A DNA stretch of 64,000 nucleotides from an uncultured Acidobacteriota bacterium (GTDB lineage: Bacteria; Acidobacteriota; Thermoanaerobaculia; Gp7-AA8), in contig CAVUKB010000005.1 of the NCBI GenBank assembly GCA_963741955.1, positions 800,001 through 864,000 of the forward strand. The letters are read 5' to 3'. A program made the position numbers and the translations under genes. Below the pieces are notes generated by a model. It searched no databases and was not told where the DNA came from. It worked only from the letters and a program-made list of their open reading frames with translations. Shown here piece by piece: positions 1-64,000 of this stretch (the stretch's first letter is position 1; every line of letters starts with the position of its first letter).

Positions 1-145
1 CGATCACGGCGGGCTCGTTTCCCGACATGTCGTATTGAAAGAGCATCTGCAGAGCGAGCTCGCGAGATTTGCGCCGGGCACCCATGGAAGCGGATCGATC
101 CCCCAACTGAATTCTAACCCGGCACCGCGCCGGAACCGCCGCGGA

Positions 146-610
146 TCACTGGATCGCGCGGAAGACGTTCGCCATCTGAATCGCGGCCAGGGCCGCTTCC
201 CAACCTTTGTTGCTCCCCTTCCTGGCCCGCGCTCTCGCCTGGTCCATCGTGTCACAGGTGATCACTCCGAACGCAACAGGGATGCCGGATTGCGTGGAGA
301 TCCGGCAGAGCTCGGAGGAGACCGCCGAAGAGATGAAGTCGAAATGAGGCGTGTCGCCGCGCACCAGAACCCCGATCGCAATCACTGCATCGACGCTTTT
401 CGTCTCGATGATGCGCTGTGCCGTGGCCGGGAGCTCGAAGGCGCCGGGAACGCGGAAGGCTCGTACGGACTCGGAGCCGGCGCCGTGACGTTCGAGGCAG
501 TCGAGTGCCCCTTCGAAGAGTTTCGTCGCGATCTCGTCATTGAAACGTGCGGCAATGACTGCAAAGCGCAGCCCTTCCGCATTGAGCTCTCCTTCGATTG
601 GTTCTCGCAT
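146..610 (-). CDS. ribH: 6,7-dimethyl-8-ribityllumazine synthase
   Basis: VPGAFELP, AIGVLVRGDTPHFDFI, PVAFGVIT, NKGWEAA motifs. Confidence 0.97.
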   Translation of the reverse strand: MREPIEGELNAEGLRFAVIAARFNDEIATKLFEGALDCLERHGAGSESVRAFRVPGAFELPATAQRIIETKSVDAVIAIGVLVRGDTPHFDFISSAVSSELCRISTQSGIPVAFGVITCDTMDQARARARKGSNKGWEAALAAIQMANVFRAIQ

Positions 611-731
611 CTCGACCCTTCCGGCCGGCGCATTATAGGGGATTTCTCCGCGAGTGCCGCATTTGTCGCCCGGATCCCGTCTCCAATGGCGAAACCGTGG
701 CGGAATCAGGCTCCCGCTCGTGAAGGAACGC

Positions 732-2561
732 TCACTTCGCTGCAGCCTGAAGGATCGTCGGTTCGGTCTCGTCTCCCGCCCGATCGGCGAAGTAGGAGAC
801 GATCCCCTCGTAGATCGCTTTCGCGACTCGCTGGCGGTACTTCCGCGTCTGCATCAGCCGCCGGTCCTCACGATTCCCGAGATTGCACGTCTCGAGCAGC
901 ATGCGCGTCGGCACCAGGTTGTAGCGGATCACCGCCGGGACCCACTCTTTTCCCCTCCGGACGACGTTGTCCCTCACCGGCTGATACGGGTGGACCTTGA
1001 GGTCGTCCTTGCGGAACGCGCTCATGATCGACGAAGCGAGATCGGTAGAAAGTCCCTCCGCACGCAACGCGTCCTGTTCGGAATGGGTGACCGTCGGGTT
1101 CTCGCGAACCTCCGCGCGAGCGAGATAGACATCACCCTTCTTGGTGAAAGTCCCCTGCACGTATCGCTCACCCGGGATGTACGCCATCGCGCCTCGAAGT
1201 GAGGGATGGAGCGAGTCCGCGTGGATCGAGAGGAAGATCACCTTCTCGGGCTCCGTCGACTGGTCGAGCGCCCTGCGGAAGATCGAGTTCGCCAGATACC
1301 AGCGGAGATTCACTCCGACCACCGGATCGTCGAGTCCGTACCGGGGGGTGGTGAGCACCACGTGATCGGTGACCTTCGGCAACACGTCCCGCTCGGCGAT
1401 CTGACAGCCGGTACCGGAGCTCGTGGTCATCCATACCCTTGCGGCACTCTTCTTTTCGAGAAGCGTCTTGACGCGGCACGTGATGTCGTAGACGTAGATC
1501 GACTCCCAGACCCCGTCGTGCGCGGTCCCGACGTCGCGGCCGCCGTGTCCTGCGTCGAGAATGATCCGCACGCCCTGGAGATTCTTCGCCTCTACTTTCC
1601 GCGCCAGGCGTGCGCTCTCCTTCTTCGCCCGATCCCGCTCCAGACGCCGCGGGTCATCGCTCGGGCGGTACTCCGGCGTGAGCAGCTCCATCGGGATCTT
1701 CACTGCATATCCCACCGGGAGCTTCGAGACATCCTGAATCCCGTTGAACGCGACGATCTGGTCCACCACGTCGTAGACGTCCTTCGCGTAGACGCGGCCG
1801 GTGAAGCGGATGCCTACCGACGAGTAGAGCGCCTCTCCCCGTCTGAGCCGGTAGACCGCATAGGGCGAGTCACCGCTCCGATGGTACTCGAGCGAGATCG
1901 GCCCTCCGTCGCTCGTCGCTTCAGCCACCCCCGCGCTCTTCGTGTCCGAATCGGAGGAGCCTGACTGCGGATCGTCTTCCGCGAGCTGGGGACGGGATGG
2001 ATCCGCCGCCGGCATCAGGCCGAGAAACGGTTCGGAGAGGAGCCTCCGCGGAATCACGATCGCATCACCACGCCGGGTGGAAAGGCCTGCCATGTTGTTC
2101 GCAGAGCGGATCGCCGCGTAATTCGCCCCGTCCCCGGTGAACCACTCTGCGATTTTCCAGAGCGACTCCCCCTCCACGTCGGTTCCGGACACCACCTTGT
2201 GCACCCATCCGCGCGATCCCGCCCGGTCGGCCGGAAAGAGGGCAGCGATGGTCTGCTGTTGCAGTGAAGGCTTGAGGAGCGTCAACGGGACGCGGACCGG
2301 GATTCCCGCCAGGAGATTCGGACCCTCTCCGCTCTTCTCCGCAATGGCCTTCCACTGGTCGGCATCGCCGGTCAGACGGAGAGCGAGGCGCGTCCACGCA
2401 TCGCCGCGTTCGGGGGAGACGACGAGGCAGATGTCGAGATTCTCGTCGAGAACCGCGCTCCGGGTCGCATCGAGGGACGCACGGAGCTTGTCGGCGCCGG
2501 CAGCGGGAGCTGCGAGCGCGAGAATCAGAACCAGAGTTGCCAGCCACCTCTTACACACCAC
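732..2561 (-). CDS. Secreted N-acetylmuramoyl-L-alanine amidase (Amidase_3) with LysM-like repeats
   Basis: Signal peptide; ILDAGHGGRDVG, FLSIHADS, LLETCNL motifs; GESLWKIAE LysM-like segment. Confidence 0.85.
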   Translation of the reverse strand: MVCKRWLATLVLILALAAPAAGADKLRASLDATRSAVLDENLDICLVVSPERGDAWTRLALRLTGDADQWKAIAEKSGEGPNLLAGIPVRVPLTLLKPSLQQQTIAALFPADRAGSRGWVHKVVSGTDVEGESLWKIAEWFTGDGANYAAIRSANNMAGLSTRRGDAIVIPRRLLSEPFLGLMPAADPSRPQLAEDDPQSGSSDSDTKSAGVAEATSDGGPISLEYHRSGDSPYAVYRLRRGEALYSSVGIRFTGRVYAKDVYDVVDQIVAFNGIQDVSKLPVGYAVKIPMELLTPEYRPSDDPRRLERDRAKKESARLARKVEAKNLQGVRIILDAGHGGRDVGTAHDGVWESIYVYDITCRVKTLLEKKSAARVWMTTSSGTGCQIAERDVLPKVTDHVVLTTPRYGLDDPVVGVNLRWYLANSIFRRALDQSTEPEKVIFLSIHADSLHPSLRGAMAYIPGERYVQGTFTKKGDVYLARAEVRENPTVTHSEQDALRAEGLSTDLASSIMSAFRKDDLKVHPYQPVRDNVVRRGKEWVPAVIRYNLVPTRMLLETCNLGNREDRRLMQTRKYRQRVAKAIYEGIVSYFADRAGDETEPTILQAAAK

Positions 2562-2878
2562 CCGACCCCCGGCAACGTGAGACAGTTTTCAGTTTGCACC
2601 GGCTGCCCGCCGGCGCCGGGCCGCCGATCATCAGGCGGCCAATTCAGCTCGATTCAGAATAATAACGCGTTTCGCGCTGGAAGTAACGCCGGGGCCGCAG
2701 GAGGAGGACGCCAAAGGCCGTTCCAGGACTCGCGCCCAGAGCGGATTCTCACGCCGTCCCGTCGTCGAGGGTGTGGAACGAGGCGCGCCTGGGAGTCACC
2801 AATCCCCTGCATCCGTTACGGGCACCGACAGCTCGCATGCTCTCGAATTGGCGCTTCCAGCGGTCCGCCGCGGGTCGC

Positions 2879-3109
2879 TCAGGAGCTGCGCGTCTTCTCC
2901 AGCTTATCGAGAATCTCTTTCTCGTCGGGAAAACGCCCTTCATCGTGCTTGGAAAAGATCTTATCGTTGCCGACCACGACGTTGAATACACCGCCACGTC
3001 CCTGGATCAGCTCCGGTTCGACCCCGAATTTCTTCTTGATCTCGGCCGCCAGACTGGAGGCTCTCGGAAGATAATTTCAAACTACGCAGTATTCGATCTG
3101 AATGTCCAA
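2879..3109 (-). CDS. SelW/SelT/SelH (Rdx family) selenoprotein, CxxU, 76 aa; not in ORF track
   Basis: GGAGG then TTG start; reads MDIQIEYCVV-U(TGA at 3077-3079)-NYLPRASSLAAEIKKKFGVEPELIQGRGGVFNVVVGNDKIFSKHDEGRFPDEKEILDKL; IEYCxxU, GGVFxV and GRFP are Rdx hallmarks. Confidence 0.88.
3027..3076 (-). promoter_or_regulatory. Candidate bacterial SECIS element directly 3' of the Sec UGA
   Basis: Minus strand AATTATCTTC...GCCTCCA-GTC-TGGCGGC...GAAGAAATT folds into a hairpin with a G-U-starting apical loop 22 nt after UGA. Confidence 0.65.
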
Positions 3110-3149
3110 TCCAGCACCTCCAGGTGATATGTCCGGGCGTCCGGCCAGC

Positions 3150-3914
3150 TCACAACGTCCGGATGAGAATCGCGGTGACATTGTCGTATCCGCCGCGCTC
3201 GTTCGCCGTCGCCACCAGCGTGCGGCAGGCCTCTTCGACGTCCTCGCTCTCGGTGACGATGCGGAAGATGGACTCCTCGGGGACCATCCCCGTCAGGCCA
3301 TCCGAACAGAGCAGATACGAATCTCCGGCCTCACACGTGATCTCGCTCGCGTCCGGCACCACCGTCAGCGCGCCGCCGAGAGCCCTGGTGATGACGTTGC
3401 GAAGCGGATGCCTTTCGGCCTCCGTCTCGGTCATCATCCCCGCCTGCACCTGTTCGAAGACCCAGGAATGGTCGTTCGTGATCCGGCGCAGCTGGCCGCC
3501 GCGTACCAGATAGGCCCTCGAATCGCCGACATGCGCGACCGAGATCACGTCGCCTTCGATCAGCGACGCGACCACGGTGGTTCCCATTCCCCGCAGGCGC
3601 GAGTCTTTCCGCATCGCGTCGAGCACGCGGGTGTTGGCCATCTTCAGCGCTGCGGTGAGCCTGTTCGTCGAACGCTTGTAGTGCTCGTCGTAGGCGTGCG
3701 GCCACGTGCCGTCATCTTCCTCGGTGTGGTCGATGAACTCGGCGATGGTATCGACCGCGATCCGCGAAGCGATCTCTCCCGCCGCATGCCCACCCATTCC
3801 ATCTGCTACCAGATAGAGATTCGCCTCGGTATCGATCAGGAAAGCGTCTTCATTGTGCTGACGCTGCCGGCCGACATCCGTGAGACCGAACGCTTTGATC
3901 TGCATCCGTATCAT
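3150..3914 (-). CDS. PP2C-family Ser/Thr protein phosphatase (Stp1/PrpC-like)
   Basis: TDVGRQRQHNED, VADGMGGH, HVGDSRAY, LLCSDGL, GGYDNVT. Confidence 0.95.
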   Translation of the reverse strand: MIRMQIKAFGLTDVGRQRQHNEDAFLIDTEANLYLVADGMGGHAAGEIASRIAVDTIAEFIDHTEEDDGTWPHAYDEHYKRSTNRLTAALKMANTRVLDAMRKDSRLRGMGTTVVASLIEGDVISVAHVGDSRAYLVRGGQLRRITNDHSWVFEQVQAGMMTETEAERHPLRNVITRALGGALTVVPDASEITCEAGDSYLLCSDGLTGMVPEESIFRIVTESEDVEEACRTLVATANERGGYDNVTAILIRTL

Positions 3915-4573
3915 CCCTTTTTGAAAAGGGAGTCCAGCAACCCTTTTCCCGACTCTTTCGGCTCGCGACCCTGCCGCAGCTCCTGCAGTGCCGCCTGGAT
4001 CTCAGCGTTCTCTGCGTCCCATTTGAGAGCTTCTTCGAAGTACCGCTCCGCTTTGGCAACCAGACCCGCACGTTTGCACAGAAGCCCGGCATCCTTGAGG
4101 TAGACCGGGTTGTACGGCTCCTTCTGAACCGCGGATTCGATCGCCTGGACTGCCTGTCGCATCCGGGAGGGGATTTTCGCACATGCGAGGGCCAGGTAGT
4201 GATAAGCCTTTCCGTCGGCCGGATTGTGCTTGACCGCCATGTCGAAATTGTCGCAGGCGCTGGCGAAGTCGCCTTCCTTGTACGCCTTCACTCCGATTGC
4301 GACGTAGGCTCTCGCGACCTGAGCCGGATCGCTGGTGGTCGTGCGCGCTCCGGGGCCCTGGAGCTCCGAATCGTGCTGCTTGCGGCGGTTCGGGTTCGTC
4401 AGCACGTTGACCGCTTCGGTCAGCGTCTGGAAACGCCGCTCGGCTTCTTCTTTGTCCGGGCCCTTGTAACGGTCAGGGTGCTGTTCCCGGGCCAGACGCC
4501 GGAACTTCTCCCGGATCTCGGCCTCCGTCGCTGTCCGCTCCACTCCCAGAACTTCGTAGTAGTTGACTCTCAT
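3911..4573 (-). CDS. J-domain (DnaJ-like) protein with TPR repeats
   Basis: NYYEVLGV...HPD motif followed by TPR-like helices. Confidence 0.9.
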   Translation of the reverse strand: MRVNYYEVLGVERTATEAEIREKFRRLAREQHPDRYKGPDKEEAERRFQTLTEAVNVLTNPNRRKQHDSELQGPGARTTTSDPAQVARAYVAIGVKAYKEGDFASACDNFDMAVKHNPADGKAYHYLALACAKIPSRMRQAVQAIESAVQKEPYNPVYLKDAGLLCKRAGLVAKAERYFEEALKWDAENAEIQAALQELRQGREPKESGKGLLDSLFKKG

Positions 4574-5668
4574 CTATTTCTGGCTTCGCGCGCCCCAGAG
4601 CTTTCGGGCCGAGGTCCGGACCGTCTCCGAGACGTTTCGATCTCCGCTCAGACTCTTCAGGTCCTTTAAGGTTAGCCGATTGATCAGAGGAAGGACAACA
4701 CCTATCGGCGTCTTGGGGTTCCGGACCAGGTTGATCATGATCGGATATTTCCGTACCCAGTCCCGATTCGCCGAGATGAGCCGGAGCACCTCGTCCTCCA
4801 CGCTCCTCATCGCTGCGAACGCCTCGATCTCCGATTCGGTCACTTTCGGGCTGCGAATCACCGCCGAGCAGACGAGCTTATTGTGCTCACGGACCAGGAT
4901 CGAACGCTCTGTACGGTCGCCCTTGAACGCGCACTGCACTTTCTCGGAAACATTCATGTTCAGAATGCGGACCCATACCGTTTCATCTTCGTCCGGAGGC
5001 GGCTCGAGGTCTCTGACCGGATTCTCCTCATCCTGTTCCGCGGCCAGGGCCAGCAGCTCGGCGAGCTCCTTCTCCTGCGCTGCGGTCAGTGCCTCCTCTT
5101 CCTCGAGCCTGACCCGTTCGGCCGCCGCCTTCTCTGCGGCCTCCCGCTTTTCGAAGAACTCCTCGCGCGCTTCTCCCACCCGCCGGCGCACATCTGCCGA
5201 GAGGTTCGGATTCCCGAGGAGTGCTTCGATGATCTCGGGAGCGCGGATGATCCGGGCCTGATTGATCACGACCACGTCCTGCAGGTGAGAATCGACCCGG
5301 CGAGCGAGCTCGATGATGGTCGCATCGCTGGTCGAACGGTTTCGGAGGATCGCCTCGAGGACGGTCGGGTCGTTCTGCACCGCGGCCAACCGGCCGAGCA
5401 GCTCCGGATCGGAGTCTTCGTTCCGCGCGAATGAAAGGACCACCCGCAGGGGAAGCTCGGCGAGCGTCTGCGCGGCGGTAGCCGCGATGTCCTTATCGCC
5501 GTAGCCGGAGAGATAGATCAGGACCGCAACCAGTTCTTCCTGCGGGAGAGGCAGAAATCCCTGCGAGGCGAAATGGATGAATTCCCGCGCCGCCTCCCCT
5601 TTCGCGATCTTCTCGATCAGGGATCGGGCGTCAAACTGTTCAGAGGGGGCTCCGCTCATCGGATCCAT
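4574..5668 (-). CDS. Conserved hypothetical helical-repeat protein
   Basis: Long ORF inside operon; NPxTP repeats; C-terminus aligns with 6527-7291. Confidence 0.8.
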   Translation of the reverse strand: MDPMSGAPSEQFDARSLIEKIAKGEAAREFIHFASQGFLPLPQEELVAVLIYLSGYGDKDIAATAAQTLAELPLRVVLSFARNEDSDPELLGRLAAVQNDPTVLEAILRNRSTSDATIIELARRVDSHLQDVVVINQARIIRAPEIIEALLGNPNLSADVRRRVGEAREEFFEKREAAEKAAAERVRLEEEEALTAAQEKELAELLALAAEQDEENPVRDLEPPPDEDETVWVRILNMNVSEKVQCAFKGDRTERSILVREHNKLVCSAVIRSPKVTESEIEAFAAMRSVEDEVLRLISANRDWVRKYPIMINLVRNPKTPIGVVLPLINRLTLKDLKSLSGDRNVSETVRTSARKLWGARSQK

Positions 5669-6500
5669 TCTTCTGTTCGAGCCGCTGAAGCGTCTGCCGG
5701 TCGAACACTTTGTCTTTCAAAACCTGACCGCTTTCACCAAGAGACGGGAGGCGAACACCGTTCAGAGTCAGTTCGAGCCCCCCAGCATTCCCGATGGTCT
5801 CGAATCGGAAATCGCGCGAGGCCTCGAACTTCCGCTCTTCACCCTTCTTGAGGACGTCGCTGATCCGCCGTTCACCATCCGCGTCGAGCGTGATCCAGCT
5901 GTCTTCCACCGCCTTCACGACCAGTGTCAACGTTTTCTGCCGTGTGGCCGGCGCTACGGCCGTCGACGGCGTGACCGGCTGCCGCGCCACCTCGTGGGTC
6001 GAGGATCGACTCTCCGTCACCGGTGTTTTCGGCCGGGGCCCTTTCCCTTCTCCGCGTCCCGAGATGTACCACAGCCCCAACCCCAGAATCACCACCGCGA
6101 CGACCACGGCGATCGTCGTCCAGAGCCCGCGATTGGAAGGAGCGGACTGGGAGATCACTTTCCCGTGGGCGCCCGTTCCCCTGTGCGGACTCGGCGCTTC
6201 CGCTTCTTCCTTCTCCACTGCAGCTTCCGCGATCTCCGAGTACCGGTCGACCAGATCTTCCGGATCGAGCCCGAGGTAGCGAGCGTATTCGCGGATGAAT
6301 CCGCGAGTGAAGACCGGGGCCGGGAGGGTCTTCAGATTTCCTTTCTCGATCGCTTCGAGGAAACGGGTGCTGATCTTCGTGGCATCGGCGATCTCCTTCA
6401 ATCCGATCCCGCGGATCTCGCGTTGCTTGCGCAGTTCTTCCCCTAACGAGATGGGGGCGGAATCCTGTCGATCATCGATTTCATCCATCAGCTCAGGCAT
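5640..6500 (-). CDS. RodZ-like protein (HTH, TM helix, C-terminal DUF4115-like domain)
   Basis: LGEELRKQRE...TKISTRFLEAIEKG...FTRGFIREYARYLGLD; IGNAGGLELTLNG; start estimated. Confidence 0.85.
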   Translation of the reverse strand: MPELMDEIDDRQDSAPISLGEELRKQREIRGIGLKEIADATKISTRFLEAIEKGNLKTLPAPVFTRGFIREYARYLGLDPEDLVDRYSEIAEAAVEKEEAEAPSPHRGTGAHGKVISQSAPSNRGLWTTIAVVVAVVILGLGLWYISGRGEGKGPRPKTPVTESRSSTHEVARQPVTPSTAVAPATRQKTLTLVVKAVEDSWITLDADGERRISDVLKKGEERKFEASRDFRFETIGNAGGLELTLNGVRLPSLGESGQVLKDKVFDRQTLQRLEQKNGSDERSPL

Positions 6501-6526
6501 TCTACTCAATTTGACGTTTTGTTGAA

Positions 6527-7291
6527 TCAGAGCCCGGTCGCGCTCCGCTTCGCCGGATGGCTCTGCAGGTTCTCGATGCAGCGGCGCAGGTAGAGGGAGA
6601 GACGGCGGTCTCTCGAGAGATCCCGCAGGAGAGAGATCGGCATTCTCCGCAGCTGGGAGGCCGCCACCGCCTTCGGCGTGCGTGGGTTGAGAACCAGGGC
6701 ACGTCTGATCTCGTTTCGAGAGCTCCACTTCGCATTCTCGCCGATCATCGTCAGCTGATCGACGGAGGCTTTGCCTGAATTGATCAGGCGCACCAGATCG
6801 GCCTCCACCAGGCGCGGATTGATCAGCACCGAAGCGAAGATCCGGCGGTCTTGCTCGAACAGCAGAACGTTGAGAATGGTCTGGCTGCAGAGGCGGCCGA
6901 TGGAGATCTTCTCTCCCGACGTCATTTTCTGGAGCCGCACGAGCAGCTGTTCGTCCATCGCTCTCCGCACCATCGGAGGGATTCTCACGTCGATCGAGAG
7001 GCGCACCAGGTCCGACCAGTAGAGGTGCGGGACGAATCGAAGCGAATGCGGCGGCGGAGTATGGCGGTGCCGCACCAGCTGAAGCTGCACCGAATAGAAC
7101 GAGGTGAGCGCCCTCGCACCGGCGATCAACTCGCAGACCGCCCGGTTGGAGTACGGATTCCGCAGGACCGCGATCGCCTCGCTCTCGGTCAGCTTCGCGA
7201 TCCGGTCGCGCACGAGCTCTTCGAGCTCTTCCCGGCCCAGGCGCTGGATCGTCGTCAGCCCCGGCTCTTCGGCGTGGTCCCGGCGCTCCAT
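6527..7291 (-). CDS. Conserved hypothetical helical-repeat protein, paralogue of 4574-5668
   Basis: ALVLNPRTP...LSRDRRLS matches NLVRNPKTP...LSGDRNVS; start estimated. Confidence 0.75.
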   Translation of the reverse strand: MERRDHAEEPGLTTIQRLGREELEELVRDRIAKLTESEAIAVLRNPYSNRAVCELIAGARALTSFYSVQLQLVRHRHTPPPHSLRFVPHLYWSDLVRLSIDVRIPPMVRRAMDEQLLVRLQKMTSGEKISIGRLCSQTILNVLLFEQDRRIFASVLINPRLVEADLVRLINSGKASVDQLTMIGENAKWSSRNEIRRALVLNPRTPKAVAASQLRRMPISLLRDLSRDRRLSLYLRRCIENLQSHPAKRSATGL

Positions 7292-7358
7292 GAAGACAAT
7301 CAACGGAGTGATGCCGGAGTGTATTGCAGAAGAAGCATCTGAGATTGAGGGGTCTTTA

Positions 7359-7379
7359 ACCCGCATTTCTCACACCATC
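7359..7379 (+). repeat. Isolated left end of MITE family B
   Basis: CCCGCATTTCTCACACCATC identical to the start of 14748-14926. Confidence 0.6.
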
Positions 7380-7538
7380 GCGGCTCGCGGGGTCGGGGGT
7401 CGGGGAAGTGCACCGTCCATTGGATCGTACGACCCGAGCTCAGACCTCAGATCCGAGATCCCCCGTCCAACATCCGCCTTGCGACATGCCGCCTCTCATT
7501 TCCCCGACGCCCGACCCCCGATCCCCAACCCCTGGTCT

Positions 7539-7710
7539 TCGATCCTCGATCCTCGATGTCTTTCAGATCCACGATCCTCGATCCTCGATCCTCGATGTCT
7601 TTCAGATCCTCGATCCTCGATCCTCGATGTCTTTCAGATCTTCGATCCTCGATCCTCGATCCTCGATCCTCGATGTCTTTCAGATCTTCGATCCTCGATC
7701 CTCAGATGCC
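7539..7710. repeat. Higher-order heptamer tandem array (TCGATCC)n punctuated by TCGATGTCTTTCAGATC(C/T)
   Basis: Four 18-nt modules separated by 2-4 heptamers, read directly. Confidence 0.95.
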
Positions 7711-7711
7711 T

Positions 7712-8581
7712 CTACTCCTGTCTCACCTGGGCGTGGCCGAGGACTGCCACCAGTGCGACCCCTCCGACGATGTTCCCTGCGAGTGTCGGCCCCGCGTAAT
7801 TCAGGAGATATTCGCTCCACGAGATCGCTCCGGATGCCAGCAGATACATCACCGAGACCGACCCTGCGATGATGTGGTTGAATCCCCCCAGTCCGACCAG
7901 ATACGTGATGATCACGATCACCCCGACCCGCGCGGTATCGGCATACGGGAGAAGCCACACCATCAGTGCGATCAGCCACCCGGCGAAGATCGCGCTCAGA
8001 AACGCGGTGCTGGGACGCAGGCTCAGCGCGGCGCGTGCGATCTCCACGAACGCGGTATTGACGTCAGGGTCGAACAGCTCCGTCCGGCTGAGGACGACGG
8101 CGAAGATCATCGCGCCGAGGAGATTCGCGAAGAGGACGATCGCCCAGAGCCTGGCCACTCCGGTCAGAGTGTTCAGCTTCCTTTCCTCGAGAAGCGGCAG
8201 GATGGCCGTGAGCGTTTTCTCCGTGAAGAGCTGCTGCCGTCCGAGAATCACGATCAGGAATCCAACGCTGTATCCGAGCTTGGTCAGCAGCGGCGTCCAC
8301 TCCGCATCCGGAAGATGGCTCTTCAGCAGCCCTTCCGCCACCAGCGAGAAGCCCATCGAAAGCCCCGCCGCGAACCCCGAATACGCGAGGGACGCCGAGG
8401 GACGCCGGAGCTCTTCCTCACCCTCGGAGAGAATCGCCGCGTGAACCACGTGAGCGCGAAGCGCCGTCCGCTTCCTCGCTTCCACTTTCTCGGAAGGATT
8501 GAGACTCTCGTTCGAGAGCCTCTCCTCCTTTTCTTCCGGCTCCGGCGCTTTCTCTTTCTTTTTCCGGCTTTGGGTCGCCAA
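7712..8581 (-). CDS. Formate/nitrite transporter (FNT) family protein
   Basis: GFAAGLSMGFS, GRQQLFTE, AIFAGWLIALMVW, HIIAGS, GNIVGG. Confidence 0.9.
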   Translation of the reverse strand: MATQSRKKKEKAPEPEEKEERLSNESLNPSEKVEARKRTALRAHVVHAAILSEGEEELRRPSASLAYSGFAAGLSMGFSLVAEGLLKSHLPDAEWTPLLTKLGYSVGFLIVILGRQQLFTEKTLTAILPLLEERKLNTLTGVARLWAIVLFANLLGAMIFAVVLSRTELFDPDVNTAFVEIARAALSLRPSTAFLSAIFAGWLIALMVWLLPYADTARVGVIVIITYLVGLGGFNHIIAGSVSVMYLLASGAISWSEYLLNYAGPTLAGNIVGGVALVAVLGHAQVRQE

Positions 8582-8658
8582 CTCTCGTCCTCCGGGAATC
8601 CGCTGCGGAGAACGGCAGGGATCCCGGCGAGGTCAACGGCAAAGGCGATGCCATCCGG

Positions 8659-9693
8659 TCAATCGCGCCCCGCGGATGCACGGTCCGGAATGGAGTAGTA
8701 CGAGCGGTACCATTCGACGAAGCGCTCGATCCCGACTTCGATCGGGGTCTCCGGATGGAAGCCGACGTCGCGGGTCAGATCGTCCACGTCGGCCCATGTG
8801 GCCGGTACGTCGCCGGGCTGCATCGGAAGCATGTTGAGCTTCGCCGGAATGCCGAGTTTCTGCTCCAGAGTCCGGATGAACTTCGTCAGCTCCACCGGCT
8901 GATGATTCCCGATGTTGTAGATGCGGTACGGAGCGTTGCTGGTGCCGGGATCGGGAGCATCGCTCGTCCAGGCCGGATTCGGACCGGGAATGTGATCGAT
9001 GACCCGGACCACTCCCTCCACGATGTCGTCGACGTAGGTGAAGTCGCGCCGCATCTTTCCGTGATTGAAGACGTCGATCGGCCGACCCTCCAGGATCGCC
9101 TTGGTGAAGAGGAAGAGAGCCATGTCCGGTCGGCCCCACGGGCCGTACACGGTGAAGAAACGGAGCCCGGTCACCGGAAGCCGGTAGAGATGGCTGTAGG
9201 TGTGGGCCATCAGCTCGTTCGCCTTCTTGCTCGCGGCGTAAAGGCTCACCGGATGGTCGACGTTGTCGTGCACCGAGAACGGCATCTTCGTGTTGGCGCC
9301 GTAGACGGAGCTGGAAGAGGCGAACACCAGGTGCTTGACGTCGTTGTGCCGGCACCCCTCGAGGATGTTCATGAAGCCGACGAGGTTGCTCTCGACGTAG
9401 GCGTACGGATTCTGCAGCGAGTAGCGCACTCCCGCCTGAGCGGCGAGATTGACCACCACGTCGGGCCGCTCCTGCCGGAAAAGGGCGAGCATCCGCTCAC
9501 GGTCCGCAATCTCCAGACGCTGAAACGCGAATCCCGAACGTGCTTCCAGCCGGGAAAGCCTCGCTTCCTTCAGCGACGGATCGTAGTAGTCGTTCAGATT
9601 GTCGATTCCGACCACTTCGTCGCCCCGTTCGAGGAGGCGATTGACGAGGTGGAATCCGATGAATCCGGCGGCGCCGGTCACGAGAAGCTTCAT
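8659..9693 (-). CDS. NAD-dependent epimerase (UDP-glucuronate 4-epimerase-like)
   Basis: [41 protein letters not shown]. Confidence 0.95.
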
Positions 9694-9820
9694 CCGAGTG
9701 CTCCTCTCCTTCTGCGGTGGGCTCTGTTGCGGCACGAAGAATACCTCAGCGAGGCGGCGGGCGAAACCCGCGGAACTCTCGATTCCGATTCGAGAGGCGA
9801 CCTGCGACTCGCCTTCTCAG

Positions 9821-10561
9821 TCAGTCAAGACCTGTCCCCGAGTGACTCCTTCCGGTCGCTCCAGCCGTTTCCGCGATCTGATGGGCGTCTCTGCGCCTGG
9901 TGAGAAGTGCGATGGTGGCGCCGAACAGAAAACCTCCGATGTGAGCCCACCACGCGACGTTCACCACCTGTTCGACTCCCGACGCCGCGTGAAGGGCGAA
10001 ATAACCGTTCAGGAACTGCAGCCCGAACCAGAGCGGGAGGAAAACCAGCGCCGGAATCTCAGCCAGAGCCCACGAGATCACCAGCGGGAAGAGAGTGACC
10101 ACCCGCGCGCGGGGAAAGAGAACCAGGAACGCGCCGAGCACCCCCGCGATGCTGCCCGACGCGCCGATCGATGGCACGGTCGAGCCGGGAAATGCAGCTG
10201 CGTGAGCGATGCTGCCGATCGCTCCGGCACAGACGAAGAAGAATCCATACGCCACGCCGCCGATCCGCTGCTCCACCTCGTCTCCAAAAACCCAGAGATA
10301 GATCATGTTGCCGAGCAGATGCACGAACCCGCCGTGAAGAAAGAGCGAAGTCCCGAGAGTCATCACCGCTTCCAGCCCGCTGTAGGCGAAGAGGTCCGGA
10401 TGGAAGAGACGCGCCGGGATGAACCCGAAGGTCTGGATCAGGAGGACCGATGCATGACCGTTGATCAACTCGAAGATGAACACTCCGACGTTGATCATGA
10501 TGATGGCGCGATTCACCCCCGCGGGGCGTTTCGTTCGCAGGTTGTTGCGCAGCGGAATCAT
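9821..10561 (-). CDS. Rhomboid family intramembrane serine protease
   Basis: FLHGGFVHLLGNM, GASG, AWWAHIGGF. Confidence 0.93.
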   Translation of the reverse strand: MIPLRNNLRTKRPAGVNRAIIMINVGVFIFELINGHASVLLIQTFGFIPARLFHPDLFAYSGLEAVMTLGTSLFLHGGFVHLLGNMIYLWVFGDEVEQRIGGVAYGFFFVCAGAIGSIAHAAAFPGSTVPSIGASGSIAGVLGAFLVLFPRARVVTLFPLVISWALAEIPALVFLPLWFGLQFLNGYFALHAASGVEQVVNVAWWAHIGGFLFGATIALLTRRRDAHQIAETAGATGRSHSGTGLD

Positions 10562-10643
10562 CCGCCTTCCGCTACCGCAACCTTCGCGCCAGGAGGGCGC
10601 CTCGAGAGTGGAGGCCTCCGCCCCCGAGATCCGAACTCCCGCC

Positions 10644-11768
10644 TCACCGCAGCGCGCTTGCGATCACCTCGACCACTTTTTCCAGCTCGTCGCTTCTCAG
10701 CTCCGAGAAGATCGGGAGAGCGAGTGATTCCTTCGCGGCGCGACGAGACTCGGGGAACGCTTCCGACGCTCCCGGAAGTGAGCGGAAGCACTCCTGGTCG
10801 GGAAGCGCCACCGGATAGTAGATGTCGAATCCGATCGCCTCCTGCCGCAGGGCGTCCATCACCTTCTGCCGGACCGCTTCTCCCTCCGGGAAACGCACCA
10901 CGAACTGGTTGTAGACGTGCCGGCGCCGCGGAAGCGTCTTCGGAAGGATGATCCGGCCCGCTCCCTTCGTCGCCGCGAAGAGCTGGTGATACCTCTCCGC
11001 GTTCTTCTGTCTCCCCATCGTCCACCCCTCGAGATGACGGAGCTTGACGTCGAGAATCGCCGCCTGGAGTGCGTCGATGCGGAAGTTGCCGCCGACGTAG
11101 CGGTGATAGTACTTCGGACGCATCCCGTGAACGCGGAAATCGACCAGCTTTTCGGCCAGTGCGCCGTCGGCCGTGGTCACCGCGCCGGCGTCACCGAACG
11201 CTCCCAGATTCTTCGAAGGGAAGAAGGAGAACGCACCGGCCAGCCCGAGCGATCCGGCACGACGCCCGTCGAACTCCGCTCCGACCGACTGGGCCGCGTC
11301 CTCGATCACCGGGATGTTCCGCTCGCGCGAGATGGCGCCGATCGCCTCCATGTCCGCGCACTGCCCGTACAGGTGCACCGGAATGATCGCCCGGGTGCGC
11401 GGCGTGATCTTCCGCGCGATCTCCTCCGGCCGGATGTTGAATCCTTCCGGCTCGATGTCCGCGAACACCGGAACTCCCCCCAGACGCGCAACCACGCCCG
11501 CAGTCGCGAAGAACGAATATGCCGGGATGATCACCTCGTCCCCGCTTTTCACCCCGAGCGCCATCAGTGCGATCAGGAGAGCGTCCGTCCCCGACGAGAC
11601 ACCGATCGAGTGCGGTGACTGGCAGTACGCCGCGAAGTCACGCTCGAACTCCTCCACCCGCTTTCCGAGGATGAACATCTGTGATTCGTAGACGTCCTCC
11701 GTCACCCGGAGTACTTCGTCGCGGATCGTTGCGTACTGTCGTTTGAGATCGAGAAGCGGGATGGCCAT
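10644..11768 (-). CDS. DegT/DnrJ/EryC1/StrS PLP-dependent aminotransferase
   Basis: SSGTDAL, PVHLYGQ, IEDAAQ, FSFFPSKNLG. Confidence 0.95.
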   Translation of the reverse strand: MAIPLLDLKRQYATIRDEVLRVTEDVYESQMFILGKRVEEFERDFAAYCQSPHSIGVSSGTDALLIALMALGVKSGDEVIIPAYSFFATAGVVARLGGVPVFADIEPEGFNIRPEEIARKITPRTRAIIPVHLYGQCADMEAIGAISRERNIPVIEDAAQSVGAEFDGRRAGSLGLAGAFSFFPSKNLGAFGDAGAVTTADGALAEKLVDFRVHGMRPKYYHRYVGGNFRIDALQAAILDVKLRHLEGWTMGRQKNAERYHQLFAATKGAGRIILPKTLPRRRHVYNQFVVRFPEGEAVRQKVMDALRQEAIGFDIYYPVALPDQECFRSLPGASEAFPESRRAAKESLALPIFSELRSDELEKVVEVIASALR

Positions 11769-12194
11769 CGGTTTCTGTTCCTTCCGTCCGGTTTTCGGCC
11801 CGGAAGAATATCCCGTGTCGCGGCGGTTTGCTACGGCCATTCAGATTGTTTGCAGGAACGAACCTTCCACTGGTGAACGACGTCCGGTGATCCGCCGCCT
11901 CGCCGTGGACGAAGTCCCGCCCCGTTCCGTATATCTCATCGGAACGCCCCACAGGGGCGACCGAAGTTCCCTCCTCGCCGCCTCCTCCGGCAGAACGCAT
12001 CCCTTTTTTGTCTACCATTCTTACCGTCCATTTACGTTATGCGAACATCGCATAAAAACTTGGACGTATTTTCTCGGTGCGCCGTATCAACGGGCAGATC
12101 GCGACGGACACCGGACAACGACCGGCAAGAGCTTCCGCGGAGCACGACACGGCCGCACCGGACGACGCGAAGATCGAACGAGGAGAACACCATC

Positions 12195-13268
12195 ATGTTG
12201 AAGAAACTCATCACTCTCGCCCTCTGTTTCGCAACCGCCAGCGCATTCGCTGCGACCGCGACGTACACCCTTCCGGCCGCGGGAACCGGCGCCGGCGCCG
12301 CGGGAAGCGACTGGCACACGGAGCTGATCCTTCACAACGCAGGCAATCAACCGCTCCAGGCCACGCTCACCTGGCACGACCAGAACGGCCCGGGAGGCGT
12401 GTTCACCACCACCATCGACCCGCGTGCGACTCAGTCGTTCGCCGACGTCGTGGCGACGCAGCTCGGAGTCACCAGCGGCACCGGCGCGATCACCGTCGAG
12501 ACCGACGCGGTCTTCGCGCAGAAGCTCGCGATCTCCGCACGCATCTTCAACCGCACCAGCGGCGGCGATCTCGGACAGGACGTCCCGGCCCTCGATTCGG
12601 GTGCCGCACTGACGAAAGGTGACACCGGCATCATCACCGGTCCCACCGACATCGCCGCATCGCGATTCAACTTCGGGATCTATGCAGCCGACGCCTCCAC
12701 CGTGGAATGGACGCTCCTGCGGAAAGACGGCACCGAGGCCGCCAGCGTGACGAAGGACTACGAGGCGGGCACACAGATCCAGTACAACGGCGGAGTGGAG
12801 ACTCTTCTCGATGCCACCGCCGAGAACGACGACGTGATCCATGCGAACGTTCAGAGTGGACGGCTCTTCCTCTACGGCAGCGTCGTCGACCAGATGAGCG
12901 GCGATCCCACCTGGGTCGGAGCCGGCCGGACCCGCGAGAATCTTCCGGTGCAGTTCCTCGGCGTCGACGTCAACCACGACGGGATCATCGACGCGACGGA
13001 TGCGAACGGCGACGGAGTCCTCGATCAGCCGGTCGACGTCTACACCGCGTTCTTCCCGAACTTCCTGCGTGTCCTGGTCGCGGATCCCGAAGGACAACCG
13101 GTAACCCTCAGCATCGTCTCCCCCACCCAGGACATCCGGATCGTGGAAGACAACCTGGTGCAGTGGTATCCGGGATCGATCCTGAAAGGAACCTCCGGAA
13201 AGCTCGTGATCGCGGCGAACGACGGCACCGACACCGTGAACCTCACCATCCCGGTCAACTTCAAGTAA
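12195..13268 (+). CDS. Secreted hypothetical protein
   Basis: GAGGAG RBS; signal peptide MLKKLITLALCFATASAFA; GAAGSDWHTELILHN; DxNxDG Ca-binding-like repeats. Confidence 0.8.
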   Translation: MLKKLITLALCFATASAFAATATYTLPAAGTGAGAAGSDWHTELILHNAGNQPLQATLTWHDQNGPGGVFTTTIDPRATQSFADVVATQLGVTSGTGAITVETDAVFAQKLAISARIFNRTSGGDLGQDVPALDSGAALTKGDTGIITGPTDIAASRFNFGIYAADASTVEWTLLRKDGTEAASVTKDYEAGTQIQYNGGVETLLDATAENDDVIHANVQSGRLFLYGSVVDQMSGDPTWVGAGRTRENLPVQFLGVDVNHDGIIDATDANGDGVLDQPVDVYTAFFPNFLRVLVADPEGQPVTLSIVSPTQDIRIVEDNLVQWYPGSILKGTSGKLVIAANDGTDTVNLTIPVNFK

Positions 13269-13285
13269 CCGGGAGCTTCCTCCCG

Positions 13286-13319
13286 TCGAAAAAGGCGGCC
13301 TTCGGGCCGTCTTTTTCGA
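13286..13319. terminator. Bidirectional intrinsic terminator
   Basis: TCGAAAAAGGCGGCC-TTCG-GGCCGTCTTTTTCGA between convergent genes. Confidence 0.85.
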
Positions 13320-13361
13320 TCTGGCGCTCACTGCGCGCCGGCCGGCGGAGCGGGGTCGCCG

Positions 13362-14597
13362 TTACTCGAAACTGACCCTCACGAAGCGCCTCTTCCCGAC
13401 CTTGAAGAAATAGCGCTTCCCCGCACTCGCGTCGAGAGTCGCCTTTTCGTCCGCGACCTTCTCCTCGTCGACCTGCACTCCGCCCTGCACCAGAAGCCGG
13501 CGCGCTTCCTTTCCGCTCGGCGCCGCCCCCACTGCCGTGAGAATCTTCGAAACGAGCATCGGAGTCTCCGACGCGGGGAGCTGCTTCTCCTCCACGTCGG
13601 TGGGAGCCTGCCGTTCACTGAAGACTTTCCGGAACTCCGCTTCCGCGGACGCCGCCGCATCGGCGTCGTGGAACTCGGTGATGATCATCCGCGCGAGCTC
13701 GCGCTTCGCCTCCATCGGGTGGAGACTTCCTGCTGAGACGTCCGCTTTCCGCTGCTCGATCTCGGCCGGGAGGAGATCGGTGCAGAGGAGGAAGTACTTC
13801 CACATCAGATCGTCCGAGATCGACATGACCTTCCCGAAAATCGATCCCGGATCCTCGTCGATCCCGATGTAGTTGCCGAGAGACTTCGACATCTTGTCGC
13901 GGCCATCGAGCCCCTCCAGCAGAGGCATGGTCATCACGACCTGCGGCGGCAGACCGTACTCGCGCATCAGGTCGCGGCCGACCAGGAGATTGAAGAGCTG
14001 GTCCGTCCCTCCGAGCTCGACGCTCGCCTCGAGCGCCACGGAGTCGTAACCCTGGGCCAGAGGATAGAGAAGCTCGTGCACCGCGATCGGCTGGTGCGTT
14101 TCGAACCGTTTGCGAAAGTCGTCACGCTCGAGGACCCTCGCCACGGTGTATTTCGCCGCGAGGCGGACCATCCCTTCCGATCCGAGCTTCCCGAGCCACT
14201 CGGAGTTGAAGCGCACTTCGGTCGTTTCGCGGTCGAGGATCTTGAAGATCTGTCTCCGGTACGTCTCCGCATTCCGTTCGATCTCTTCCCGGGAGAGTGC
14301 GGGCCGGGTGGCTTTCTTTCCGCTCGGATCACCGATCATCCCGGTGAAGTCGCCGATCAGGAAGATCACCCTGTGCCCCAGCTGCTGGAAGTGCTTCATC
14401 TTCCGGATCACGACGGTGTGCCCGAGGTGGATGTCGGGCGCGGTCGGATCGAATCCGACTTTCACCGTGAGCGGCTTACCCAACTTCTGCGCCTCGCGCA
14501 GTTTGGAGCGGAGGTCGTCCCGCTCGATCAGGTCGACGCTCCCCTTCGCGAGGTAGTCGAGTTGCTCGTCGATCGAAAGCTGTTTCTGCTGTGTCAT
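13362..14597 (-). CDS. tyrS: Tyrosine--tRNA ligase
   Basis: [27 protein letters not shown]-terminal S4 domain. Confidence 0.97.
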
Positions 14598-14747
14598 GCC
14601 GTGGAGACTCCAGGAAGATCAGGCGATTCGAAGAACGCGAAGTGTACCGCAAAATCCTGCGCGGAAAACCGCCTGCTTCTCTCGATGATACCGGCGTTTC
14701 GCTCACCTCCACGACGAGAGCGTGCGAGCCACGGCGAGGCGGGTCTC

Positions 14748-14926
14748 GCCCGCATTTCTCACACCATCTCGTCGCGAGGAGGCGGAGAGTGGCCTGGATG
14801 CAAGGCGCGCCCCGCTTCGGCGACGAAGGCATAGTGGTGACTATGTTGAGGAGCCGAAGCCGGGCGCAACGCAACAGACAGGCCGCTATCCGGCTCCGCA
14901 GCAGAGATGGCGTGAGAAATGCGGGT
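14748..14926 (+). mobile_element. MITE family B copy 1 (~180 bp)
   Basis: TIR CCCGCATTTCTCAC...GTGAGAAATGCGGG; second copy at 16868-17040. Confidence 0.8.
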
Positions 14927-14931
14927 TAGGG

Positions 14932-15151
14932 CCAATGGCCCGAACTTAAGCAAGATCCGCGTGTCAGCCGAGAGTCGGCGCGAGCTTGCTGGGCAGCGAA
15001 GGATCCCCTCTCCGAGGGGCGCCACGGCTCCCGCCGTGGCCGCGCAGATCGCCTTCAGAACGCTACGAGACGACACCTGCGGCAGATGCGCAGCAACTCC
15101 GCGCATCGGCTCTGTGAACAGCCACAGTGCCCCTTAAGTTCGGGCCATTGG
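14932..15151 (+). mobile_element. MITE family A copy 1 (220 bp)
   Basis: 19-bp TIR CCAATGGCCCGAACTTAAG...CTTAAGTTCGGGCCATTGG; copies at 24937 and 58855. Confidence 0.85.
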
Positions 15152-15177
15152 GGTTAAGGCCGGAACTCCGGGAAAGC

Positions 15178-15897
15178 TCAGTCGAGCAGATTCGCTTCGA
15201 AGAGTTCGTACTCGCGAACCGGCCGCTCCACCGCGTCACTCCATCGCCAGAGCTGGAAGACGTACAGATCCCAGTGGAGGAGGAACACCTCCCGGGTCAT
15301 CGCCACGCGGCTGTTGAATCCGTCGCTGAACCCGCGCTTGTGCTCCTTGATCACGTGACCCAGCCCGCGAATGACGGTGTTCTTCTGCCGGTTTCCCTCG
15401 CGCGCGCAGAAGAAGTTCAGCGCCGTCTCGATCTTGAAGCGGTCCTGGTAGCGAAGAGGAACGGACGCGAAAACGTCGCGACGCATCACCCGGATCCCGG
15501 AGAGGACCGGCCCGAAGTGGAGCTGCAGGTGAAGGAAGTCGCGAACCGGACCGCGATGGCGCACCCCGACGTTCATGTCGCACTCGCGTCGGATCACCGG
15601 ACCGACCAGCGATTCGATATGGTCCTCGGTGACGTTGAGCATGTCGCCGTCGACGAAGAACAGCACATCGTGAATCGCGTGCTCGACACCGAGGCGCATC
15701 GCGCACCCCTTGCCGTGGTTCTCACGCAGGGCGATCGTGCGGACTTCGAGCTCGCGGGCGATCTCGACCGTCGCGTCGGTCGAGCCGTCGCTCACCACGA
15801 TGATCTCGTCGATCAGCGGGCTTCGCTTGAGCGCGTTGATGACGTTCGCGATCGTCTGCTCTTCGTTATAGGCGGCAATAATGGCGGAAACTCGCAA
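15178..15897 (-). CDS. Glycosyltransferase family 2
   Basis: VSAIIAAYNEE, VSDGSTD, NHGKG, FVDGD; TTG start estimated (ORF open to 15984). Confidence 0.88.
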   Translation of the reverse strand: MRVSAIIAAYNEEQTIANVINALKRSPLIDEIIVVSDGSTDATVEIARELEVRTIALRENHGKGCAMRLGVEHAIHDVLFFVDGDMLNVTEDHIESLVGPVIRRECDMNVGVRHRGPVRDFLHLQLHFGPVLSGIRVMRRDVFASVPLRYQDRFKIETALNFFCAREGNRQKNTVIRGLGHVIKEHKRGFSDGFNSRVAMTREVFLLHWDLYVFQLWRWSDAVERPVREYELFEANLLD

Positions 15898-16117
15898 CCG
15901 ATTCCTTTCCTCGCCCGCTCGCGAATCGCGGTAGCCGGGCGCATTGTATCCAAAAAGGTAGAGCTGTCCCAACAGGAACCACACTCGTCTTCCATGGGGT
16001 TCTCATCGAAACGGAAACGCGAGTTCTGCGGCAGAGCCCGATGACGACGAGAAGCGCGGCTGCGTGAACATCCCGCTTCGTCGTCACCGGGGCGTGCCGG
16101 AACAGTCGCGCGAAGCC

Positions 16118-16600
16118 TCAGCCCCCGATCCGTGAGACCGTGAAAGGAAACGCGAGCTGGCCGACGGGAGTGTTGTAGTACGCGTTCCCGCGCAGCTCGT
16201 ATCGCGCATTCCCCCCCTGCACCCACGTCGAGAGCTGCCGGAAGATCGACTGGACATCCGAATAGGCGACTCTCGTCCGCAGCGGAACGTCGCCGGTGCC
16301 GTTCGCCGGAATCCGGATCCCCTGATTCGCGATTCCGGTCGCCACGTGCGAATCGTTCACCAGAAGATCGAAATCGATCCGGTCGAGGTTGAGTCCGATC
16401 GAGTTCGGGTTCTGCACCGCGAGATCGATGTTGAAGTCGATGGACGATGCGGAGAGCGGAATGGCGACGTTCACGTTCGGCCGGATGCTCCGCACGCTGT
16501 ATTCGGGATTCTGGATGACCGGAGCGAGCGAGCTGCACGCTGCGAGTCCCAGCAGAAGAGCCGCTCCGCCAATGGCGGTCGCGATGAGTCTCGGTTTCAT
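16118..16600 (-). CDS. LEA type 2 (WHy domain) lipoprotein
   Basis: Lipobox LAAC; VQNPN motif. Confidence 0.8.
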   Translation of the reverse strand: MKPRLIATAIGGAALLLGLAACSSLAPVIQNPEYSVRSIRPNVNVAIPLSASSIDFNIDLAVQNPNSIGLNLDRIDFDLLVNDSHVATGIANQGIRIPANGTGDVPLRTRVAYSDVQSIFRQLSTWVQGGNARYELRGNAYYNTPVGQLAFPFTVSRIGG

Positions 16601-16700
16601 GTCGTCGGGTTGTGCAAGCGGCTCACCATGCGGAACGCAGCGTCGAAACTGCGACGGAAGTCGCATTAACTCTCATCACATGAAGTAGTTAGGTAGGTGC

Positions 16701-16758
16701 CTGACGCCGCAGACGGGCCGCGATCGCGCTCCGCAGCAGAAGTCCCGTAATCCGGGCT
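16701..16758 (+). repeat. Partial MITE-like repeat, family C
   Basis: CTGACGCCGCAGACGGGCC...GCTCCGCAGCAGAAGTCCCGT...AATCCGGGCT also at 58789-58850. Confidence 0.7.
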
Positions 16759-16835
16759 GGACACGTTGTCCTCTCCAGAGTGTCCTCGCCCGAGTGAACG
16801 CTCGGGCGGATGCTCGATCCCTTCTTCTGCCAAGC

Positions 16836-16867
16836 GCTACGGACGTTTCTACCGCGCAGACCCCCAG
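16836..16867 (-). repeat. Isolated end of IS1182-type MITE (family D)
   Basis: GCTACGGACGTTTCTACCGCGCAGAC is the reverse complement of the left end of the 63197 MITE. Confidence 0.7.
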
Positions 16868-17040
16868 GCCCGCATTTCTCGCACCGTCTCGTCGCGAGGA
16901 GGCGGAGAGTGGCTTGGATGCAAGGCGCGCGCAGCTTCGGCGACGAAGGCATAGCGGTGACTATGTCGAGGAGCCGAAGCTGTGCGCAACGCAGCAGACA
17001 GATCCTTCTCCGCAGCGGAGACGATGCGAGAAATGCGGGC
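16868..17040 (+). mobile_element. MITE family B copy 2
   Basis: TIR GCCCGCATTTCTCGCA...TGCGAGAAATGCGGGC; abuts the TAG stop of the lipoprotein gene. Confidence 0.8.
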
Positions 17041-17426
17041 TACCCTGAGATGTCCCTCGTCACCGTGATCTGGTCCGCGACCCATTTTCCGCTGCTGTTG
17101 CTTCCGGTCACCGAGATCTGATCGCCCCTCTCCAGATCCGTCGGCGAGTACGTCTTCCCTTGATACACCACGGTCGTGTTCGAGTCCCAGTAGATCGAAG
17201 AACCCGGCTGTGCGTTTCTGAGATTGTTCACCGTCGACACGTCGAGGTCGATCCTCTGCGCGGTCGGATTCACCGCCGTCACCGTCCCCTGAATCGTCGA
17301 CTGGTTCTGCGGCCCCGTGCTCCCGAGAATCGTCCCCAGATCGCCGAGGCTCCCGAGCGAGCTGCATCCCGCAGTCAGCAGAACGAAGAGAAAGCCCGCC
17401 GCGAGAATCGAAAATCTTTGCCTCAT
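17040..17426 (-). CDS. Lipoprotein with OB-fold-like (DUF5666-like) domain
   Basis: Lipobox TAGC; IQGTVTAVN...DLERGDQISVTG. Confidence 0.7.
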   Translation of the reverse strand: MRQRFSILAAGFLFVLLTAGCSSLGSLGDLGTILGSTGPQNQSTIQGTVTAVNPTAQRIDLDVSTVNNLRNAQPGSSIYWDSNTTVVYQGKTYSPTDLERGDQISVTGSNSSGKWVADQITVTRDISG

Positions 17427-17464
17427 CTGTTGCCTCCGGAGAGAATGAGAGCAAGGATCACGCC

Positions 17465-18691
17465 TTGGAACGACGTCGAGACCTCTGGCTTCCTCTCCCG
17501 CTCTTCGCCATCCTCTTCTACTTCTCGGAGGGCCTCCCCTTCGGAGTGGTCAACGAGCTCTTTCCGCTCTACCTCCGCGAGAAAGGCGTTTCGCTCCACG
17601 ACATCGGCCTCCTGAGCATCCCCGCACTCGCCTGGACCTTGAAGTTCTTCTGGTCTCCTCTCGTCGACCGGTACGGCAGCTACCGACGCTGGATCGCCGG
17701 CGCGCTCGGCGGGATCACGATCTCGATCGCGTTCTTCGCCCTGACCGGCAGCACGTCGGGCGCGTTCTTCTGGAGCGCGGTCACCCTCCTGGCGGTCGGA
17801 TCCGCCACTCAGGACATCGCGGTCGATGCGTACACCATCCGCGCCACTCCGCGGAAGGATCTCGGCTGGGTCAACTCGATCCGCATCACCGCGTACCGCG
17901 TCGCGATCATCGCGGCGGGCGGCGGGATGGCAGCGCTGGCGAGCTTCACCAGTTGGAGGACGAGCTTCCGGGTGGCAGCGATGGTCGCCGCCGCGATCCT
18001 CTTCTGCACGCTCACTCTCGTCCCTCCGGACCGCGGGGAAGCGTCCCAGCGCTCTCTCGTCCGCGGCCTCGCCGATTGGCTCACCCGTCCCAACGCCGCC
18101 ATCCTCCTCGCTCTCGTTCTTCTCTTCCGGATCGGAGACTCCGCGCTCGCGCCGATGATCAAACCGTTCTGGGTGGACCGCGGATACTCCGCCGCCGAGA
18201 TCGGAACGGTCACCACGGTGATCGGAGTGACGTTCACCATCCTCGGCGGGATCGCAGGGGGATGGGTCGTGACGCGGATCGGGATCTACCGCAGCCTTCT
18301 CTGGCTCGGTATCGTCCAGATGCTCTCGAACGGTGGATACGCTCTGGTCGCGATGACCGGCGCCGGACGCATTCCGATCTACTCCGCTGCGATCGTGGAG
18401 AACTTCACCGGCGGGCTGGGGATCGCCGCGTTCCTCGCGTTCCTCATGGCGATCTGCGACCGGCGTTACGCGGCCACCGAGTACGCGCTGCTCAGCGCCC
18501 TCTTCGGTCTCACCCGTTCGATCGCCGGCGCCATCAGCGGATACTCCGCCGAGGCGCTCGGGTACGCCGATTACTTCTGGCTGACGGTGCTGCTCGGAGC
18601 GGTGCCGCTCCTGCTTCTGCCGGTAGCGAGGCGTGCGATCGAGCTCGCGACGGCCGATACGGGGACGGACGCATTCGTCGAGGTGGAGTGA
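17465..18691 (+). CDS. AmpG-like MFS permease
   Basis: YFSEGLPFG, WTLKFFWSPLVD, SATQDIAVDAY, ATEYALLS. Confidence 0.88.
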   Translation: MERRRDLWLPLPLFAILFYFSEGLPFGVVNELFPLYLREKGVSLHDIGLLSIPALAWTLKFFWSPLVDRYGSYRRWIAGALGGITISIAFFALTGSTSGAFFWSAVTLLAVGSATQDIAVDAYTIRATPRKDLGWVNSIRITAYRVAIIAAGGGMAALASFTSWRTSFRVAAMVAAAILFCTLTLVPPDRGEASQRSLVRGLADWLTRPNAAILLALVLLFRIGDSALAPMIKPFWVDRGYSAAEIGTVTTVIGVTFTILGGIAGGWVVTRIGIYRSLLWLGIVQMLSNGGYALVAMTGAGRIPIYSAAIVENFTGGLGIAAFLAFLMAICDRRYAATEYALLSALFGLTRSIAGAISGYSAEALGYADYFWLTVLLGAVPLLLLPVARRAIELATADTGTDAFVEVE

Positions 18692-18706
18692 GTGCGCGCA
18701 GGACGC

Positions 18707-21211
18707 TCAGCGTGAATCCGGTGCGCGCGATCCCCGCAACATCGCGCTCAGCGCCTGCAGATGCCGGTGGAACTCGACCTCTCTCTCCCGTCCGCGTTTC
18801 TCGAGAAGCTCGCGGTCCGTTTCGGACGTGGTCGCGAATCCATCCTGCAGAGGCGAGATCGCGCGGAGAAGCATCCGGAAGTTCGCGTACCAGGAGAGGT
18901 CGCGGTCGATCAGGCGTCCGCTCTCGTACTCCACCGCCGGGAGATCGTCGACGTGCGGCGGAACTCCCCTGGTGATGCGTGCGACGTCGGCCGGATCGAG
19001 AAGGAGACACGCCGCCGCGTCCGCGGGATCATCGATCCCGATCTGCGAGAGCTCCGCACGGACCGCCGGAGTGAAGTGCGCCTTCAGGCGGTCGAACGGA
19101 ATCGGGCCTTTCTCCATTCGGCCGATCACGATCGTGAACGCGTTCGGTACGTTCGGGACGTACCAGACCGTGGTGTTCGGGAAGACTTCGCGGAAGGCTT
19201 CCAGGATCATGAGGTAATTTCGCGAAGTCAGCGAGTACGTAGGGAGCCACATCGAGATCACGCCGTCGGGATTCAGCCGCGCGCGACAGAGCTCGAAATA
19301 GTCTTTGGTATAGAGGGAGCCGTTCCCCGCATACCGCGGGTGGATGGAGTCGGAAAGGATCACGTCGAACTTCTCCGGGGTGGCCATGATGAAGTTCCGC
19401 CCGTCGTTGATCTCCACCTTCACGCGGGGATCACGGAGCACGCCGTGATTCACCTGCTGCAGGCGCTTCCCGGAGACGTCGAGCACCTCGGGTGAGATCT
19501 CCACGATCCGGATCTGTTCGACCGGATGCCGCGAGACCGCCCATGCCGTCCCTCCGCTCCCGAAGCCGATGTGAACCACCTTCTTCGCGTTCGGATGGAT
19601 CATCAGAGGGAGATGCCCCTGGAGCATCTGCGTACCGATCAGGTCCGGCGCGGTGCCGGCCACGTTCACTCCATTCAGCTCGAGCGAGAGGCTCTTCGGC
19701 CCGAGGCGGCGGAGGGTCACGGTCGCGGAAACGTCCTCACGGAAGACCAGTACCGGGGCCTTCGAGTCGGCGAACATCCCTGCGGAGAGAAGAACCTCGC
19801 CGGGGCGCATCACGGCGAACGACGCGGTGACCACTGCGATCGAGAGTGCTGCGACGGCGATCGGGATCGCGCGACGGGAGGAGCGCAGGCCGAACCAGAG
19901 GCCGACGGCTGCGTTGATCAGCGCCATCAGGAGAAGCCCGTTCTGGGAGCCGATCGCCCGGATCAGGACGAAACCCGCCATCAGCGATCCGAGAATGCTT
20001 CCGATGGTGTTGAAAAGATAGACCCGCCCGACCGCCGCCCCCTCCCCTTCACCGGCACGCGCACCGTAGAGCCGGACCACCAGTGGAAACGTGGCCCCCA
20101 TCAGGGCGGTCGGGATGAGGAGAGCCGAAAGAACGCTCCCGAGAAATGCGAAGAGAGCGTGACCCGGACTCGCCGATCCGGCCAACCCCGCGAACCAGAC
20201 CAGAACGTCGGCGAAGCGGGTGAAGTAGAAGAGCTGAAGCGCGAGAGCGATCGCGAGAGCCGTCTCCAGGAGAGCGAGCGCGCGTACCACGTCGATCCGT
20301 TCGATCCAGATCCGGATCAACGCGCTTCCGATCGCGAGGCCGACGAGGAAAGTGAAGAGCATCAGCGCGAACGCGTACACGCTGCTCCCGAGGTGCAGCA
20401 CGAGAATCCGGGTCCAGAAGACCTCGTCCGCAATCGATGTGAATCCCATCAGGAGGGTCGCGACGAGGATCGGCAGTGTCCCTGCGCGGAACGACTCCAC
20501 CGCAGCCACCGGAGTCTCCTCCCGCACCGGCATTTCCTTCCGCAGCCACGCCACCAGCAGCGCGGAAAGCGCGAGAGCGAAGTTCAGGAGGACTGCGATG
20601 GCGATCGTGCGCACCAGGCCCACGGTCGGGATGAGGAAGAATCCGGAGATCGCCACGCCCGCGGTCGCGCCGAACGTGTTGACGGCGTAGAGCGCAGCGA
20701 CGGCGCGGCCGGTTCCCGCTTCGCCGCCGCTGAACCAGCGCACCAGGAGCGGAAGAGTTCCGCCCATCAGGATCGTCGGCGGCAGGAGAAAGAGCGCCGC
20801 GAGACCCGCACGCGCGACCGCGAGCAGCGTCGGATCGGTGGTCAGCATCCGGAACGCGGCGATGTACGCATCGTCGAGGAGGTGGAACGCGTTCGGCGAA
20901 TACGCGCCGATCGCCCCGATCACCCCCTCCAGTACTGCGTACGCGATGAGAGGACGGGAGAGTCGGAAGCGGTCGCCGAAGAGATATCCGCCGACTCCGA
21001 GCCCGGCGAGGAAGATCGCGACGAGCGTGGCCGCCGCATAGACGGTGTTTCCGAACACCAGTCCCAGATACTTCAGCCAGACGACCTGGTAGATCAGTGA
21101 GCTGATCCCGGAGACGAAGAAGACGGCCAGGACCGCGGCTCTCGCGAAGCCGGCAGGAATGCCGTCGCTCGCGAGCATCTTCGCGCGCGGAATGGGAATG
21201 CCCTCACTCAT
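18707..21211 (-). CDS. Fused MFS-like membrane domain / spermidine synthase
   Basis: SGISSLIYQVVW, PTILMGGTLP, HIGFGSGGT, VEIS, NDGRNF, FDVILSD; start estimated. Confidence 0.88.
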   Translation of the reverse strand: MSEGIPIPRAKMLASDGIPAGFARAAVLAVFFVSGISSLIYQVVWLKYLGLVFGNTVYAAATLVAIFLAGLGVGGYLFGDRFRLSRPLIAYAVLEGVIGAIGAYSPNAFHLLDDAYIAAFRMLTTDPTLLAVARAGLAALFLLPPTILMGGTLPLLVRWFSGGEAGTGRAVAALYAVNTFGATAGVAISGFFLIPTVGLVRTIAIAVLLNFALALSALLVAWLRKEMPVREETPVAAVESFRAGTLPILVATLLMGFTSIADEVFWTRILVLHLGSSVYAFALMLFTFLVGLAIGSALIRIWIERIDVVRALALLETALAIALALQLFYFTRFADVLVWFAGLAGSASPGHALFAFLGSVLSALLIPTALMGATFPLVVRLYGARAGEGEGAAVGRVYLFNTIGSILGSLMAGFVLIRAIGSQNGLLLMALINAAVGLWFGLRSSRRAIPIAVAALSIAVVTASFAVMRPGEVLLSAGMFADSKAPVLVFREDVSATVTLRRLGPKSLSLELNGVNVAGTAPDLIGTQMLQGHLPLMIHPNAKKVVHIGFGSGGTAWAVSRHPVEQIRIVEISPEVLDVSGKRLQQVNHGVLRDPRVKVEINDGRNFIMATPEKFDVILSDSIHPRYAGNGSLYTKDYFELCRARLNPDGVISMWLPTYSLTSRNYLMILEAFREVFPNTTVWYVPNVPNAFTIVIGRMEKGPIPFDRLKAHFTPAVRAELSQIGIDDPADAAACLLLDPADVARITRGVPPHVDDLPAVEYESGRLIDRDLSWYANFRMLLRAISPLQDGFATTSETDRELLEKRGREREVEFHRHLQALSAMLRGSRAPDSR

Positions 21212-21312
21212 CGAACTCGGATCCGGAACTGCTGAACGGTGAACAGCGGGACGAACGAGGGGTATTTCGAAGCTACTGTCAAACGCCCCTACAGGGCGGC
21301 CCCCGGCCGCCA

Positions 21313-21557
21313 AATCCTCGATGCCTTTCAGATCCTCGATCCTCGATCCTCGATGCCTTTCAGATCCTCGATCCTCGATCCGCGATGCCTTTCCGCAACC
21401 CCAGGACTGCGTCCTGGGCTATTGTCAAACGCCCCTACGGGGCTGCCCCGAACCCCCAATCCGCGCTGTCTTTCAGATCCTCGATCATCGATCGTCGATC
21501 CTCGATGTCTTTCAGATCCTCGATCCGCGATGCCTTTCAGATAATCGATGCTCGATG
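21313..21557. repeat. Second (TCGATCC)n / TCGATGYCTTTCAGATCC array, interrupted by a REP-like element
   Basis: Same units as 7539-7710. Confidence 0.9.
21396..21445. repeat. REP-like palindromic element
   Basis: CCCAGGAC-TGC-GTCCTGGG then GCCCC-TAC-GGGGC hairpins; partial copy TGTCAAACGCCCCTAC at ~21277-21300. Confidence 0.6.
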
Positions 21558-22288
21558 CTCTCGTGTATCGTTTCGTCGTGAAGAACCGCTTCCACGTTCC
21601 CGAGCTCCCGCCTCCGGGCGAGAGCGTCGAGCTGACCGGCGACGAATTCCATCACGCCGTGCGCGTTCACCGCTCGCGTGAGGGAGAAGAGGTCGAGCTC
21701 TTCGACGGGCGCGGCGGCTGCGCGGAAGGCGTCATCCGCGAGGTCGGCAAATCATCCGCGCGGGTGGAGATCCTCGCGCCGCTCGGAATATCGCGCGAGA
21801 GCGCGCTCGAGCTGACCCTCGCCATGGCGCTGATCCAGATGGAGCGATTCGAGCTCGTGCTCCAGAAAGCGACGGAGCTCGGGGTACGGCGGATCATTCC
21901 CATGACCACGGAGCGGACCGAGATCCGCGCCGGGCGTGCCGCGGGGCGTCATGGCCGGTGGGAGAAGATCGTGATGGAGGCGGTCAAGCAGTGCGGACGC
22001 AGCATGGTCCCCGCCGTCGAGGAGATCACGTCGTTCGACGCGGTGCTCGCGCTCGCCATCCCGAAAGTCCTCTTCGAGTCCGACCTCCCTCCCGGAGTGC
22101 TCGGGGTCTCGAGCGGCGAGCTCGCAGCGATGGTCGGACCGGAGGGAGGATGGTCCCCGGACGAGCTTCAGCGGGCGCTCGACCGCGGCTGCATCCCCCG
22201 CTCTCTCGGACCGCGGCGGCTGCGCGCGGAGACGGCTGCGATCGCGGGCCTCTCCCTCCTCCAATCCTCTCTCGGCGACCTCGGTTGA
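21548..22288 (+). CDS. rsmE: 16S rRNA m3U1498 methyltransferase
   Basis: HAVRVHR, LQKATELGV, EAVKQCGR, VGPEGG, LGPRRLRAETA; true start may be GTG 21578. Confidence 0.93.
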   Translation: MLDALVYRFVVKNRFHVPELPPPGESVELTGDEFHHAVRVHRSREGEEVELFDGRGGCAEGVIREVGKSSARVEILAPLGISRESALELTLAMALIQMERFELVLQKATELGVRRIIPMTTERTEIRAGRAAGRHGRWEKIVMEAVKQCGRSMVPAVEEITSFDAVLALAIPKVLFESDLPPGVLGVSSGELAAMVGPEGGWSPDELQRALDRGCIPRSLGPRRLRAETAAIAGLSLLQSSLGDLG

Positions 22289-22403
22289 TCCGATCCGCGT
22301 TTCCTGTGGTACCTTGATTGGTCGCCGCGGGTGTGCGCGGCCGGCGACTTCCCTCTCAGAAGTGATACATTACCGCCCGAGTTTTCAGTTGGAGGATCTC
22401 CGC

Positions 22404-23690
22404 TTGCCGCAGGACAGCTTGACCATCACCGACAACCGCACCGGAAAAACCTACCAGGTTCCGATCAGCGACGGCACCATCCGCGCTCTCGATCTGCGAC
22501 AGATCAAAGTCGTGGAGGACGAGTTCGGGATGATGACCTACGACCCCGCCTTCATGAACACTGCGTCCTGCAAGAGCGCGATCACGTTCATCGACGGGGA
22601 CAAGGGAATCCTCGAGTACCGCGGCTATCCGATCGAGCAGCTCGCCGAGTACAGCACGTTTCTCGAGACGGCGTACCTTCTCCTCTACGGCCGGCTGCCG
22701 AGCCAGGCCGAGCTCGACGACTGGACTCTGAACATCACCCACCACACCATCATTCACGAGAACATCAAGAAATTCATCGACGGCTTCCGTTACGACGCGC
22801 ATCCGATGGGGATGCTCATCTCCACCGTCGGCGCGCTCAGCACGTTCTACCCCGAGGCGAAGAACATCCACGACGCATCGGTGCGCGAGCGTCAGATCTA
22901 CCGGCTGATCGCGAAAATGCCGACCCTCGCAGCGTTCGCGTACCGGCACATTCTCGGGATGCCGTTCGCGTATCCGGACAACGACCTCTCCTACACCGGC
23001 AACTTCCTGAACATGATGTACAAGATGACGGAAGTGCGGTACAGACCCGACCCCGTCCTGGAACGCGCGCTGGACGTCCTTTTCATTCTCCACGCCGATC
23101 ACGAGCAGAACTGCTCGACCAGCGCGATGCGCAGCGTCGGCAGCTCGCACGTCGATCCGTATTCGGCGGTGGCCGCGGCGTCTGCCGCGCTCTACGGACC
23201 GCTGCACGGCGGAGCGAACGAAGCCGTCCTCCGGATGCTGACGGAGATCGGGTCGATCAGCAACATCCCCGGATTCATCAAGCGGGTCAAGGCGGGCGAA
23301 GTCCGCCTGATGGGATTCGGTCATCGGGTCTACAAAAACTACGACCCGCGCGCGAAGATCATCAAGCGCACCGCCTACGAAGTGTTCGACGTGACCGGGA
23401 AGAGCCCTCTTCTCGACATCGCGCTCGAGCTCGAGCGGATCGCGCTGGAAGACGACTACTTCGTCTCCCGCAAGCTCTACCCCAACGTCGACTTCTACTC
23501 GGGACTGATCTACCAGTCGATGCACTTCCCGACCAGCCTCTTCCCGGTCCTCTTCGCCATCCCGCGCGTGGCCGGCTGGCTGGCACAGTGGTCGGAGATG
23601 CTCCAGGATCCGGATCAGAAGATCGCGCGGCCGCGGCAGATCTACGTCGGCTCGCGGAACCTCGACTATGTGGGGATAGGAAGCCGGTAA
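22404..23690 (+). CDS. gltA: Citrate synthase
   Basis: GPLHGGANE, GFGHRVYK, YPNVDFYSG; TTG start after GGAGGA. Confidence 0.96.
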   Translation: MPQDSLTITDNRTGKTYQVPISDGTIRALDLRQIKVVEDEFGMMTYDPAFMNTASCKSAITFIDGDKGILEYRGYPIEQLAEYSTFLETAYLLLYGRLPSQAELDDWTLNITHHTIIHENIKKFIDGFRYDAHPMGMLISTVGALSTFYPEAKNIHDASVRERQIYRLIAKMPTLAAFAYRHILGMPFAYPDNDLSYTGNFLNMMYKMTEVRYRPDPVLERALDVLFILHADHEQNCSTSAMRSVGSSHVDPYSAVAAASAALYGPLHGGANEAVLRMLTEIGSISNIPGFIKRVKAGEVRLMGFGHRVYKNYDPRAKIIKRTAYEVFDVTGKSPLLDIALELERIALEDDYFVSRKLYPNVDFYSGLIYQSMHFPTSLFPVLFAIPRVAGWLAQWSEMLQDPDQKIARPRQIYVGSRNLDYVGIGSR

Positions 23691-23694
23691 AGGC

Positions 23695-24177
23695 GTGGTG
23701 GACGAAGCGACGGTCGAATCCGTCCTGCAGGAGATCAACCAGCTCGACGAGGCGTCGGGAAACAGAATCGTAGAAGAGCTCGGCCAGAAGCAGCCGGACC
23801 TTTTCGCATTCGTGATCGCATTCTCAGAGCGCTTCTCCCCTGACGCTTCCGGTCTCGCCATCTATCTCTTCATCGCGATCTACCGGATGTTCGAGAAGAC
23901 GCACGGCTCGATCCGCAGGATCCGCCCCGGCCGGATCGAGCGCGGCTACGACCAGACGACGAAAGCCATCCGCTCCCTCGAACAGACCGCCGAGAGCTTC
24001 CTCGACTCGCCTGCCACGACCCTCGGCGGCGACGAGCCTTGGGTGACGAAGTACGTCCTCGACGCAATCTTCGAGGACGCCGATCCGGATCACGAGATTC
24101 CGGAAGACGATCAGGGACGGATGTTCCTCCTTCTCCACACCGTGATCGATCTCCTTCACGACCCGAAGAAAGAGTGA
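23695..24177 (+). CDS. Hypothetical protein
   Basis: ORF directly after gltA with normal composition. Confidence 0.7.
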   Translation: MVDEATVESVLQEINQLDEASGNRIVEELGQKQPDLFAFVIAFSERFSPDASGLAIYLFIAIYRMFEKTHGSIRRIRPGRIERGYDQTTKAIRSLEQTAESFLDSPATTLGGDEPWVTKYVLDAIFEDADPDHEIPEDDQGRMFLLLHTVIDLLHDPKKE

Positions 24178-24375
24178 ACGCCGACTCGATGTCATGAGTG
24201 CGGACTGCGGGAGATCTCGCGACTGCGAATCTCAGCGGCTGAAAGGAGATCGTTCAGTGGGGTAGCCGCGGCGCCTCGACACTCCGTCCACAGCCTTCTG
24301 CATGCAGGCCTCTGTGCAGAATAATATTCTCTGTAACAAGCTTTCTACAGAACAATATGCGCCTAAATGGCGACA

Positions 24376-24846
24376 TTACCGAATGATCTTCGGCGCTTCC
24401 CAGCCGTACCGCAAATCGATCGTCTGCTCTTTGCGCGGGCCGGCGATGGACCAGCTGAGTGCGACCGAATCCTCCCGCAGCTCGAGCCGCGCCGAGTACG
24501 AATCGTCGCCGCACCGATGCGGGTCGACCGAGTTCCAGAGGGATTCCGATTCGGGAGCGAAGTCGACGAGATGAACCGGGCGGTCCGGACCGAGGCGCAG
24601 ATGCTCCAGCCGAACGCCGCGCGACGATGTCAGGGACCAGCGGTAGACGTTCCGGAATCCCACCCCGGTCAGCCACTTCCCCTCCTCGAGGAACACGACT
24701 GCCTCGGCGGACGGCGACTCGACCGTGACCGATCCCGAACCCTCGCCGCTCCAGCCGGACACTCCGGTCGCGCGGGCCGAGACGCGAAGCTCCCCGACCC
24801 TGCGAAGCCGTTCGAGAATCTCTGACGAATCCATCCTGCGCTTCAT
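24376..24846 (-). CDS. DUF6314-like hypothetical protein
   Basis: FRNVYRW, HRCGDDSY, WSIAGPRK; family call from memory. Confidence 0.65.
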   Translation of the reverse strand: MKRRMDSSEILERLRRVGELRVSARATGVSGWSGEGSGSVTVESPSAEAVVFLEEGKWLTGVGFRNVYRWSLTSSRGVRLEHLRLGPDRPVHLVDFAPESESLWNSVDPHRCGDDSYSARLELREDSVALSWSIAGPRKEQTIDLRYGWEAPKIIR

Positions 24847-24936
24847 CGTCGCCGATCCGTCGCGACTCCGCAACGGACGTCTCGACGCTCCTTCGACTCG
24901 AGGAACGGCGAGATGAATTGCCCGGCGCCGGGTTAC

Positions 24937-25156
24937 CCAATGGCCCGAACTTAAGCAAGATCCGAGTCTCAGCCGGGAGTCGGCGCGAGCTTGCTGGGCA
25001 GCGAAGGATCCCCTCTCCGAGGGGCGCCACGGCTCCCGCCGTGGCCGCGCAGATCGCCTTCAGAACGCAACGAGACGACACTTGCGGCAGATGCGCAGTA
25101 ACTCCGCGCATCGGCTCTGTGAACACCCACAGTGCCCCTCAAGTTCGGGCCACTGG
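24937..25156 (+). mobile_element. MITE family A copy 2
   Basis: Near-identical to 14932-15151. Confidence 0.85.
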
Positions 25157-25158
25157 AT

Positions 25159-25377
25159 CTACGCTCGCTTCGGGATCACGAGCAGGAGGGCGCCCGCGGC
25201 GATCGAGCCGATGCCCGCCCACAGCGGGATGTTCACCGTACGCTTTTCCTGCATGGAGAAAGTGACGGGCCCCATCCTGGCCTCGTGTGTCGAGCGCGTG
25301 TAGGTGAACCCGCCGTACACGAGCGCGGCGATGCCGGCCACGATCAGTACGATCGCGAGAATCTTCAGTCCGCTCAA
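25159..25377 (-). CDS. Small two-TM membrane protein
   Basis: KILAIVLIVAGIAALVYGGFTYT...NIPLWAGIG; overlaps upstream stop. Confidence 0.7.
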   Translation of the reverse strand: MSGLKILAIVLIVAGIAALVYGGFTYTRSTHEARMGPVTFSMQEKRTVNIPLWAGIGSIAAGALLLVIPKRA

Positions 25378-25631
25378 GAGAACCTCCTTCGTGAGGAGAG
25401 GGCACGTACGATCAGGAGGAGCACCACGGCGCCGATGAATGCGACGATCAATGCGCCGATCAAGCCGCCTCCGAGGCTCACCCCGCTGAAGGAGAACAGC
25501 CATCCGCCGAGGAAAGCGCCGATGATGCCCACGACGATGTCACCGAGGAGGCCGAAGCCGCTGCCTTTCATGAACTGACCGGCCAACCAGCCGGCGATCG
25601 CACCGATGATTACGAACCATAAGAATGCCAT
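25374..25631 (-). CDS. GlsB/YeaQ/YmgE family stress-response membrane protein
   Basis: IIGAIAGWLAG...DIVVGIIGAFLGG...AFIGAVVLL. Confidence 0.9.
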   Translation of the reverse strand: MAFLWFVIIGAIAGWLAGQFMKGSGFGLLGDIVVGIIGAFLGGWLFSFSGVSLGGGLIGALIVAFIGAVVLLLIVRALSSRRRFS

Positions 25632-26057
25632 GGAATCCTTCTTTCTCTTGTCAGGACAGCGCGGAAAGTCACTTGTCGCCGGACTGCATCGCACCACCGA
25701 TGCAGCGTTTCGAGCCGAGCTGCACCGCGATGGCCGCTCTTGTCGTACTGGTGAATCCACGGATGAGAACCCGGCGGCGGGCGTCTGGCAGGGCCGCCGG
25801 TTTTCGATGGAGAGAACGCTCCCCGTCACGTGAGGCTGCAAGAGGCTCGCCAACAGGCTCGGCGGCATGTCGCCATGTGCTCGATCGCACACCGTGCGAT
25901 CGCTCTCCAGGGCTCGCTGCCGTTTCGACGAAAGAACGCTGTTCGCGCCGCCCGGAGCGTCGACCGGCGACGGCGGCACCGTGACGGGCGCGGCGACATT
26001 GCACGCACCCCGCAACGCGCGTAGGATCGGCGAATCTCCGACAGACGAGGTGCAGGA

Positions 26058-27176
26058 ATGGGTCAGAGCCCGCAGGTGTCCCGACGCATGTTCGCCCGCC
26101 TTCTGGGCGCAGGAGCGGCGCTGGCCGCTGTGCCGTTCGACCTGAGATCCGGAACAGAGCCCGCGGCAGTTCCGGAAGTGGGTCCGCTGCGCCTCTCCTA
26201 CAACGAGAACCATTACGGGCTGTCGCCGTCGGCCCGAGCCGCGCTGGCCTCGCTCTCCGACTCGGCCTGGATGTACCCGGACGAGCACGAGGAGGCGCTG
26301 CGGGTCGATCTCGCGCGAGCGAACGGCGTGAAGGCGGAGTGGATCCTTCTCGGCAACGGCTCCTCAGAAGTCCTGCAGCTGGCCGCGCTGGCCGCACTCT
26401 CCCCTTCTCGAAGTGTCGTGATGGCCAACCCTACCTTCGAGCTCATGGCGATGCATGCCGCGGCCGTCGGCGCGAAGATCGTGAAGGTGCCCCTCACCAC
26501 CGACTGGGCCCACGATCTCCCCACAATGGTGAAGGCATCGCCGGGCGCGGGGATCCTCTACATCTGCAACCCGAACAATCCGACGGCGTCGATCACACCG
26601 AAGGAAGTGATCCGTCAGGCGATCGTCGACCTTTCCCCTTCCACGATGATCATCGTGGACGAGGCCTACGCTCACTATGCCTCGAACGCATTCGAATCGA
26701 TGATTCCTCTCGTTCAGAAGCACGAGAACCTGATCGTCCTTCGTACGTTTTCCAAGATCTACGGGATGGCCGGACTGCGCTGCGGATTTGCGGTGGCCCA
26801 GCCGTCCACCATCGCCCGCCTTCAGAAGCGGCAGGCGGCGAACGACATGAATCTCGCTGCGCTCCTTGCGGCGAGGGCGAGTCTGAAAGACGACCAGTAC
26901 ATTGTCGAATCACGGCGGAGAAACGCGTCCGTGCGAGCCGCGACGACGAAGAAGCTGACCGAGATGGGATTCCGGACCATCCCGTCCGAGGCCAACTTCT
27001 TCATGGTCGACCTCGGCCGTGACCTGCGGCCGGTGCGGGCTGCCATGCGCGATCGAGGCATCCTCGTCGGACGCCCCTTTTCGCCGATGATCCACTACCT
27101 GCGGGTCACGATCGGCACCGAGCCTCAGATGCGGCGCTTCCTCGAAGCGCTCGGGGAGATCACGGGAAAGGCCTGA
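26058..27176 (+). CDS. HisC-like class I/II PLP aminotransferase with Tat-like leader
   Basis: LSYNEN, CNPNNPT, VDEAY, RTFSKIYGMAGLR; N-terminal SRRMFARLLGAGAALAA. Confidence 0.88.
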   Translation: MGQSPQVSRRMFARLLGAGAALAAVPFDLRSGTEPAAVPEVGPLRLSYNENHYGLSPSARAALASLSDSAWMYPDEHEEALRVDLARANGVKAEWILLGNGSSEVLQLAALAALSPSRSVVMANPTFELMAMHAAAVGAKIVKVPLTTDWAHDLPTMVKASPGAGILYICNPNNPTASITPKEVIRQAIVDLSPSTMIIVDEAYAHYASNAFESMIPLVQKHENLIVLRTFSKIYGMAGLRCGFAVAQPSTIARLQKRQAANDMNLAALLAARASLKDDQYIVESRRRNASVRAATTKKLTEMGFRTIPSEANFFMVDLGRDLRPVRAAMRDRGILVGRPFSPMIHYLRVTIGTEPQMRRFLEALGEITGKA

Positions 27177-27242
27177 GGGTGTCCCTCATCGGCCGTCGGT
27201 CGAACATTCGAAAATCCGGGCGGATTTGGACCGGCTTCGCCA

Positions 27243-27313
27243 GCCAAACGCCGCGCTTCAGCGGTGTTGGCGAGCGCAGCGAATCAACGTCCGCTGCAAG
27301 CGCGGCGTTAGGC
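27243..27313 (-). other. attC (most distal)
   Basis: GCCAAAC...GTTAGGC imperfect palindrome, 71 bp. Confidence 0.85.
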
Positions 27314-27931
27314 GTCTTGGTTCCGACGGCGGAAGACGACGTAGGCAATGGTCGTCGCTGAGATGAAGGGGATTGCGAACACACCACCCACGAGGAGTCC
27401 CGTTGCAAGAGCAAGAAGCAGTCCCGCGGCTGGCGCAGCAAAAGCAAGCAGGTCGTCGTGCCCATTGCGTCGAAGAGAGAAGTAGATTGCAGTGAGGATG
27501 ATGAGATCACCGATGCCGACGATCGGGCGGAGCTGGCCGCCAAGAATGAAGGAGACGCTGAGGTATTGGAGCAAGTCGCTCGTGCCGGCATGGAAAGCGT
27601 GAGTGAGCTTTGCCGTGGTGCCAACTTGAGTTGAGACGATGTCTACGATCGAGGCAGCGACGGAGAAGGATACGAGTCCTGGAAGATTGCCAACCAAGGT
27701 GCCGAGAAGCGAGCCGACAGCGGCGGCGACGACCAGGATCGACACATTGGCGACCAGCGCGATGTCCGGCCGAAACACGAGGATGGCGACGTAACCGCCG
27801 AGGACGGGAACAGAGATGGCGGCGGTCTGTGGCCAGGGGAGGCGGCAGGTGAATGCCGTTGCCGCGAAAAGCAGCGCGGCGCTCGCGACGCAGACGGTGG
27901 TTGAGGTCACGACTGCAGCATCGGTGGACAA
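27308..27931 (-). CDS. Cassette: multi-TM membrane protein
   Basis: Hydrophobic ORF whose stop lies in the attC core; contains VGIGDL. Confidence 0.7.
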   Translation of the reverse strand: MSTDAAVVTSTTVCVASAALLFAATAFTCRLPWPQTAAISVPVLGGYVAILVFRPDIALVANVSILVVAAAVGSLLGTLVGNLPGLVSFSVAASIVDIVSTQVGTTAKLTHAFHAGTSDLLQYLSVSFILGGQLRPIVGIGDLIILTAIYFSLRRNGHDDLLAFAAPAAGLLLALATGLLVGGVFAIPFISATTIAYVVFRRRNQDA

Positions 27932-27934
27932 GAC

Positions 27935-27992
27935 GCGTCACGGCTCAGCATCAGCGGCGCACAGTGCCGTCCGCTGCATGCTGTTGTTAGGC
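27935..27992 (-). other. attC, degenerate R' core
   Basis: Matches the 32193-32252 family but left end is GCGTCAC. Confidence 0.7.
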
Positions 27993-28283
27993 GTCACTGT
28001 GCTCTCCATGTGTGGAGTTGACCCGTTTTCGTGGACTCCCTCCCCAATGTTCAGGTGTCCACGAAAACGGGTCAACTCCAGTCTGCACAAGCGAAGTCGA
28101 TCTCCGGCTTGGGTATCCGAGCCCGACGCGAACCGACCAGTACTTTCCGACCCTCTTGAAGTGAAGTGACGGATGCCTCGGGTTTGCGCGCAAAAGCTCG
28201 GAATTGCTTCGAGCGAGCTGTTGGATTTCGACGGGAAGCTGCTCGAAATAGTCCCAGAACTCGGGCGAGGTGTGGTGATTCAA
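27987..28283 (-). pseudogene. Cassette: RelE/ParE-like toxin, C-terminus disrupted
   Basis: NPRHPSLHFKRVGKYWSVRVGLGY then diverges and reads through a mini-IS. Confidence 0.7.
28013..28080. mobile_element. 68-bp mini-IS remnant with IS3-like TG...CA termini
   Basis: Perfect 24-bp IR TGGAGTTGACCCGTTTTCGTGGAC separated by 20 bp. Confidence 0.7.
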
Positions 28284-28480
28284 ATAGGACGACTCTTGCC
28301 GGCGCGATGATCAGCAAGCGCCTGATTCATGAGCCGGTCGAGCTTGCCGGTTTCTGAATCCTGCTCGATCTGCCGGTCCCACTCTTCCCAGTCCTGCTCC
28401 AACAGCCAGTCCCTGAGCTCCATAAACTCCTCAGGGGTAAGGCTTTGGATCTGCTGCTCAATTTGTTCGACTCTGGTCAT
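28280..28480 (-). CDS. Cassette: putative antitoxin
   Basis: 66-aa acidic protein, WDRQIEQD...GKLD, overlaps toxin start. Confidence 0.75.
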   Translation of the reverse strand: MTRVEQIEQQIQSLTPEEFMELRDWLLEQDWEEWDRQIEQDSETGKLDRLMNQALADHRAGKSRPI

Positions 28481-28520
28481 ACCTTCACCAAAACAATCCT
28501 ACCGGATTCGAGCTTCCGCC

Positions 28521-28626
28521 GCCCGTCGGCCCGCGGTTCACCGGCGTGGACCGCGCTGGGATCACGCGGGCTCTTCGAGAACCAGTAAAGCAGCGGTTCG
28601 CGTCCGGTGCAACCGCTCAGATGGGC
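28521..28626 (-). other. attC with both cores mutated
   Basis: Body matches 47061-47164 but ends are GCCCGTC / GATGGGC. Confidence 0.7.
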
Positions 28627-28630
28627 GACT

Positions 28631-28846
28631 CTACGCGTAGCGCAGACGCCGACCTTTGGCCTCAGGAATGGAATCACCGTGCTCGCGAGCGGTCTCCAGC
28701 CAAAGCGTGATCGCGCCCTGCGCGTTGGTCAGAGCGTCCGAGTGAGAAGAGCCATGAGCCATGCAGCCAGGAAGTTCCGGGACATCGGCGATGAATGCCT
28801 GATCTTCGTCGCTCCAGAAAATGATGATTTCGTACCGGTTTGTCAT
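28631..28846 (-). CDS. hicB: Cassette: HicB family antitoxin
   Basis: YEIIIFWSDED...VPELPGCMAHG...IPE. Confidence 0.9.
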   Translation of the reverse strand: MTNRYEIIIFWSDEDQAFIADVPELPGCMAHGSSHSDALTNAQGAITLWLETAREHGDSIPEAKGRRLRYA

Positions 28847-29102
28847 TGGTCATGTCCCGCCAGGTTGTACTTCAAGATCACTGCCCGGACCTGTTTGACT
28901 TGATAGGGTTTCGCATTTCGCCCATCACGCTGCAGGTTGATCCGTTCCTCGACACCTGACTTCCCGAACAGATGATGGCTGGCTATTGTTCTCTCGTCGA
29001 ATCCCAGCGAGAGAAGGAGTCCGCGAAGGTCGTCGAAGTCGACGTTCGCGTCAGCGCGACCAACCGGAGGACGTCCGCAACCAACTTGTCGCGTCTCGTC
29101 AC
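28843..29102 (-). pseudogene. hicA: Cassette: HicA family toxin, frameshifted near codon 14
   Basis: GTG-TRRDKLVADVLR in one frame; GRADANVDFDDL...SHH...AKPYQVKQV in another. Confidence 0.75.
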
Positions 29103-29140
29103 GAAGCGAGGTTACCACGCGGTCGCCTTCTCGCCGAGTC

Positions 29141-29210
29141 GCCCAACGGCCCGCGCTCATCGGCGGGCCGAGCGACGCGAGGCCCGTCCGCGTACAGCGC
29201 GTTGTTAGGC
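29141..29210 (-). other. attC
   Basis: GCCCAAC...GTTAGGC, 70 bp. Confidence 0.85.
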
Positions 29211-29229
29211 GACATGACCCATCTCCGTG

Positions 29230-29787
29230 TCAGGGCGCGCGCCGGTAGTGCATTGCGACCGCGCCGTTGCGGAGCGGCTTCGACGAGATCAACTCGAGCC
29301 GTCGCGTGCTGAGCAGCCCGCTCGCGTACAGGGTCGGGCCGTGGCCGGCGATCATGGGATGAACGAGCAACTTGTACTCGTCGATCAGATCCAGCCGGTC
29401 CAGCTCGGTCGCGAGCTTGCCGCTACCTAAGAGTACGCCGTCCGGGGTCGCGTCCTTGAGCTTTTGTACGCCCGTGCGCAGGTCGCCGGCGACGTGGTGG
29501 CTATTGGTCCACGGGAAGTCCTTTCGCGTCGAGGACACCACGTACTTCGGCTTGGCCTCCAGCTTGACCGCCCACTCGCGCATCGACGGCGGCGCCTCCT
29601 CGTCGCCGCGAGCGACCGCTGGCCAGTATCTCTCCATCATCTCGTAGGTGACGCGGCCCCACAGCATCGCCCCGCTCTCGTCCATGAGGCGGGTGAAGAA
29701 GGCGCGTGTCTCGTCGTCGGCGATTCCTTCCTGGTGGTCGACGCAGCCGTCCAGGGTGATGTTGATGCTGAAGGTCAAGAGTCCCAT
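29230..29787 (-). CDS. Cassette: dihydrofolate reductase / RibD C-terminal family protein
   Basis: NITLDG, GRVTYEM, KPKYVVS, LIDEYKLLVHPMIAGHG. Confidence 0.88.
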   Translation of the reverse strand: MGLLTFSINITLDGCVDHQEGIADDETRAFFTRLMDESGAMLWGRVTYEMMERYWPAVARGDEEAPPSMREWAVKLEAKPKYVVSSTRKDFPWTNSHHVAGDLRTGVQKLKDATPDGVLLGSGKLATELDRLDLIDEYKLLVHPMIAGHGPTLYASGLLSTRRLELISSKPLRNGAVAMHYRRAP

Positions 29788-29875
29788 GGTGTCCTCCGGT
29801 CCAGATACGCGACGAACCGCTCGTCGTCTGGCCCCAAGGGCACGAGCCCAATTCGCGAGGTACTCACTCTGTGTC

Positions 29876-29977
29876 GCCTAACGTTCAAAGCTCACCGGCT
29901 TCGAGCCGCACGCGACATCCTAGCATCGGCGACGCCGCAACGCGCGGCTCGAAGTCCGGTGCAGCGACAAGTTAGGC
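29876..29977 (-). other. attC
   Basis: GCCTAAC...GTTAGGC, 102 bp. Confidence 0.9.
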
Positions 29978-30460
29978 CACGCCTCCTGGGAGTTCCGTCT
30001 CGGAGGATCCGGCGAGCGCAATCGAAACGGCGGGAAAGGTGTCGCTGGGTTTGAGCTTCGTGGCATTCCACTGAACGTACCTGGCCGCTGCGATGGTGAC
30101 GTGGTCAGGTGCGAGCGTCGCGTCGCGCGGTTGGGCCACCTTAAGGTGCATGGAGAAGCCGTCGGACGCGGTAAAGAAGAGATGAATGCCGAAGCTGATG
30201 ACGTTGACCGACGAGAGGATGAGCGTGGTTCCTGGAGTGTCGGGCGGCGGCGCACCCCACAGCCGAACCTCCACAACGTGATTTCGGAAGCGACCGAGAG
30301 TTCGGGTAAGCGGTAGCCGGGAGGTCGCGAGGCTTGTCGCGAGGAAAAGCAGAGGCAGCGGTGCAAGGACGAAGAAAATCGTTTGCTCCGTCACCAAGCC
30401 GAGCGCCACGGCGGATGCGCCGAGCAGGGAGAAGAGGATGCGAGCAGGTAGTGGACGCAT
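29972..30460 (-). CDS. Cassette: hypothetical membrane-anchored protein
   Basis: ORF fills cassette; stop in attC core. Confidence 0.7.
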   Translation of the reverse strand: MRPLPARILFSLLGASAVALGLVTEQTIFFVLAPLPLLFLATSLATSRLPLTRTLGRFRNHVVEVRLWGAPPPDTPGTTLILSSVNVISFGIHLFFTASDGFSMHLKVAQPRDATLAPDHVTIAAARYVQWNATKLKPSDTFPAVSIALAGSSETELPGGVA

Positions 30461-30488
30461 AGAGGATGCCGCACGAGTCTCCGGCGTG

Positions 30489-30592
30489 GCCTAACGCCAG
30501 CGCTGAGCCGCTTCAACGCGCACGCGCCGCATAAACACGATATCAGAACCTGGTGTTGCGCGTTGAAGGCGGCTCGAGCGCGATTGTTAGCC
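30489..30592 (-). other. attC
   Basis: GCCTAAC...GTTAGCC; duplicated at 37728-37831. Confidence 0.9.
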
Positions 30593-31024
30593 GGCGGCGA
30601 GCAACGCCTCTACAACCCGTCGGCTCTCTGGGGAGACCGCGAGCAGGCCCGTACGGATGTCTTGGCGAGTCAGCTCGAGGAGGCGCCGCTCCTCGGCCGT
30701 GAGCGACGAATACCGTATTCCGATGATACGCAGGTCGGCCTCCACGGTGCGAGATGCAACCGGTGCCGCGCTCGGTGCCACCTTCGCTACATCTCGAGCG
30801 ACCGCGATATCTCTGGCCAAGGTTGCGAAGTTCCGTTCACGAACACTGGATCTTTCGAGAACGATGCCCGTGCCGAGCGAGCACGCGACTCCGATGAGCA
30901 GACCTACGAGAAGACTTCCTCTGGAAATTTGCATTTGCGATCCTTTGCGGATTCGATGGCTTCTCTCCTGCGACGAAGGGCGGAGAAGAAGGTTTCGGCA
31001 AGGAGGCCAGAAGCGGTCGATCAC
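30587..31024 (-). CDS. Cassette: hypothetical protein (copy 2)
   Basis: Near-identical to 37826-38263. Confidence 0.65.
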   Translation of the reverse strand: MIDRFWPPCRNLLLRPSSQERSHRIRKGSQMQISRGSLLVGLLIGVACSLGTGIVLERSSVRERNFATLARDIAVARDVAKVAPSAAPVASRTVEADLRIIGIRYSSLTAEERRLLELTRQDIRTGLLAVSPESRRVVEALLAAG

Positions 31025-31029
31025 CCGCC

Positions 31030-31104
31030 GGCTAACGGCTGGCGTTCTGCCGCGGGGTCCCGAGCGTAGCGAGGGCCCCGTCGGTCAGCAACGCTGATTT
31101 AGCC
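31030..31104 (-). other. attC
   Basis: GGCTAAC...TTTAGCC, 75 bp. Confidence 0.8.
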
Positions 31105-32172
31105 GGCCGATCCTCCGCCTGTGTGCGTTGGACCATCGTCAACGAGGGCACCCACGGCAAGCAGCCACGATGGCAGCGGAACCGAGCAGCCGTGCATGTG
31201 CTGAAAGATCCGCTTCAGTGTTCGAAAGGTCGCCTTCACGCCCTTCTCGAGTTCATCGTGATCCAGATCGTAGACAATGGCAAGTTTGTCTCTGCCGCCA
31301 TACTTCTCGGGAACGGACCACGGCGAGGGATGCATCAGCGCATCCCGAATGTGCTTGGTCTGCATGATCGCCTGGACATCCGCGTCCTGCTCGTCCCATA
31401 GCTCGATACCCGTCAAGATCCGCGGGATTCTGACGAGGCGATCCCGGAATGTTGGGCCTGCATCCTCGACGGTCCTCCGATCCTTTGATGAAAGTTGGCT
31501 CACGCGTTCGCTCTCGAGCTTCTGCAATCTCCACGCGAGCGCGGCGAGGTGTGCTTCCACCAGCGATGAACACGCGACGATGCCCCAGCGACATACGGCG
31601 GCTTGGCGCCGCGCGACGTCTTGACTTTGGACCCAGTCCTTCTTCAGCGTGGGGTCGAACGCACCAGAGAAACGTGCCAATGCTTGGCTGAGCTCGCGCG
31701 CTTCGGCTGTGGCCATCACGATGTCGTTGGCGAAGTGCCATTCGGGATACTGATATCTCAGGCCAAGTAGAGTGATACTGATCGTCGCGTGAAAGGGTCT
31801 TTCTTGGTCTCGCCCCTTGCTCGTTTCTCGGCGGACGGGGGCAAATCGCGCTTCAAAGTCGGACATCGGCATGCGCAAACCAAGAGGGATTCCTGACTTG
31901 ATCTCCTGAAACAGGGCTTCGAAGACCCCTTCCGTTGCGCCAGCAAAGAAGAAGCGACTGAAGCCGACGACCAGTTTTCTCACCCGTTGCTTTGCCGTCG
32001 CCGCTTGCTGTCGCAGACGGTTCCGATCGAGGCGCGCGACATCCGCTGGATCCGTTTCGTGGAGGAAGGCTTCCCAGGTGTCGACCTTTCCGGTGCAGAG
32101 ACGAATGACGGCCTCGACACGGTTCGCCTTCGCAACGATCCGAGCCTCCTGCTGCCTCCCAGTTTCAAGCAT
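31099..32172 (-). CDS. Cassette: hypothetical protein with C-terminal Rx4H (HEPN-like) motif
   Basis: SLVEAHL...IRDALMHP. Confidence 0.65.
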   Translation of the reverse strand: MLETGRQQEARIVAKANRVEAVIRLCTGKVDTWEAFLHETDPADVARLDRNRLRQQAATAKQRVRKLVVGFSRFFFAGATEGVFEALFQEIKSGIPLGLRMPMSDFEARFAPVRRETSKGRDQERPFHATISITLLGLRYQYPEWHFANDIVMATAEARELSQALARFSGAFDPTLKKDWVQSQDVARRQAAVCRWGIVACSSLVEAHLAALAWRLQKLESERVSQLSSKDRRTVEDAGPTFRDRLVRIPRILTGIELWDEQDADVQAIMQTKHIRDALMHPSPWSVPEKYGGRDKLAIVYDLDHDELEKGVKATFRTLKRIFQHMHGCSVPLPSWLLAVGALVDDGPTHTGGGSAG

Positions 32173-32192
32173 CCAATGTGTGTCTCCAGTCC

Positions 32193-32252
32193 GGCTAACG
32201 CTCAGCATCAGCGGCGGCGCGCAGTGCCGTCCGCTGCATGTGTTTGTTGGGC
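32193..32252 (-). other. attC
   Basis: GGCTAAC...GTTGGGC, 60 bp. Confidence 0.9.
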
Positions 32253-32262
32253 AGCGTCTCCG

Positions 32263-32982
32263 TCATGCTCCGGCGACAGACCCGGTACCTACCTTCTCTC
32301 GCCACCTTGAGGTGTCCACGCCTTTCACGAGCAGCCAGAGCATCAACAAGAGTTCCGCCAGAGCGCCGAAGGGCAGAACGTAGGACGACAGTGTGGTGGC
32401 AAGTGGCGGCCATACAAAGGTCAGCCAGCCCACACCGGCACACATCATGAAGACGCCAATGATTCGAGGAAGGAACGATGCTCTGAAGATGAGATAGCCG
32501 ACCAAGAGGTCATATGCCGCAAAAAGCACAAGGGAGATGCTGAATACCTGGGCATACAATTTGAGGCCGAGCAGCGCCGTCATCTGCAACTGCTCCACTT
32601 TGAACGCAACCAACAATTGACTGTCTCCAAGAATGACAAATGGAGCTAGTTGTAGGAGACCGGCAATGATCTGAATGGCACATCCTACGAGACTGAAGAA
32701 CGCCGCGAGCAACGACAAGGTCCGGTTCACCGGTTCAAACAATCTGTAGAAGAGAGCTGTGACGGCTATGTAGATCAAGGTCGCGATGAGGCTAACTGCG
32801 ACACCTGACCGGTACAAAGCCTCATGCGCCAGGATGTTGTTCGCCGTAGCTGCTGCGTCGCTGAGAACCACAAGCCCCTTCGCGAGGAATCCGCCAAGGA
32901 AGGCCATCAGGAAATAGAACAGATACACGACACCGATCGCCCTCGCATTGGGGCATGGCGAACCTTGTTCGATCTGTTCCAT
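32263..32982 (-). CDS. Cassette: DUF4386-like membrane protein
   Basis: DAAATANNILAHE, LFYRLFEPVN, FLPRIIG, ELLLMLWLLVKGV. Confidence 0.8.
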   Translation of the reverse strand: MEQIEQGSPCPNARAIGVVYLFYFLMAFLGGFLAKGLVVLSDAAATANNILAHEALYRSGVAVSLIATLIYIAVTALFYRLFEPVNRTLSLLAAFFSLVGCAIQIIAGLLQLAPFVILGDSQLLVAFKVEQLQMTALLGLKLYAQVFSISLVLFAAYDLLVGYLIFRASFLPRIIGVFMMCAGVGWLTFVWPPLATTLSSYVLPFGALAELLLMLWLLVKGVDTSRWREKVGTGSVAGA

Positions 32983-33021
32983 ACATGAGCCTCCCTGTTT
33001 CACAATGCAGGCTTCGACGCT

Positions 33022-33122
33022 GCCCAACGGTTTGCCGCTGAGCCGCGGCCACCGCACACGGAAGAGTAGCACCTACGAGAACGGTGCAGCGGTGGCCGTC
33101 GGCCCCAGCGGCGGAGTTGGGC
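33022..33122 (-). other. attC
   Basis: GCCCAAC...GTTGGGC, 101 bp. Confidence 0.9.
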
Positions 33123-33130
33123 GGCGCTTT

Positions 33131-34165
33131 TCAGCGGTATCCGCCAGCAGATATGGCGCCGCCCGACAGAACCACAGCCACAGTCTCCGTGAGGTCAATC
33201 CCGCCACGGGAGTTCCTGATGATCACGGCAGGTGTCCAGATGAGACCGGGAATGCTCCACCAGCCGACGAGAGCGGACAGTAGCGAATACTTTAGCCCGG
33301 CGAGCAGCGGCTTCTGGCCCGGTTGGAGCAGAAAGATCTTCGACGGCATCATGAGACCGAGGTAGACGGCGGAGACGGTGTACTGAAACTGAACAAGGCG
33401 TACCCCATTCTTGATCGCTGTGAGCAGGGGCGAAGCCTCGGCTTGACGCTGCACCTGGTCCGGATTATCGCCCATGTTCACCATCAGAAACCGCTTGGCG
33501 TACTCGCGGTTCCACGCGAGAAACTCAAGCCGCGATTTGTCGGCACGCCACTTATCAACAACGAGATACTTTGTGAACTCCGTTGCGTGCTCGCGGCAGA
33601 CCGGAACAAGCCACGAACCACGTTCGTTGAGGCCAGCGCTCATGCGAAAAGGAACGATGGTATCTGCGGGGCGCACACAGACAGGACAGGACGCCGGGAA
33701 AGCCACGAGCGCGGAATAGACACCGACACGTAGCCAGCTGTTTTCCGTCGGGTCCAGCATCTCCGCCTTGACAGGCTGGGGCACGACGATTGGTGTTGGC
33801 TTCCAGACAGACGGCTTAACGACCGCTTCTCGTGCTGCCGCTGCCCGCGTCGCCATCTCTGCCAACGCCCGCGCGCCATTCTTGGCCAGAAAAGTGTTGT
33901 ACTTGAAAAACTGCTCGACCTGCTTCCCGTCCGCGGCCGTGTAAGTGACATGGAGAACGTTGCCGTAGACGCGAAGGTCTGCAAGGTACTGATAGTAGAT
34001 TTGGGTCGACCCAATCTCGATGCGGTCTTCAAAGGCAGACACTTGCTGCAGCCGGCGTATCCCACCATAGGAACCGTCGGGAGCCGTTACGAGCATGCCA
34101 GCCGAGAAGAATGGTCGTTGCGCTTCCATCGGGTTCGCGTTGAGATTGCGGTTCCCTCGGATCAT
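33131..34165 (-). CDS. Cassette: hypothetical protein with CxxC...CxxH and C-terminal GWWSIPG...GGIDLT membrane domain
   Basis: ORF fills cassette. Confidence 0.7.
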   Translation of the reverse strand: MIRGNRNLNANPMEAQRPFFSAGMLVTAPDGSYGGIRRLQQVSAFEDRIEIGSTQIYYQYLADLRVYGNVLHVTYTAADGKQVEQFFKYNTFLAKNGARALAEMATRAAAAREAVVKPSVWKPTPIVVPQPVKAEMLDPTENSWLRVGVYSALVAFPASCPVCVRPADTIVPFRMSAGLNERGSWLVPVCREHATEFTKYLVVDKWRADKSRLEFLAWNREYAKRFLMVNMGDNPDQVQRQAEASPLLTAIKNGVRLVQFQYTVSAVYLGLMMPSKIFLLQPGQKPLLAGLKYSLLSALVGWWSIPGLIWTPAVIIRNSRGGIDLTETVAVVLSGGAISAGGYR

Positions 34166-34184
34166 ACCTCGGCGAGCTTGAGCT

Positions 34185-34288
34185 GCCCAACGGCCTGCGG
34201 CTCAGCGGCTTCGGACCGCCCGCGCTGAACGTGCAAACCAGAGTATACAAGGCGGCGGGCCGAAGTCCGCTGGAGCCGTTTGTTAGGT
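34185..34288 (-). other. attC
   Basis: GCCCAAC...GTTAGGT; same family as 38805-38909. Confidence 0.9.
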
Positions 34289-34293
34289 GCGGC

Positions 34294-34641
34294 TCAGGCG
34301 CTGAGCAGGCCAGCCTTGCTCGCGCGGTTGATGTAGACCAGCGTCGCAATTCCGATGATGGTTCCGAGCGGGATGTTCGGGAGCGACAGAATGGCGAGTA
34401 CGATCCCCAGCCACTTCGCCCATTTGCGCTGCGCCTCCACGCCCCGCGGAGTGATGAACGCGAGAACCGCGGTAATGAGAGACATGACGGTTGCAGTCAT
34501 CGCGAACGCCGCAGGCCGATCGGAGTACGCGACGAAGAACAGCGGTATCGCAAGAAGGTTCAAAGCCGCGATGATGTAGAACATCCGGCCGGCCTTCTCG
34601 AGACCCTTCTCGCCCGGGTCTGGGTTTAGTTGTTCAAACAT
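34294..34641 (-). CDS. Cassette: small membrane protein
   Basis: KWAKWLGIVLAILSLPNIPLGTIIG. Confidence 0.75.
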   Translation of the reverse strand: MFEQLNPDPGEKGLEKAGRMFYIIAALNLLAIPLFFVAYSDRPAAFAMTATVMSLITAVLAFITPRGVEAQRKWAKWLGIVLAILSLPNIPLGTIIGIATLVYINRASKAGLLSA

Positions 34642-34647
34642 GTCAGC

Positions 34648-34707
34648 AGCTAACGGTCCGCATCAGCGGCGGCGCGCGGAGCCGTCCGCTGCATGCTGTT
34701 GTTATGC
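34648..34707 (-). other. attC
   Basis: AGCTAAC...GTTATGC, 60 bp. Confidence 0.9.
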
Positions 34708-34710
34708 GGT

Positions 34711-35107
34711 TCATCGCTCAGTGATCGCACTGCTGGCCTCCGCTCTCCTGGCTTCTCGTTCGATGCGATCCTGCTCGAAACTCGACCACGCCTGCAGGTG
34801 GTGCTGGCAAGCGAGGTACAGCTCAATCAGCTTGTCTGCTGGTGCAGCGTCGAGGTACAACGTTCTCAAGCCGCTTGACCAAGGCGTCGCTCAGCCGTGC
34901 CACCTTCGCCGCACTGTCATGTTCGAGACCGTCGCCAAGGGTGGCCCATAAGGAGGCGTACGCCTCAGCCCGACGCCGCTCTCGCGCGTCCTCCCGGCGC
35001 ATGCGTTTCAACTCGAGCCTGTGTTGCACCCAGAGGGACACCAGGGAGCTGACGAGAGCGATCACGGCCCCAAGGATGACGAGCTGAGCTTCGGGCGAGA
35101 GGTTCAC
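34711..35107 (-). pseudogene. Cassette: TM-anchored hypothetical protein, probably frameshifted near 34870
   Basis: ORF 34823-35107; an alternative frame LRTLYLDAAPADKLIELY...TER* runs to the attC edge. Confidence 0.5.
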
Positions 35108-35610
35108 GGCATCTCCCGGTCCGCGGCGTCTGCCTCGGCCGGCGCGGGCAGGATTGCCGCGAGGTCGCCCTCGACGTCGAGCCCGTACCCAGCGGCTAAT
35201 CGCGCTATGTGAACGCCAAAGACGCCTCGCAACTCACCGAGCGCGCCGTTGAACTCCCAGCTCGCCCAATGCCCGCGGTGAGCGCCGAATAGGACGATGT
35301 CCGAACGAGCGCCAACGGTGTTCAAGAACTTGCGACAGCCTGCTCGGAGTGCCCGAAGCGTGTCGGCGAGGTCGGCGCCTGTCCCAAGAGATTGTAGTTC
35401 GGTCGTGAGGAACCGCCGGATCTCCAGGACGGACTGGACGCAATGCTCCGGCACTTCCATCTCGGAGGGGACATAGAGCACCCGTCGGTCTTCGAGGAAC
35501 GTGACAACGCGTCGTGCGACCCGTACTTCGGGCTCAGGAGGATTCCACGAGACCCCGAACACCGGCGAGCTAAGACCGGTCACTCGCGCCAAGATCTCTT
35601 TGAATCGCAC
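35104..35610 (-). CDS. Cassette: DUF6650-like protein
   Basis: FLEDRRVLY...HCVQSVLEIRRFL...ALGELRGVFG; family name from memory. Confidence 0.75.
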   Translation of the reverse strand: MRFKEILARVTGLSSPVFGVSWNPPEPEVRVARRVVTFLEDRRVLYVPSEMEVPEHCVQSVLEIRRFLTTELQSLGTGADLADTLRALRAGCRKFLNTVGARSDIVLFGAHRGHWASWEFNGALGELRGVFGVHIARLAAGYGLDVEGDLAAILPAPAEADAADREMP

Positions 35611-35628
35611 GGCTACCTCCTCCTATCC

Positions 35629-35733
35629 GCATAACGTTCTGAGCTCACCGGCACGAACCGGCGACGTGAAAAAGTATAACGCTCGCGATGCAGCAGCGCG
35701 CCGGTTCGTGCCCGGTGGAGCGCCGAGTTGGGC
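35629..35733 (-). other. attC
   Basis: GCATAAC...GTTGGGC, 105 bp. Confidence 0.9.
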
Positions 35734-35751
35734 GGCGGCACCCGCTGTTCA

Positions 35752-36777
35752 TTACGCCCAGAGCTGTTTCGACAGCTTCCTCACGACCTTCTTGTTCTCG
35801 GACAGTTGTTCTGCGTTCACTTTGACGCGTTGTCCGGCGACGCTGAGCGTACCTGAGCTCATCGTAACGAACGGATTTCCGCGGGCAAATGCAACCACGC
35901 CAGAGGTCTGAAAGTCTCTCACTTCAAACATGCCATCCGCCACATTGGAGAACGTGAAGCTCGCCGGGCTGTCTTTGAGAATTGCTGAAAGATCCTGCGT
36001 GATCCCCGACAGCACTGCCGAATAGCTTTTCGCAGTGTTGATGTACTGCGTGAGACGGTTCTTCGCGACCATGTGAACCTGCGGAAGCTTCAATCCGGCG
36101 TTTTGCATACGCGTATGAAAGTTGTGCTGAGCGTACACTTCGGACGGCAACTTCAGTCCGTAGACAAGACTCATCGCATTCTGAATTCCGCGCCGCGAAG
36201 AATCGTCGGCGGTGACCGGCAGAACAAGGCGCTGGCACGCGGCCAAAGCGATCTGCGTGTACATCGAGAAGCTGGGATTCATGTCGACAAAGCAGTAGTC
36301 GAACTCGTCGTTACACGCTTCTAGAAAATCGAGCAGCCAGCTTGCGACTTTCGACCAACTATCGGTGCCGGGAATCTGCGTGTTGGCCAGCGTCGAAACA
36401 GCATTTGCCTGAAGCTCGAGCAGCGGGTCGCCGGCGAGGAGAGTGATGTTGCTCGGACTGGCAGAGTTGAAATCGTGGGGCCGGGACAGGTACCCATGAG
36501 GAGAGATGGCTGAATTGTCGAATGGCTTCGGGAGGCGGGACTGAAAGTACCCGCCTACTGAGGCTCGGCCGGGCTTGCCGTGCAGCGCGAGAAGGTTTTT
36601 TCCACCGCCATTTTCTTGCCCCCCCAGGAAGAGCTCGCTGAGATTCGCCTGCGGACACAGGTCAAGAACCAGAATCCTGTCGTCCGCGTGCTCGGTGGCG
36701 AACGTGCAAATCGTTTGAAAGGCGAGACTTGTTTTCCCCGTTCCGCCTTTGTTGTTCCAATACCCAAGAACGTTCAT
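35752..36777 (-). CDS. Cassette: ParA/MinD family ATPase
   Basis: NNKGGTGKTS deviant Walker A; DLCPQANLS; VDMNPS; GGAGG RBS. Confidence 0.9.
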   Translation of the reverse strand: MNVLGYWNNKGGTGKTSLAFQTICTFATEHADDRILVLDLCPQANLSELFLGGQENGGGKNLLALHGKPGRASVGGYFQSRLPKPFDNSAISPHGYLSRPHDFNSASPSNITLLAGDPLLELQANAVSTLANTQIPGTDSWSKVASWLLDFLEACNDEFDYCFVDMNPSFSMYTQIALAACQRLVLPVTADDSSRRGIQNAMSLVYGLKLPSEVYAQHNFHTRMQNAGLKLPQVHMVAKNRLTQYINTAKSYSAVLSGITQDLSAILKDSPASFTFSNVADGMFEVRDFQTSGVVAFARGNPFVTMSSGTLSVAGQRVKVNAEQLSENKKVVRKLSKQLWA

Positions 36778-36859
36778 ATACTACCTCCGCATGTGATAAC
36801 GCAACATGCGCACGTAGTATTTCAACATCTCGACGTCGTGGGCTCTGGCCTTCCGAGCC

Positions 36860-36952
36860 GTCCAACATTCGCTGCTCAGCGCCTGCGGCCGAGCGCTGAA
36901 CGAAAGCACACCCCAAACGCACCGAGGACGCAGGCCGCTGGAGGCGTTAGCG
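36860..36952 (-). other. attC
   Basis: GTCCAAC...GTTAGCG, 93 bp. Confidence 0.85.
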
Positions 36953-36953
36953 G

Positions 36954-37718
36954 CTAGGCCGACTCCTGCCAGGCTTGCCGCCAAGCGTGAAAGTTGAATG
37001 CCACGTCGTCCTGCCTTAGGGAACGTACGGTGTCGACGATCATCGTTTCAAGATCGCTAATGACAGCCCCGGAGGCGATTGTCCCGACGATCGTTCCGCC
37101 CGTCCCGTCGCCATCCGGCTCGAGATGCCTCCTGTGCCATTCGAAGCGTGAGGTGATCACGTTAGTGAAGTACTCATCCGCCCCCTGTGAACCGAAGTGC
37201 TCAGGTGGGTAAAACGACGCCAACGCGACTAGAAATGAATGAAGTGTGCGAATGAGAGCATAGCTTGCATTCATCGTGTCGGCAGTTACTCCACTGTCCC
37301 AACCTTTTTGCGCTTCGCCGTACGCGGCGGCTCGCTGTGCTGGAAGAGAATCTATGTAGGCCGTTTCAGAAGACCCTCTTCCTTGTGCGACCTCGTGTTT
37401 CTCTCCGCCGCGCGACTCCTTTTCGATTTGCAACGGAGCTTTGCGCCGTCGATCCACCGCGGCGTACCAATCCTCGCGATAGAGCGTGATCTGGTGCGCA
37501 TCGAGTTTCCGATCGAACCCACCACGGATTTGAGTGTCGCGATGGCAATCGAAACAAAGAACAGCCAGGTTTTCCTCGGCGTGATTAGTCGGATTTTCAT
37601 CGACGTGATGCAGTTGGACCGGTCGTCCACGTTCACGACACACGCAGCAGATTCGATCCGATCGAAAGAGGACTCGAGCAGCGATATCGGACGGGATGTT
37701 CGTGCGATCCTTCGCCAT
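36954..37718 (-). CDS. Cassette: HNH endonuclease-domain protein
   Basis: CCVC...QLHHVDENPTN...NLAVLCFDCH. Confidence 0.85.
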   Translation of the reverse strand: MAKDRTNIPSDIAARVLFRSDRICCVCRERGRPVQLHHVDENPTNHAEENLAVLCFDCHRDTQIRGGFDRKLDAHQITLYREDWYAAVDRRRKAPLQIEKESRGGEKHEVAQGRGSSETAYIDSLPAQRAAAYGEAQKGWDSGVTADTMNASYALIRTLHSFLVALASFYPPEHFGSQGADEYFTNVITSRFEWHRRHLEPDGDGTGGTIVGTIASGAVISDLETMIVDTVRSLRQDDVAFNFHAWRQAWQESA

Positions 37719-37727
37719 GTCGTTGCC

Positions 37728-37831
37728 GCCCAACGCCAGCGCTGAGCCGCTTCAACGCGCACGCGCCGCATAAACACGATATCAGAACCTGGTGTTGCGC
37801 GTTGAAGGCGGCTCGAGCGCGATAGTTAGCC
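37728..37831 (-). other. attC
   Basis: GCCCAAC...GTTAGCC; duplicate of 30489-30592. Confidence 0.9.
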
Positions 37832-38263
37832 GGCGGCGAGCAACGCCTCTACAACCCGTCGGCTCTCTGGGGAGACCGCGAGCAGGCCCGTACGGATGTC
37901 TTGGCGAGTCAGCTCGAGGAGGCGCCGCTCCTCGGCCGTGAGCGACGAATACCGTATTCCGATGATACGCAGGTCGGCCTCCACGGTGCGAGATGCAACC
38001 GGTGCCGCGCTCGGTGCCACCTTCGCTACATCTCGAGCGACCGCGATATCTCTGGCCAAGGTTGCGAAGTTCCGTTCACGAACACTGGATCTTTCGAGAA
38101 CGATGCCCGTGCCGAGCGAGCACGCGACTCCGATGAGCAGACCTACGAGAATACTTCCTCTGGAAATTTGCATTTGCGATCCTTTGCGGATTCGATGGCT
38201 TCTCTCCTGCGACGAAGGGCGGAGAAGAAGGTTTCGGCAAGGAGGCCAGAAGCGGTCGATCAC
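37826..38263 (-). CDS. Cassette: hypothetical protein (copy 1)
   Basis: Near-identical to 30587-31024. Confidence 0.65.
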   Translation of the reverse strand: MIDRFWPPCRNLLLRPSSQERSHRIRKGSQMQISRGSILVGLLIGVACSLGTGIVLERSSVRERNFATLARDIAVARDVAKVAPSAAPVASRTVEADLRIIGIRYSSLTAEERRLLELTRQDIRTGLLAVSPESRRVVEALLAAG

Positions 38264-38268
38264 CCGCC

Positions 38269-38366
38269 GGCTAACGTTGCGCGGTTCAGCGGCGCCGCCG
38301 ACGCGCAGAACGAAAGGATACCGCAAACGCATCGAGGCGGCGTCCGCTGGAACCGCTAAGTTAGCT
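38269..38366 (-). other. attC
   Basis: GGCTAAC...GTTAGCT, 98 bp. Confidence 0.9.
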
Positions 38367-38789
38367 GCCGCTCTGGTATTTCGCGATTCTCCATTTTGCT
38401 TGCTGGAGCGAGTCACCGGGCCAAAGGTCCACGAGGCTGCCTTCCGCGAAATACTTGTCGGCGAAATCTCTCGCGAACTGCTCGGGCTCGTAAACCACGT
38501 CTGCCTTCTCTCCGATTTCGCGGTTGCGATACCACAGGTCAAGAATCGCTACGTCGATTGTGTCTGAAAGGTGGAGACTTTCGCGTACCGCGCCCCGCCA
38601 ACCGGTCGCTTGGGTTTTGAGCGCGATGTGGAGATTGATCTTCTCGAGTTTCGATTCACGGTCTGATGGAAGGACACCGATCACATCGAGGATGAACGCT
38701 TCGAAGAAGAGGTCAATCGGCGAGTGCTTGTACCGATTTGCGAGATCTTCCACTTGTTGGCTAGGCGGTTTCTTCGGGAACGGCCACAT
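38361..38789 (-). CDS. Cassette: hypothetical protein
   Basis: MWPFPKK...ILDVIG...ILDLWYRN; stop in attC core. Confidence 0.75.
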   Translation of the reverse strand: MWPFPKKPPSQQVEDLANRYKHSPIDLFFEAFILDVIGVLPSDRESKLEKINLHIALKTQATGWRGAVRESLHLSDTIDVAILDLWYRNREIGEKADVVYEPEQFARDFADKYFAEGSLVDLWPGDSLQQAKWRIAKYQSGS

Positions 38790-38804
38790 TGTCGTGTCAC
38801 AGGC

Positions 38805-38909
38805 AGCTAACGGTGCGCGCTTCAGCGGCTTCGGCCCGCACGCGCAACACCTGCAAAACCAAGTATACAAGGCCGCGGGCCGAAGTCCGCTGCGAGCGCA
38901 GGGTTAGGC
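38805..38909 (-). other. attC
   Basis: AGCTAAC...GTTAGGC. Confidence 0.9.
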
Positions 38910-39344
38910 GGCGGGCACCTCGTTGCTTTCGATCGGCATTCGGAGTAACTGGAAACCTGCCCATATGATCGTTTCGGTGACGACGAATGCGACCAGCAGA
39001 ATAGAAAGGAATAGCCACGACATTTCAGGAACGAGGAGCGACTGCCCGACGGTAGCGACTGTCCAAACAGCGAGCGCAGCCATCAAAGCCACCAGCGTCA
39101 AGTAACGCAGCCGGCGCAGCACTCGACCTGCGCCGATTGCGATTGTTGCGAGAACCAAGGCGGTAAAAAGAGCGATGAAATATGCGACGTCAGCCGCAAT
39201 CATAACGATTTCAAGAATCGATTGGACAGTTGACCCCTGTTGGCGCGTCCATTGAAAAGCGAGCGAGATAACCAACTGCACTACGAGCAGAATGAACCAG
39301 AACATCAGAAAGAGTACCCCTCGACGTCGGTGAATTCGGTTCAT
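38904..39344 (-). CDS. Cassette: four-TM membrane protein
   Basis: Hydrophobic ORF fills cassette. Confidence 0.7.
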   Translation of the reverse strand: MNRIHRRRGVLFLMFWFILLVVQLVISLAFQWTRQQGSTVQSILEIVMIAADVAYFIALFTALVLATIAIGAGRVLRRLRYLTLVALMAALAVWTVATVGQSLLVPEMSWLFLSILLVAFVVTETIIWAGFQLLRMPIESNEVPAA

Positions 39345-39357
39345 GCTCTTTTCGGCC

Positions 39358-39421
39358 GCCTAACGCTCCGGTTCAGCGGCGGGCCGCGCAGCGGACCGTC
39401 CGCTGCAACCGGTTGTTGGGC
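39358..39421 (-). other. attC
   Basis: GCCTAAC...GTTGGGC, 64 bp. Confidence 0.9.
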
Positions 39422-39467
39422 GGCCGTCTCGCGGGTCGGTAACAGCATCGTTCGCGCAGGCCATGCG

Positions 39468-40478
39468 CTACGCGGGACTGATCCGGAACTCGATCAGCCA
39501 TTTCAACTTCCCCCGATCTCCATTCAGGTATGCCTCGATACTCTGCACGAGTTCATCGACGCGCCCGATTGGCACCACGTAGTCGAAGACGTTCGCCATT
39601 ACGCGCAGGGTTTCGCCGGTCCATTCACCTTCGACAACGAGCACGGCGAGGAGATCGGGCGTCTTCCCTTTCCAGTTGATCGCCGAAAACATCTTGTCCT
39701 TCGCGTAAAGAGATGCGTGTCTCGACGACGACTTCCGAACCTCGATGAACACCTTCGGTGCTGTTGCATCGGGCAATATGAAGTCTGCACGGAAGTCGTA
39801 AACAACGCCAGCGAGTGAATCGTATTGGTCTTCTCTCAGAAATGGCAGTCCGCGCTGGCGCAGAGCGGCATCGACGATGGACTCCAGAAGGACGCGTCCG
39901 ACAAGGTCTCGGACGATACCTTCAAGCGTCGACTCAAGCCGCTTCAGTATCTCCCCCTTCACCACATGTGCAGGATCGACGCGGTCGGAAAGGAGCTTCG
40001 ACAGCCGTTCTGCCGCCGGCTTCGAAATGCCATTATCGGACACAGAGCCGACCAACTCTTTTAGCTTCGCTTTGCTGAACATTCCGGCCAGATGCTGGAT
40101 GAGCGGCAGGAGGTGCGGGTTCTCCTTTAGATATCCTGCGTCGAACCGTGTGAAGGCGTCGGTGGCCGCGCTCAACTGCTCGTAGAATGTCTCGGCTACG
40201 GCTCTCAAGTTCGTGTAGACGCCGGCCGTGATTCCCGTCTCCAAGTCGAACACCAGCGCTTGGCGACGTTGCCACTCCGAGCAGACTTCTTCCGCTGTCG
40301 CCGGTCGCGCCGTGATGCCGAGACCCGCCATCACGATCACTCGCCCGCGATCTTCAGGAAGATGCTCGGGCAGAAGTGCAGTAAGGCCTTTCGATTGCTG
40401 CACCAGCTTCAAATACACATCGATGCAACGGCGACTCTCACCGTCGGCAATCTGATAAAGGGTCTCTGGGGCTGTCAT
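39468..40478 (-). CDS. Cassette: putative type II restriction endonuclease (PD-(D/E)xK-like)
   Basis: RADFILPD...FIEVRK; translationally coupled to the methyltransferase. Confidence 0.7.
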   Translation of the reverse strand: MTAPETLYQIADGESRRCIDVYLKLVQQSKGLTALLPEHLPEDRGRVIVMAGLGITARPATAEEVCSEWQRRQALVFDLETGITAGVYTNLRAVAETFYEQLSAATDAFTRFDAGYLKENPHLLPLIQHLAGMFSKAKLKELVGSVSDNGISKPAAERLSKLLSDRVDPAHVVKGEILKRLESTLEGIVRDLVGRVLLESIVDAALRQRGLPFLREDQYDSLAGVVYDFRADFILPDATAPKVFIEVRKSSSRHASLYAKDKMFSAINWKGKTPDLLAVLVVEGEWTGETLRVMANVFDYVVPIGRVDELVQSIEAYLNGDRGKLKWLIEFRISPA

Positions 40479-41800
40479 CAGCTTGCGCTCTCCCGCTTCG
40501 CGACGATGTGGTATTCACCAAGGCCCGTCGGCGAGCCGTCCCTCTTGTCCAGGACCCAGCGGTGCCCTCGATCCCTAAGCTTGATACATTGCACGGCAGT
40601 GAAACCCATTTCGGACATGGCGGACGCTAGGAACTGCGGAGTGCTCACGTGAATGCCATAGAATGCAGCATCAGCGATCACGACGTGAGCGGTACCCCCA
40701 GATGTAAGACAACGCAGCGTCTCAAGCAGAACGTTCGTCATCTGTGCGAAGTAGGGATACACGAGCAGATCGTATTCCTTCTTGCCGGCACGAACGCGGC
40801 GCTCTTGTGCCAACGCCGACACGATACGGTCCAACTCCGGCAGCAGCGAGCCTGCGATCCGATCGCGGTACTGCGATTGAATGTCGCGGTGTCCCGTTAG
40901 TGCGGTAGTTGTGTTGACAACAAGCTTAGCCCGTACACCATCTGTGATCTCTCGCCAGGAGCCGCAGATGCCCCAGAAATACAGGTGCATTCGCGTCATT
41001 TCGGCAAAGTCGAAATTATTTAGATACGGCGGCGACGTGACTGCGACATCGACGCTCCCCGTCTCGATGAGGCTCATCTCCTCGGACGATCCTTGATGCA
41101 GAACAGCGGCCGGTGACGCTTCCATTTGTCTGGCCTCAGCAGCGTCACGCCGAACCTGTTCAACCACGGTACGGATCGCATCGACCGGCGAATCGGCTTT
41201 CTTCGCGGAAGTCGGTGCCTTGTAGATTCCGTCGGTTTGGGCTTTGGAACACATGTCGATTATACGAGAGAGCAAGAGGAACGCTAAATCGTCCTCGTCT
41301 AGGGCGACATCCTCGAGAGCCGTGCGTGCGCCTAGCAACTGACGAAGTGTGTGCTCTTCGAACAGCTTCACGAGAAAAGCCTCAGCAGGCCCCGTAAGGG
41401 CAGCAGCTCGCTCCGGCGCGTGAATTCCAGAGAGAAGCGCCGCCTCGATCGTCCGCAGCCGGGTCTCCGTGGGAGGCGCCTCAGTTTTTGCTCGTGCGAT
41501 TCGGACAAAAACCGGATGCGGCTCAAAGCCTACTGCCCGATGACCGAGACTCTGCGCTACTACTAGGGATGTTCCGCAACCAGCAAACGGGTCCAGGAGT
41601 ACCCCGCCAGTGGAGGTGGGGCACTGTTGCGCAACGAATTCTGGAGCGAACCCCGCGATGAAATTGAACCAACGGTGGACCGCATGGCGATTTGCGGTCG
41701 TGTTCGTCGGAAGCCGTTCGCGCGACACTTCGGCAAAGCGCGGTCGGTTGTCGAACCCGGGGAGGTTCATCTGTCCTGTCGCCGACACGGATGATTTCAT
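40478..41800 (-). CDS. Cassette: amino-DNA methyltransferase (SPPY, probably N4-cytosine, alpha motif order)
   Basis: LDPFAGCGTS (motif I) precedes VTSPPY (motif IV). Confidence 0.88.
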   Translation of the reverse strand: MKSSVSATGQMNLPGFDNRPRFAEVSRERLPTNTTANRHAVHRWFNFIAGFAPEFVAQQCPTSTGGVLLDPFAGCGTSLVVAQSLGHRAVGFEPHPVFVRIARAKTEAPPTETRLRTIEAALLSGIHAPERAAALTGPAEAFLVKLFEEHTLRQLLGARTALEDVALDEDDLAFLLLSRIIDMCSKAQTDGIYKAPTSAKKADSPVDAIRTVVEQVRRDAAEARQMEASPAAVLHQGSSEEMSLIETGSVDVAVTSPPYLNNFDFAEMTRMHLYFWGICGSWREITDGVRAKLVVNTTTALTGHRDIQSQYRDRIAGSLLPELDRIVSALAQERRVRAGKKEYDLLVYPYFAQMTNVLLETLRCLTSGGTAHVVIADAAFYGIHVSTPQFLASAMSEMGFTAVQCIKLRDRGHRWVLDKRDGSPTGLGEYHIVAKRESAS

Positions 41801-41844
41801 GCCCTATTTACTCCGTTCGAGCCGCACGGCCTAGCTTCCTGTCC

Positions 41845-41946
41845 GCCCAACGCTACGCATCAGCCGCACCGACGCGGCCACGCAGCCCGAACAGTTTACA
41901 ACACTTGGTGTGCCGCGTCGGTGTCGGCTGCATGCGCTAGTTAGGC
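41845..41946 (-). other. attC
   Basis: GCCCAAC...GTTAGGC. Confidence 0.9.
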
Positions 41947-41954
41947 GGTTCCTG

Positions 41955-42632
41955 TCACCAAAACTGCCACCATGGCTTTGCTTTCTTCGGTTTCTGAAGG
42001 CGCGGCAGCGTTTCCTCGCCGCCAGGTGCGATGGCCAGCATTCCCTCTGACACTTCAACCTCTCTCCCTTCCAGCTCGGTAGGATTGACGCTCCACTTGC
42101 CGGCCACGAGCATTACGCTTTCCTCTGTAGGGAACGAGAGATCCGTGCGGTTCCAGTAATCGTCTTCGGTCGCCTCGGACGACCGCTCGTCAAAGAAGCG
42201 GAATCCAAGCTCCTGCTCTTCGGCGGTTTGGGGGCCGATGTCCGTGGTCGTTTCGCCCCTCTCACCGATGTACTCGTAGGCGCGGATCAGCCCGTGCGGA
42301 GTCGCGCGAGCCCAAGCGTGGGCCTCGACAACCCGATGGGTCCCAAAGAACTGCACTTCCGTTCCCAGGGCGGCGGAAAGTTTGGTGGTCTGCTCTACGA
42401 ATCGCTCGGTATCCGTCAGGTCGAGGAGGCCGGTACCTACACAGATCGTCCAGCCATCGATAGGCGGCGTGAGAAAGACTTTCTGAGAGCCGAACTGGTA
42501 TGCCGCGTCGATGCCCGGGCCCCATTCGCAAGCCCCAGCCAACTCGAAGCCAAGCGCGCGAGCGATTGCCGCGGGGTCGCCGTCTCTCACGGCAAACCAC
42601 ATGTTCTTGTACCCGAATCCGTCCAGTCGCAT
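41955..42632 (-). CDS. Cassette: hypothetical protein
   Basis: FGYKNMWFAVR...FGTHRVVE...WSVNP; ends KPWWQFW. Confidence 0.78.
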   Translation of the reverse strand: MRLDGFGYKNMWFAVRDGDPAAIARALGFELAGACEWGPGIDAAYQFGSQKVFLTPPIDGWTICVGTGLLDLTDTERFVEQTTKLSAALGTEVQFFGTHRVVEAHAWARATPHGLIRAYEYIGERGETTTDIGPQTAEEQELGFRFFDERSSEATEDDYWNRTDLSFPTEESVMLVAGKWSVNPTELEGREVEVSEGMLAIAPGGEETLPRLQKPKKAKPWWQFW

Positions 42633-42639
42633 CAGAACC

Positions 42640-42744
42640 GCCTAACGGATAGCGCTAAGCCGCCTCAACGCGCCCGCGCTACCCCAGCAGGTTACCAAAA
42701 TTTTGAGCGGCGCGTTGAGGTCGGCTTGAGCGCGATAGTTAGGT
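42640..42744 (-). other. attC
   Basis: GCCTAAC...GTTAGGT. Confidence 0.9.
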
Positions 42745-43302
42745 GGCGCCGGGACGATACTCATAGATGAAATCGTAGTCATGTGAGGTTGCAAGCAAAG
42801 GGAATGAGAGCAAGCCCATCATCGGAGCACTGGCTTGGATGAGTTGCTGAAACCTCACCACCACCAGCAGCGACGCGTAGTCGGCTGCCTCTCGGTTCTT
42901 CTTGTCTTTGAAGGCGCGGGACGCGTAGACCTTTTGAAGTCGTTCCATTCCGGTGAGAGTGACATCTCGGAACGGAGGAGTGTCCCATTCGGCAATCCAG
43001 TCAAACTCGCCCACACCGCCATACTTGCGATATCCGAATAGCTCGAAGAACCACCTCTTTGGGTTGATATCAAATCCGTTGGTTTCCGTGTAAACCGCTG
43101 CCAAAGTCTGGTCACGCCGGATGAAGCGGTCAAAATGCTCCGCCACCTGCTCGGGTGCGTTCGTGAACCTCATATCCAGCGCGAGATGAAATGGGCCGCT
43201 CGGCTGGCTAGCGAGCGCCGCCGAAACGCGCTTGTCGCATTCGGCCAAATCGCCAGCACGAAGGGAAGGCTCCAGCTCATTCACTAGGTCAAACCATGAC
43301 AT
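42739..43302 (-). CDS. Cassette: hypothetical protein
   Basis: YTETNGFDINP...ATSHDYD; stop in attC core. Confidence 0.75.
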   Translation of the reverse strand: MSWFDLVNELEPSLRAGDLAECDKRVSAALASQPSGPFHLALDMRFTNAPEQVAEHFDRFIRRDQTLAAVYTETNGFDINPKRWFFELFGYRKYGGVGEFDWIAEWDTPPFRDVTLTGMERLQKVYASRAFKDKKNREAADYASLLVVVRFQQLIQASAPMMGLLSFPLLATSHDYDFIYEYRPGAT

Positions 43303-43313
43303 GATGTTTAGCC

Positions 43314-43416
43314 ACCTAACGGACCGCGCTTCACCCGCCCGGGCCCGCAGGGAGACCTTACCACGTTGCGAGCGTGGAACGGCGGGCCCGGGTCGGGTGC
43401 AAGCGCATAGTTAGGG
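43314..43416 (-). other. attC
   Basis: ACCTAAC...GTTAGGG. Confidence 0.9.
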
Positions 43417-43428
43417 CTCGCAGCACAG

Positions 43429-43908
43429 CTACTCCTTGGTTTCAGAGTATCGAACACCGAGTGCCGGACGGAGAAGTGCTGCTGCCTTCGCCGCCTCCTC
43501 TCGACTCGGAAGAACGAAACGGATTGGCTCACCACCGACTGGCAAGATGCGAAGGGAGTTGGCAAACCACAGCCCTTTGGTGTTCTCGAGCCTTCGGATG
43601 GAGTCAAAGAGGATCTCCCGGGAGGCGATGCTCGACGACTTGAATCCGAACGTCTTCTGGGCGTTGATCGCTGCGATAGCATTCTGCGTCTCTTCAAGGG
43701 TTGGCATGCCGGTTTTTGCATGGTCTTTCAGCCCGACGGCCTCGTGGCGACGACCACCGCTGAGAAAAACCGACGGGAGCTGATTGAGCGCGCTCCCTAC
43801 CTTGACGAGGGCGACGCGATCCGGAAATACGAAGAACTGGAAAACGGTGTTCGGGTCAGCGGAGAGAAGCTTGTAGTACTGGGCTCGAAAGACCCCGAGT
43901 GCTTGCAC
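43429..43908 (-). CDS. Cassette: hypothetical protein
   Basis: AGGAGG RBS before GTG start. Confidence 0.7.
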   Translation of the reverse strand: MQALGVFRAQYYKLLSADPNTVFQFFVFPDRVALVKVGSALNQLPSVFLSGGRRHEAVGLKDHAKTGMPTLEETQNAIAAINAQKTFGFKSSSIASREILFDSIRRLENTKGLWFANSLRILPVGGEPIRFVLPSREEAAKAAALLRPALGVRYSETKE

Positions 43909-43968
43909 GAACCAACCTCCTAGTCTCTGGCGGGGGGCCCTCTCGTTCTTTTCGATTGCTCCGGAGAG

Positions 43969-44098
43969 CCCTAACGACTCTTCACATCAGCCGCTCCGGG
44001 CCCAGCGAGCGCGTTGGCAGGAGCGAGAGAGGTGAAGGCTGAGAGATTGTAACCCATGGAACGGCGGGCCCGGAGTCGGCTGCATGTGACAGTTAGCC
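43969..44098 (-). other. attC (130 bp, longest)
   Basis: CCCTAAC...GTTAGCC. Confidence 0.85.
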
Positions 44099-45118
44099 GG
44101 CGCGTTTTCGGCGCTTCTGGGAGAACTTTGCGATTGCGCTCTTGGCAAGCTGAAACAAGGCGGGCCGCCACTGATGCGTCACGTCTTCCTCTTGCAGTAT
44201 CGACGGTGCATGGATCAACGTGCGGTGAATGTACTTGGCGTGGACGAATGAGTTTCGGAACTCATACATGGCTTCGCCCAGGGCCTTCCCTGTTGGTTTA
44301 GATATCAACCCCTTCGCCACGGCCCGAGCAAGGAGCCGTTTCCCAGCGAGACGTTCGACGAGCCGCACGATGGGTGTCTTTTCATCTCGATAGACGAGCG
44401 CTGCGACCTTGCTGAGAAACTCGCGGTCGGTCAATGAAGAGTCCGAGCGCAGGGCGGCAACACCCTTCTGGATTTCAAAGAAGGCGTAGAACTCCAAGAC
44501 TCGATAGAACTGGAGGCAAGCGGACTCATTGGTGTATTCGCGTCTTCCACGCCACAGGAACCGCATTGGCTCAAGGTCCAACGGAACGGCAGCAATGCTG
44601 TCAGGCGGAGCCGCGAGCTCTGGTGCCTCCCAAAACTCCACTGGACCGAAGGGTATCAGGCCGACGGCTTCTAAAGAATGGTCGTCGAGAATGTGGAGTG
44701 TCTTGAGAAGGTAGGCTTCGAGCTGATCTTCCGGGAGACCCTCGATTTGTATGGTGGTCTTGTAGTACTCCCACTCGTCGCCGTGAGCCTTCCGATGGTA
44801 GTCACCTTCGAAAAGCACCATGGCGAGGGGACTCGTGTCGCCAACCAGGACTGTTGCCCCGGGCATTTCAATCTCAGCGCCGTCATCGACCCCGTACACG
44901 AAGAACTCGTGAAAATCCCCGAGGGAGTAACCGTAGTAGCTGTGAAACGTTAGGTTTGGGTTGTGACGAAGCAGGTTCCCCCGTCTTGTTGGGTTGATCA
45001 CGGACGCACGGATCGATCGGCCGGATACATCCCATGTGATGGTGTGAAGGCGGCCGTGCTTCTCTAGGGATAAGCCGGACGGATCATAGGCAGCAAGTTC
45101 GTAGGTCTCCGATACCAT
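44093..45118 (-). CDS. Cassette: hypothetical protein with C-terminal Rx4H (HEPN-like) motif
   Basis: CLQFYRVLEF...MYEFRNSFVHAK. Confidence 0.7.
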   Translation of the reverse strand: MVSETYELAAYDPSGLSLEKHGRLHTITWDVSGRSIRASVINPTRRGNLLRHNPNLTFHSYYGYSLGDFHEFFVYGVDDGAEIEMPGATVLVGDTSPLAMVLFEGDYHRKAHGDEWEYYKTTIQIEGLPEDQLEAYLLKTLHILDDHSLEAVGLIPFGPVEFWEAPELAAPPDSIAAVPLDLEPMRFLWRGRREYTNESACLQFYRVLEFYAFFEIQKGVAALRSDSSLTDREFLSKVAALVYRDEKTPIVRLVERLAGKRLLARAVAKGLISKPTGKALGEAMYEFRNSFVHAKYIHRTLIHAPSILQEEDVTHQWRPALFQLAKSAIAKFSQKRRKRAG

Positions 45119-45157
45119 CTCACGACCTCATCGACCCGTGACAATACCACTGGCGCC

Positions 45158-45262
45158 GGCTAACGTCCCGCGGTTCACGCGCGCGGGCCGCGACGGGAGG
45201 ATTATACAACCTGGAGATGCAGCATGCCGCGGCCCGCGTCGCGTGCAACCGCTAAGTTAGGC
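45158..45262 (-). other. attC
   Basis: GGCTAAC...GTTAGGC; loop contains TATAAT on the minus strand. Confidence 0.9.
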
Positions 45263-45649
45263 CCGCCGGAGGGTCGCGAGCGCGCGTTCCGCCTGTGCAA
45301 ACGTGCGCAGTGTTGAAGCCGGATCGCCGTTGTAGGTTATGAACAGAAGAAGCGAATCGTTGGCGAGCCAATAGCGGCGCCACGCGACACCGAGGTCCTC
45401 GTATGAGGTGCCGAGCCCGTGAAACTCCCCGAAGGTCGCTTCAAAGGGGCGCCCGGTGAGCGCGGCCTGCCGAGTGGCAAGCTCCTCAAGCTCTCCGTTC
45501 GTGATCGGCCCGTTCTCTTTCGATGCGGAGCTGAATTGAAGTGAACCGTCGTTCGTCGCCGGCGTGAGCGTAAGGCACTCCACGTGCTCGGTCACCGTCC
45601 AACCGTCCGGCACGTCCATGAGCCAGTCACTTTCACCTGCGCTTGTCAT
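45257..45649 (-). CDS. Cassette: hypothetical protein
   Basis: VPDGW...GSLQFS...WRRYWL...LFITYN. Confidence 0.7.
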   Translation of the reverse strand: MTSAGESDWLMDVPDGWTVTEHVECLTLTPATNDGSLQFSSASKENGPITNGELEELATRQAALTGRPFEATFGEFHGLGTSYEDLGVAWRRYWLANDSLLLFITYNGDPASTLRTFAQAERALATLRRA

Positions 45650-45655
45650 CAGCGG

Positions 45656-45760
45656 GCCTAACGTGCCGTGGTTCACGCGCGCGAACCGCGACGCGAAGAA
45701 GTATAGCGCTCGCGAGGCAGCAGCGCGCGGTTCGCGTCGCGTGCAACCGCAAAGTTAGCC
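45656..45760 (-). other. attC
   Basis: GCCTAAC...GTTAGCC. Confidence 0.9.
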
Positions 45761-45766
45761 GCGCGA

Positions 45767-46297
45767 CTATGGCTCACAACGGAGACCGCGGAGCGCAAGC
45801 GACTGGCATACACGCTGAACAACAGCGTCTGTGTCGTCCGCGGTGACGAAGTACGTCTCGCCCGCGCGGAGTCGTTCCATGGCCGAGGGGAATGCGAAGA
45901 CTTCAGCGTCGAAGTTGCGGATTGAGCCCTCCAAATAGTAGTCCCACGCCCCGTCGGGGTGCACGATTGTGAACTCGCCGAGCCATGTCCGCAGTTCGCG
46001 CGCTACGGCATGGAGCTTCGGAAATTGCTTCCGCAGAGGCGTAGCCAAGAAGTGAATCTCGCCCGCTGTCCAGAGGATGCCGCGCTTTCTCGCCGGTGCA
46101 AATACGTTCACGATGGGACAGCGCATGGCGTCGATCGCCCCGTCCGATCGGCGTTGTAATTCACCTATCGTGTTGAAGAGAGCGGAAAAGCCCTTGCTGG
46201 TCGGCGAGAGGAGTGGAGCCTCGCGGTGCGCAGTGAACCAGTCGGCGACGAGTTCCGCGTCGTCAGCCACGGCAAGGTAGCGGTAGGTTACTCCCAT
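45767..46297 (-). CDS. Cassette: hypothetical protein
   Basis: ORF fills cassette. Confidence 0.75.
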   Translation of the reverse strand: MGVTYRYLAVADDAELVADWFTAHREAPLLSPTSKGFSALFNTIGELQRRSDGAIDAMRCPIVNVFAPARKRGILWTAGEIHFLATPLRKQFPKLHAVARELRTWLGEFTIVHPDGAWDYYLEGSIRNFDAEVFAFPSAMERLRAGETYFVTADDTDAVVQRVCQSLALRGLRCEP

Positions 46298-46305
46298 ATT
46301 GAAGC

Positions 46306-46383
46306 GGCTAACGTTGCTGCTAACCGGCAGACCGCAGACGGCGAAGCCGGCTGTGGTCTGTCCGGTTGAGCAGCGGGTTAGCC
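46306..46383 (-). other. attC
   Basis: GGCTAAC...GTTAGCC, 78 bp. Confidence 0.9.
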
Positions 46384-46390
46384 GTCAGTT

Positions 46391-47047
46391 TCACGGAACG
46401 ACGGGCGAGGTCTTCTGGCCGCGAGCAGGCCAGATGAAGAGCCCCACCGCTACTACACCGGCCACGAGCAGCCCGAGGTCGGGTTTGACATCCAGGAGAA
46501 AGGCGGCCTGACTACCCACCAAGGACCAAAGGATGGGCACAGTGAGGACTGCGCGCATCTTCGCTCCCGACGCGAGCGCGAGCAAACCGATGGTAAAGAT
46601 GGTGGTTGGACACGGCAGACCAAACGTCGGGAGTTCAGGATACGCGTGCCCAGCAAGCGTGGACCAAACGGGATACGCGACGAGTGCGAAGGCGAGTAGG
46701 AATATCCCGAGAACGGTACGAACGCTCCTGGCAAAGGCAAACTCGATTCGGCGGTGAATCACGCCGTGCCAAGCGAACAGAAGACCTCCGATGATTGACA
46801 GTGCGCCAAACCCGTAAGCCACAGGGTTGATGCGCGCGAAGAACGCCAGGTGGTAGGCTGCACCAAGCCAAACCCAGAGAAAGGTCAAAACGGCTGACAC
46901 TCCCACACTGGACCACGGACGCCGAAGCGCGATGAAGATCACGGCCAGCACTGCAAGCAGAATCAGGAAGACCTGCGCCGGCCAGACGGTGCTGTTGTAC
47001 AGCCTGAAGACGCCAAAGAACTGCTCAGTGGTGAAGGGTAGCTGCAT
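46391..47047 (-). CDS. Cassette: DUF6064-like membrane protein
   Basis: LPFTTEQFFGVF...INPVAYGFG...PTFGLPCPTTIFTIG; family name from memory. Confidence 0.8.
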   Translation of the reverse strand: MQLPFTTEQFFGVFRLYNSTVWPAQVFLILLAVLAVIFIALRRPWSSVGVSAVLTFLWVWLGAAYHLAFFARINPVAYGFGALSIIGGLLFAWHGVIHRRIEFAFARSVRTVLGIFLLAFALVAYPVWSTLAGHAYPELPTFGLPCPTTIFTIGLLALASGAKMRAVLTVPILWSLVGSQAAFLLDVKPDLGLLVAGVVAVGLFIWPARGQKTSPVVP

Positions 47048-47060
47048 GATGGCTCTTGAC

Positions 47061-47164
47061 GGCTAACGTTGCGCGGTTCACCGGCGCGAACCGCGCGCCG
47101 AGACCGCGGCTCTTGCAGGACAGTAAAGCAGCGGTTCGCGTCCGGTGCAACCGTTTTGTTAGGC
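47061..47164 (-). other. attC
   Basis: GGCTAAC...GTTAGGC. Confidence 0.9.
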
Positions 47165-47316
47165 GGCTGGGCCGAACACGCGGTTGATTTGGCGAGCAGC
47201 GTACATGCCGATAACCGTTCCAGCGAGACCAGCTGCCGAAGGAAGAATGGCCGGTGGCATCGCTGCGGCGAAACGACGCATCCGATCGAGTATCGACGAA
47301 TAACACCCGCTAGGCG

Positions 47317-47769
47317 TTATTTCTTCACTGAGGGTACCAACTCTGGGTTGTACTTCTTCCAAACTGCAACGAAGCGATCCGCCGCTCGGCTGCTTGGCCG
47401 CCGGCCGAATCGAAAGGTGTTTTCGTCTCCCCACTGCCAGAGAATTCGGAGCGTCTGTTGGTCCTGAACGACCTTCGCAGCCTTGAGTTCCGTGTACGGA
47501 TTCCCGCGGCTGGTTATTACGGAAGACACAACGATGATTAACTCGGCATCTTCGGGTGTGTCGACGATCGTGAGCGGTGAGGGCTCCGGGAGATCATCGA
47601 GCATCTCCTTCACGATGTTATTGTGAAGTTCCAAGTCGCCGTCAGTGTCGATGAAGATTTTCGTTACACCGTGAAGTTCTTCTTCCTTACCATATTGGAG
47701 AGTTCCGGCGGCTGCCTGAATTGCAAAGAGCAGAGCTACTACCGAAATCAGAGAAACGCGACGACTCAT
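47317..47769 (-). CDS. Cassette: secreted hypothetical protein
   Basis: GAGGAG RBS; signal peptide MSRRVSLISVVALLFAIQAAA. Confidence 0.72.
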   Translation of the reverse strand: MSRRVSLISVVALLFAIQAAAGTLQYGKEEELHGVTKIFIDTDGDLELHNNIVKEMLDDLPEPSPLTIVDTPEDAELIIVVSSVITSRGNPYTELKAAKVVQDQQTLRILWQWGDENTFRFGRRPSSRAADRFVAVWKKYNPELVPSVKK

Positions 47770-47797
47770 CTCCTCGCTCCTGCGCCGTTCAACTGGC

Positions 47798-47897
47798 GCC
47801 TTACACTTCTTGCTCAGCGGCTGCTGCCGAGCGCTGAACCAAACCATACCGCAAACGCACCGTGACCTCAGGCCGCTGGAGACAGCGGGTTATAGGC
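47798..47897 (-). other. attC, degenerate cores
   Basis: GCCTTAC...GTTATAGGC; body resembles 36860 and 50058 sites. Confidence 0.7.
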
Positions 47898-47901
47898 GGC
47901 A

Positions 47902-48372
47902 TCACATCTTTTGAAGGGCGAGACGGCAGAGCCTCTCAACTTCTGCGGCATTTCTGTTTTCCCGGTGCCTACTGAAGGCTCCCTCAAGTTTTCGGAGACT
48001 GTCCGCGACATGAGCACTCCTGAGCGTCGTTTCGCTGCCAAGTAAGTCGCGGATGCACATCGGCGCCTCGTTTTCTCTGAGATACTCATCGTCGATTTCA
48101 GCCATGGCAGCCCACGTACAAAGAACGATGTCGCGCTTCCATGTAGTCTGCTCCTCGACTTTTCGCCAGAAGACATGATGCTTCTGAAGCGAACGTGACG
48201 GGCGATGCTTGGGACAATAAAGTTTGAGAGGCTCGGCTGTGAGGCAAAGCCAGCCCTCCTCGTGAGCTGCAGCAAGGGCCCTTAGAAGGGTGTCTCCAAT
48301 TCCTCCCGCAAAGTCGAGCGCGAGAGGACAACCTTCACTGGAGCATGTCATTCGAAAGCTGGCGATGGTCAC
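47902..48372 (-). CDS. Cassette: hypothetical protein with N-terminal Cys/His cluster
   Basis: CSSEGC...GW...YCPKH. Confidence 0.6.
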   Translation of the reverse strand: MTIASFRMTCSSEGCPLALDFAGGIGDTLLRALAAAHEEGWLCLTAEPLKLYCPKHRPSRSLQKHHVFWRKVEEQTTWKRDIVLCTWAAMAEIDDEYLRENEAPMCIRDLLGSETTLRSAHVADSLRKLEGAFSRHRENRNAAEVERLCRLALQKM

Positions 48373-48391
48373 TTGTGCGACTCCTCATGCC

Positions 48392-48493
48392 GCCTAACGG
48401 CTGTTGCTCAGCCGCCGGAACGCGCCACCAAGAACGAACGAGCTGCGACGACCGTGGGGCGCGTTCCGGTCGGCTGCAGCAACTTAGTTAGGT
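48392..48493 (-). other. attC
   Basis: GCCTAAC...GTTAGGT. Confidence 0.9.
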
Positions 48494-49062
48494 GGCCCGG
48501 CGAGGAGCCGGTAGGAACTGCCCACCTTTTCCCGGCGGATTCGCCCAACCTTCTCAAGCCACGAGCAGAGGTTAGCGAACTCGCGGCCATCCGCGACCCC
48601 AAGCAACGACTTTGCGTCTTTCTGAGCGACCGATCGTTGCGCCTGTATCAGCGCCACAAGTCGGTCGCCCACCAACGCGAGTTCTGCGCGGGCCGAGACG
48701 TCGGCTGCCCAACCTTCCAGCTCTCGCACGGAGCTCAACGCTTGCTGCATCTCACGGAGGCCGGCATGGTCACCGAGTGCCATCAGGACAGGCGCGCCGT
48801 CTCGCACGGCGACGGACTGAGCGATGTCCCAGCTCCCGTACTTTCGTCGCTCGCTGGTTACCACCTGTGCGAAGAGCGGCGTGGTCGCCTTCGCGAGCGC
48901 GGCGACCCGAGCGTATTGCTTCGCCGACTTTGCCTGCAGAATCTGGTCATGGAGGGCGAAGTAGCGATCGACCGAGTTGGAGGGGAGAGGAGAATCTGCA
49001 ACCCGGTCCGGTTCTGCGGTCGCCGCGCTACCTTGAAAAAGCCGTTTGAAGAACGATGTCAT
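48484..49062 (-). CDS. Cassette: hypothetical protein with C-terminal winged-helix-like segment
   Basis: QKDAKSLL...WLEKVGRIRREKVGSSYRL. Confidence 0.7.
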   Translation of the reverse strand: MTSFFKRLFQGSAATAEPDRVADSPLPSNSVDRYFALHDQILQAKSAKQYARVAALAKATTPLFAQVVTSERRKYGSWDIAQSVAVRDGAPVLMALGDHAGLREMQQALSSVRELEGWAADVSARAELALVGDRLVALIQAQRSVAQKDAKSLLGVADGREFANLCSWLEKVGRIRREKVGSSYRLLAGPPN

Positions 49063-49069
49063 TCAGGGT

Positions 49070-49170
49070 ACCTAACGGCCGCGGTTCACCTGCACGGGCA
49101 CGCCCCGCGACCGCAGCTTCATCAGTAATGGTAGCGCGTGCCCGTGTCAGGTGGAACCGCTTTGTTAGGT
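49070..49170 (-). other. attC
   Basis: ACCTAAC...GTTAGGT; near-identical to 49488-49588. Confidence 0.9.
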
Positions 49171-49482
49171 GCGCGATGCGTCTGGCGATGAGAGTGATAC
49201 GGTGACTTCGTCCACCTCGGGGCGAGCGCGAAACCAGGCATCGATTTTTGAGCGTTCACGGTCACCGATGGTCCGAGGGTTAGACTTGAACGTGATCGTG
49301 CCTCTCCACTCGCCCTCGGTTCCTACGGCACTCATCTCCAGATCCGCAGGCCCGAGAACCTCGCAAAAAAACGCGCGCATGGCGAGGCGCTGCTGATCGT
49401 GCGAGTAGTTCGCTTGAGCGCGCCATTGGAAGGTCACGCGTTCAGCACGGCGTTTCAGTTTTTCTCTCACGCGGTTCCGCAC
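49165..49482 (-). CDS. Cassette: small hypothetical protein
   Basis: ORF fills cassette; stop in attC core. Confidence 0.65.
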   Translation of the reverse strand: MRNRVREKLKRRAERVTFQWRAQANYSHDQQRLAMRAFFCEVLGPADLEMSAVGTEGEWRGTITFKSNPRTIGDRERSKIDAWFRARPEVDEVTVSLSSPDASRT

Positions 49483-49487
49483 GAAGC

Positions 49488-49588
49488 ACCTAACGGCCGC
49501 GGTTCACCTGCACGGGCACGCCCGCACACCGCAGCTTCATGGGTAATGGTAGCGCGTGCCCGTGGCAGGTGGAACCGCTTTGTTAGCT
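49488..49588 (-). other. attC
   Basis: ACCTAAC...GTTAGCT. Confidence 0.9.
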
Positions 49589-49593
49589 GCCGT

Positions 49594-50055
49594 ATGCTGA
49601 TGTTGATGAGAGTGGGTGATGTGATTGCAGTTCCTGCAGGCGATGCCGAGCGGGAGTGCCAGGTGCTGTACGTTTCTACATACTTTCGAGACGTTGTGCT
49701 TCTGGGAGTACTCCCGGCCGTGCAGGGCGAGCGTTATGAATTGCTGATCTACACAGCCGCGCTCGCGTCCGTGCGAGCGGGCGACTGGAAAATCGTTGGT
49801 ACGAAAGAACCGTTTGAGCCGGAACTCCTTTCGACGCGAATTGTGGCAACAGACGTCTGGAGAGGCGATGAGAAGCTGCGGCCGGCGAACAGTTCGGATC
49901 GTACATTGCTGCCGACGATGAGAGTGGCGGGACAGGGAGCTGTCGAAAAGATGCTTCAATCTCTGACGGCGAACGACCAGTCAAAGATGCTGATGCTCGC
50001 GCTCGGGGAAACTGCTCGGCTATTGGAAGGCGTTGAGCGAGGGGCGGTCGCTTAG
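49594..50055 (+). CDS. Cassette gene in inverted orientation; Imm26-like immunity protein (tentative)
   Basis: RVGDVIAVP...CQVLY...VRAGDWKIVG; plus-strand ORF fills the cassette. Confidence 0.6.
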   Translation: MLMLMRVGDVIAVPAGDAERECQVLYVSTYFRDVVLLGVLPAVQGERYELLIYTAALASVRAGDWKIVGTKEPFEPELLSTRIVATDVWRGDEKLRPANSSDRTLLPTMRVAGQGAVEKMLQSLTANDQSKMLMLALGETARLLEGVERGAVA

Positions 50056-50057
50056 GC

Positions 50058-50155
50058 AGCTAACGATTTGCTGCTCAGCGGCTGCCGCCGATCGCTGAAC
50101 AAAAGTGTAACGCAAAAGGACCGAGGCGGCAGTCCGCTGTAGCCGCGGGTTAGGC
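50058..50155 (-). other. attC
   Basis: AGCTAAC...GTTAGGC. Confidence 0.9.
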
Positions 50156-50503
50156 GGCGGGCTCTCGAAGCTTCAAAACGCCACGGTCGACCATCGTGCT
50201 CCAGAATGCCGGATCCTGCAGCGCGTATTCGAGAACGAAGCTGGCCGCACTTGTCCGCGTCGCCGGCATGATGACAAAGCCGGCGATCACTGCTGCGACG
50301 CACCAATACCAAGGCAGCCAAATGAAAGAAAGCAGACCGGCGATCGGCATGAGGCACCCAAGATTCTTCCAGAACAGGTGTGCGGCACGGACATTCGTTG
50401 GTAGTGCGCCCTTCTGATCGCAAACGTGCATTGCTGCCGAGCGGTCGACCGCGACCTCGATCTTTCCCTGTTTATAGGCACTGATGAACTCATCGTGCGT
50501 CAT
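50150..50503 (-). CDS. Cassette: small membrane protein
   Basis: AAGGTGG RBS; two TM helices; stop in attC core. Confidence 0.72.
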   Translation of the reverse strand: MTHDEFISAYKQGKIEVAVDRSAAMHVCDQKGALPTNVRAAHLFWKNLGCLMPIAGLLSFIWLPWYWCVAAVIAGFVIMPATRTSAASFVLEYALQDPAFWSTMVDRGVLKLREPAA

Positions 50504-50592
50504 TGAGCCACCTTGAAAGCAGAGATTGGCCGCGCAGCCTGAGCTTGGGGCCTGACGCGATCCGGTTCATGTCCATTCGGTGGGCGCCACGA

Positions 50593-50904
50593 TTACCGCA
50601 TCCGTGAGTAGTGGTGCGCCGATATTCGACGGGCGGTCTCCTCGAGCGCTGAGGTGTGTTTGTGATTCGGCAAATGACGACGTGCGTCTTCAGCGATTCG
50701 ACCCAGCGACTCCGCGTGCGCTCCTTTCAAAGTCTTCCCACCGTTGAGAAGGACTCGCAGGTGCTGAACCATGTCTTCGTCACGATCGTATGAAACTGGC
50801 ATTGCACGACGAACCTGTTCCGCTTTCTCAAGGAACTCGCGACGTTCTAAATCCTTCGTCTTGATGCGTCTCTCGCAGAGCTCTTCGAATGAAAGGCGCG
50901 GCAT
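50593..50904 (-). CDS. Cassette: small hypothetical protein
   Basis: GAGGAGG RBS. Confidence 0.65.
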   Translation of the reverse strand: MPRLSFEELCERRIKTKDLERREFLEKAEQVRRAMPVSYDRDEDMVQHLRVLLNGGKTLKGAHAESLGRIAEDARRHLPNHKHTSALEETARRISAHHYSRMR

Positions 50905-50940
50905 GTACTACCTCCTCGCGAAACAAGGGCGGCCCTCGCC

Positions 50941-51042
50941 GCCTAACGCCCGTGGCTGAGCCGCCAGCGCACGGCTCGGAAATGTTGCAAGATCGAGTAG
51001 TGGCTGAACGTGCGCTGGTCGGCTCGAGCCACTTTGTTAGGT
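50941..51042 (-). other. attC (first cassette)
   Basis: GCCTAAC...GTTAGGT. Confidence 0.9.
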
Positions 51043-51068
51043 GGGGCGCGGCATGCTGAGGCCGACGA

Positions 51069-51521
51069 TTAATTATTCTCGCAGGTGGCAACGAAGCTCA
51101 TCGCGTTCTGTTTACCGAAGTCGACATTTGTGAAGGTTTTATTATAGAGAACCGTCCCGTATCTGTAGTTGAGAACCACGGTGATCAGATTCTGTTCGTC
51201 GAGGTAGACGGCGAATGTCTCGTTCTCGTTGCTGCGCACGATCCTGTATGGCTGGTTGTCAACCATGAGCACATCGTCTCGTTCGAGAAGATGAATACGC
51301 AGAGGGCTTGAGTTCTTCTCCTTGAGGATCTCGACCACATGCTGCCCACTTTCGCCACGAGTCATGCCTGCCCACACATAATCGGCTCCTGAGCAAACAA
51401 TAGGAAACCCTTTCGCAACAGGCGAATTCGCACGTGTCGCCCTAAAATCGGCCGCGGTCGCTGGCGAGAAAGACAACAGGGCGAGCAAGAGCGTGCACGC
51501 GATGACAAAATTGATTCTCAT
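51069..51521 (-). CDS. Cassette 1 gene 3: secreted hypothetical protein
   Basis: GGAGGA RBS; signal peptide. Confidence 0.72.
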   Translation of the reverse strand: MRINFVIACTLLLALLSFSPATAADFRATRANSPVAKGFPIVCSGADYVWAGMTRGESGQHVVEILKEKNSSPLRIHLLERDDVLMVDNQPYRIVRSNENETFAVYLDEQNLITVVLNYRYGTVLYNKTFTNVDFGKQNAMSFVATCENN

Positions 51522-51545
51522 CGATCCTCCGCTGGAAGGTACCGG

Positions 51546-51758
51546 CTACTCCTTCCCCTGTTCTAAGTCGCTCAGGGTCTCACCGACTACCCGATGATCG
51601 GCCAACTGGTGGCGACAGGCACAGGACTCGTTCTCCGCTCCGTTCTCAAACCCATAGCCGCCTCCCTCGAGAAGAACCGCCGAAACCGAGCGAGAACATT
51701 CACAACGATCATGATCGCAGACGATGTCCACGGTCACTCGGAGAGATTCCCGAATCAT
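51546..51758 (-). CDS. Cassette 1 gene 2: small Cys-rich protein
   Basis: TAATG overlap with upstream stop; CDHDRC...CAC. Confidence 0.5.
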   Translation of the reverse strand: MIRESLRVTVDIVCDHDRCECSRSVSAVLLEGGGYGFENGAENESCACRHQLADHRVVGETLSDLEQGKE

Positions 51759-52138
51759 TACATGCCTTTCCACGCCCATCTGTAGAGTGTGCCCTTACTG
51801 TTCGCCCAGAACATCCTGTACGCCGTGTACCCATTAACGGCAGCCGGCGTATAGGTCGTTGTGCTGGTAGCCCACCCCGTATTGCCGGAAACGGTTGCCG
51901 TCGTGTTCGTGGTGGCTCGTCCGGGAGTTGTCCAAGTGCGGTCTGCAGCCCAGACTAGGACTTTGCCTCCCGAACCGTCGTCGAACACCTGTTGAGGGGG
52001 GCCCCAGCTCGCGATGAGGTCGTTAACATTCGCTCCCATCCAGGACTCCATCACCTTGTTTACGCTGCTGGCACACGATGTCGTGAATGGCAGAAGAGCG
52101 AGTAGCGGGAGAACCAACCATGCTTTGCGTTGCCGCAT
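51758..52138 (-). CDS. Cassette 1 gene 1: lipoprotein
   Basis: AGGAGG RBS; lipobox TTSC; SWMGANVNDLIASWGPP. Confidence 0.78.
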   Translation of the reverse strand: MRQRKAWLVLPLLALLPFTTSCASSVNKVMESWMGANVNDLIASWGPPQQVFDDGSGGKVLVWAADRTWTTPGRATTNTTATVSGNTGWATSTTTYTPAAVNGYTAYRMFWANSKGTLYRWAWKGM

Positions 52139-52193
52139 ATGCGCCTCCTGGACAGCTAGACGAAACAGCATATACCACGGATGACCCAGAAGC

Positions 52194-52212
52194 CCCTAAC
52201 TAGTGATTAAGC
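52194..52212 (-). mobile_element. Candidate attI simple site
   Basis: Minus strand GCTTAAT-CACTA-GTTAGGG (L box, 5-bp spacer, R box), 13 bp past the intI stop; no attC hairpin. Confidence 0.75.
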
Positions 52213-52213
52213 G

Positions 52214-52242
52214 ATTGTAGTAGACCTATCGAAAATTGAGAA
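52214..52242 (-). promoter_or_regulatory. Candidate Pc promoter
   Basis: TTCTCA-N17-TACAAT straddling the intI stop and pointing into attI. Confidence 0.45.
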
Positions 52243-53398
52243 ACCGGACGAGTTTTGACCAATAAAACCCGAACGAGGACATCGGAGATGACGACGTAAC
52301 TCCTTCATCATTCAAGGAGTTCTCCGCTTCGGTCGTTTCCGTGGCCGGTTGTTTCCGGACATTTCGTGACGCTTCATCCGCAATTTCGCCCGCGACGGAC
52401 CGGGCGGGTTCCTCGGCCAGAACCAGCCCGTCCGCGGGACTCCGCACCCCCTTCGTCCCGGGGCGGTTCAGTACGTGCGTGTAGATCATCGTCGTCGTCA
52501 CGTCGGCGTGTCCGAGCAGCTCCTGCACTGTTCGAATGTCGTAACCGTCCTCGAGGAGATGCGTCGCGAACGAGTGCCGGAAGCTGTGGCAGGTGACTTT
52601 CTTCGAGATCCCCGCTCGCGCCGTCGCCTCCTTCACCGCCCGCTGGAGGTGCTTCTCCATGACATGGTGGCGGCGCCGGATGCCGCTCCGAGGATCGGTC
52701 GACACGTGTCGTGACGGAAATACCCACTGCCACGGCCACTCCCGCCCCGCGTTCGGATACTTCCGCTCCAGGGCATCCGGAAGCCACACCCCCGCAAGCC
52801 CCTCCTCACGGTCCGACTTCCACAACCCTTCGAGCCGGGCGAGGTGCGCACGCAGCGGCGCGACGAGCGTTTCCGGCAGCGTGGTCACCCGATCCTTTCT
52901 CCCCTTCCCGTCCCGGACGGTCACCTCCAGCCGCTCGAGCTCGAGATCCTTGATGCGCAGGCGCAGGCACTCGATCTGCCGCAATCCTCCCCCATAGAGC
53001 AGACCCGCCATCAGCCGCGGCGTCCCACTCATCTGCCCAATCAGCTTCGCCACCTCGATCCTGGTGAGCACCACCGGGAGCCGCTTCGGCTTCTTCGCAC
53101 GAATCACCTCCAACGGCTGAAGCTCTTCCTTCAACACCTCGCGATACAGGAACAGGATCGCCGACAACGCCTGGTTCTGGGTCGAAGAGGAGACGTGCCC
53201 GTCGACCGCGAGATGCGTGAGATAGCGGTTGATCTCCTCCGATCCCATCGAGGAGGGATGGCGTTTGTTGTGGAAGAGGATGAACCGCCGGATCCATTGA
53301 AGGTAGGTTTCTTCGGTGCGGGAGCTGTAATGCTTCGCCCGGATCGTGTCGCGTACCTGATCAAGAAGCTTCGGAGGCTTCGGTGCGGCGTCGTACAT
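52226..53398 (-). CDS. intI: Integron integrase
   Basis: [23 protein letters not shown], IntI-specific [53 protein letters not shown]...TTMIYTHV. Confidence 0.97.
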
Positions 53399-53884
53399 CG
53401 GGACCGAGGTTCCCTCGGTCGGGACGGAGAGTCAAGGGCATCCTGTTTTCACGCGCCATCTCGCGCCACCGGCGCCGGACGGACTCCGTCCCCTTCGGTG
53501 TACATGGGCGCCGACGAGAGAGAGCATTTGTGGTCATTGTACCTCGGCGGCCGTGTCGGGGGAGTGTGCCCGTCGCGGTTCGTCCTGGCCTGACGAGGAG
53601 CGGCGTTTACGGCCCGCGGTTCTCGCGCACGATTTGCGCGACAACGGACGGACTCCAACCCACGTCGGTGCACGATGGACCATTCCCCGTCCGTCGACGC
53701 CATCGCTCCGGAGGCGCGACCCGGTTTGCGTGGCGTCTCAGGCGGTGCCGCACCGGGTCTGCAGGAGCTTGCCCATTCGCCGATGCCAGCGCGACCGGCA
53801 GAAGCACCACACCAGCGAGATCACGATCGGGACGATCGAGAAGACGAGGAGGCGCCGGCGTCGTTCGCCTCAGCTCCGCACCCC

Positions 53885-54763
53885 TCACTCCCCCGGCACG
53901 TCTCCCTCTCCCGCGATCAACTCCCGTCCCCTCTTCGCTCCCGACTCGTACGCCGGTCGCAGCATCTCCACGATCGGCTCCTCTCCCCTCCAGAACGGCA
54001 CCCCGCCCAGTCGTTGAAGGAGCGCGGCAGGTCGGGCCTCCGCCCCCGGCTCGACCGCGAACGACACGTCCGGCCGCCGACCTTCCCAGAAAGTCCCGGG
54101 CGGCGGTGACCCTCGCTGCAGGATCTCGCTCACGCCGTCGCCGGCATCCTCCTCGATCTCCATCTCCATCGCGCCCGCGCTCCCGACCAGCTCTGCCGGA
54201 TCGATTCCCCGCATGCGGAAGATCAGAAACGGATCGCGATCGAACTCCTCGCCGAGGAGGTAGTAGACCGCCGCGATGTGCTTGCACGGGTTCGACCAGT
54301 CGGGGCACGAGCAATCCGTTCGCAGCTCGCTGGCGCGCGAAGGGAAGAGCGACACGTTCGCGGTCCGGAAAACCTCTTCGATCTCCTCCGGCATCTTTCC
54401 CGCGAGCAGCGTTGCCGGGATGTACGGCTGCCCGGCGACTGCACGCTGCAACCTGCCGATCTCCTTCGTCTCCGCGACCGGAACGTGGATCGAGACCAGA
54501 TACGGCCGCGGTCTCGATCCTTGCACCGATGCGCGAACGTTTCCGGGCTCGATCTCGATCGACAAGACCTGACCCTTCCGCGCGTACGACCGCCCGCGCT
54601 GGAGTCGTCCTCCCAGGTTCAACGATTCGAGCACCTCGATCCATCGGCGCGCCCACCACTGCGTGGCGAACGCTCCCCGTTTCGATCGCGATTTGATTCC
54701 ACCCTTCGCCGCGATCGGCGTCGACTTCGGGTAGAAATTCCGCCACCAGCCGTCTCGACTCAT
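53885..54763 (-). CDS. SWIM zinc-finger protein
   Basis: RLQRGRSYAR; CSCPDWSNPCKHIAA; DPFLIFRMRG. Confidence 0.92.
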   Translation of the reverse strand: MSRDGWWRNFYPKSTPIAAKGGIKSRSKRGAFATQWWARRWIEVLESLNLGGRLQRGRSYARKGQVLSIEIEPGNVRASVQGSRPRPYLVSIHVPVAETKEIGRLQRAVAGQPYIPATLLAGKMPEEIEEVFRTANVSLFPSRASELRTDCSCPDWSNPCKHIAAVYYLLGEEFDRDPFLIFRMRGIDPAELVGSAGAMEMEIEEDAGDGVSEILQRGSPPPGTFWEGRRPDVSFAVEPGAEARPAALLQRLGGVPFWRGEEPIVEMLRPAYESGAKRGRELIAGEGDVPGE

Positions 54764-57700
54764 TCGCCCACCGCCTCCGCGCGAAGCGTGAAGACGTCGC
54801 GCAGTTCCCGGTTCGACAGCTTCGTCAGCCAGCTCTCACCCGTCCCGACCACGTTCGTCGCCAATTCCAGCTTCCCTTCGATCATCGCGTCGATCCGCTC
54901 TTCGAACGTGCCGCCGCAGACGTACTTGTGCACCTGCACGTTGCGTTTCTGACCGATACGGAACGCCCGATCCGTCGCCTGATTCTCCACTGCCGGATTC
55001 CACCAGCGGTCGAAATGGAAGACGTGATTCGCGCGGGTCAGATTCAATCCGGTTCCGCCGGCCTTCAGTGAGAGGACGAACACCGGACACTCGCCGTCCT
55101 CGTTCTGAAAACGTCGCACCATTTCGTCGCGCTTCTTCCGCGGTGTTCCGCCATGGAGGAACAGAACCTCACGCCCGAACTCCTCCTGCAGGTGGAGACT
55201 CAGGATCTCTCCCATCTGCGAGAACTGGGTGAAGACGAGCGCCTTGTCCCCCCCCTCGATCAACTCGCCCATCATCTCGGTCAGGCGCGCGAGCTTCCCC
55301 GATCGCCCCTCGATCCTGGAGTTGTCGCCGAGAAACTGCCGGGGGTGATTGCATACCTGCTTGAGGCGCGTGAGCATCGCGAGGATCAGACCGCTCCTCG
55401 CGATCCCTTCCGCCGGCTCGAGCTGCTCCTGCACGTCGTCCAGCACCGCCTGATACAGCGACGCCTGCTCCGCGGTCAGCGTGCAATACACCTTCATCTC
55501 GTTTTTCTCCGGCAGATCACTGATGATCGATCGGTCCGTCTTGAGCCGCCGGAGGATGAAGGGCGAGGTCAGCTTTTTGAGCAGCCCGATCGCTTCCGGG
55601 TTCCTCCCGCTCTGGATCGGAAGGAAGAACCGCTCCCGGAACGATGACGCGCTCCCCAGCAGTCCCGGATTCAGAAAGTCCATGATCGACCAGAGATCGC
55701 CCACGTTGTTCTCCACCGGGGTGCCGGTCAGCGCGATCCGAAAATCTCCTTCCATCGAGCGCGCGGCTCTCGCCTGGCGCGTCTCCGAGTTCTTGATGTT
55801 CTGCGCTTCGTCGAGGATGACCCCGTTCCACTTCACCCCCCGAAGCTGCTCCTGGTCCCTCGTGAGCAGCGCGTAGCTCGACACGACGATGGCGCTCTTC
55901 ATCGCCTTCTTTGCAAAGCCGGCTCCTCGGGTTCGGTCGCTCCCGTGATGCAGCAGCACCGGCAACGACGGCGTGAACCGCGCCGCTTCGTGAACCCAGT
56001 TCGTGGTGACCGAGGTCGGACAGATCAACAGCACTGGGCCCTTCTTCCTCGCCCACTCCTTCTGGATCAACGCCAGCGTCTGCACCGTCTTCCCGAGCCC
56101 CATATCGTCCGCGAGACACGCCCCGAACGACACTTCGCGAAGAAAGTCGAGCCACGAGAAGCCACGCGCCTGATACGGCCGGAGCTCGCCACGGAATCCG
56201 ACCGGCGCGGGAAGCTCGTTCCACTCCCGCTTCCCTTCCAGCCGTTCCAGCAGTTCGCGTGCGGCCCCTTCGGCCGTCACGTCCGCGACGTCGAGCTGCG
56301 TCGCATCCGCCGCGGAACCGGTCAGGCTCATGCGCACCAGTTCCTGCACGCTCATCGCGGTCTTCTTCTTCTGCAGGAATCGGATCGCCTCTGCGATCTC
56401 CTCTCCGGCCAGCTGCACCCACTCGCCGCGCACCTGCACCAGCCCCGACTTCATCTTCGCCAGTGCGCGAAGCTCGGTCAGCGACAGTTTCTCGTCGCCG
56501 AGCGCGACGCCCCACTGGACCTCGACGAGGTCTCCGAAGCCAAGCCCCGACGCGCTGGTGAACTTCGGTGGCCGCGCCTTCGCGGAGAGCGCGAGCCGCC
56601 GCTTCGTTCCGCGCGGAGACCACCACGACGGGAGAAACACCGCGAACCCCGCCTGCTCGAGCGATCCCGCGTCCCGCGTGAGAAACTCCAGAGCGCCGTT
56701 CGAGTCCGTCGTGAACTGCGACGGCTCGGGACGCCTCAAAGTCTCCCCGATTTTCCCACTGATCGACCCCGCCTCGGCGAGCGACCGAAGGAGAAACTGC
56801 ATTCCATCCACGCCGCTCCCGCCCGCGCTCAACAGCTTCGCGACTGCCGCGCTCTTCGTTCCTCGCTTCTTCTTCGGCGGACTCCAGACCTCCTCCATCG
56901 CGACGATCAGACTCGGATCATCGCTCCCTTGAAGGAGAAAGCGCACCCGCCAGTCGTTCTCCTGCCCGGAAGGTTCCTCCAGGCGAAACCCGACCCGGAA
57001 TGCCGCCTCGGCCTGTTCGGCCACGGGTCGCGCCCAACGCCGCACCACCCTCCGCAGTTCCGCCGCTTCGTTTGGTTTCGCGTCGAGAGTGCCGTCGGGC
57101 GAGCAGAGAGCGTCGATCCAGCGGTCGTGCAGCGACGTGGCTGCGATCGCCGGCCGCGGAGCGCTCGATCGGTAGATCGCATCCCCGATCGTCGCGACGA
57201 AGCCCGCGATGGTCCTGCGCCGGTCGACCAGCGGCGGATCGTCGCTCTTCCGCCCCAACGCGAAGACCGCCTCCGGCGCCGAGCCGGCGAGCGACGCGAG
57301 CTCGCTCCTTTCGGTTCCCATCGGTGCGAGCATCCAGCGCGCGCGCCACCCCTCGAGTGACTCCTCGAGCGACGGGAGAAGGTGCCCTCGCGCGCCGAGC
57401 GCGGCGGCGAAGCGCATCGCGGTCGCGAGGTACGCGAGGTCCGCGCCGACCATCAGGCCCGGCGCGAGCATCCGCTTCCCTACCGCGTGCGCGAGAACCT
57501 CGGGCACCACGCGAGGTTCGAGGAAAATCGCCTCGATCGTCCACGGGTGAATGGTCGTTCTCGCGAGCGGCAGCGCTTCCCCGAGAAGTGGAGTGGAAGG
57601 GAGAGGCTTCGCGTCCGCCGTCGGGAGCCACGCGATCACATCGAGCGCCTCGCCTTCGATGCCGACGCCCAGCTCATCGAGCCGCTGCCGCACTTCGCCC

Positions 57701-57843
57701 GCCGGCATCCCCGTCCGCGGCGGTGGCGGCAGCTCGCTCTTCCGCATCCGTCCGCGCCGCCGCGGCGACGGCTGCTCCACGTGCGCAATCTCCCCCCACA
57801 ACACCACGGCGCCATCGACGAGAGATCCGTGCAGGACGAGCAT
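54760..57843 (-). CDS. SNF2-family (SWI2/SNF2) ATPase, DUF3670-type
   Basis: LADDMGLGKT, LDEAQNIKN, LTGTPVEN, KAGGTGLNL, QATDRAFRIGQ. Confidence 0.95.
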   Translation of the reverse strand: MLVLHGSLVDGAVVLWGEIAHVEQPSPRRRGRMRKSELPPPPRTGMPAGEVRQRLDELGVGIEGEALDVIAWLPTADAKPLPSTPLLGEALPLARTTIHPWTIEAIFLEPRVVPEVLAHAVGKRMLAPGLMVGADLAYLATAMRFAAALGARGHLLPSLEESLEGWRARWMLAPMGTERSELASLAGSAPEAVFALGRKSDDPPLVDRRRTIAGFVATIGDAIYRSSAPRPAIAATSLHDRWIDALCSPDGTLDAKPNEAAELRRVVRRWARPVAEQAEAAFRVGFRLEEPSGQENDWRVRFLLQGSDDPSLIVAMEEVWSPPKKKRGTKSAAVAKLLSAGGSGVDGMQFLLRSLAEAGSISGKIGETLRRPEPSQFTTDSNGALEFLTRDAGSLEQAGFAVFLPSWWSPRGTKRRLALSAKARPPKFTSASGLGFGDLVEVQWGVALGDEKLSLTELRALAKMKSGLVQVRGEWVQLAGEEIAEAIRFLQKKKTAMSVQELVRMSLTGSAADATQLDVADVTAEGAARELLERLEGKREWNELPAPVGFRGELRPYQARGFSWLDFLREVSFGACLADDMGLGKTVQTLALIQKEWARKKGPVLLICPTSVTTNWVHEAARFTPSLPVLLHHGSDRTRGAGFAKKAMKSAIVVSSYALLTRDQEQLRGVKWNGVILDEAQNIKNSETRQARAARSMEGDFRIALTGTPVENNVGDLWSIMDFLNPGLLGSASSFRERFFLPIQSGRNPEAIGLLKKLTSPFILRRLKTDRSIISDLPEKNEMKVYCTLTAEQASLYQAVLDDVQEQLEPAEGIARSGLILAMLTRLKQVCNHPRQFLGDNSRIEGRSGKLARLTEMMGELIEGGDKALVFTQFSQMGEILSLHLQEEFGREVLFLHGGTPRKKRDEMVRRFQNEDGECPVFVLSLKAGGTGLNLTRANHVFHFDRWWNPAVENQATDRAFRIGQKRNVQVHKYVCGGTFEERIDAMIEGKLELATNVVGTGESWLTKLSNRELRDVFTLRAEAVGE

Positions 57844-57851
57844 CGCCGCGC

Positions 57852-57857
57852 ATTATA
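57852..57857 (-). promoter_or_regulatory. -10 box of probable leaderless SNF2-SWIM transcript
   Basis: TATAAT 8 nt before ATG; no Shine-Dalgarno. Confidence 0.5.
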
Positions 57858-58132
57858 CCGGCGCCCGGGAGCATGGGCTCATGGCCTGCGCTTCGTAACC
57901 CACTCCCGCTCCCACACGCAGCAGATTCATCGTGCCTGCGGCACTCCGCGAGCAGCGCGAGGAAGATGAGGCGTCCCGCATCGGAGCAGAGGATCTTCTG
58001 CCGTTCCTTCCCGCTGCTCCACTTCTCCTGCGGACCACGTGACGTACCGCCCGGAGAAGCGAAGCTCCAATACGTCGTGTTCAAGGCATGCCGCGTGCAG
58101 CTTTCCCGACTGGAGCAGAAGGAGGAGCGGAA

Positions 58133-58648
58133 ATGAATCGAATCGACGAGATGGCTTCGAATGCCATGGGTAAGGCGAAGGAAATGAAAGACGCCGCGAC
58201 CGGACTCAAAGGCGTGTTCCGGACTCTGGCGGAGCAGCATGGGGAAGTGAGTGCTCTGCTCAAGCGGGCCAGGAGCACCGATGATGCGGAAAAGCGCGCC
58301 GAGCTTTGGCGGAAGATCCGCGTGGAGTTGCTCTCACACGAGCGCGGCGAGATGCGCGAGGTCTATCCCGTGCTGCGAGAGCACGCGGAAACGAGATCGC
58401 TCGCCGACCACCACGATCGCGAAGCGAAAGAGCTCGAATCGATGATCTCGCGGCTCGATGCGATGTCCACCGGTTCGGATGAGTGGGAAGACCTCTTCTC
58501 GGAGATCGCGGATACAGTGCAGCACCACGCCAGAGAAGAGGAGAACGAATTCTTTCCGAAGGCGCAGGAGACCATCGGAAAGGCGGAAGCGGAACGGCTC
58601 GAAGCGCGCTTCATGCAGACGAAGAAGCGGATCGTGAGCCAGCTCTGA
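58133..58648 (+). CDS. Hemerythrin/HHE cation-binding domain protein
   Basis: EQHGE, HERGE...VYP, HHAREEE...FP; GGAGG RBS. Confidence 0.85.
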   Translation: MNRIDEMASNAMGKAKEMKDAATGLKGVFRTLAEQHGEVSALLKRARSTDDAEKRAELWRKIRVELLSHERGEMREVYPVLREHAETRSLADHHDREAKELESMISRLDAMSTGSDEWEDLFSEIADTVQHHAREEENEFFPKAQETIGKAEAERLEARFMQTKKRIVSQL

Positions 58649-58788
58649 CGCGGGTCGGAGCATGAAGTGAGCACCTCGAAGCCGGCGCCCGCCGGCTTCG
58701 CACTTCAAACCTCACGTCCGGCGGACCCTGCCGGCTCCGGACGTCTCACTCCGGGGCCAGCATGAGAGTTGAGGAGCGAATTCGCCGT

Positions 58789-58850
58789 CTGACGCCGCAG
58801 ACGGGCCCGACTGGCGCTCCGCAGCAGAAGTCCCGTGAATAATCCGGGCT
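58789..58850 (+). repeat. Partial MITE-like repeat, family C
   Basis: Matches 16701-16758. Confidence 0.7.
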
Positions 58851-58854
58851 CAAT

Positions 58855-59074
58855 CCAATGGCCCGAACTCAAGGGGCACTGTGGGTGTTCACGGAGCCGA
58901 TGCGCGGGGTTACTGCGCATCTGCCACAGGTGCCGTCTCGTTCCGTTCTGAAGGCGATCTGCGCGGCCACGGCGGGAGCCGTGGCGCCCCTCGGAGAGGG
59001 GATCCTTCGCTGCCCAGCAAGGTCGCGCTGACTCCCGGCTGACACGCGGATCTTGCTCGAGTTCGGGCCATTGG
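58855..59074 (-). mobile_element. MITE family A copy 3 (inverted)
   Basis: Reverse complement of 14932-15151. Confidence 0.85.
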
Positions 59075-59179
59075 GACTCAATCCAATCGGAGCGAGGCTT
59101 CTCAGGGCGTGCTCCCGACTTCACTACTGTCGAAGGATCTGCCCGATTGCCGCTCAATGTCTAACCCGGATCACCTCTC

Positions 59180-60745
59180 TCAGTGCATGGCCGCGGCATA
59201 GAACGCGGCGAGGTCCTGCTTGAGCTGTTTCCGCGCAGGCGGGTGGATGTAGATCATGTGGCCGGACGGGTAGTAGCCCCAGGAGAGGTTCTTCTCGAGC
59301 GCCGGGTCGAGGCCCATGTGGGATACGGTGTACTCGGTCTCGAAGAACGGCGTGGCGAAATCGAAGTATCCGTTGGCGAAAAAGACTTTCAGGCCCGGGT
59401 TGGCGGACATCGCCTGCCGCAGATCCTCCGCCACGTCGGGCATGGGAGCCTTGCGGAACCCCTGACCGTGCCGGTCGTCCCACTCCTTCCCCACCTCCGG
59501 GTAGTTCGTCGGCTTGTAGAGATCGTCCGACTGGTAGTTCAGATCGCCGCGCGAATACGTGTTCCACGCTGCGACGAACGCCGCGCCGAAGGCGGAATCG
59601 GCTGCGTCGTCTTCAGGGCGCTCACCCGCGGCGTCGTGGTCGATGCCGGTGAAGCGCGAGTCGAGGCGGCCGACCGTGCGCCGTTCGCCGCGCAGCAGCT
59701 CCTTTTCGAAGCGCGAGGGGTCGATGCGGATGTTCGCCTGACGAAGGAAGTCCTCCGGCATCGCGGTGTAACGATGCAGCTTCGCGACCACGGCGTCGCG
59801 CTCCTTCTCTCCGAGACGGCTCCCTTTGGCGAGCGCTGCCGCGTATTCGCCGAGGGCGAACTGGCGGACTTCCTGGACGAATGCGGCGAGGTCGGCGGGT
59901 TTCGGATCGAGGCGGTCGTGGTACCAGGCCGTCGCGGCCATGGTGGGAAGATAGAACTCGTAGGGAAGGTCATTCGAGAACGGCGGCCCGTTGAAGTCGT
60001 CGTATGCATTGAGGTACGACGAGATCATCACTGCGCCGTTGAAGGCCATCCCTTTGTTCTGCAGCCACGCCAGGAGTCCGGAGGAGCGCGTGGTGCCATA
60101 CGATTCGCCGAGAAGGAACTTCGGCGAGTTCCATCGCCGGTTCGTGCTCACCCATCGCTCGATGAACTGCCCGAACGCGGCGATGTCGGGATCGGTGCCG
60201 TAGAAGTCCTTCGGCGTTCCCTTGCCGATGATGCGTGAGTATCCGGTTCCCATGGCGTCGATGAAGACGAGATCGGTGACGTCGAGGAGGCTCTCCGGAT
60301 TCGACTCGATCCGGTAGGGCGGCGGAGGGGTGGGCTCAGCATCAGAGGCGTCGACGCGCACCGGCCCGAACGAGCCCATCTCCAGCCACAGCGTGGACGA
60401 GCCGGGTCCGCCGTTGTAGCAGAAGGTGACGGGTCGTCTGGTGGCGTCGCTCACTCCGTCCTGGGTGTAGGCGACGTAGAACATCCGTCCGATCGGTTCG
60501 TCCTTGCCGTTCTTCAGATCGATCGTCGCGGCGGTGGCCGTGTACGGGATCGTCTTTCCGTCGATGACGATCCGATGGTGGGTGATTGCCGGCGCCGGAG
60601 CGGGTTTCACTTCCTCCGGCTTCGCCTTCTCGACTTCTTTCTTCGCCCCCGAGTCGGGCGGATCGGCGCTCCATGCAGTGGTGGAGCCGGCGAGAGCGAG
60701 AGCGAGAAACGAGGCGGTGACCCACTTCGAAGTTCGATTCATCAC
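59180..60745 (-). CDS. S10 family serine carboxypeptidase, secreted
   Basis: NGGPGSS, GTGYS, GESYGT, GYFDFATP, SGHMIY. Confidence 0.93.
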   Translation of the reverse strand: MMNRTSKWVTASFLALALAGSTTAWSADPPDSGAKKEVEKAKPEEVKPAPAPAITHHRIVIDGKTIPYTATAATIDLKNGKDEPIGRMFYVAYTQDGVSDATRRPVTFCYNGGPGSSTLWLEMGSFGPVRVDASDAEPTPPPPYRIESNPESLLDVTDLVFIDAMGTGYSRIIGKGTPKDFYGTDPDIAAFGQFIERWVSTNRRWNSPKFLLGESYGTTRSSGLLAWLQNKGMAFNGAVMISSYLNAYDDFNGPPFSNDLPYEFYLPTMAATAWYHDRLDPKPADLAAFVQEVRQFALGEYAAALAKGSRLGEKERDAVVAKLHRYTAMPEDFLRQANIRIDPSRFEKELLRGERRTVGRLDSRFTGIDHDAAGERPEDDAADSAFGAAFVAAWNTYSRGDLNYQSDDLYKPTNYPEVGKEWDDRHGQGFRKAPMPDVAEDLRQAMSANPGLKVFFANGYFDFATPFFETEYTVSHMGLDPALEKNLSWGYYPSGHMIYIHPPARKQLKQDLAAFYAAAMH

Positions 60746-60891
60746 GTTGTGACCTCCTGGACCGACCGGACATTATGGAAGATCTCGCTCGCGTGACCAA
60801 GTCGGTAACCCGGATTAAACGACGCACCTCCGGCGGAATCGTGGAATAGAATCAATGGATGAACCGGCGCCTCCATCCGTACCTTCAGTCG

Positions 60892-63171
60892 ATGCGCGAT
60901 CTCAGAGCTCTTCTCGTCGTCTTCTCCCTGATCCTCCCCACGTTCGCGATGGCGGATCCGATCGTGTCGCCGCCACGGGACATCGGCGACTTTCCTCTGA
61001 TGCAGGCGGTCTGGGATCAGAGTGGTCCGGAGGCCGTTTCGAACGGCGAGGACTACCTCGTGGTCTACGTCCATGGAACCCGGGGGCGGTTTCTGCGTGC
61101 GACGAGGATCACCGCAAACGGCGATGTGCTCGATCCATTCGGCATCGCGATCGGCAGCACCGGCTCATCGCTCCACCCCTTCGATGTTCTCTGGAGCGGC
61201 AGTGAGTACCTGATCGCATGGACGAGGTCCAACTGTGACGACGGCGGCTCCTGTCTCCAGTTCACGACGGTGACGCCGGACGGCGAGGTCGAGCAGGGAA
61301 TGTCGCTTCCTCCGGTCGAAGAGGCGCGATTCGCGCTGCGATCAGGCGTCCTTCTCGTGGCGTGGAGCGAGCCCGATCGTCTGCAGGCGCGGATGATCCC
61401 TCTCGGTGGTGAACCCGGCGAACCGATCGATCTCCTCGACGTGGTGGACCGCTACGTGTCGATCGAGAAAGTCGTCGCGACGAGCTCCGGATTTCTGGTC
61501 TTCGCGCATGCCGGGGCGACGAGAACCGGTTCGGCCGCGAAAGAGCAACTGCTCGTGATCCCGGTAGATGCATCAGGAAACGCTGGCGCGGCACATGTTC
61601 TGCTCGAGGGAGGAGCCGATCTCGAGCCGCTGCGGTTCGGTTCGATCTCGACCACGGGTCAGACGACGGCGGTACTCTTCGGCGCCGGTTCGGCTTCGAG
61701 AAGTCTTGCGATCCTCGGTCCCTCCGGAGAGGATCTCGTGCGCCTCGATCCGTTCACCGCGTTCGTTCCGGACGACACGCTTCTCCTTCCTGATGGCGAG
61801 GACTTTCTCATGGCGTCTCGCCAGGCCGAGACCGTCGTCATTCAGACGCTCGGCTCATCGGGCGCGACCGGTCCGGTATGGACTCTTCAGCCCGGGATCG
61901 ACCGGAATCAAAGCCTGAGTGCGTTCGCCGGTACGCCGTCGACTCTTCTTCTGGTCCGGGAGGAACGGAAGGGAGACGGCTGGAGCGAACCGGGAGGTCT
62001 CAACCAGATCGTCCGGACCTGGGATCGCGCACTCGAACCGCTCGCGCCCGCGTCGCCGCTGATGCTCAGCGCACCGGTCCAGCGAAGCTCCGCGGTCGCC
62101 GCCGCGGGCGACACGGTTCTTCACGTGTGGGACGAGTACCGCGACGGCATCTGGCAGCTCTACTCGCAGCCGATGAGCGCCGACGGCCAGGCGACTGCAT
62201 GGCCGGTCGACCACCCGTACAACAGACAAGGTTTTTCGCTCACCTCGGATGGGGAAACCTTTCTGCTGGCGACGGGACGAAGCAGCTGGACCCCCGAAGA
62301 GGGATGGAAGCGGTTCGTGGAGCTGACCACGATTGCGCGCGACGGCTCGGTGGTCGCGCGCACCGAGATCGCGAATGCGGTGCAACCGGAGATCGTCTTC
62401 GACGGAAAGCATTTCGTCCTACTCTGGTGGGAACGGCTCGAGGGAAGATATCCCGACGTCGCAATGCTCACGGTGCTGGACGATTCGATGGAGCCCGGGA
62501 CGACGATCGAGATCGGTGATTATCTCCATGCTGCCGGCTTCGACGGCGGCGTCTACATCCTCGGCGTCATCGAGGGCGAACGTCTCTATCCGGACCTCCC
62601 GCCGACCCGTGGCCTCGACGTTCGCGTCGCCTCGACCGCGGGAGCCGTCTCGATCGGGCCACGAACGGTGGTCATCGAGCCGAGTGTGAATCCGGTGCGG
62701 GATGTCCGTCACGAGACGATCACCTCCAATCGAATGGACGCTCTGATCTACTGGCAACAAGCCGAGAGCGACGGCGGCCCGTGGGGGTATCGCGAAGAGT
62801 CGGCCCTCGTGAACCGCGATGGAAACGTCGTCGCGGAAACCCCGGCTCTTCTCGAGCAGAGCGGCGACACGGCGGCCGGAATGATGACGTGGGACGGGAG
62901 GAATTTCGTCTCGGCGAACATGGGCGAGCACGGAGACCGTCTGCTGGTTCAATACCTCGATCGACGAGGGAGGTTCGGGGAGAGACTCCGGATTCCGGTC
63001 GACTCCTACGGAAATGCCGAGGTATCGATCACTTCGGTCGGTGATGGAAGGACGGTCGTCGACGACTCTGCGTTCGTGACGGATCCGCGGGTCGGCATCG
63101 ACGTCGAACGCGTCTTCACGCAGGAGATCACGAAGGAGACGGAGAGACGCCGGTCCGTCCGGCGACCCTGA
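60892..63171 (+). CDS. Large secreted hypothetical beta-rich protein
   Basis: Signal peptide; repeated SNG/SDG/FDG-x-(Y/F)LV motifs; ends RRRSVRRP; start estimated. Confidence 0.75.
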   Translation: MRDLRALLVVFSLILPTFAMADPIVSPPRDIGDFPLMQAVWDQSGPEAVSNGEDYLVVYVHGTRGRFLRATRITANGDVLDPFGIAIGSTGSSLHPFDVLWSGSEYLIAWTRSNCDDGGSCLQFTTVTPDGEVEQGMSLPPVEEARFALRSGVLLVAWSEPDRLQARMIPLGGEPGEPIDLLDVVDRYVSIEKVVATSSGFLVFAHAGATRTGSAAKEQLLVIPVDASGNAGAAHVLLEGGADLEPLRFGSISTTGQTTAVLFGAGSASRSLAILGPSGEDLVRLDPFTAFVPDDTLLLPDGEDFLMASRQAETVVIQTLGSSGATGPVWTLQPGIDRNQSLSAFAGTPSTLLLVREERKGDGWSEPGGLNQIVRTWDRALEPLAPASPLMLSAPVQRSSAVAAAGDTVLHVWDEYRDGIWQLYSQPMSADGQATAWPVDHPYNRQGFSLTSDGETFLLATGRSSWTPEEGWKRFVELTTIARDGSVVARTEIANAVQPEIVFDGKHFVLLWWERLEGRYPDVAMLTVLDDSMEPGTTIEIGDYLHAAGFDGGVYILGVIEGERLYPDLPPTRGLDVRVASTAGAVSIGPRTVVIEPSVNPVRDVRHETITSNRMDALIYWQQAESDGGPWGYREESALVNRDGNVVAETPALLEQSGDTAAGMMTWDGRNFVSANMGEHGDRLLVQYLDRRGRFGERLRIPVDSYGNAEVSITSVGDGRTVVDDSAFVTDPRVGIDVERVFTQEITKETERRRSVRRP

Positions 63172-63196
63172 TCACGCCCCAATTTTCCAGGGCTAG

Positions 63197-63355
63197 GAGT
63201 CTGCGCGATAGAAACGTCCGTAGCGAGAAAGCGGAGCAACGAGGCCAAATTCGTTCGGATTTGAGGTGCGTAGCGGTGGCTACTCGCCGAAAATCCGGGT
63301 GGATTTGGACCGTTGATCCGCTTTCGCAGTAGGACAGTTTCTACCGCGCAGACTC
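63197..63355. mobile_element. MITE family D with IS1182-type TIRs, flanked by CTAG
   Basis: CTAG-GAGTCTGCGCGATAGAAAC...GTTTCTACCGCGCAGACTC-CTAG. Confidence 0.85.
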
Positions 63356-63359
63356 CTAG

Positions 63360-64000
63360 GAGTCTGCGCGGTAGAAACCCGGTTCGCGGCAAATCGGCAT
63401 GATAAAAGGTGAATGGTTAGTAGTAACGATAATATGTTAAGATTAGGTCATGCCGACCACGTATAGGCCATACCGACCGGAGCAGTCGCTGCTGCTTCCG
63501 CCCTCGCCATACGAGTGGCTCCCTGAGGGTCACTTGGCGCACTTCGTTTCCGACATGATCGATCAGCTTGATCTGAGTGCATTCTACGAGCGGTACAAGG
63601 GCGACGGCAGGCGGAAGCAGCCCTACGAGCCGAGGATGATGCTCAAGTTGATCACCTATTCGTACCTGACGGGAACGTTCTCCTCGCGCAAGATTGCCCG
63701 GCGGATCGATGAAGATATCGCCGTCCGGTATCTTGCAGCCGGGAACTTTCCATCGCATCGGACCATCTGCGACTTTCGGCTTGAAAACGTGGACGCATTC
63801 AGCTCATTGCTGGTCCAGATCATTCGGACCGCTCAGGAGGCAGGGTTAGTTACGCTCGGGAGGATCGCAATCGACGGGTCGAAGGTGCGAGCGAATGCCA
63901 GCAAGCACAAGGCGATGAGCTACGATCGGATGAAGAAGGAAGAAGCGAAGCTCGAGAAGGAGATCGCGGAGATTTTGGCCACAGCGGCGGAAGAGGATGC
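63360..64000 (+). mobile_element. IS1182-family insertion sequence (left part; runs off window)
   Basis: Left TIR GAGTCTGCGCGGTAGAAAC followed by a transposase ORF. Confidence 0.88.
63450..64000 (+). CDS. IS1182-family transposase (partial)
   Basis: MPTTYRPYRPEQSLLLPPS...WLPEGHLAHF...SSRKIARR...PSHRTICDFR...IDGSKVRANASKHKAMSY; absent from ORF track because it has no stop in the window. Confidence 0.92.
   Translation, partial: MPTTYRPYRPEQSLLLPPSPYEWLPEGHLAHFVSDMIDQLDLSAFYERYKGDGRRKQPYEPRMMLKLITYSYLTGTFSSRKIARRIDEDIAVRYLAAGNFPSHRTICDFRLENVDAFSSLLVQIIRTAQEAGLVTLGRIAIDGSKVRANASKHKAMSYDRMKKEEAKLEKEIAEILATAAEED

Follow-up and report, generated by a model that had tools for sequence, protein, structure and literature searches.

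The locus described here raises the question of whether the attC sites of a long cassette array can themselves supply promoters to the cassettes that follow them. According to the standard model of integrons, cassettes are promoterless, their expression falls with distance from the promoter Pc, and long chromosomal arrays are a mostly silent reserve; the attC loop region, furthermore, is regarded as unconstrained in sequence.

The window, i.e., the whole stretch of 64,000 nt that was analyzed, contains an integron of the sedentary chromosomal type on its minus strand, represented by intI (53398-52226) and 31 attC sites extending from 51042 to 27243 (Table 1). The intI product scores 465.4 bits against TIGR02249 (cutoff 265; residues 11-325), identifying it as an integron-type tyrosine recombinase. 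The attC array displays R''/R' cores (RYYYAAC ... GTTRRRY), paired L boxes, extrahelical bases, a variable loop and a single orientation, while the consensus attC fold (RNAalifold) comprises 27 pairs, of which 18 exhibit compensatory changes, with single-base bulges on the 5' arm. A candidate Pc with nine of twelve consensus matches was the sole site returned by a consensus scan of positions 51000-54000 (0.8 in shuffles), and GTTAGGG at 52200-52194, situated 14 nt after the -10 hexamer of this candidate Pc, is a plausible attI core.

The attC sites were defined twice, by eye from the sequence and by means of a covariance model (designated R1) trained on 18 of them, which recovered all 31, the weakest with E values of 0.44 and 0.0004. 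Searches for attC by pattern or energy were too noisy, strict cores yielding 11 candidates and relaxed cores many false hairpins. Delimiting the loop (VTS) from minimum-energy folds failed at six sites, and the loop was instead defined as the remainder after anchored alignment of the attC 5' arm with the reverse-complemented 3' arm.

Table 1. Integron features in the window; loop hexamers are read on the minus (cassette) strand.
Feature	Coordinates	Strand	Details
intI, integron integrase, 390 aa	52226..53398	-	translation; NCBIfam TIGR02249; same orientation as cassettes
candidate Pc	52214..52242	-	TTCTCA-17 nt-TACAAT; intI 3' end, just upstream of candidate attI core
candidate attI crossover core	52194..52200	-	GTTAGGG; R'-type core read from sequence
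cassette array, 31 attC	27243..51042	-	23 attC of at least 90 nt and 8 short
long attC without TAnnnT in loop	50941..51042	-	TACTCG present
attC	50058..50155	-	TACACT 50109-50104
attC	49488..49588	-	TACCAT 49551-49546
attC	49070..49170	-	TACCAT 49133-49128
long attC without TAnnnT in loop	48392..48493	-	
attC, degenerate, R1 E 0.44	47796..47896	-	TATGGT 47848-47843
attC	47061..47164	-	TACTGT 47125-47120
attC	45656..45760	-	TATACT 45705-45700
attC	45158..45262	-	TATAAT 45206-45201; next ORF starts 45118
attC, 130 nt	43969..44098	-	TACAAT 44051-44046
attC	43314..43416	-	TGnTAAGGT, hexamer 43360-43355; next ORF starts 43302
attC	42640..42744	-	TGnTAACCT, hexamer 42694-42689; next ORF starts 42632
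attC	41845..41946	-	TAAACT 41898-41893
attC	38805..38909	-	TATACT 38867-38862
attC	38269..38366	-	TATCCT 38320-38315
attC	37728..37831	-	TGnTATCGT, hexamer 37781-37776
degenerate long attC without TAnnnT	36860..36950	-	TGTGCT; TATCCT or TATGGT in its relatives
attC	35632..35733	-	TATACT 35678-35673 and TACTTT 35676-35671
attC	34185..34288	-	TATACT 34247-34242 and TACTCT 34245-34240
attC	33022..33122	-	TGnTACTCT, hexamer 33068-33063
attC	30489..30592	-	TGnTATCGT, hexamer 30542-30537
attC	29876..29977	-	TGnTAGGAT, hexamer 29922-29917
degenerate long attC without TAnnnT	28521..28622	-	TACTGG; TACTGT in its relative at 47164

Nineteen of the 23 attC sites of at least 90 nt carry TAnnnT fully within the VTS on the minus strand, as opposed to one of 23 on the plus strand. 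This recount with an objectively defined VTS confirms the observation of the preceding sequence-only reading, which had reported the same proportion; eighteen of its 19 coordinates also hold when read as the lower-numbered end of each hexamer, the exception being TAGGAT, which had been placed at 29927, and the six cases of a preceding TGn that it claimed (6/23) were all recovered. The match rate is well above that of shuffled loops, since 19 matches were reached in none of 5000 mononucleotide shuffles (mean 7.08, maximum 16) and in none of 5000 dinucleotide-preserving shuffles (mean 7.97, maximum 15), whereas the single match on the opposite strand compares with 3.3 expected. When each attC family, as assigned by eye, is represented by one site, 13 of 15 retain the motif versus 4.8-5.1 in shuffles, again with 0/5000 as high. 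T occupies position +5 for 21 of the 32 loop TA dinucleotides, T constituting 0.316 of loop bases. Among the short attC sites of the window, one of eight carries the motif.

The same motif recurs in this genome and in related integrons. Eight R1 matches elsewhere in the genome were examined, seven of which were judged to be attC sites; six of the seven carry the motif (TACCAT; TACAAT, twice; TAAATT; TAACTT with TAGAAT; and TACCGT). In a first set of relatives, which comprises 10 genomes with 20 array stretches, a top-strand TAnnnT is present in 130 of 154 long attC sites, where shuffles predict 50.5-52.0 and none of 1000 reaches 130, while the bottom strand yields 36 matches versus 32.6-34.5 in shuffles. 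A second set of 18 further genomes produced 44 of 53 on the top strand (16.5 expected) and six on the bottom strand (8.3 expected), with at least one motif match at each of the 18 loci. The two sets together represent 28 genomes other than that of the window, all of which are kin. One representative per loop cluster of the first set, clusters being formed by the ad hoc rule that at least 25% of 6-mers are shared, gives 42/54 versus 16.3. An unbiased survey of three-base gapped words (a dinucleotide, a gap of 0-5 and a base, plus the reverse order) likewise placed TA...T at the top of the ranking, with 55 of 68 loop-cluster representatives versus 18.9 expected (z 10.7); G.TA, TG.T and T..TA were also enriched.

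It could be argued that the motif has no function and was merely inherited from a few ancestral attC sites with pyrimidine-rich top-strand loops. Families of related attC sites do exist, loop clusters containing up to 14 members and the VTS of the sites at 37728..37831 and 30489..30592 being identical (with slightly different outer cores), and the top-strand loops of the window are T-rich, with an A fraction of 0.138. However, composition is fixed in the shuffles, and the excess persists in the comparisons reduced to one site per family or cluster, a result that points toward retention or regain of the motif in independent attC lineages beyond what neutral loop positions would show. Furthermore, within attC families changes amount to 17 of 285 (0.060) at the T, A and T columns and to 475 of 2733 (0.174) at the other loop columns, a threefold lower rate for the motif (Fisher p 7e-8) that indicates purifying selection. 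We therefore regard an absence of function as very unlikely. Stop codons in the loop do not explain the motif either, since 60% of the hexamers have C or T at their third position.

The motif is not a universal property of attC sites. None of the 31 long attC loops (R1-found sites) of a sister family belonging to the same class contains TAnnnT, which indicates that it is dispensable for attC function in general, and among attC sites beside intI genes of many phyla it was observed in 22 of 47 versus 17.4 expected, a difference that is not significant (85/1000 shuffles reach 22). R1 was trained on attC sites of the window, yet it also finds long attC sites entirely devoid of the motif. Of 151 genomes that were searched, 86 gave R1 matches to attC-type sites, a tally that includes the genome of the window itself and four unpublished genomes (G022, G045, G089 and G096). 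Across these comparisons, the loop motif is shown to be restricted to a single lineage, namely the family and order of this integron.

Such lineage specificity is what would be expected of a co-evolved protein contact, and conservation within attC families likewise speaks for a role in recombination or folding, whereby the motif, which reads AnnnTAnCA on the folded, recombining bottom strand, would contact the integrase or a host factor or would tune loop stability and strand choice. The available text of PMC5027507 reports that the VTS affects recombination frequency and strand selectivity and exhibits a strand skew, but also that it is not bound by the integrase. The skew itself leaves the excess unexplained, as the shuffles keep the composition of each loop, and the motif is missing from the long attC sites of the sister family. 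Its distance from the R' core also varies over about 40 nt, the hexamer lying 35-76 nt from the R' G and being distributed over the thirds of the loop as 51, 54 and 75; such variation is tolerated by a promoter, though probably not by a fixed protein contact in a recombination synapse. In addition, the match to host promoters described below, including the register of the TG, would be a coincidence, and we consider a recombination role unlikely.

The promoter reading also draws on the resemblance of the loop motif to promoters of the host. Among the upstream regions of 43 first-in-cluster tRNA genes of this genome, 14 possess a -35 hexamer (at least 5/6 matches to TTGACA) separated by 16-18 nt from a TAnnnT, with hexamers such as TAGAAT, TACAAT, TAGACT and TAAGCT, and eight carry TGnTAnnnT, of which six are without such a -35; in random 100-nt genome windows the corresponding frequencies are 0.1% and 0.5%. 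Host tRNA genes thus employ TTGACA-N17-TAnnnT and in some instances a -35-less TGnTAnnnT, a grammar into which the loop motif fits, having the A at position 2 and the T at position 6 of a sigma70-type -10 element, on the cassette-coding strand. The flanks, which were not used for selection, point in the same direction, with T at -3 (0.50) and G at -2 (0.55); after cluster weighting, 35% of hexamers have TG in the extended -10 register, the baseline for TG being 0.075, and 22% have it in register -5, which yields TGTGn. The density of TGnTAnnnT is 0.067 per kb per strand genome-wide, versus 8.1 per kb in the loops of the window and 10.0 per kb in those of relatives. Position 5 of the hexamer differs, being C (0.41) or A (0.34) in the loops and mostly A or T in the tRNA set. 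As far as sequence comparison goes, these data demonstrate a loop motif that is real, strand-specific, enriched, conserved, lineage-restricted and in agreement with host promoter grammar.

The absence of good -35 boxes, which had been raised as a caveat, was borne out. In two-hexamer consensus scans of positions 27000-51999 no -35 hexamer was found 16-18 nt upstream of any loop hexamer: positions 32000-51999 gave one site (4.7 in shuffles), at 34189-34161 across an attC R' end and the next cassette, and 27000-32000 gave one plus-strand site, neither of them using a loop hexamer. The profile at -23 to -18 from the loop hexamers is C/G-rich (T at most 0.21), with no TTGACA signal. A complete two-hexamer promoter is therefore ruled out for the loop hexamers. 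In E. coli and Bacillus a TGn makes up for a missing -35, whereas bare -10 elements lacking it are weak in the organisms studied. The loop elements resemble extended -10 promoters in that TGnTAnnnT occurs without a usable -35, as it does upstream of the six host tRNA genes mentioned above, yet TGn precedes only 26-31% of loop hexamers (6/23 in the window and 47/154 in relatives). The proposal that long attC sites act as mobile promoters is thus partly supported: all three sequence-level tests put forward in the preceding reading (shuffled loops, the opposite strand and related integrons) favor it, and it is tempered by the missing -35, the minority share of TGn and the restriction to one lineage. 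Intrinsic termination by attC was also considered and rejected, as terminator-like sites in 32000-51999 are fewer than in shuffles (13 versus 19.2), two of them lying within attC by coordinates.

We place at an even chance the proposition that the loop elements are portable promoters that lack a -35 and fire into the cassette that follows; that the motif binds polymerase and starts transcripts, at some strength, is what we infer from its sequence. In this scheme, the loops of long attC sites in this integron and in those of its family and order would provide a -10 element TAnnnT, lengthened to TGnTAnnnT at about 30% of sites and always oriented toward the R' core and the cassette beyond it. 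In double-stranded DNA, the element would be bound by the housekeeping holoenzyme of RNA polymerase despite lacking a -35. Melting would occur there, in the one portion of the attC that contains AT and is not palindromic, with transcription starting about 7 nt downstream, and the transcript would include the 3' arm but no other part of the attC before continuing into the leader and gene of the cassette that follows. The distance from hexamer to start codon is 38-137 nt for ORFs of at least 100 aa. Since each attC moves together with its cassette, every new insertion would supply a promoter to the cassette it displaces from Pc, and the 25-kb array may thus be expressed regardless of position, although the motif is missing from four of 23 long and seven of eight short attC sites, and not every cassette would be served.

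The motif might alternatively act at the RNA level, UGnUAnnnU in the loop of a folded attC within read-through polycistronic transcripts serving as a site for processing, a binding protein or ribosome loading and thereby affecting the expression of neighboring cassettes. The motif lies on the mRNA-sense strand and is left unpaired within a strong hairpin, which is compatible with such a role, and attC hairpins are reported in the consulted part of a review (PMC8876359) to affect translation of downstream cassettes. On the other hand, it matches no RNA motif known to us, and the exact host -10/extended -10 pattern would be left unexplained. We consider an RNA-level role distinctly improbable. 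Transcripts initiated in the loop, being limited to the attC 3' arm, would form no hairpin and would thus be free of the structure that hampers translation.

If the attC does carry a promoter, array transcription in an entire clade of soil Acidobacteriota would proceed cassette by cassette, each insertion would bring a promoter for the displaced cassette, and shuffling would re-pair promoters with genes. A dual role, in which melting of the loop -10, at the apex of the attC palindrome, by sigma-polymerase both fires the transcript and nucleates hairpin extrusion, seems to us most improbable; it would tie excision and reshuffling to local transcription initiation in this clade and would render the array a chain of mobile promoter-recombination sites, not one Pc-driven operon. 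The promoter proposal is directly testable, since substitution of the three motif bases would leave the attC arms intact, and even if it fails, a strongly selected, strand-specific loop motif needs explaining.

A literature search, the scope of which excluded supplementary files, did not find a -10 motif in attC loops described. Several partly similar systems are nevertheless on record. T4-type phages possess promoter-early stem-loops (PeSLs), repeated units of a stem-loop and a sigma70-like promoter between accessory genes that, in the available text of PMC2839356, mediate accessory-gene shuffling and drive the next gene. There, however, the stem-loop is a terminator, the strong and complete promoter lies beside the hairpin and not in its loop, and shuffling proceeds by homologous recombination without an integrase (PMC2839356); the attC sites of the window lack this combination of terminator stem-loop and complete strong promoter. 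Group IIC-attC introns resemble the present case in that an element at attC supplies an outward promoter to the downstream cassette (PMC3001079, as far as the consulted text goes), but that promoter resides within the inserted intron of about 2 kb and not in attC, and no intron is present here.

Cassette-borne promoters are also documented in the consulted parts of PMC8876359 and PMC11014356, in the 5'UTR of cmlA, qac and qnrVC cassettes, in toxin-antitoxin cassettes and in gene-less promoter cassettes of Vibrionaceae superintegrons, and these internal promoters likewise free expression from distance to Pc. Each of them is particular to one cassette and lies in its 5'UTR or body, whereas the candidate element described here lies inside the attC loop, is common to most long attC sites of a clade and would drive the neighboring cassette, not its own. 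The Vibrio cassette C7 cloned with its own attC is described in the available text of PMC11014356 as having no promoter activity, and attC sites are therefore not promoters in general. For one other Vibrio cassette, F2, start sites within attC are reported there and discussed as possibly spurious (PMC11014356). Table S3 of the same paper, which contains putative promoter sequences, may bear on these start sites within Vibrio attC.

The genome holding the window, 5.4 Mb in size and 99% complete, carries a chromosomal integron on the minus strand of the window, and 99% of the sampled words of the stretch were found in a sequencing run labelled soil metagenome; no RNA run was found to contain it. 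Twenty-three of the attC sites in its cassette array are at least 90 nt in length, and are here termed long. When 18 of the window sites were used to build a covariance model, designated R1, it retrieved all 31, each on the minus strand, with scores far above those of the plus strand wherever the latter matched at all. The consensus attC fold comprises 27 pairs, 18 of which exhibit compensatory changes.

Features of the integron and its surroundings (positions within the window)
Feature	Position	Strand	Remarks
intI	53398-52226	-	390 aa; 465 bits against NCBIfam TIGR02249 (cutoff 265); same orientation as cassettes
Candidate cassette promoter (Pc)	52242-52214	-	TTCTCA-17-TACAAT
R'-type core	52200-52194	-	GTTAGGG
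Cassette array	51042 to 27243	-	31 attC sites
Long two-gene cassette	41800-39468	-	440-aa and 336-aa ORFs; TSPPY stretch in the first
Duplicated cassette	38268-37728 and 31030-30489	-	ORF starting MQISRGS, then attC
Short attC	31103-31031	-	73 nt; 11-nt loop; TACGCT at 31068-31063
Hairpin	28077-28016		62 nt; perfect 21-bp stem; -41.9 kcal/mol; distal array, between degenerate attC sites
Acido-Lenti-1 RNA (Rfam match)	21400-21444	+	45.9 bits (gathering score 37); in keeping with an Acidobacteriota origin

Residues 326-390 of the integrase (~65 residues) extend past the end of the integron-integrase profile, and this C-terminal tail overlaps the candidate Pc. A TSPPY stretch such as that of the two-gene cassette is typical of DNA methyltransferases, so this may be a restriction-modification cassette. 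The attC sites of the duplicated cassette share an identical variable loop, including the motif TGnTATCGT, with slightly different outer cores.

The sequence-only reading held that -10-like hexamers (TAnnnT) lie on the cassette strand within long attC loops, such that each cassette may drive the next. With the loop defined as the sequence left over once the 5' arm has been aligned to the reverse-complemented 3' arm, the hexamer was indeed located wholly inside the loop in 19 of 23 long sites on the cassette strand, as compared to just one of the 23 on the opposite strand; 18 of the 19 coordinates were exact, the exception being TAGGAT, which occupies 29922-29917. On the cassette strand the loops are rich in T (A 0.138, T 0.316), which is the known attC skew (PMC5027507). 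Shuffles of each loop preserving mono- or dinucleotide composition yielded 7.1-8.0 sites, and none of 5000 reached 19; with one site per attC family, the hexamer is present in 13 of 15 against approximately 5 in shuffles. Furthermore, 21 of the 32 TA steps in the window loops are followed by T at +5. The observation is thus real and exceeds what composition explains. The hexamer is absent from four long attC sites and from nearly all short attC of the window; the short site listed in the table still possesses one.

R1 matches were obtained in 86 of the 151 genomes searched, a tally that takes in the window's own genome and four unpublished genomes, otherwise unused. The relatives gave ~860 matches, and 207 long attC were analyzed. 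Recurrence in related integrons, proposed as a check on the sequence-only reading, was found: among 154 long attC (20 array stretches, ten genomes) the cassette-strand hexamer occurs in 130, against 50.5-52.0 expected from shuffles (0 of 1000 reach 130), and the opposite strand bears it in 36 (33-34 expected). With one site per loop cluster, it is present in 42 of 54 (16.3 expected). At single loci of 18 further genomes, each bearing at least one loop hexamer, the corresponding figures are 44 of 53 (16.5 expected) on the cassette strand and 6 (8.3 expected) on the other. Outside the window, its genome returned eight further R1 matches, of which seven were judged to be attC and six carry the hexamer. 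Two clusters of three and four attC sites, i.e., those at G000:C1:392760-394263 and G000:C5:486028-490752 of this genome, also bear loop hexamers, and no intI was seen beside them within the stretches read.

For an unbiased word count, the window sites were pooled with the 154 long attC of relatives, one representative being taken per loop cluster (n=68), and every gapped word of three bases, in either of two forms, was counted. The top-ranked word was TA...T, present in 55 of 68 representatives against 18.9 expected (z 10.7), and the next-ranked words, i.e., A...TG, G.TA, TG.T and T..TA, extend it; the choice of hexamer is not cherry-picked. Its flanks, unused in site choice, show T at -3 (0.50) and G at -2 (0.55). 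The extended -10 register carries TG in 35% of cluster-weighted hexamers (baseline 7.5%), and register -5 carries it in 22%, giving TGTGn. In the 14 attC families with at least four distinct loops, changed cells amount to 17/285 in the T, A and T columns as compared to 475/2733 in other loop columns (Fisher p 7e-8). This low rate of change, together with the enrichment in relatives, indicates that the hexamer is under selection rather than merely inherited; that it represents ancestry plus skew, with no function, is very improbable.

TAnnnT is rare genome-wide, with a density of 1.6 per kb per strand against 28.5 per kb in loops, and TGnTAnnnT is very rare, with 724 copies in all (0.067 per kb per strand) against 8.1 per kb in loops. 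The regions upstream of 43 first-in-cluster tRNA genes served as the host promoter set. A good -35 element (at least 5/6 matches to TTGACA), a 16-18-nt spacer and TAnnnT occur in 14 of these, with hexamers including TAGAAT, TACAAT, TAGACT and TAAGCT, while TGnTAnnnT occurs in eight, six of which are without a good -35; the frequencies in random genome windows are 0.1% and 0.5%, respectively. Judged by these patterns, the loop hexamer follows the -10 and extended -10 grammar of its host. Its inner positions are unlike those of tRNA promoters, with C at 0.41 at position 5 in loops.

Hexamers number 51, 54 and 75 across the successive thirds of the loop, lie 35-76 nt from the G of R', and are 38-137 nt upstream of the start codon for ORFs of at least 100 aa. 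A transcript initiated at such a hexamer would cross the 3' arm and the R' core into the next cassette. Host grammar, orientation and free position together suggest that long attC sites could be portable, -35-less promoters, a reading for which the balance stands about even; this promoter interpretation is plausible and testable, not demonstrated. A lineage-specific role in folding or recombination is unlikely, and the free position of the hexamer is easier to reconcile with a promoter than with a contact made inside the recombination synapse. As the sequence-only reading cautioned with respect to -35 boxes, no loop hexamer has a -35 partner, and TGn is present in only 6 of 23 window and 47 of 154 relatives' long attC, which would make the majority bare -10 elements. 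Furthermore, a Vibrio cassette cloned with its own attC exhibited no promoter activity (PMC11014356). Action of the loop at the RNA level, in read-through transcripts, is a distinctly unlikely explanation.

Promoters within integron arrays are known from cassette 5'UTRs, toxin-antitoxin cassettes and gene-less cassettes (PMC8876359 and PMC11014356) and from group IIC-attC introns (PMC3001079). Promoter-stem-loop units that shuffle genes are present in T4-type phages (PMC2839356). Full-text literature searches, supplementary files aside, turned up no account of a conserved -10 element within attC loops.

In five genomes of a sister family, which belongs to the same class and whose attC are mostly 70-76 nt, top-strand TAnnnT was found in 0 of 31 distinct long attC against 7.0 expected; since R1 matched these hexamer-less sites, the model does not need the hexamer to find attC. 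Among attC adjoining intI genes of many phyla, the hexamer occurs in 22 of 47 where 17.4 would be expected, a difference short of significance. On these two counts, the loop hexamer is a feature of one lineage and is unnecessary for attC recombination. The stretches L160-L164 (genomes G142, G115 and G118) contain very dense arrays of near-identical 70-76-nt attC spaced only ~300-600 bp apart, i.e., dozens per 20 kb; TAnnnT is absent from the few 115-118-nt sites they include. Three other stretches, L033, L034 and L036, from Methylobacter and Crenothrix MAG contigs, share a conserved ~89-nt attC family whose loop has TTATAATGCGGTTTT at its 5' edge, the cassette strand of several copies showing a perfect TATAAT there, and this family may constitute an independent case of the attC-loop promoter idea.
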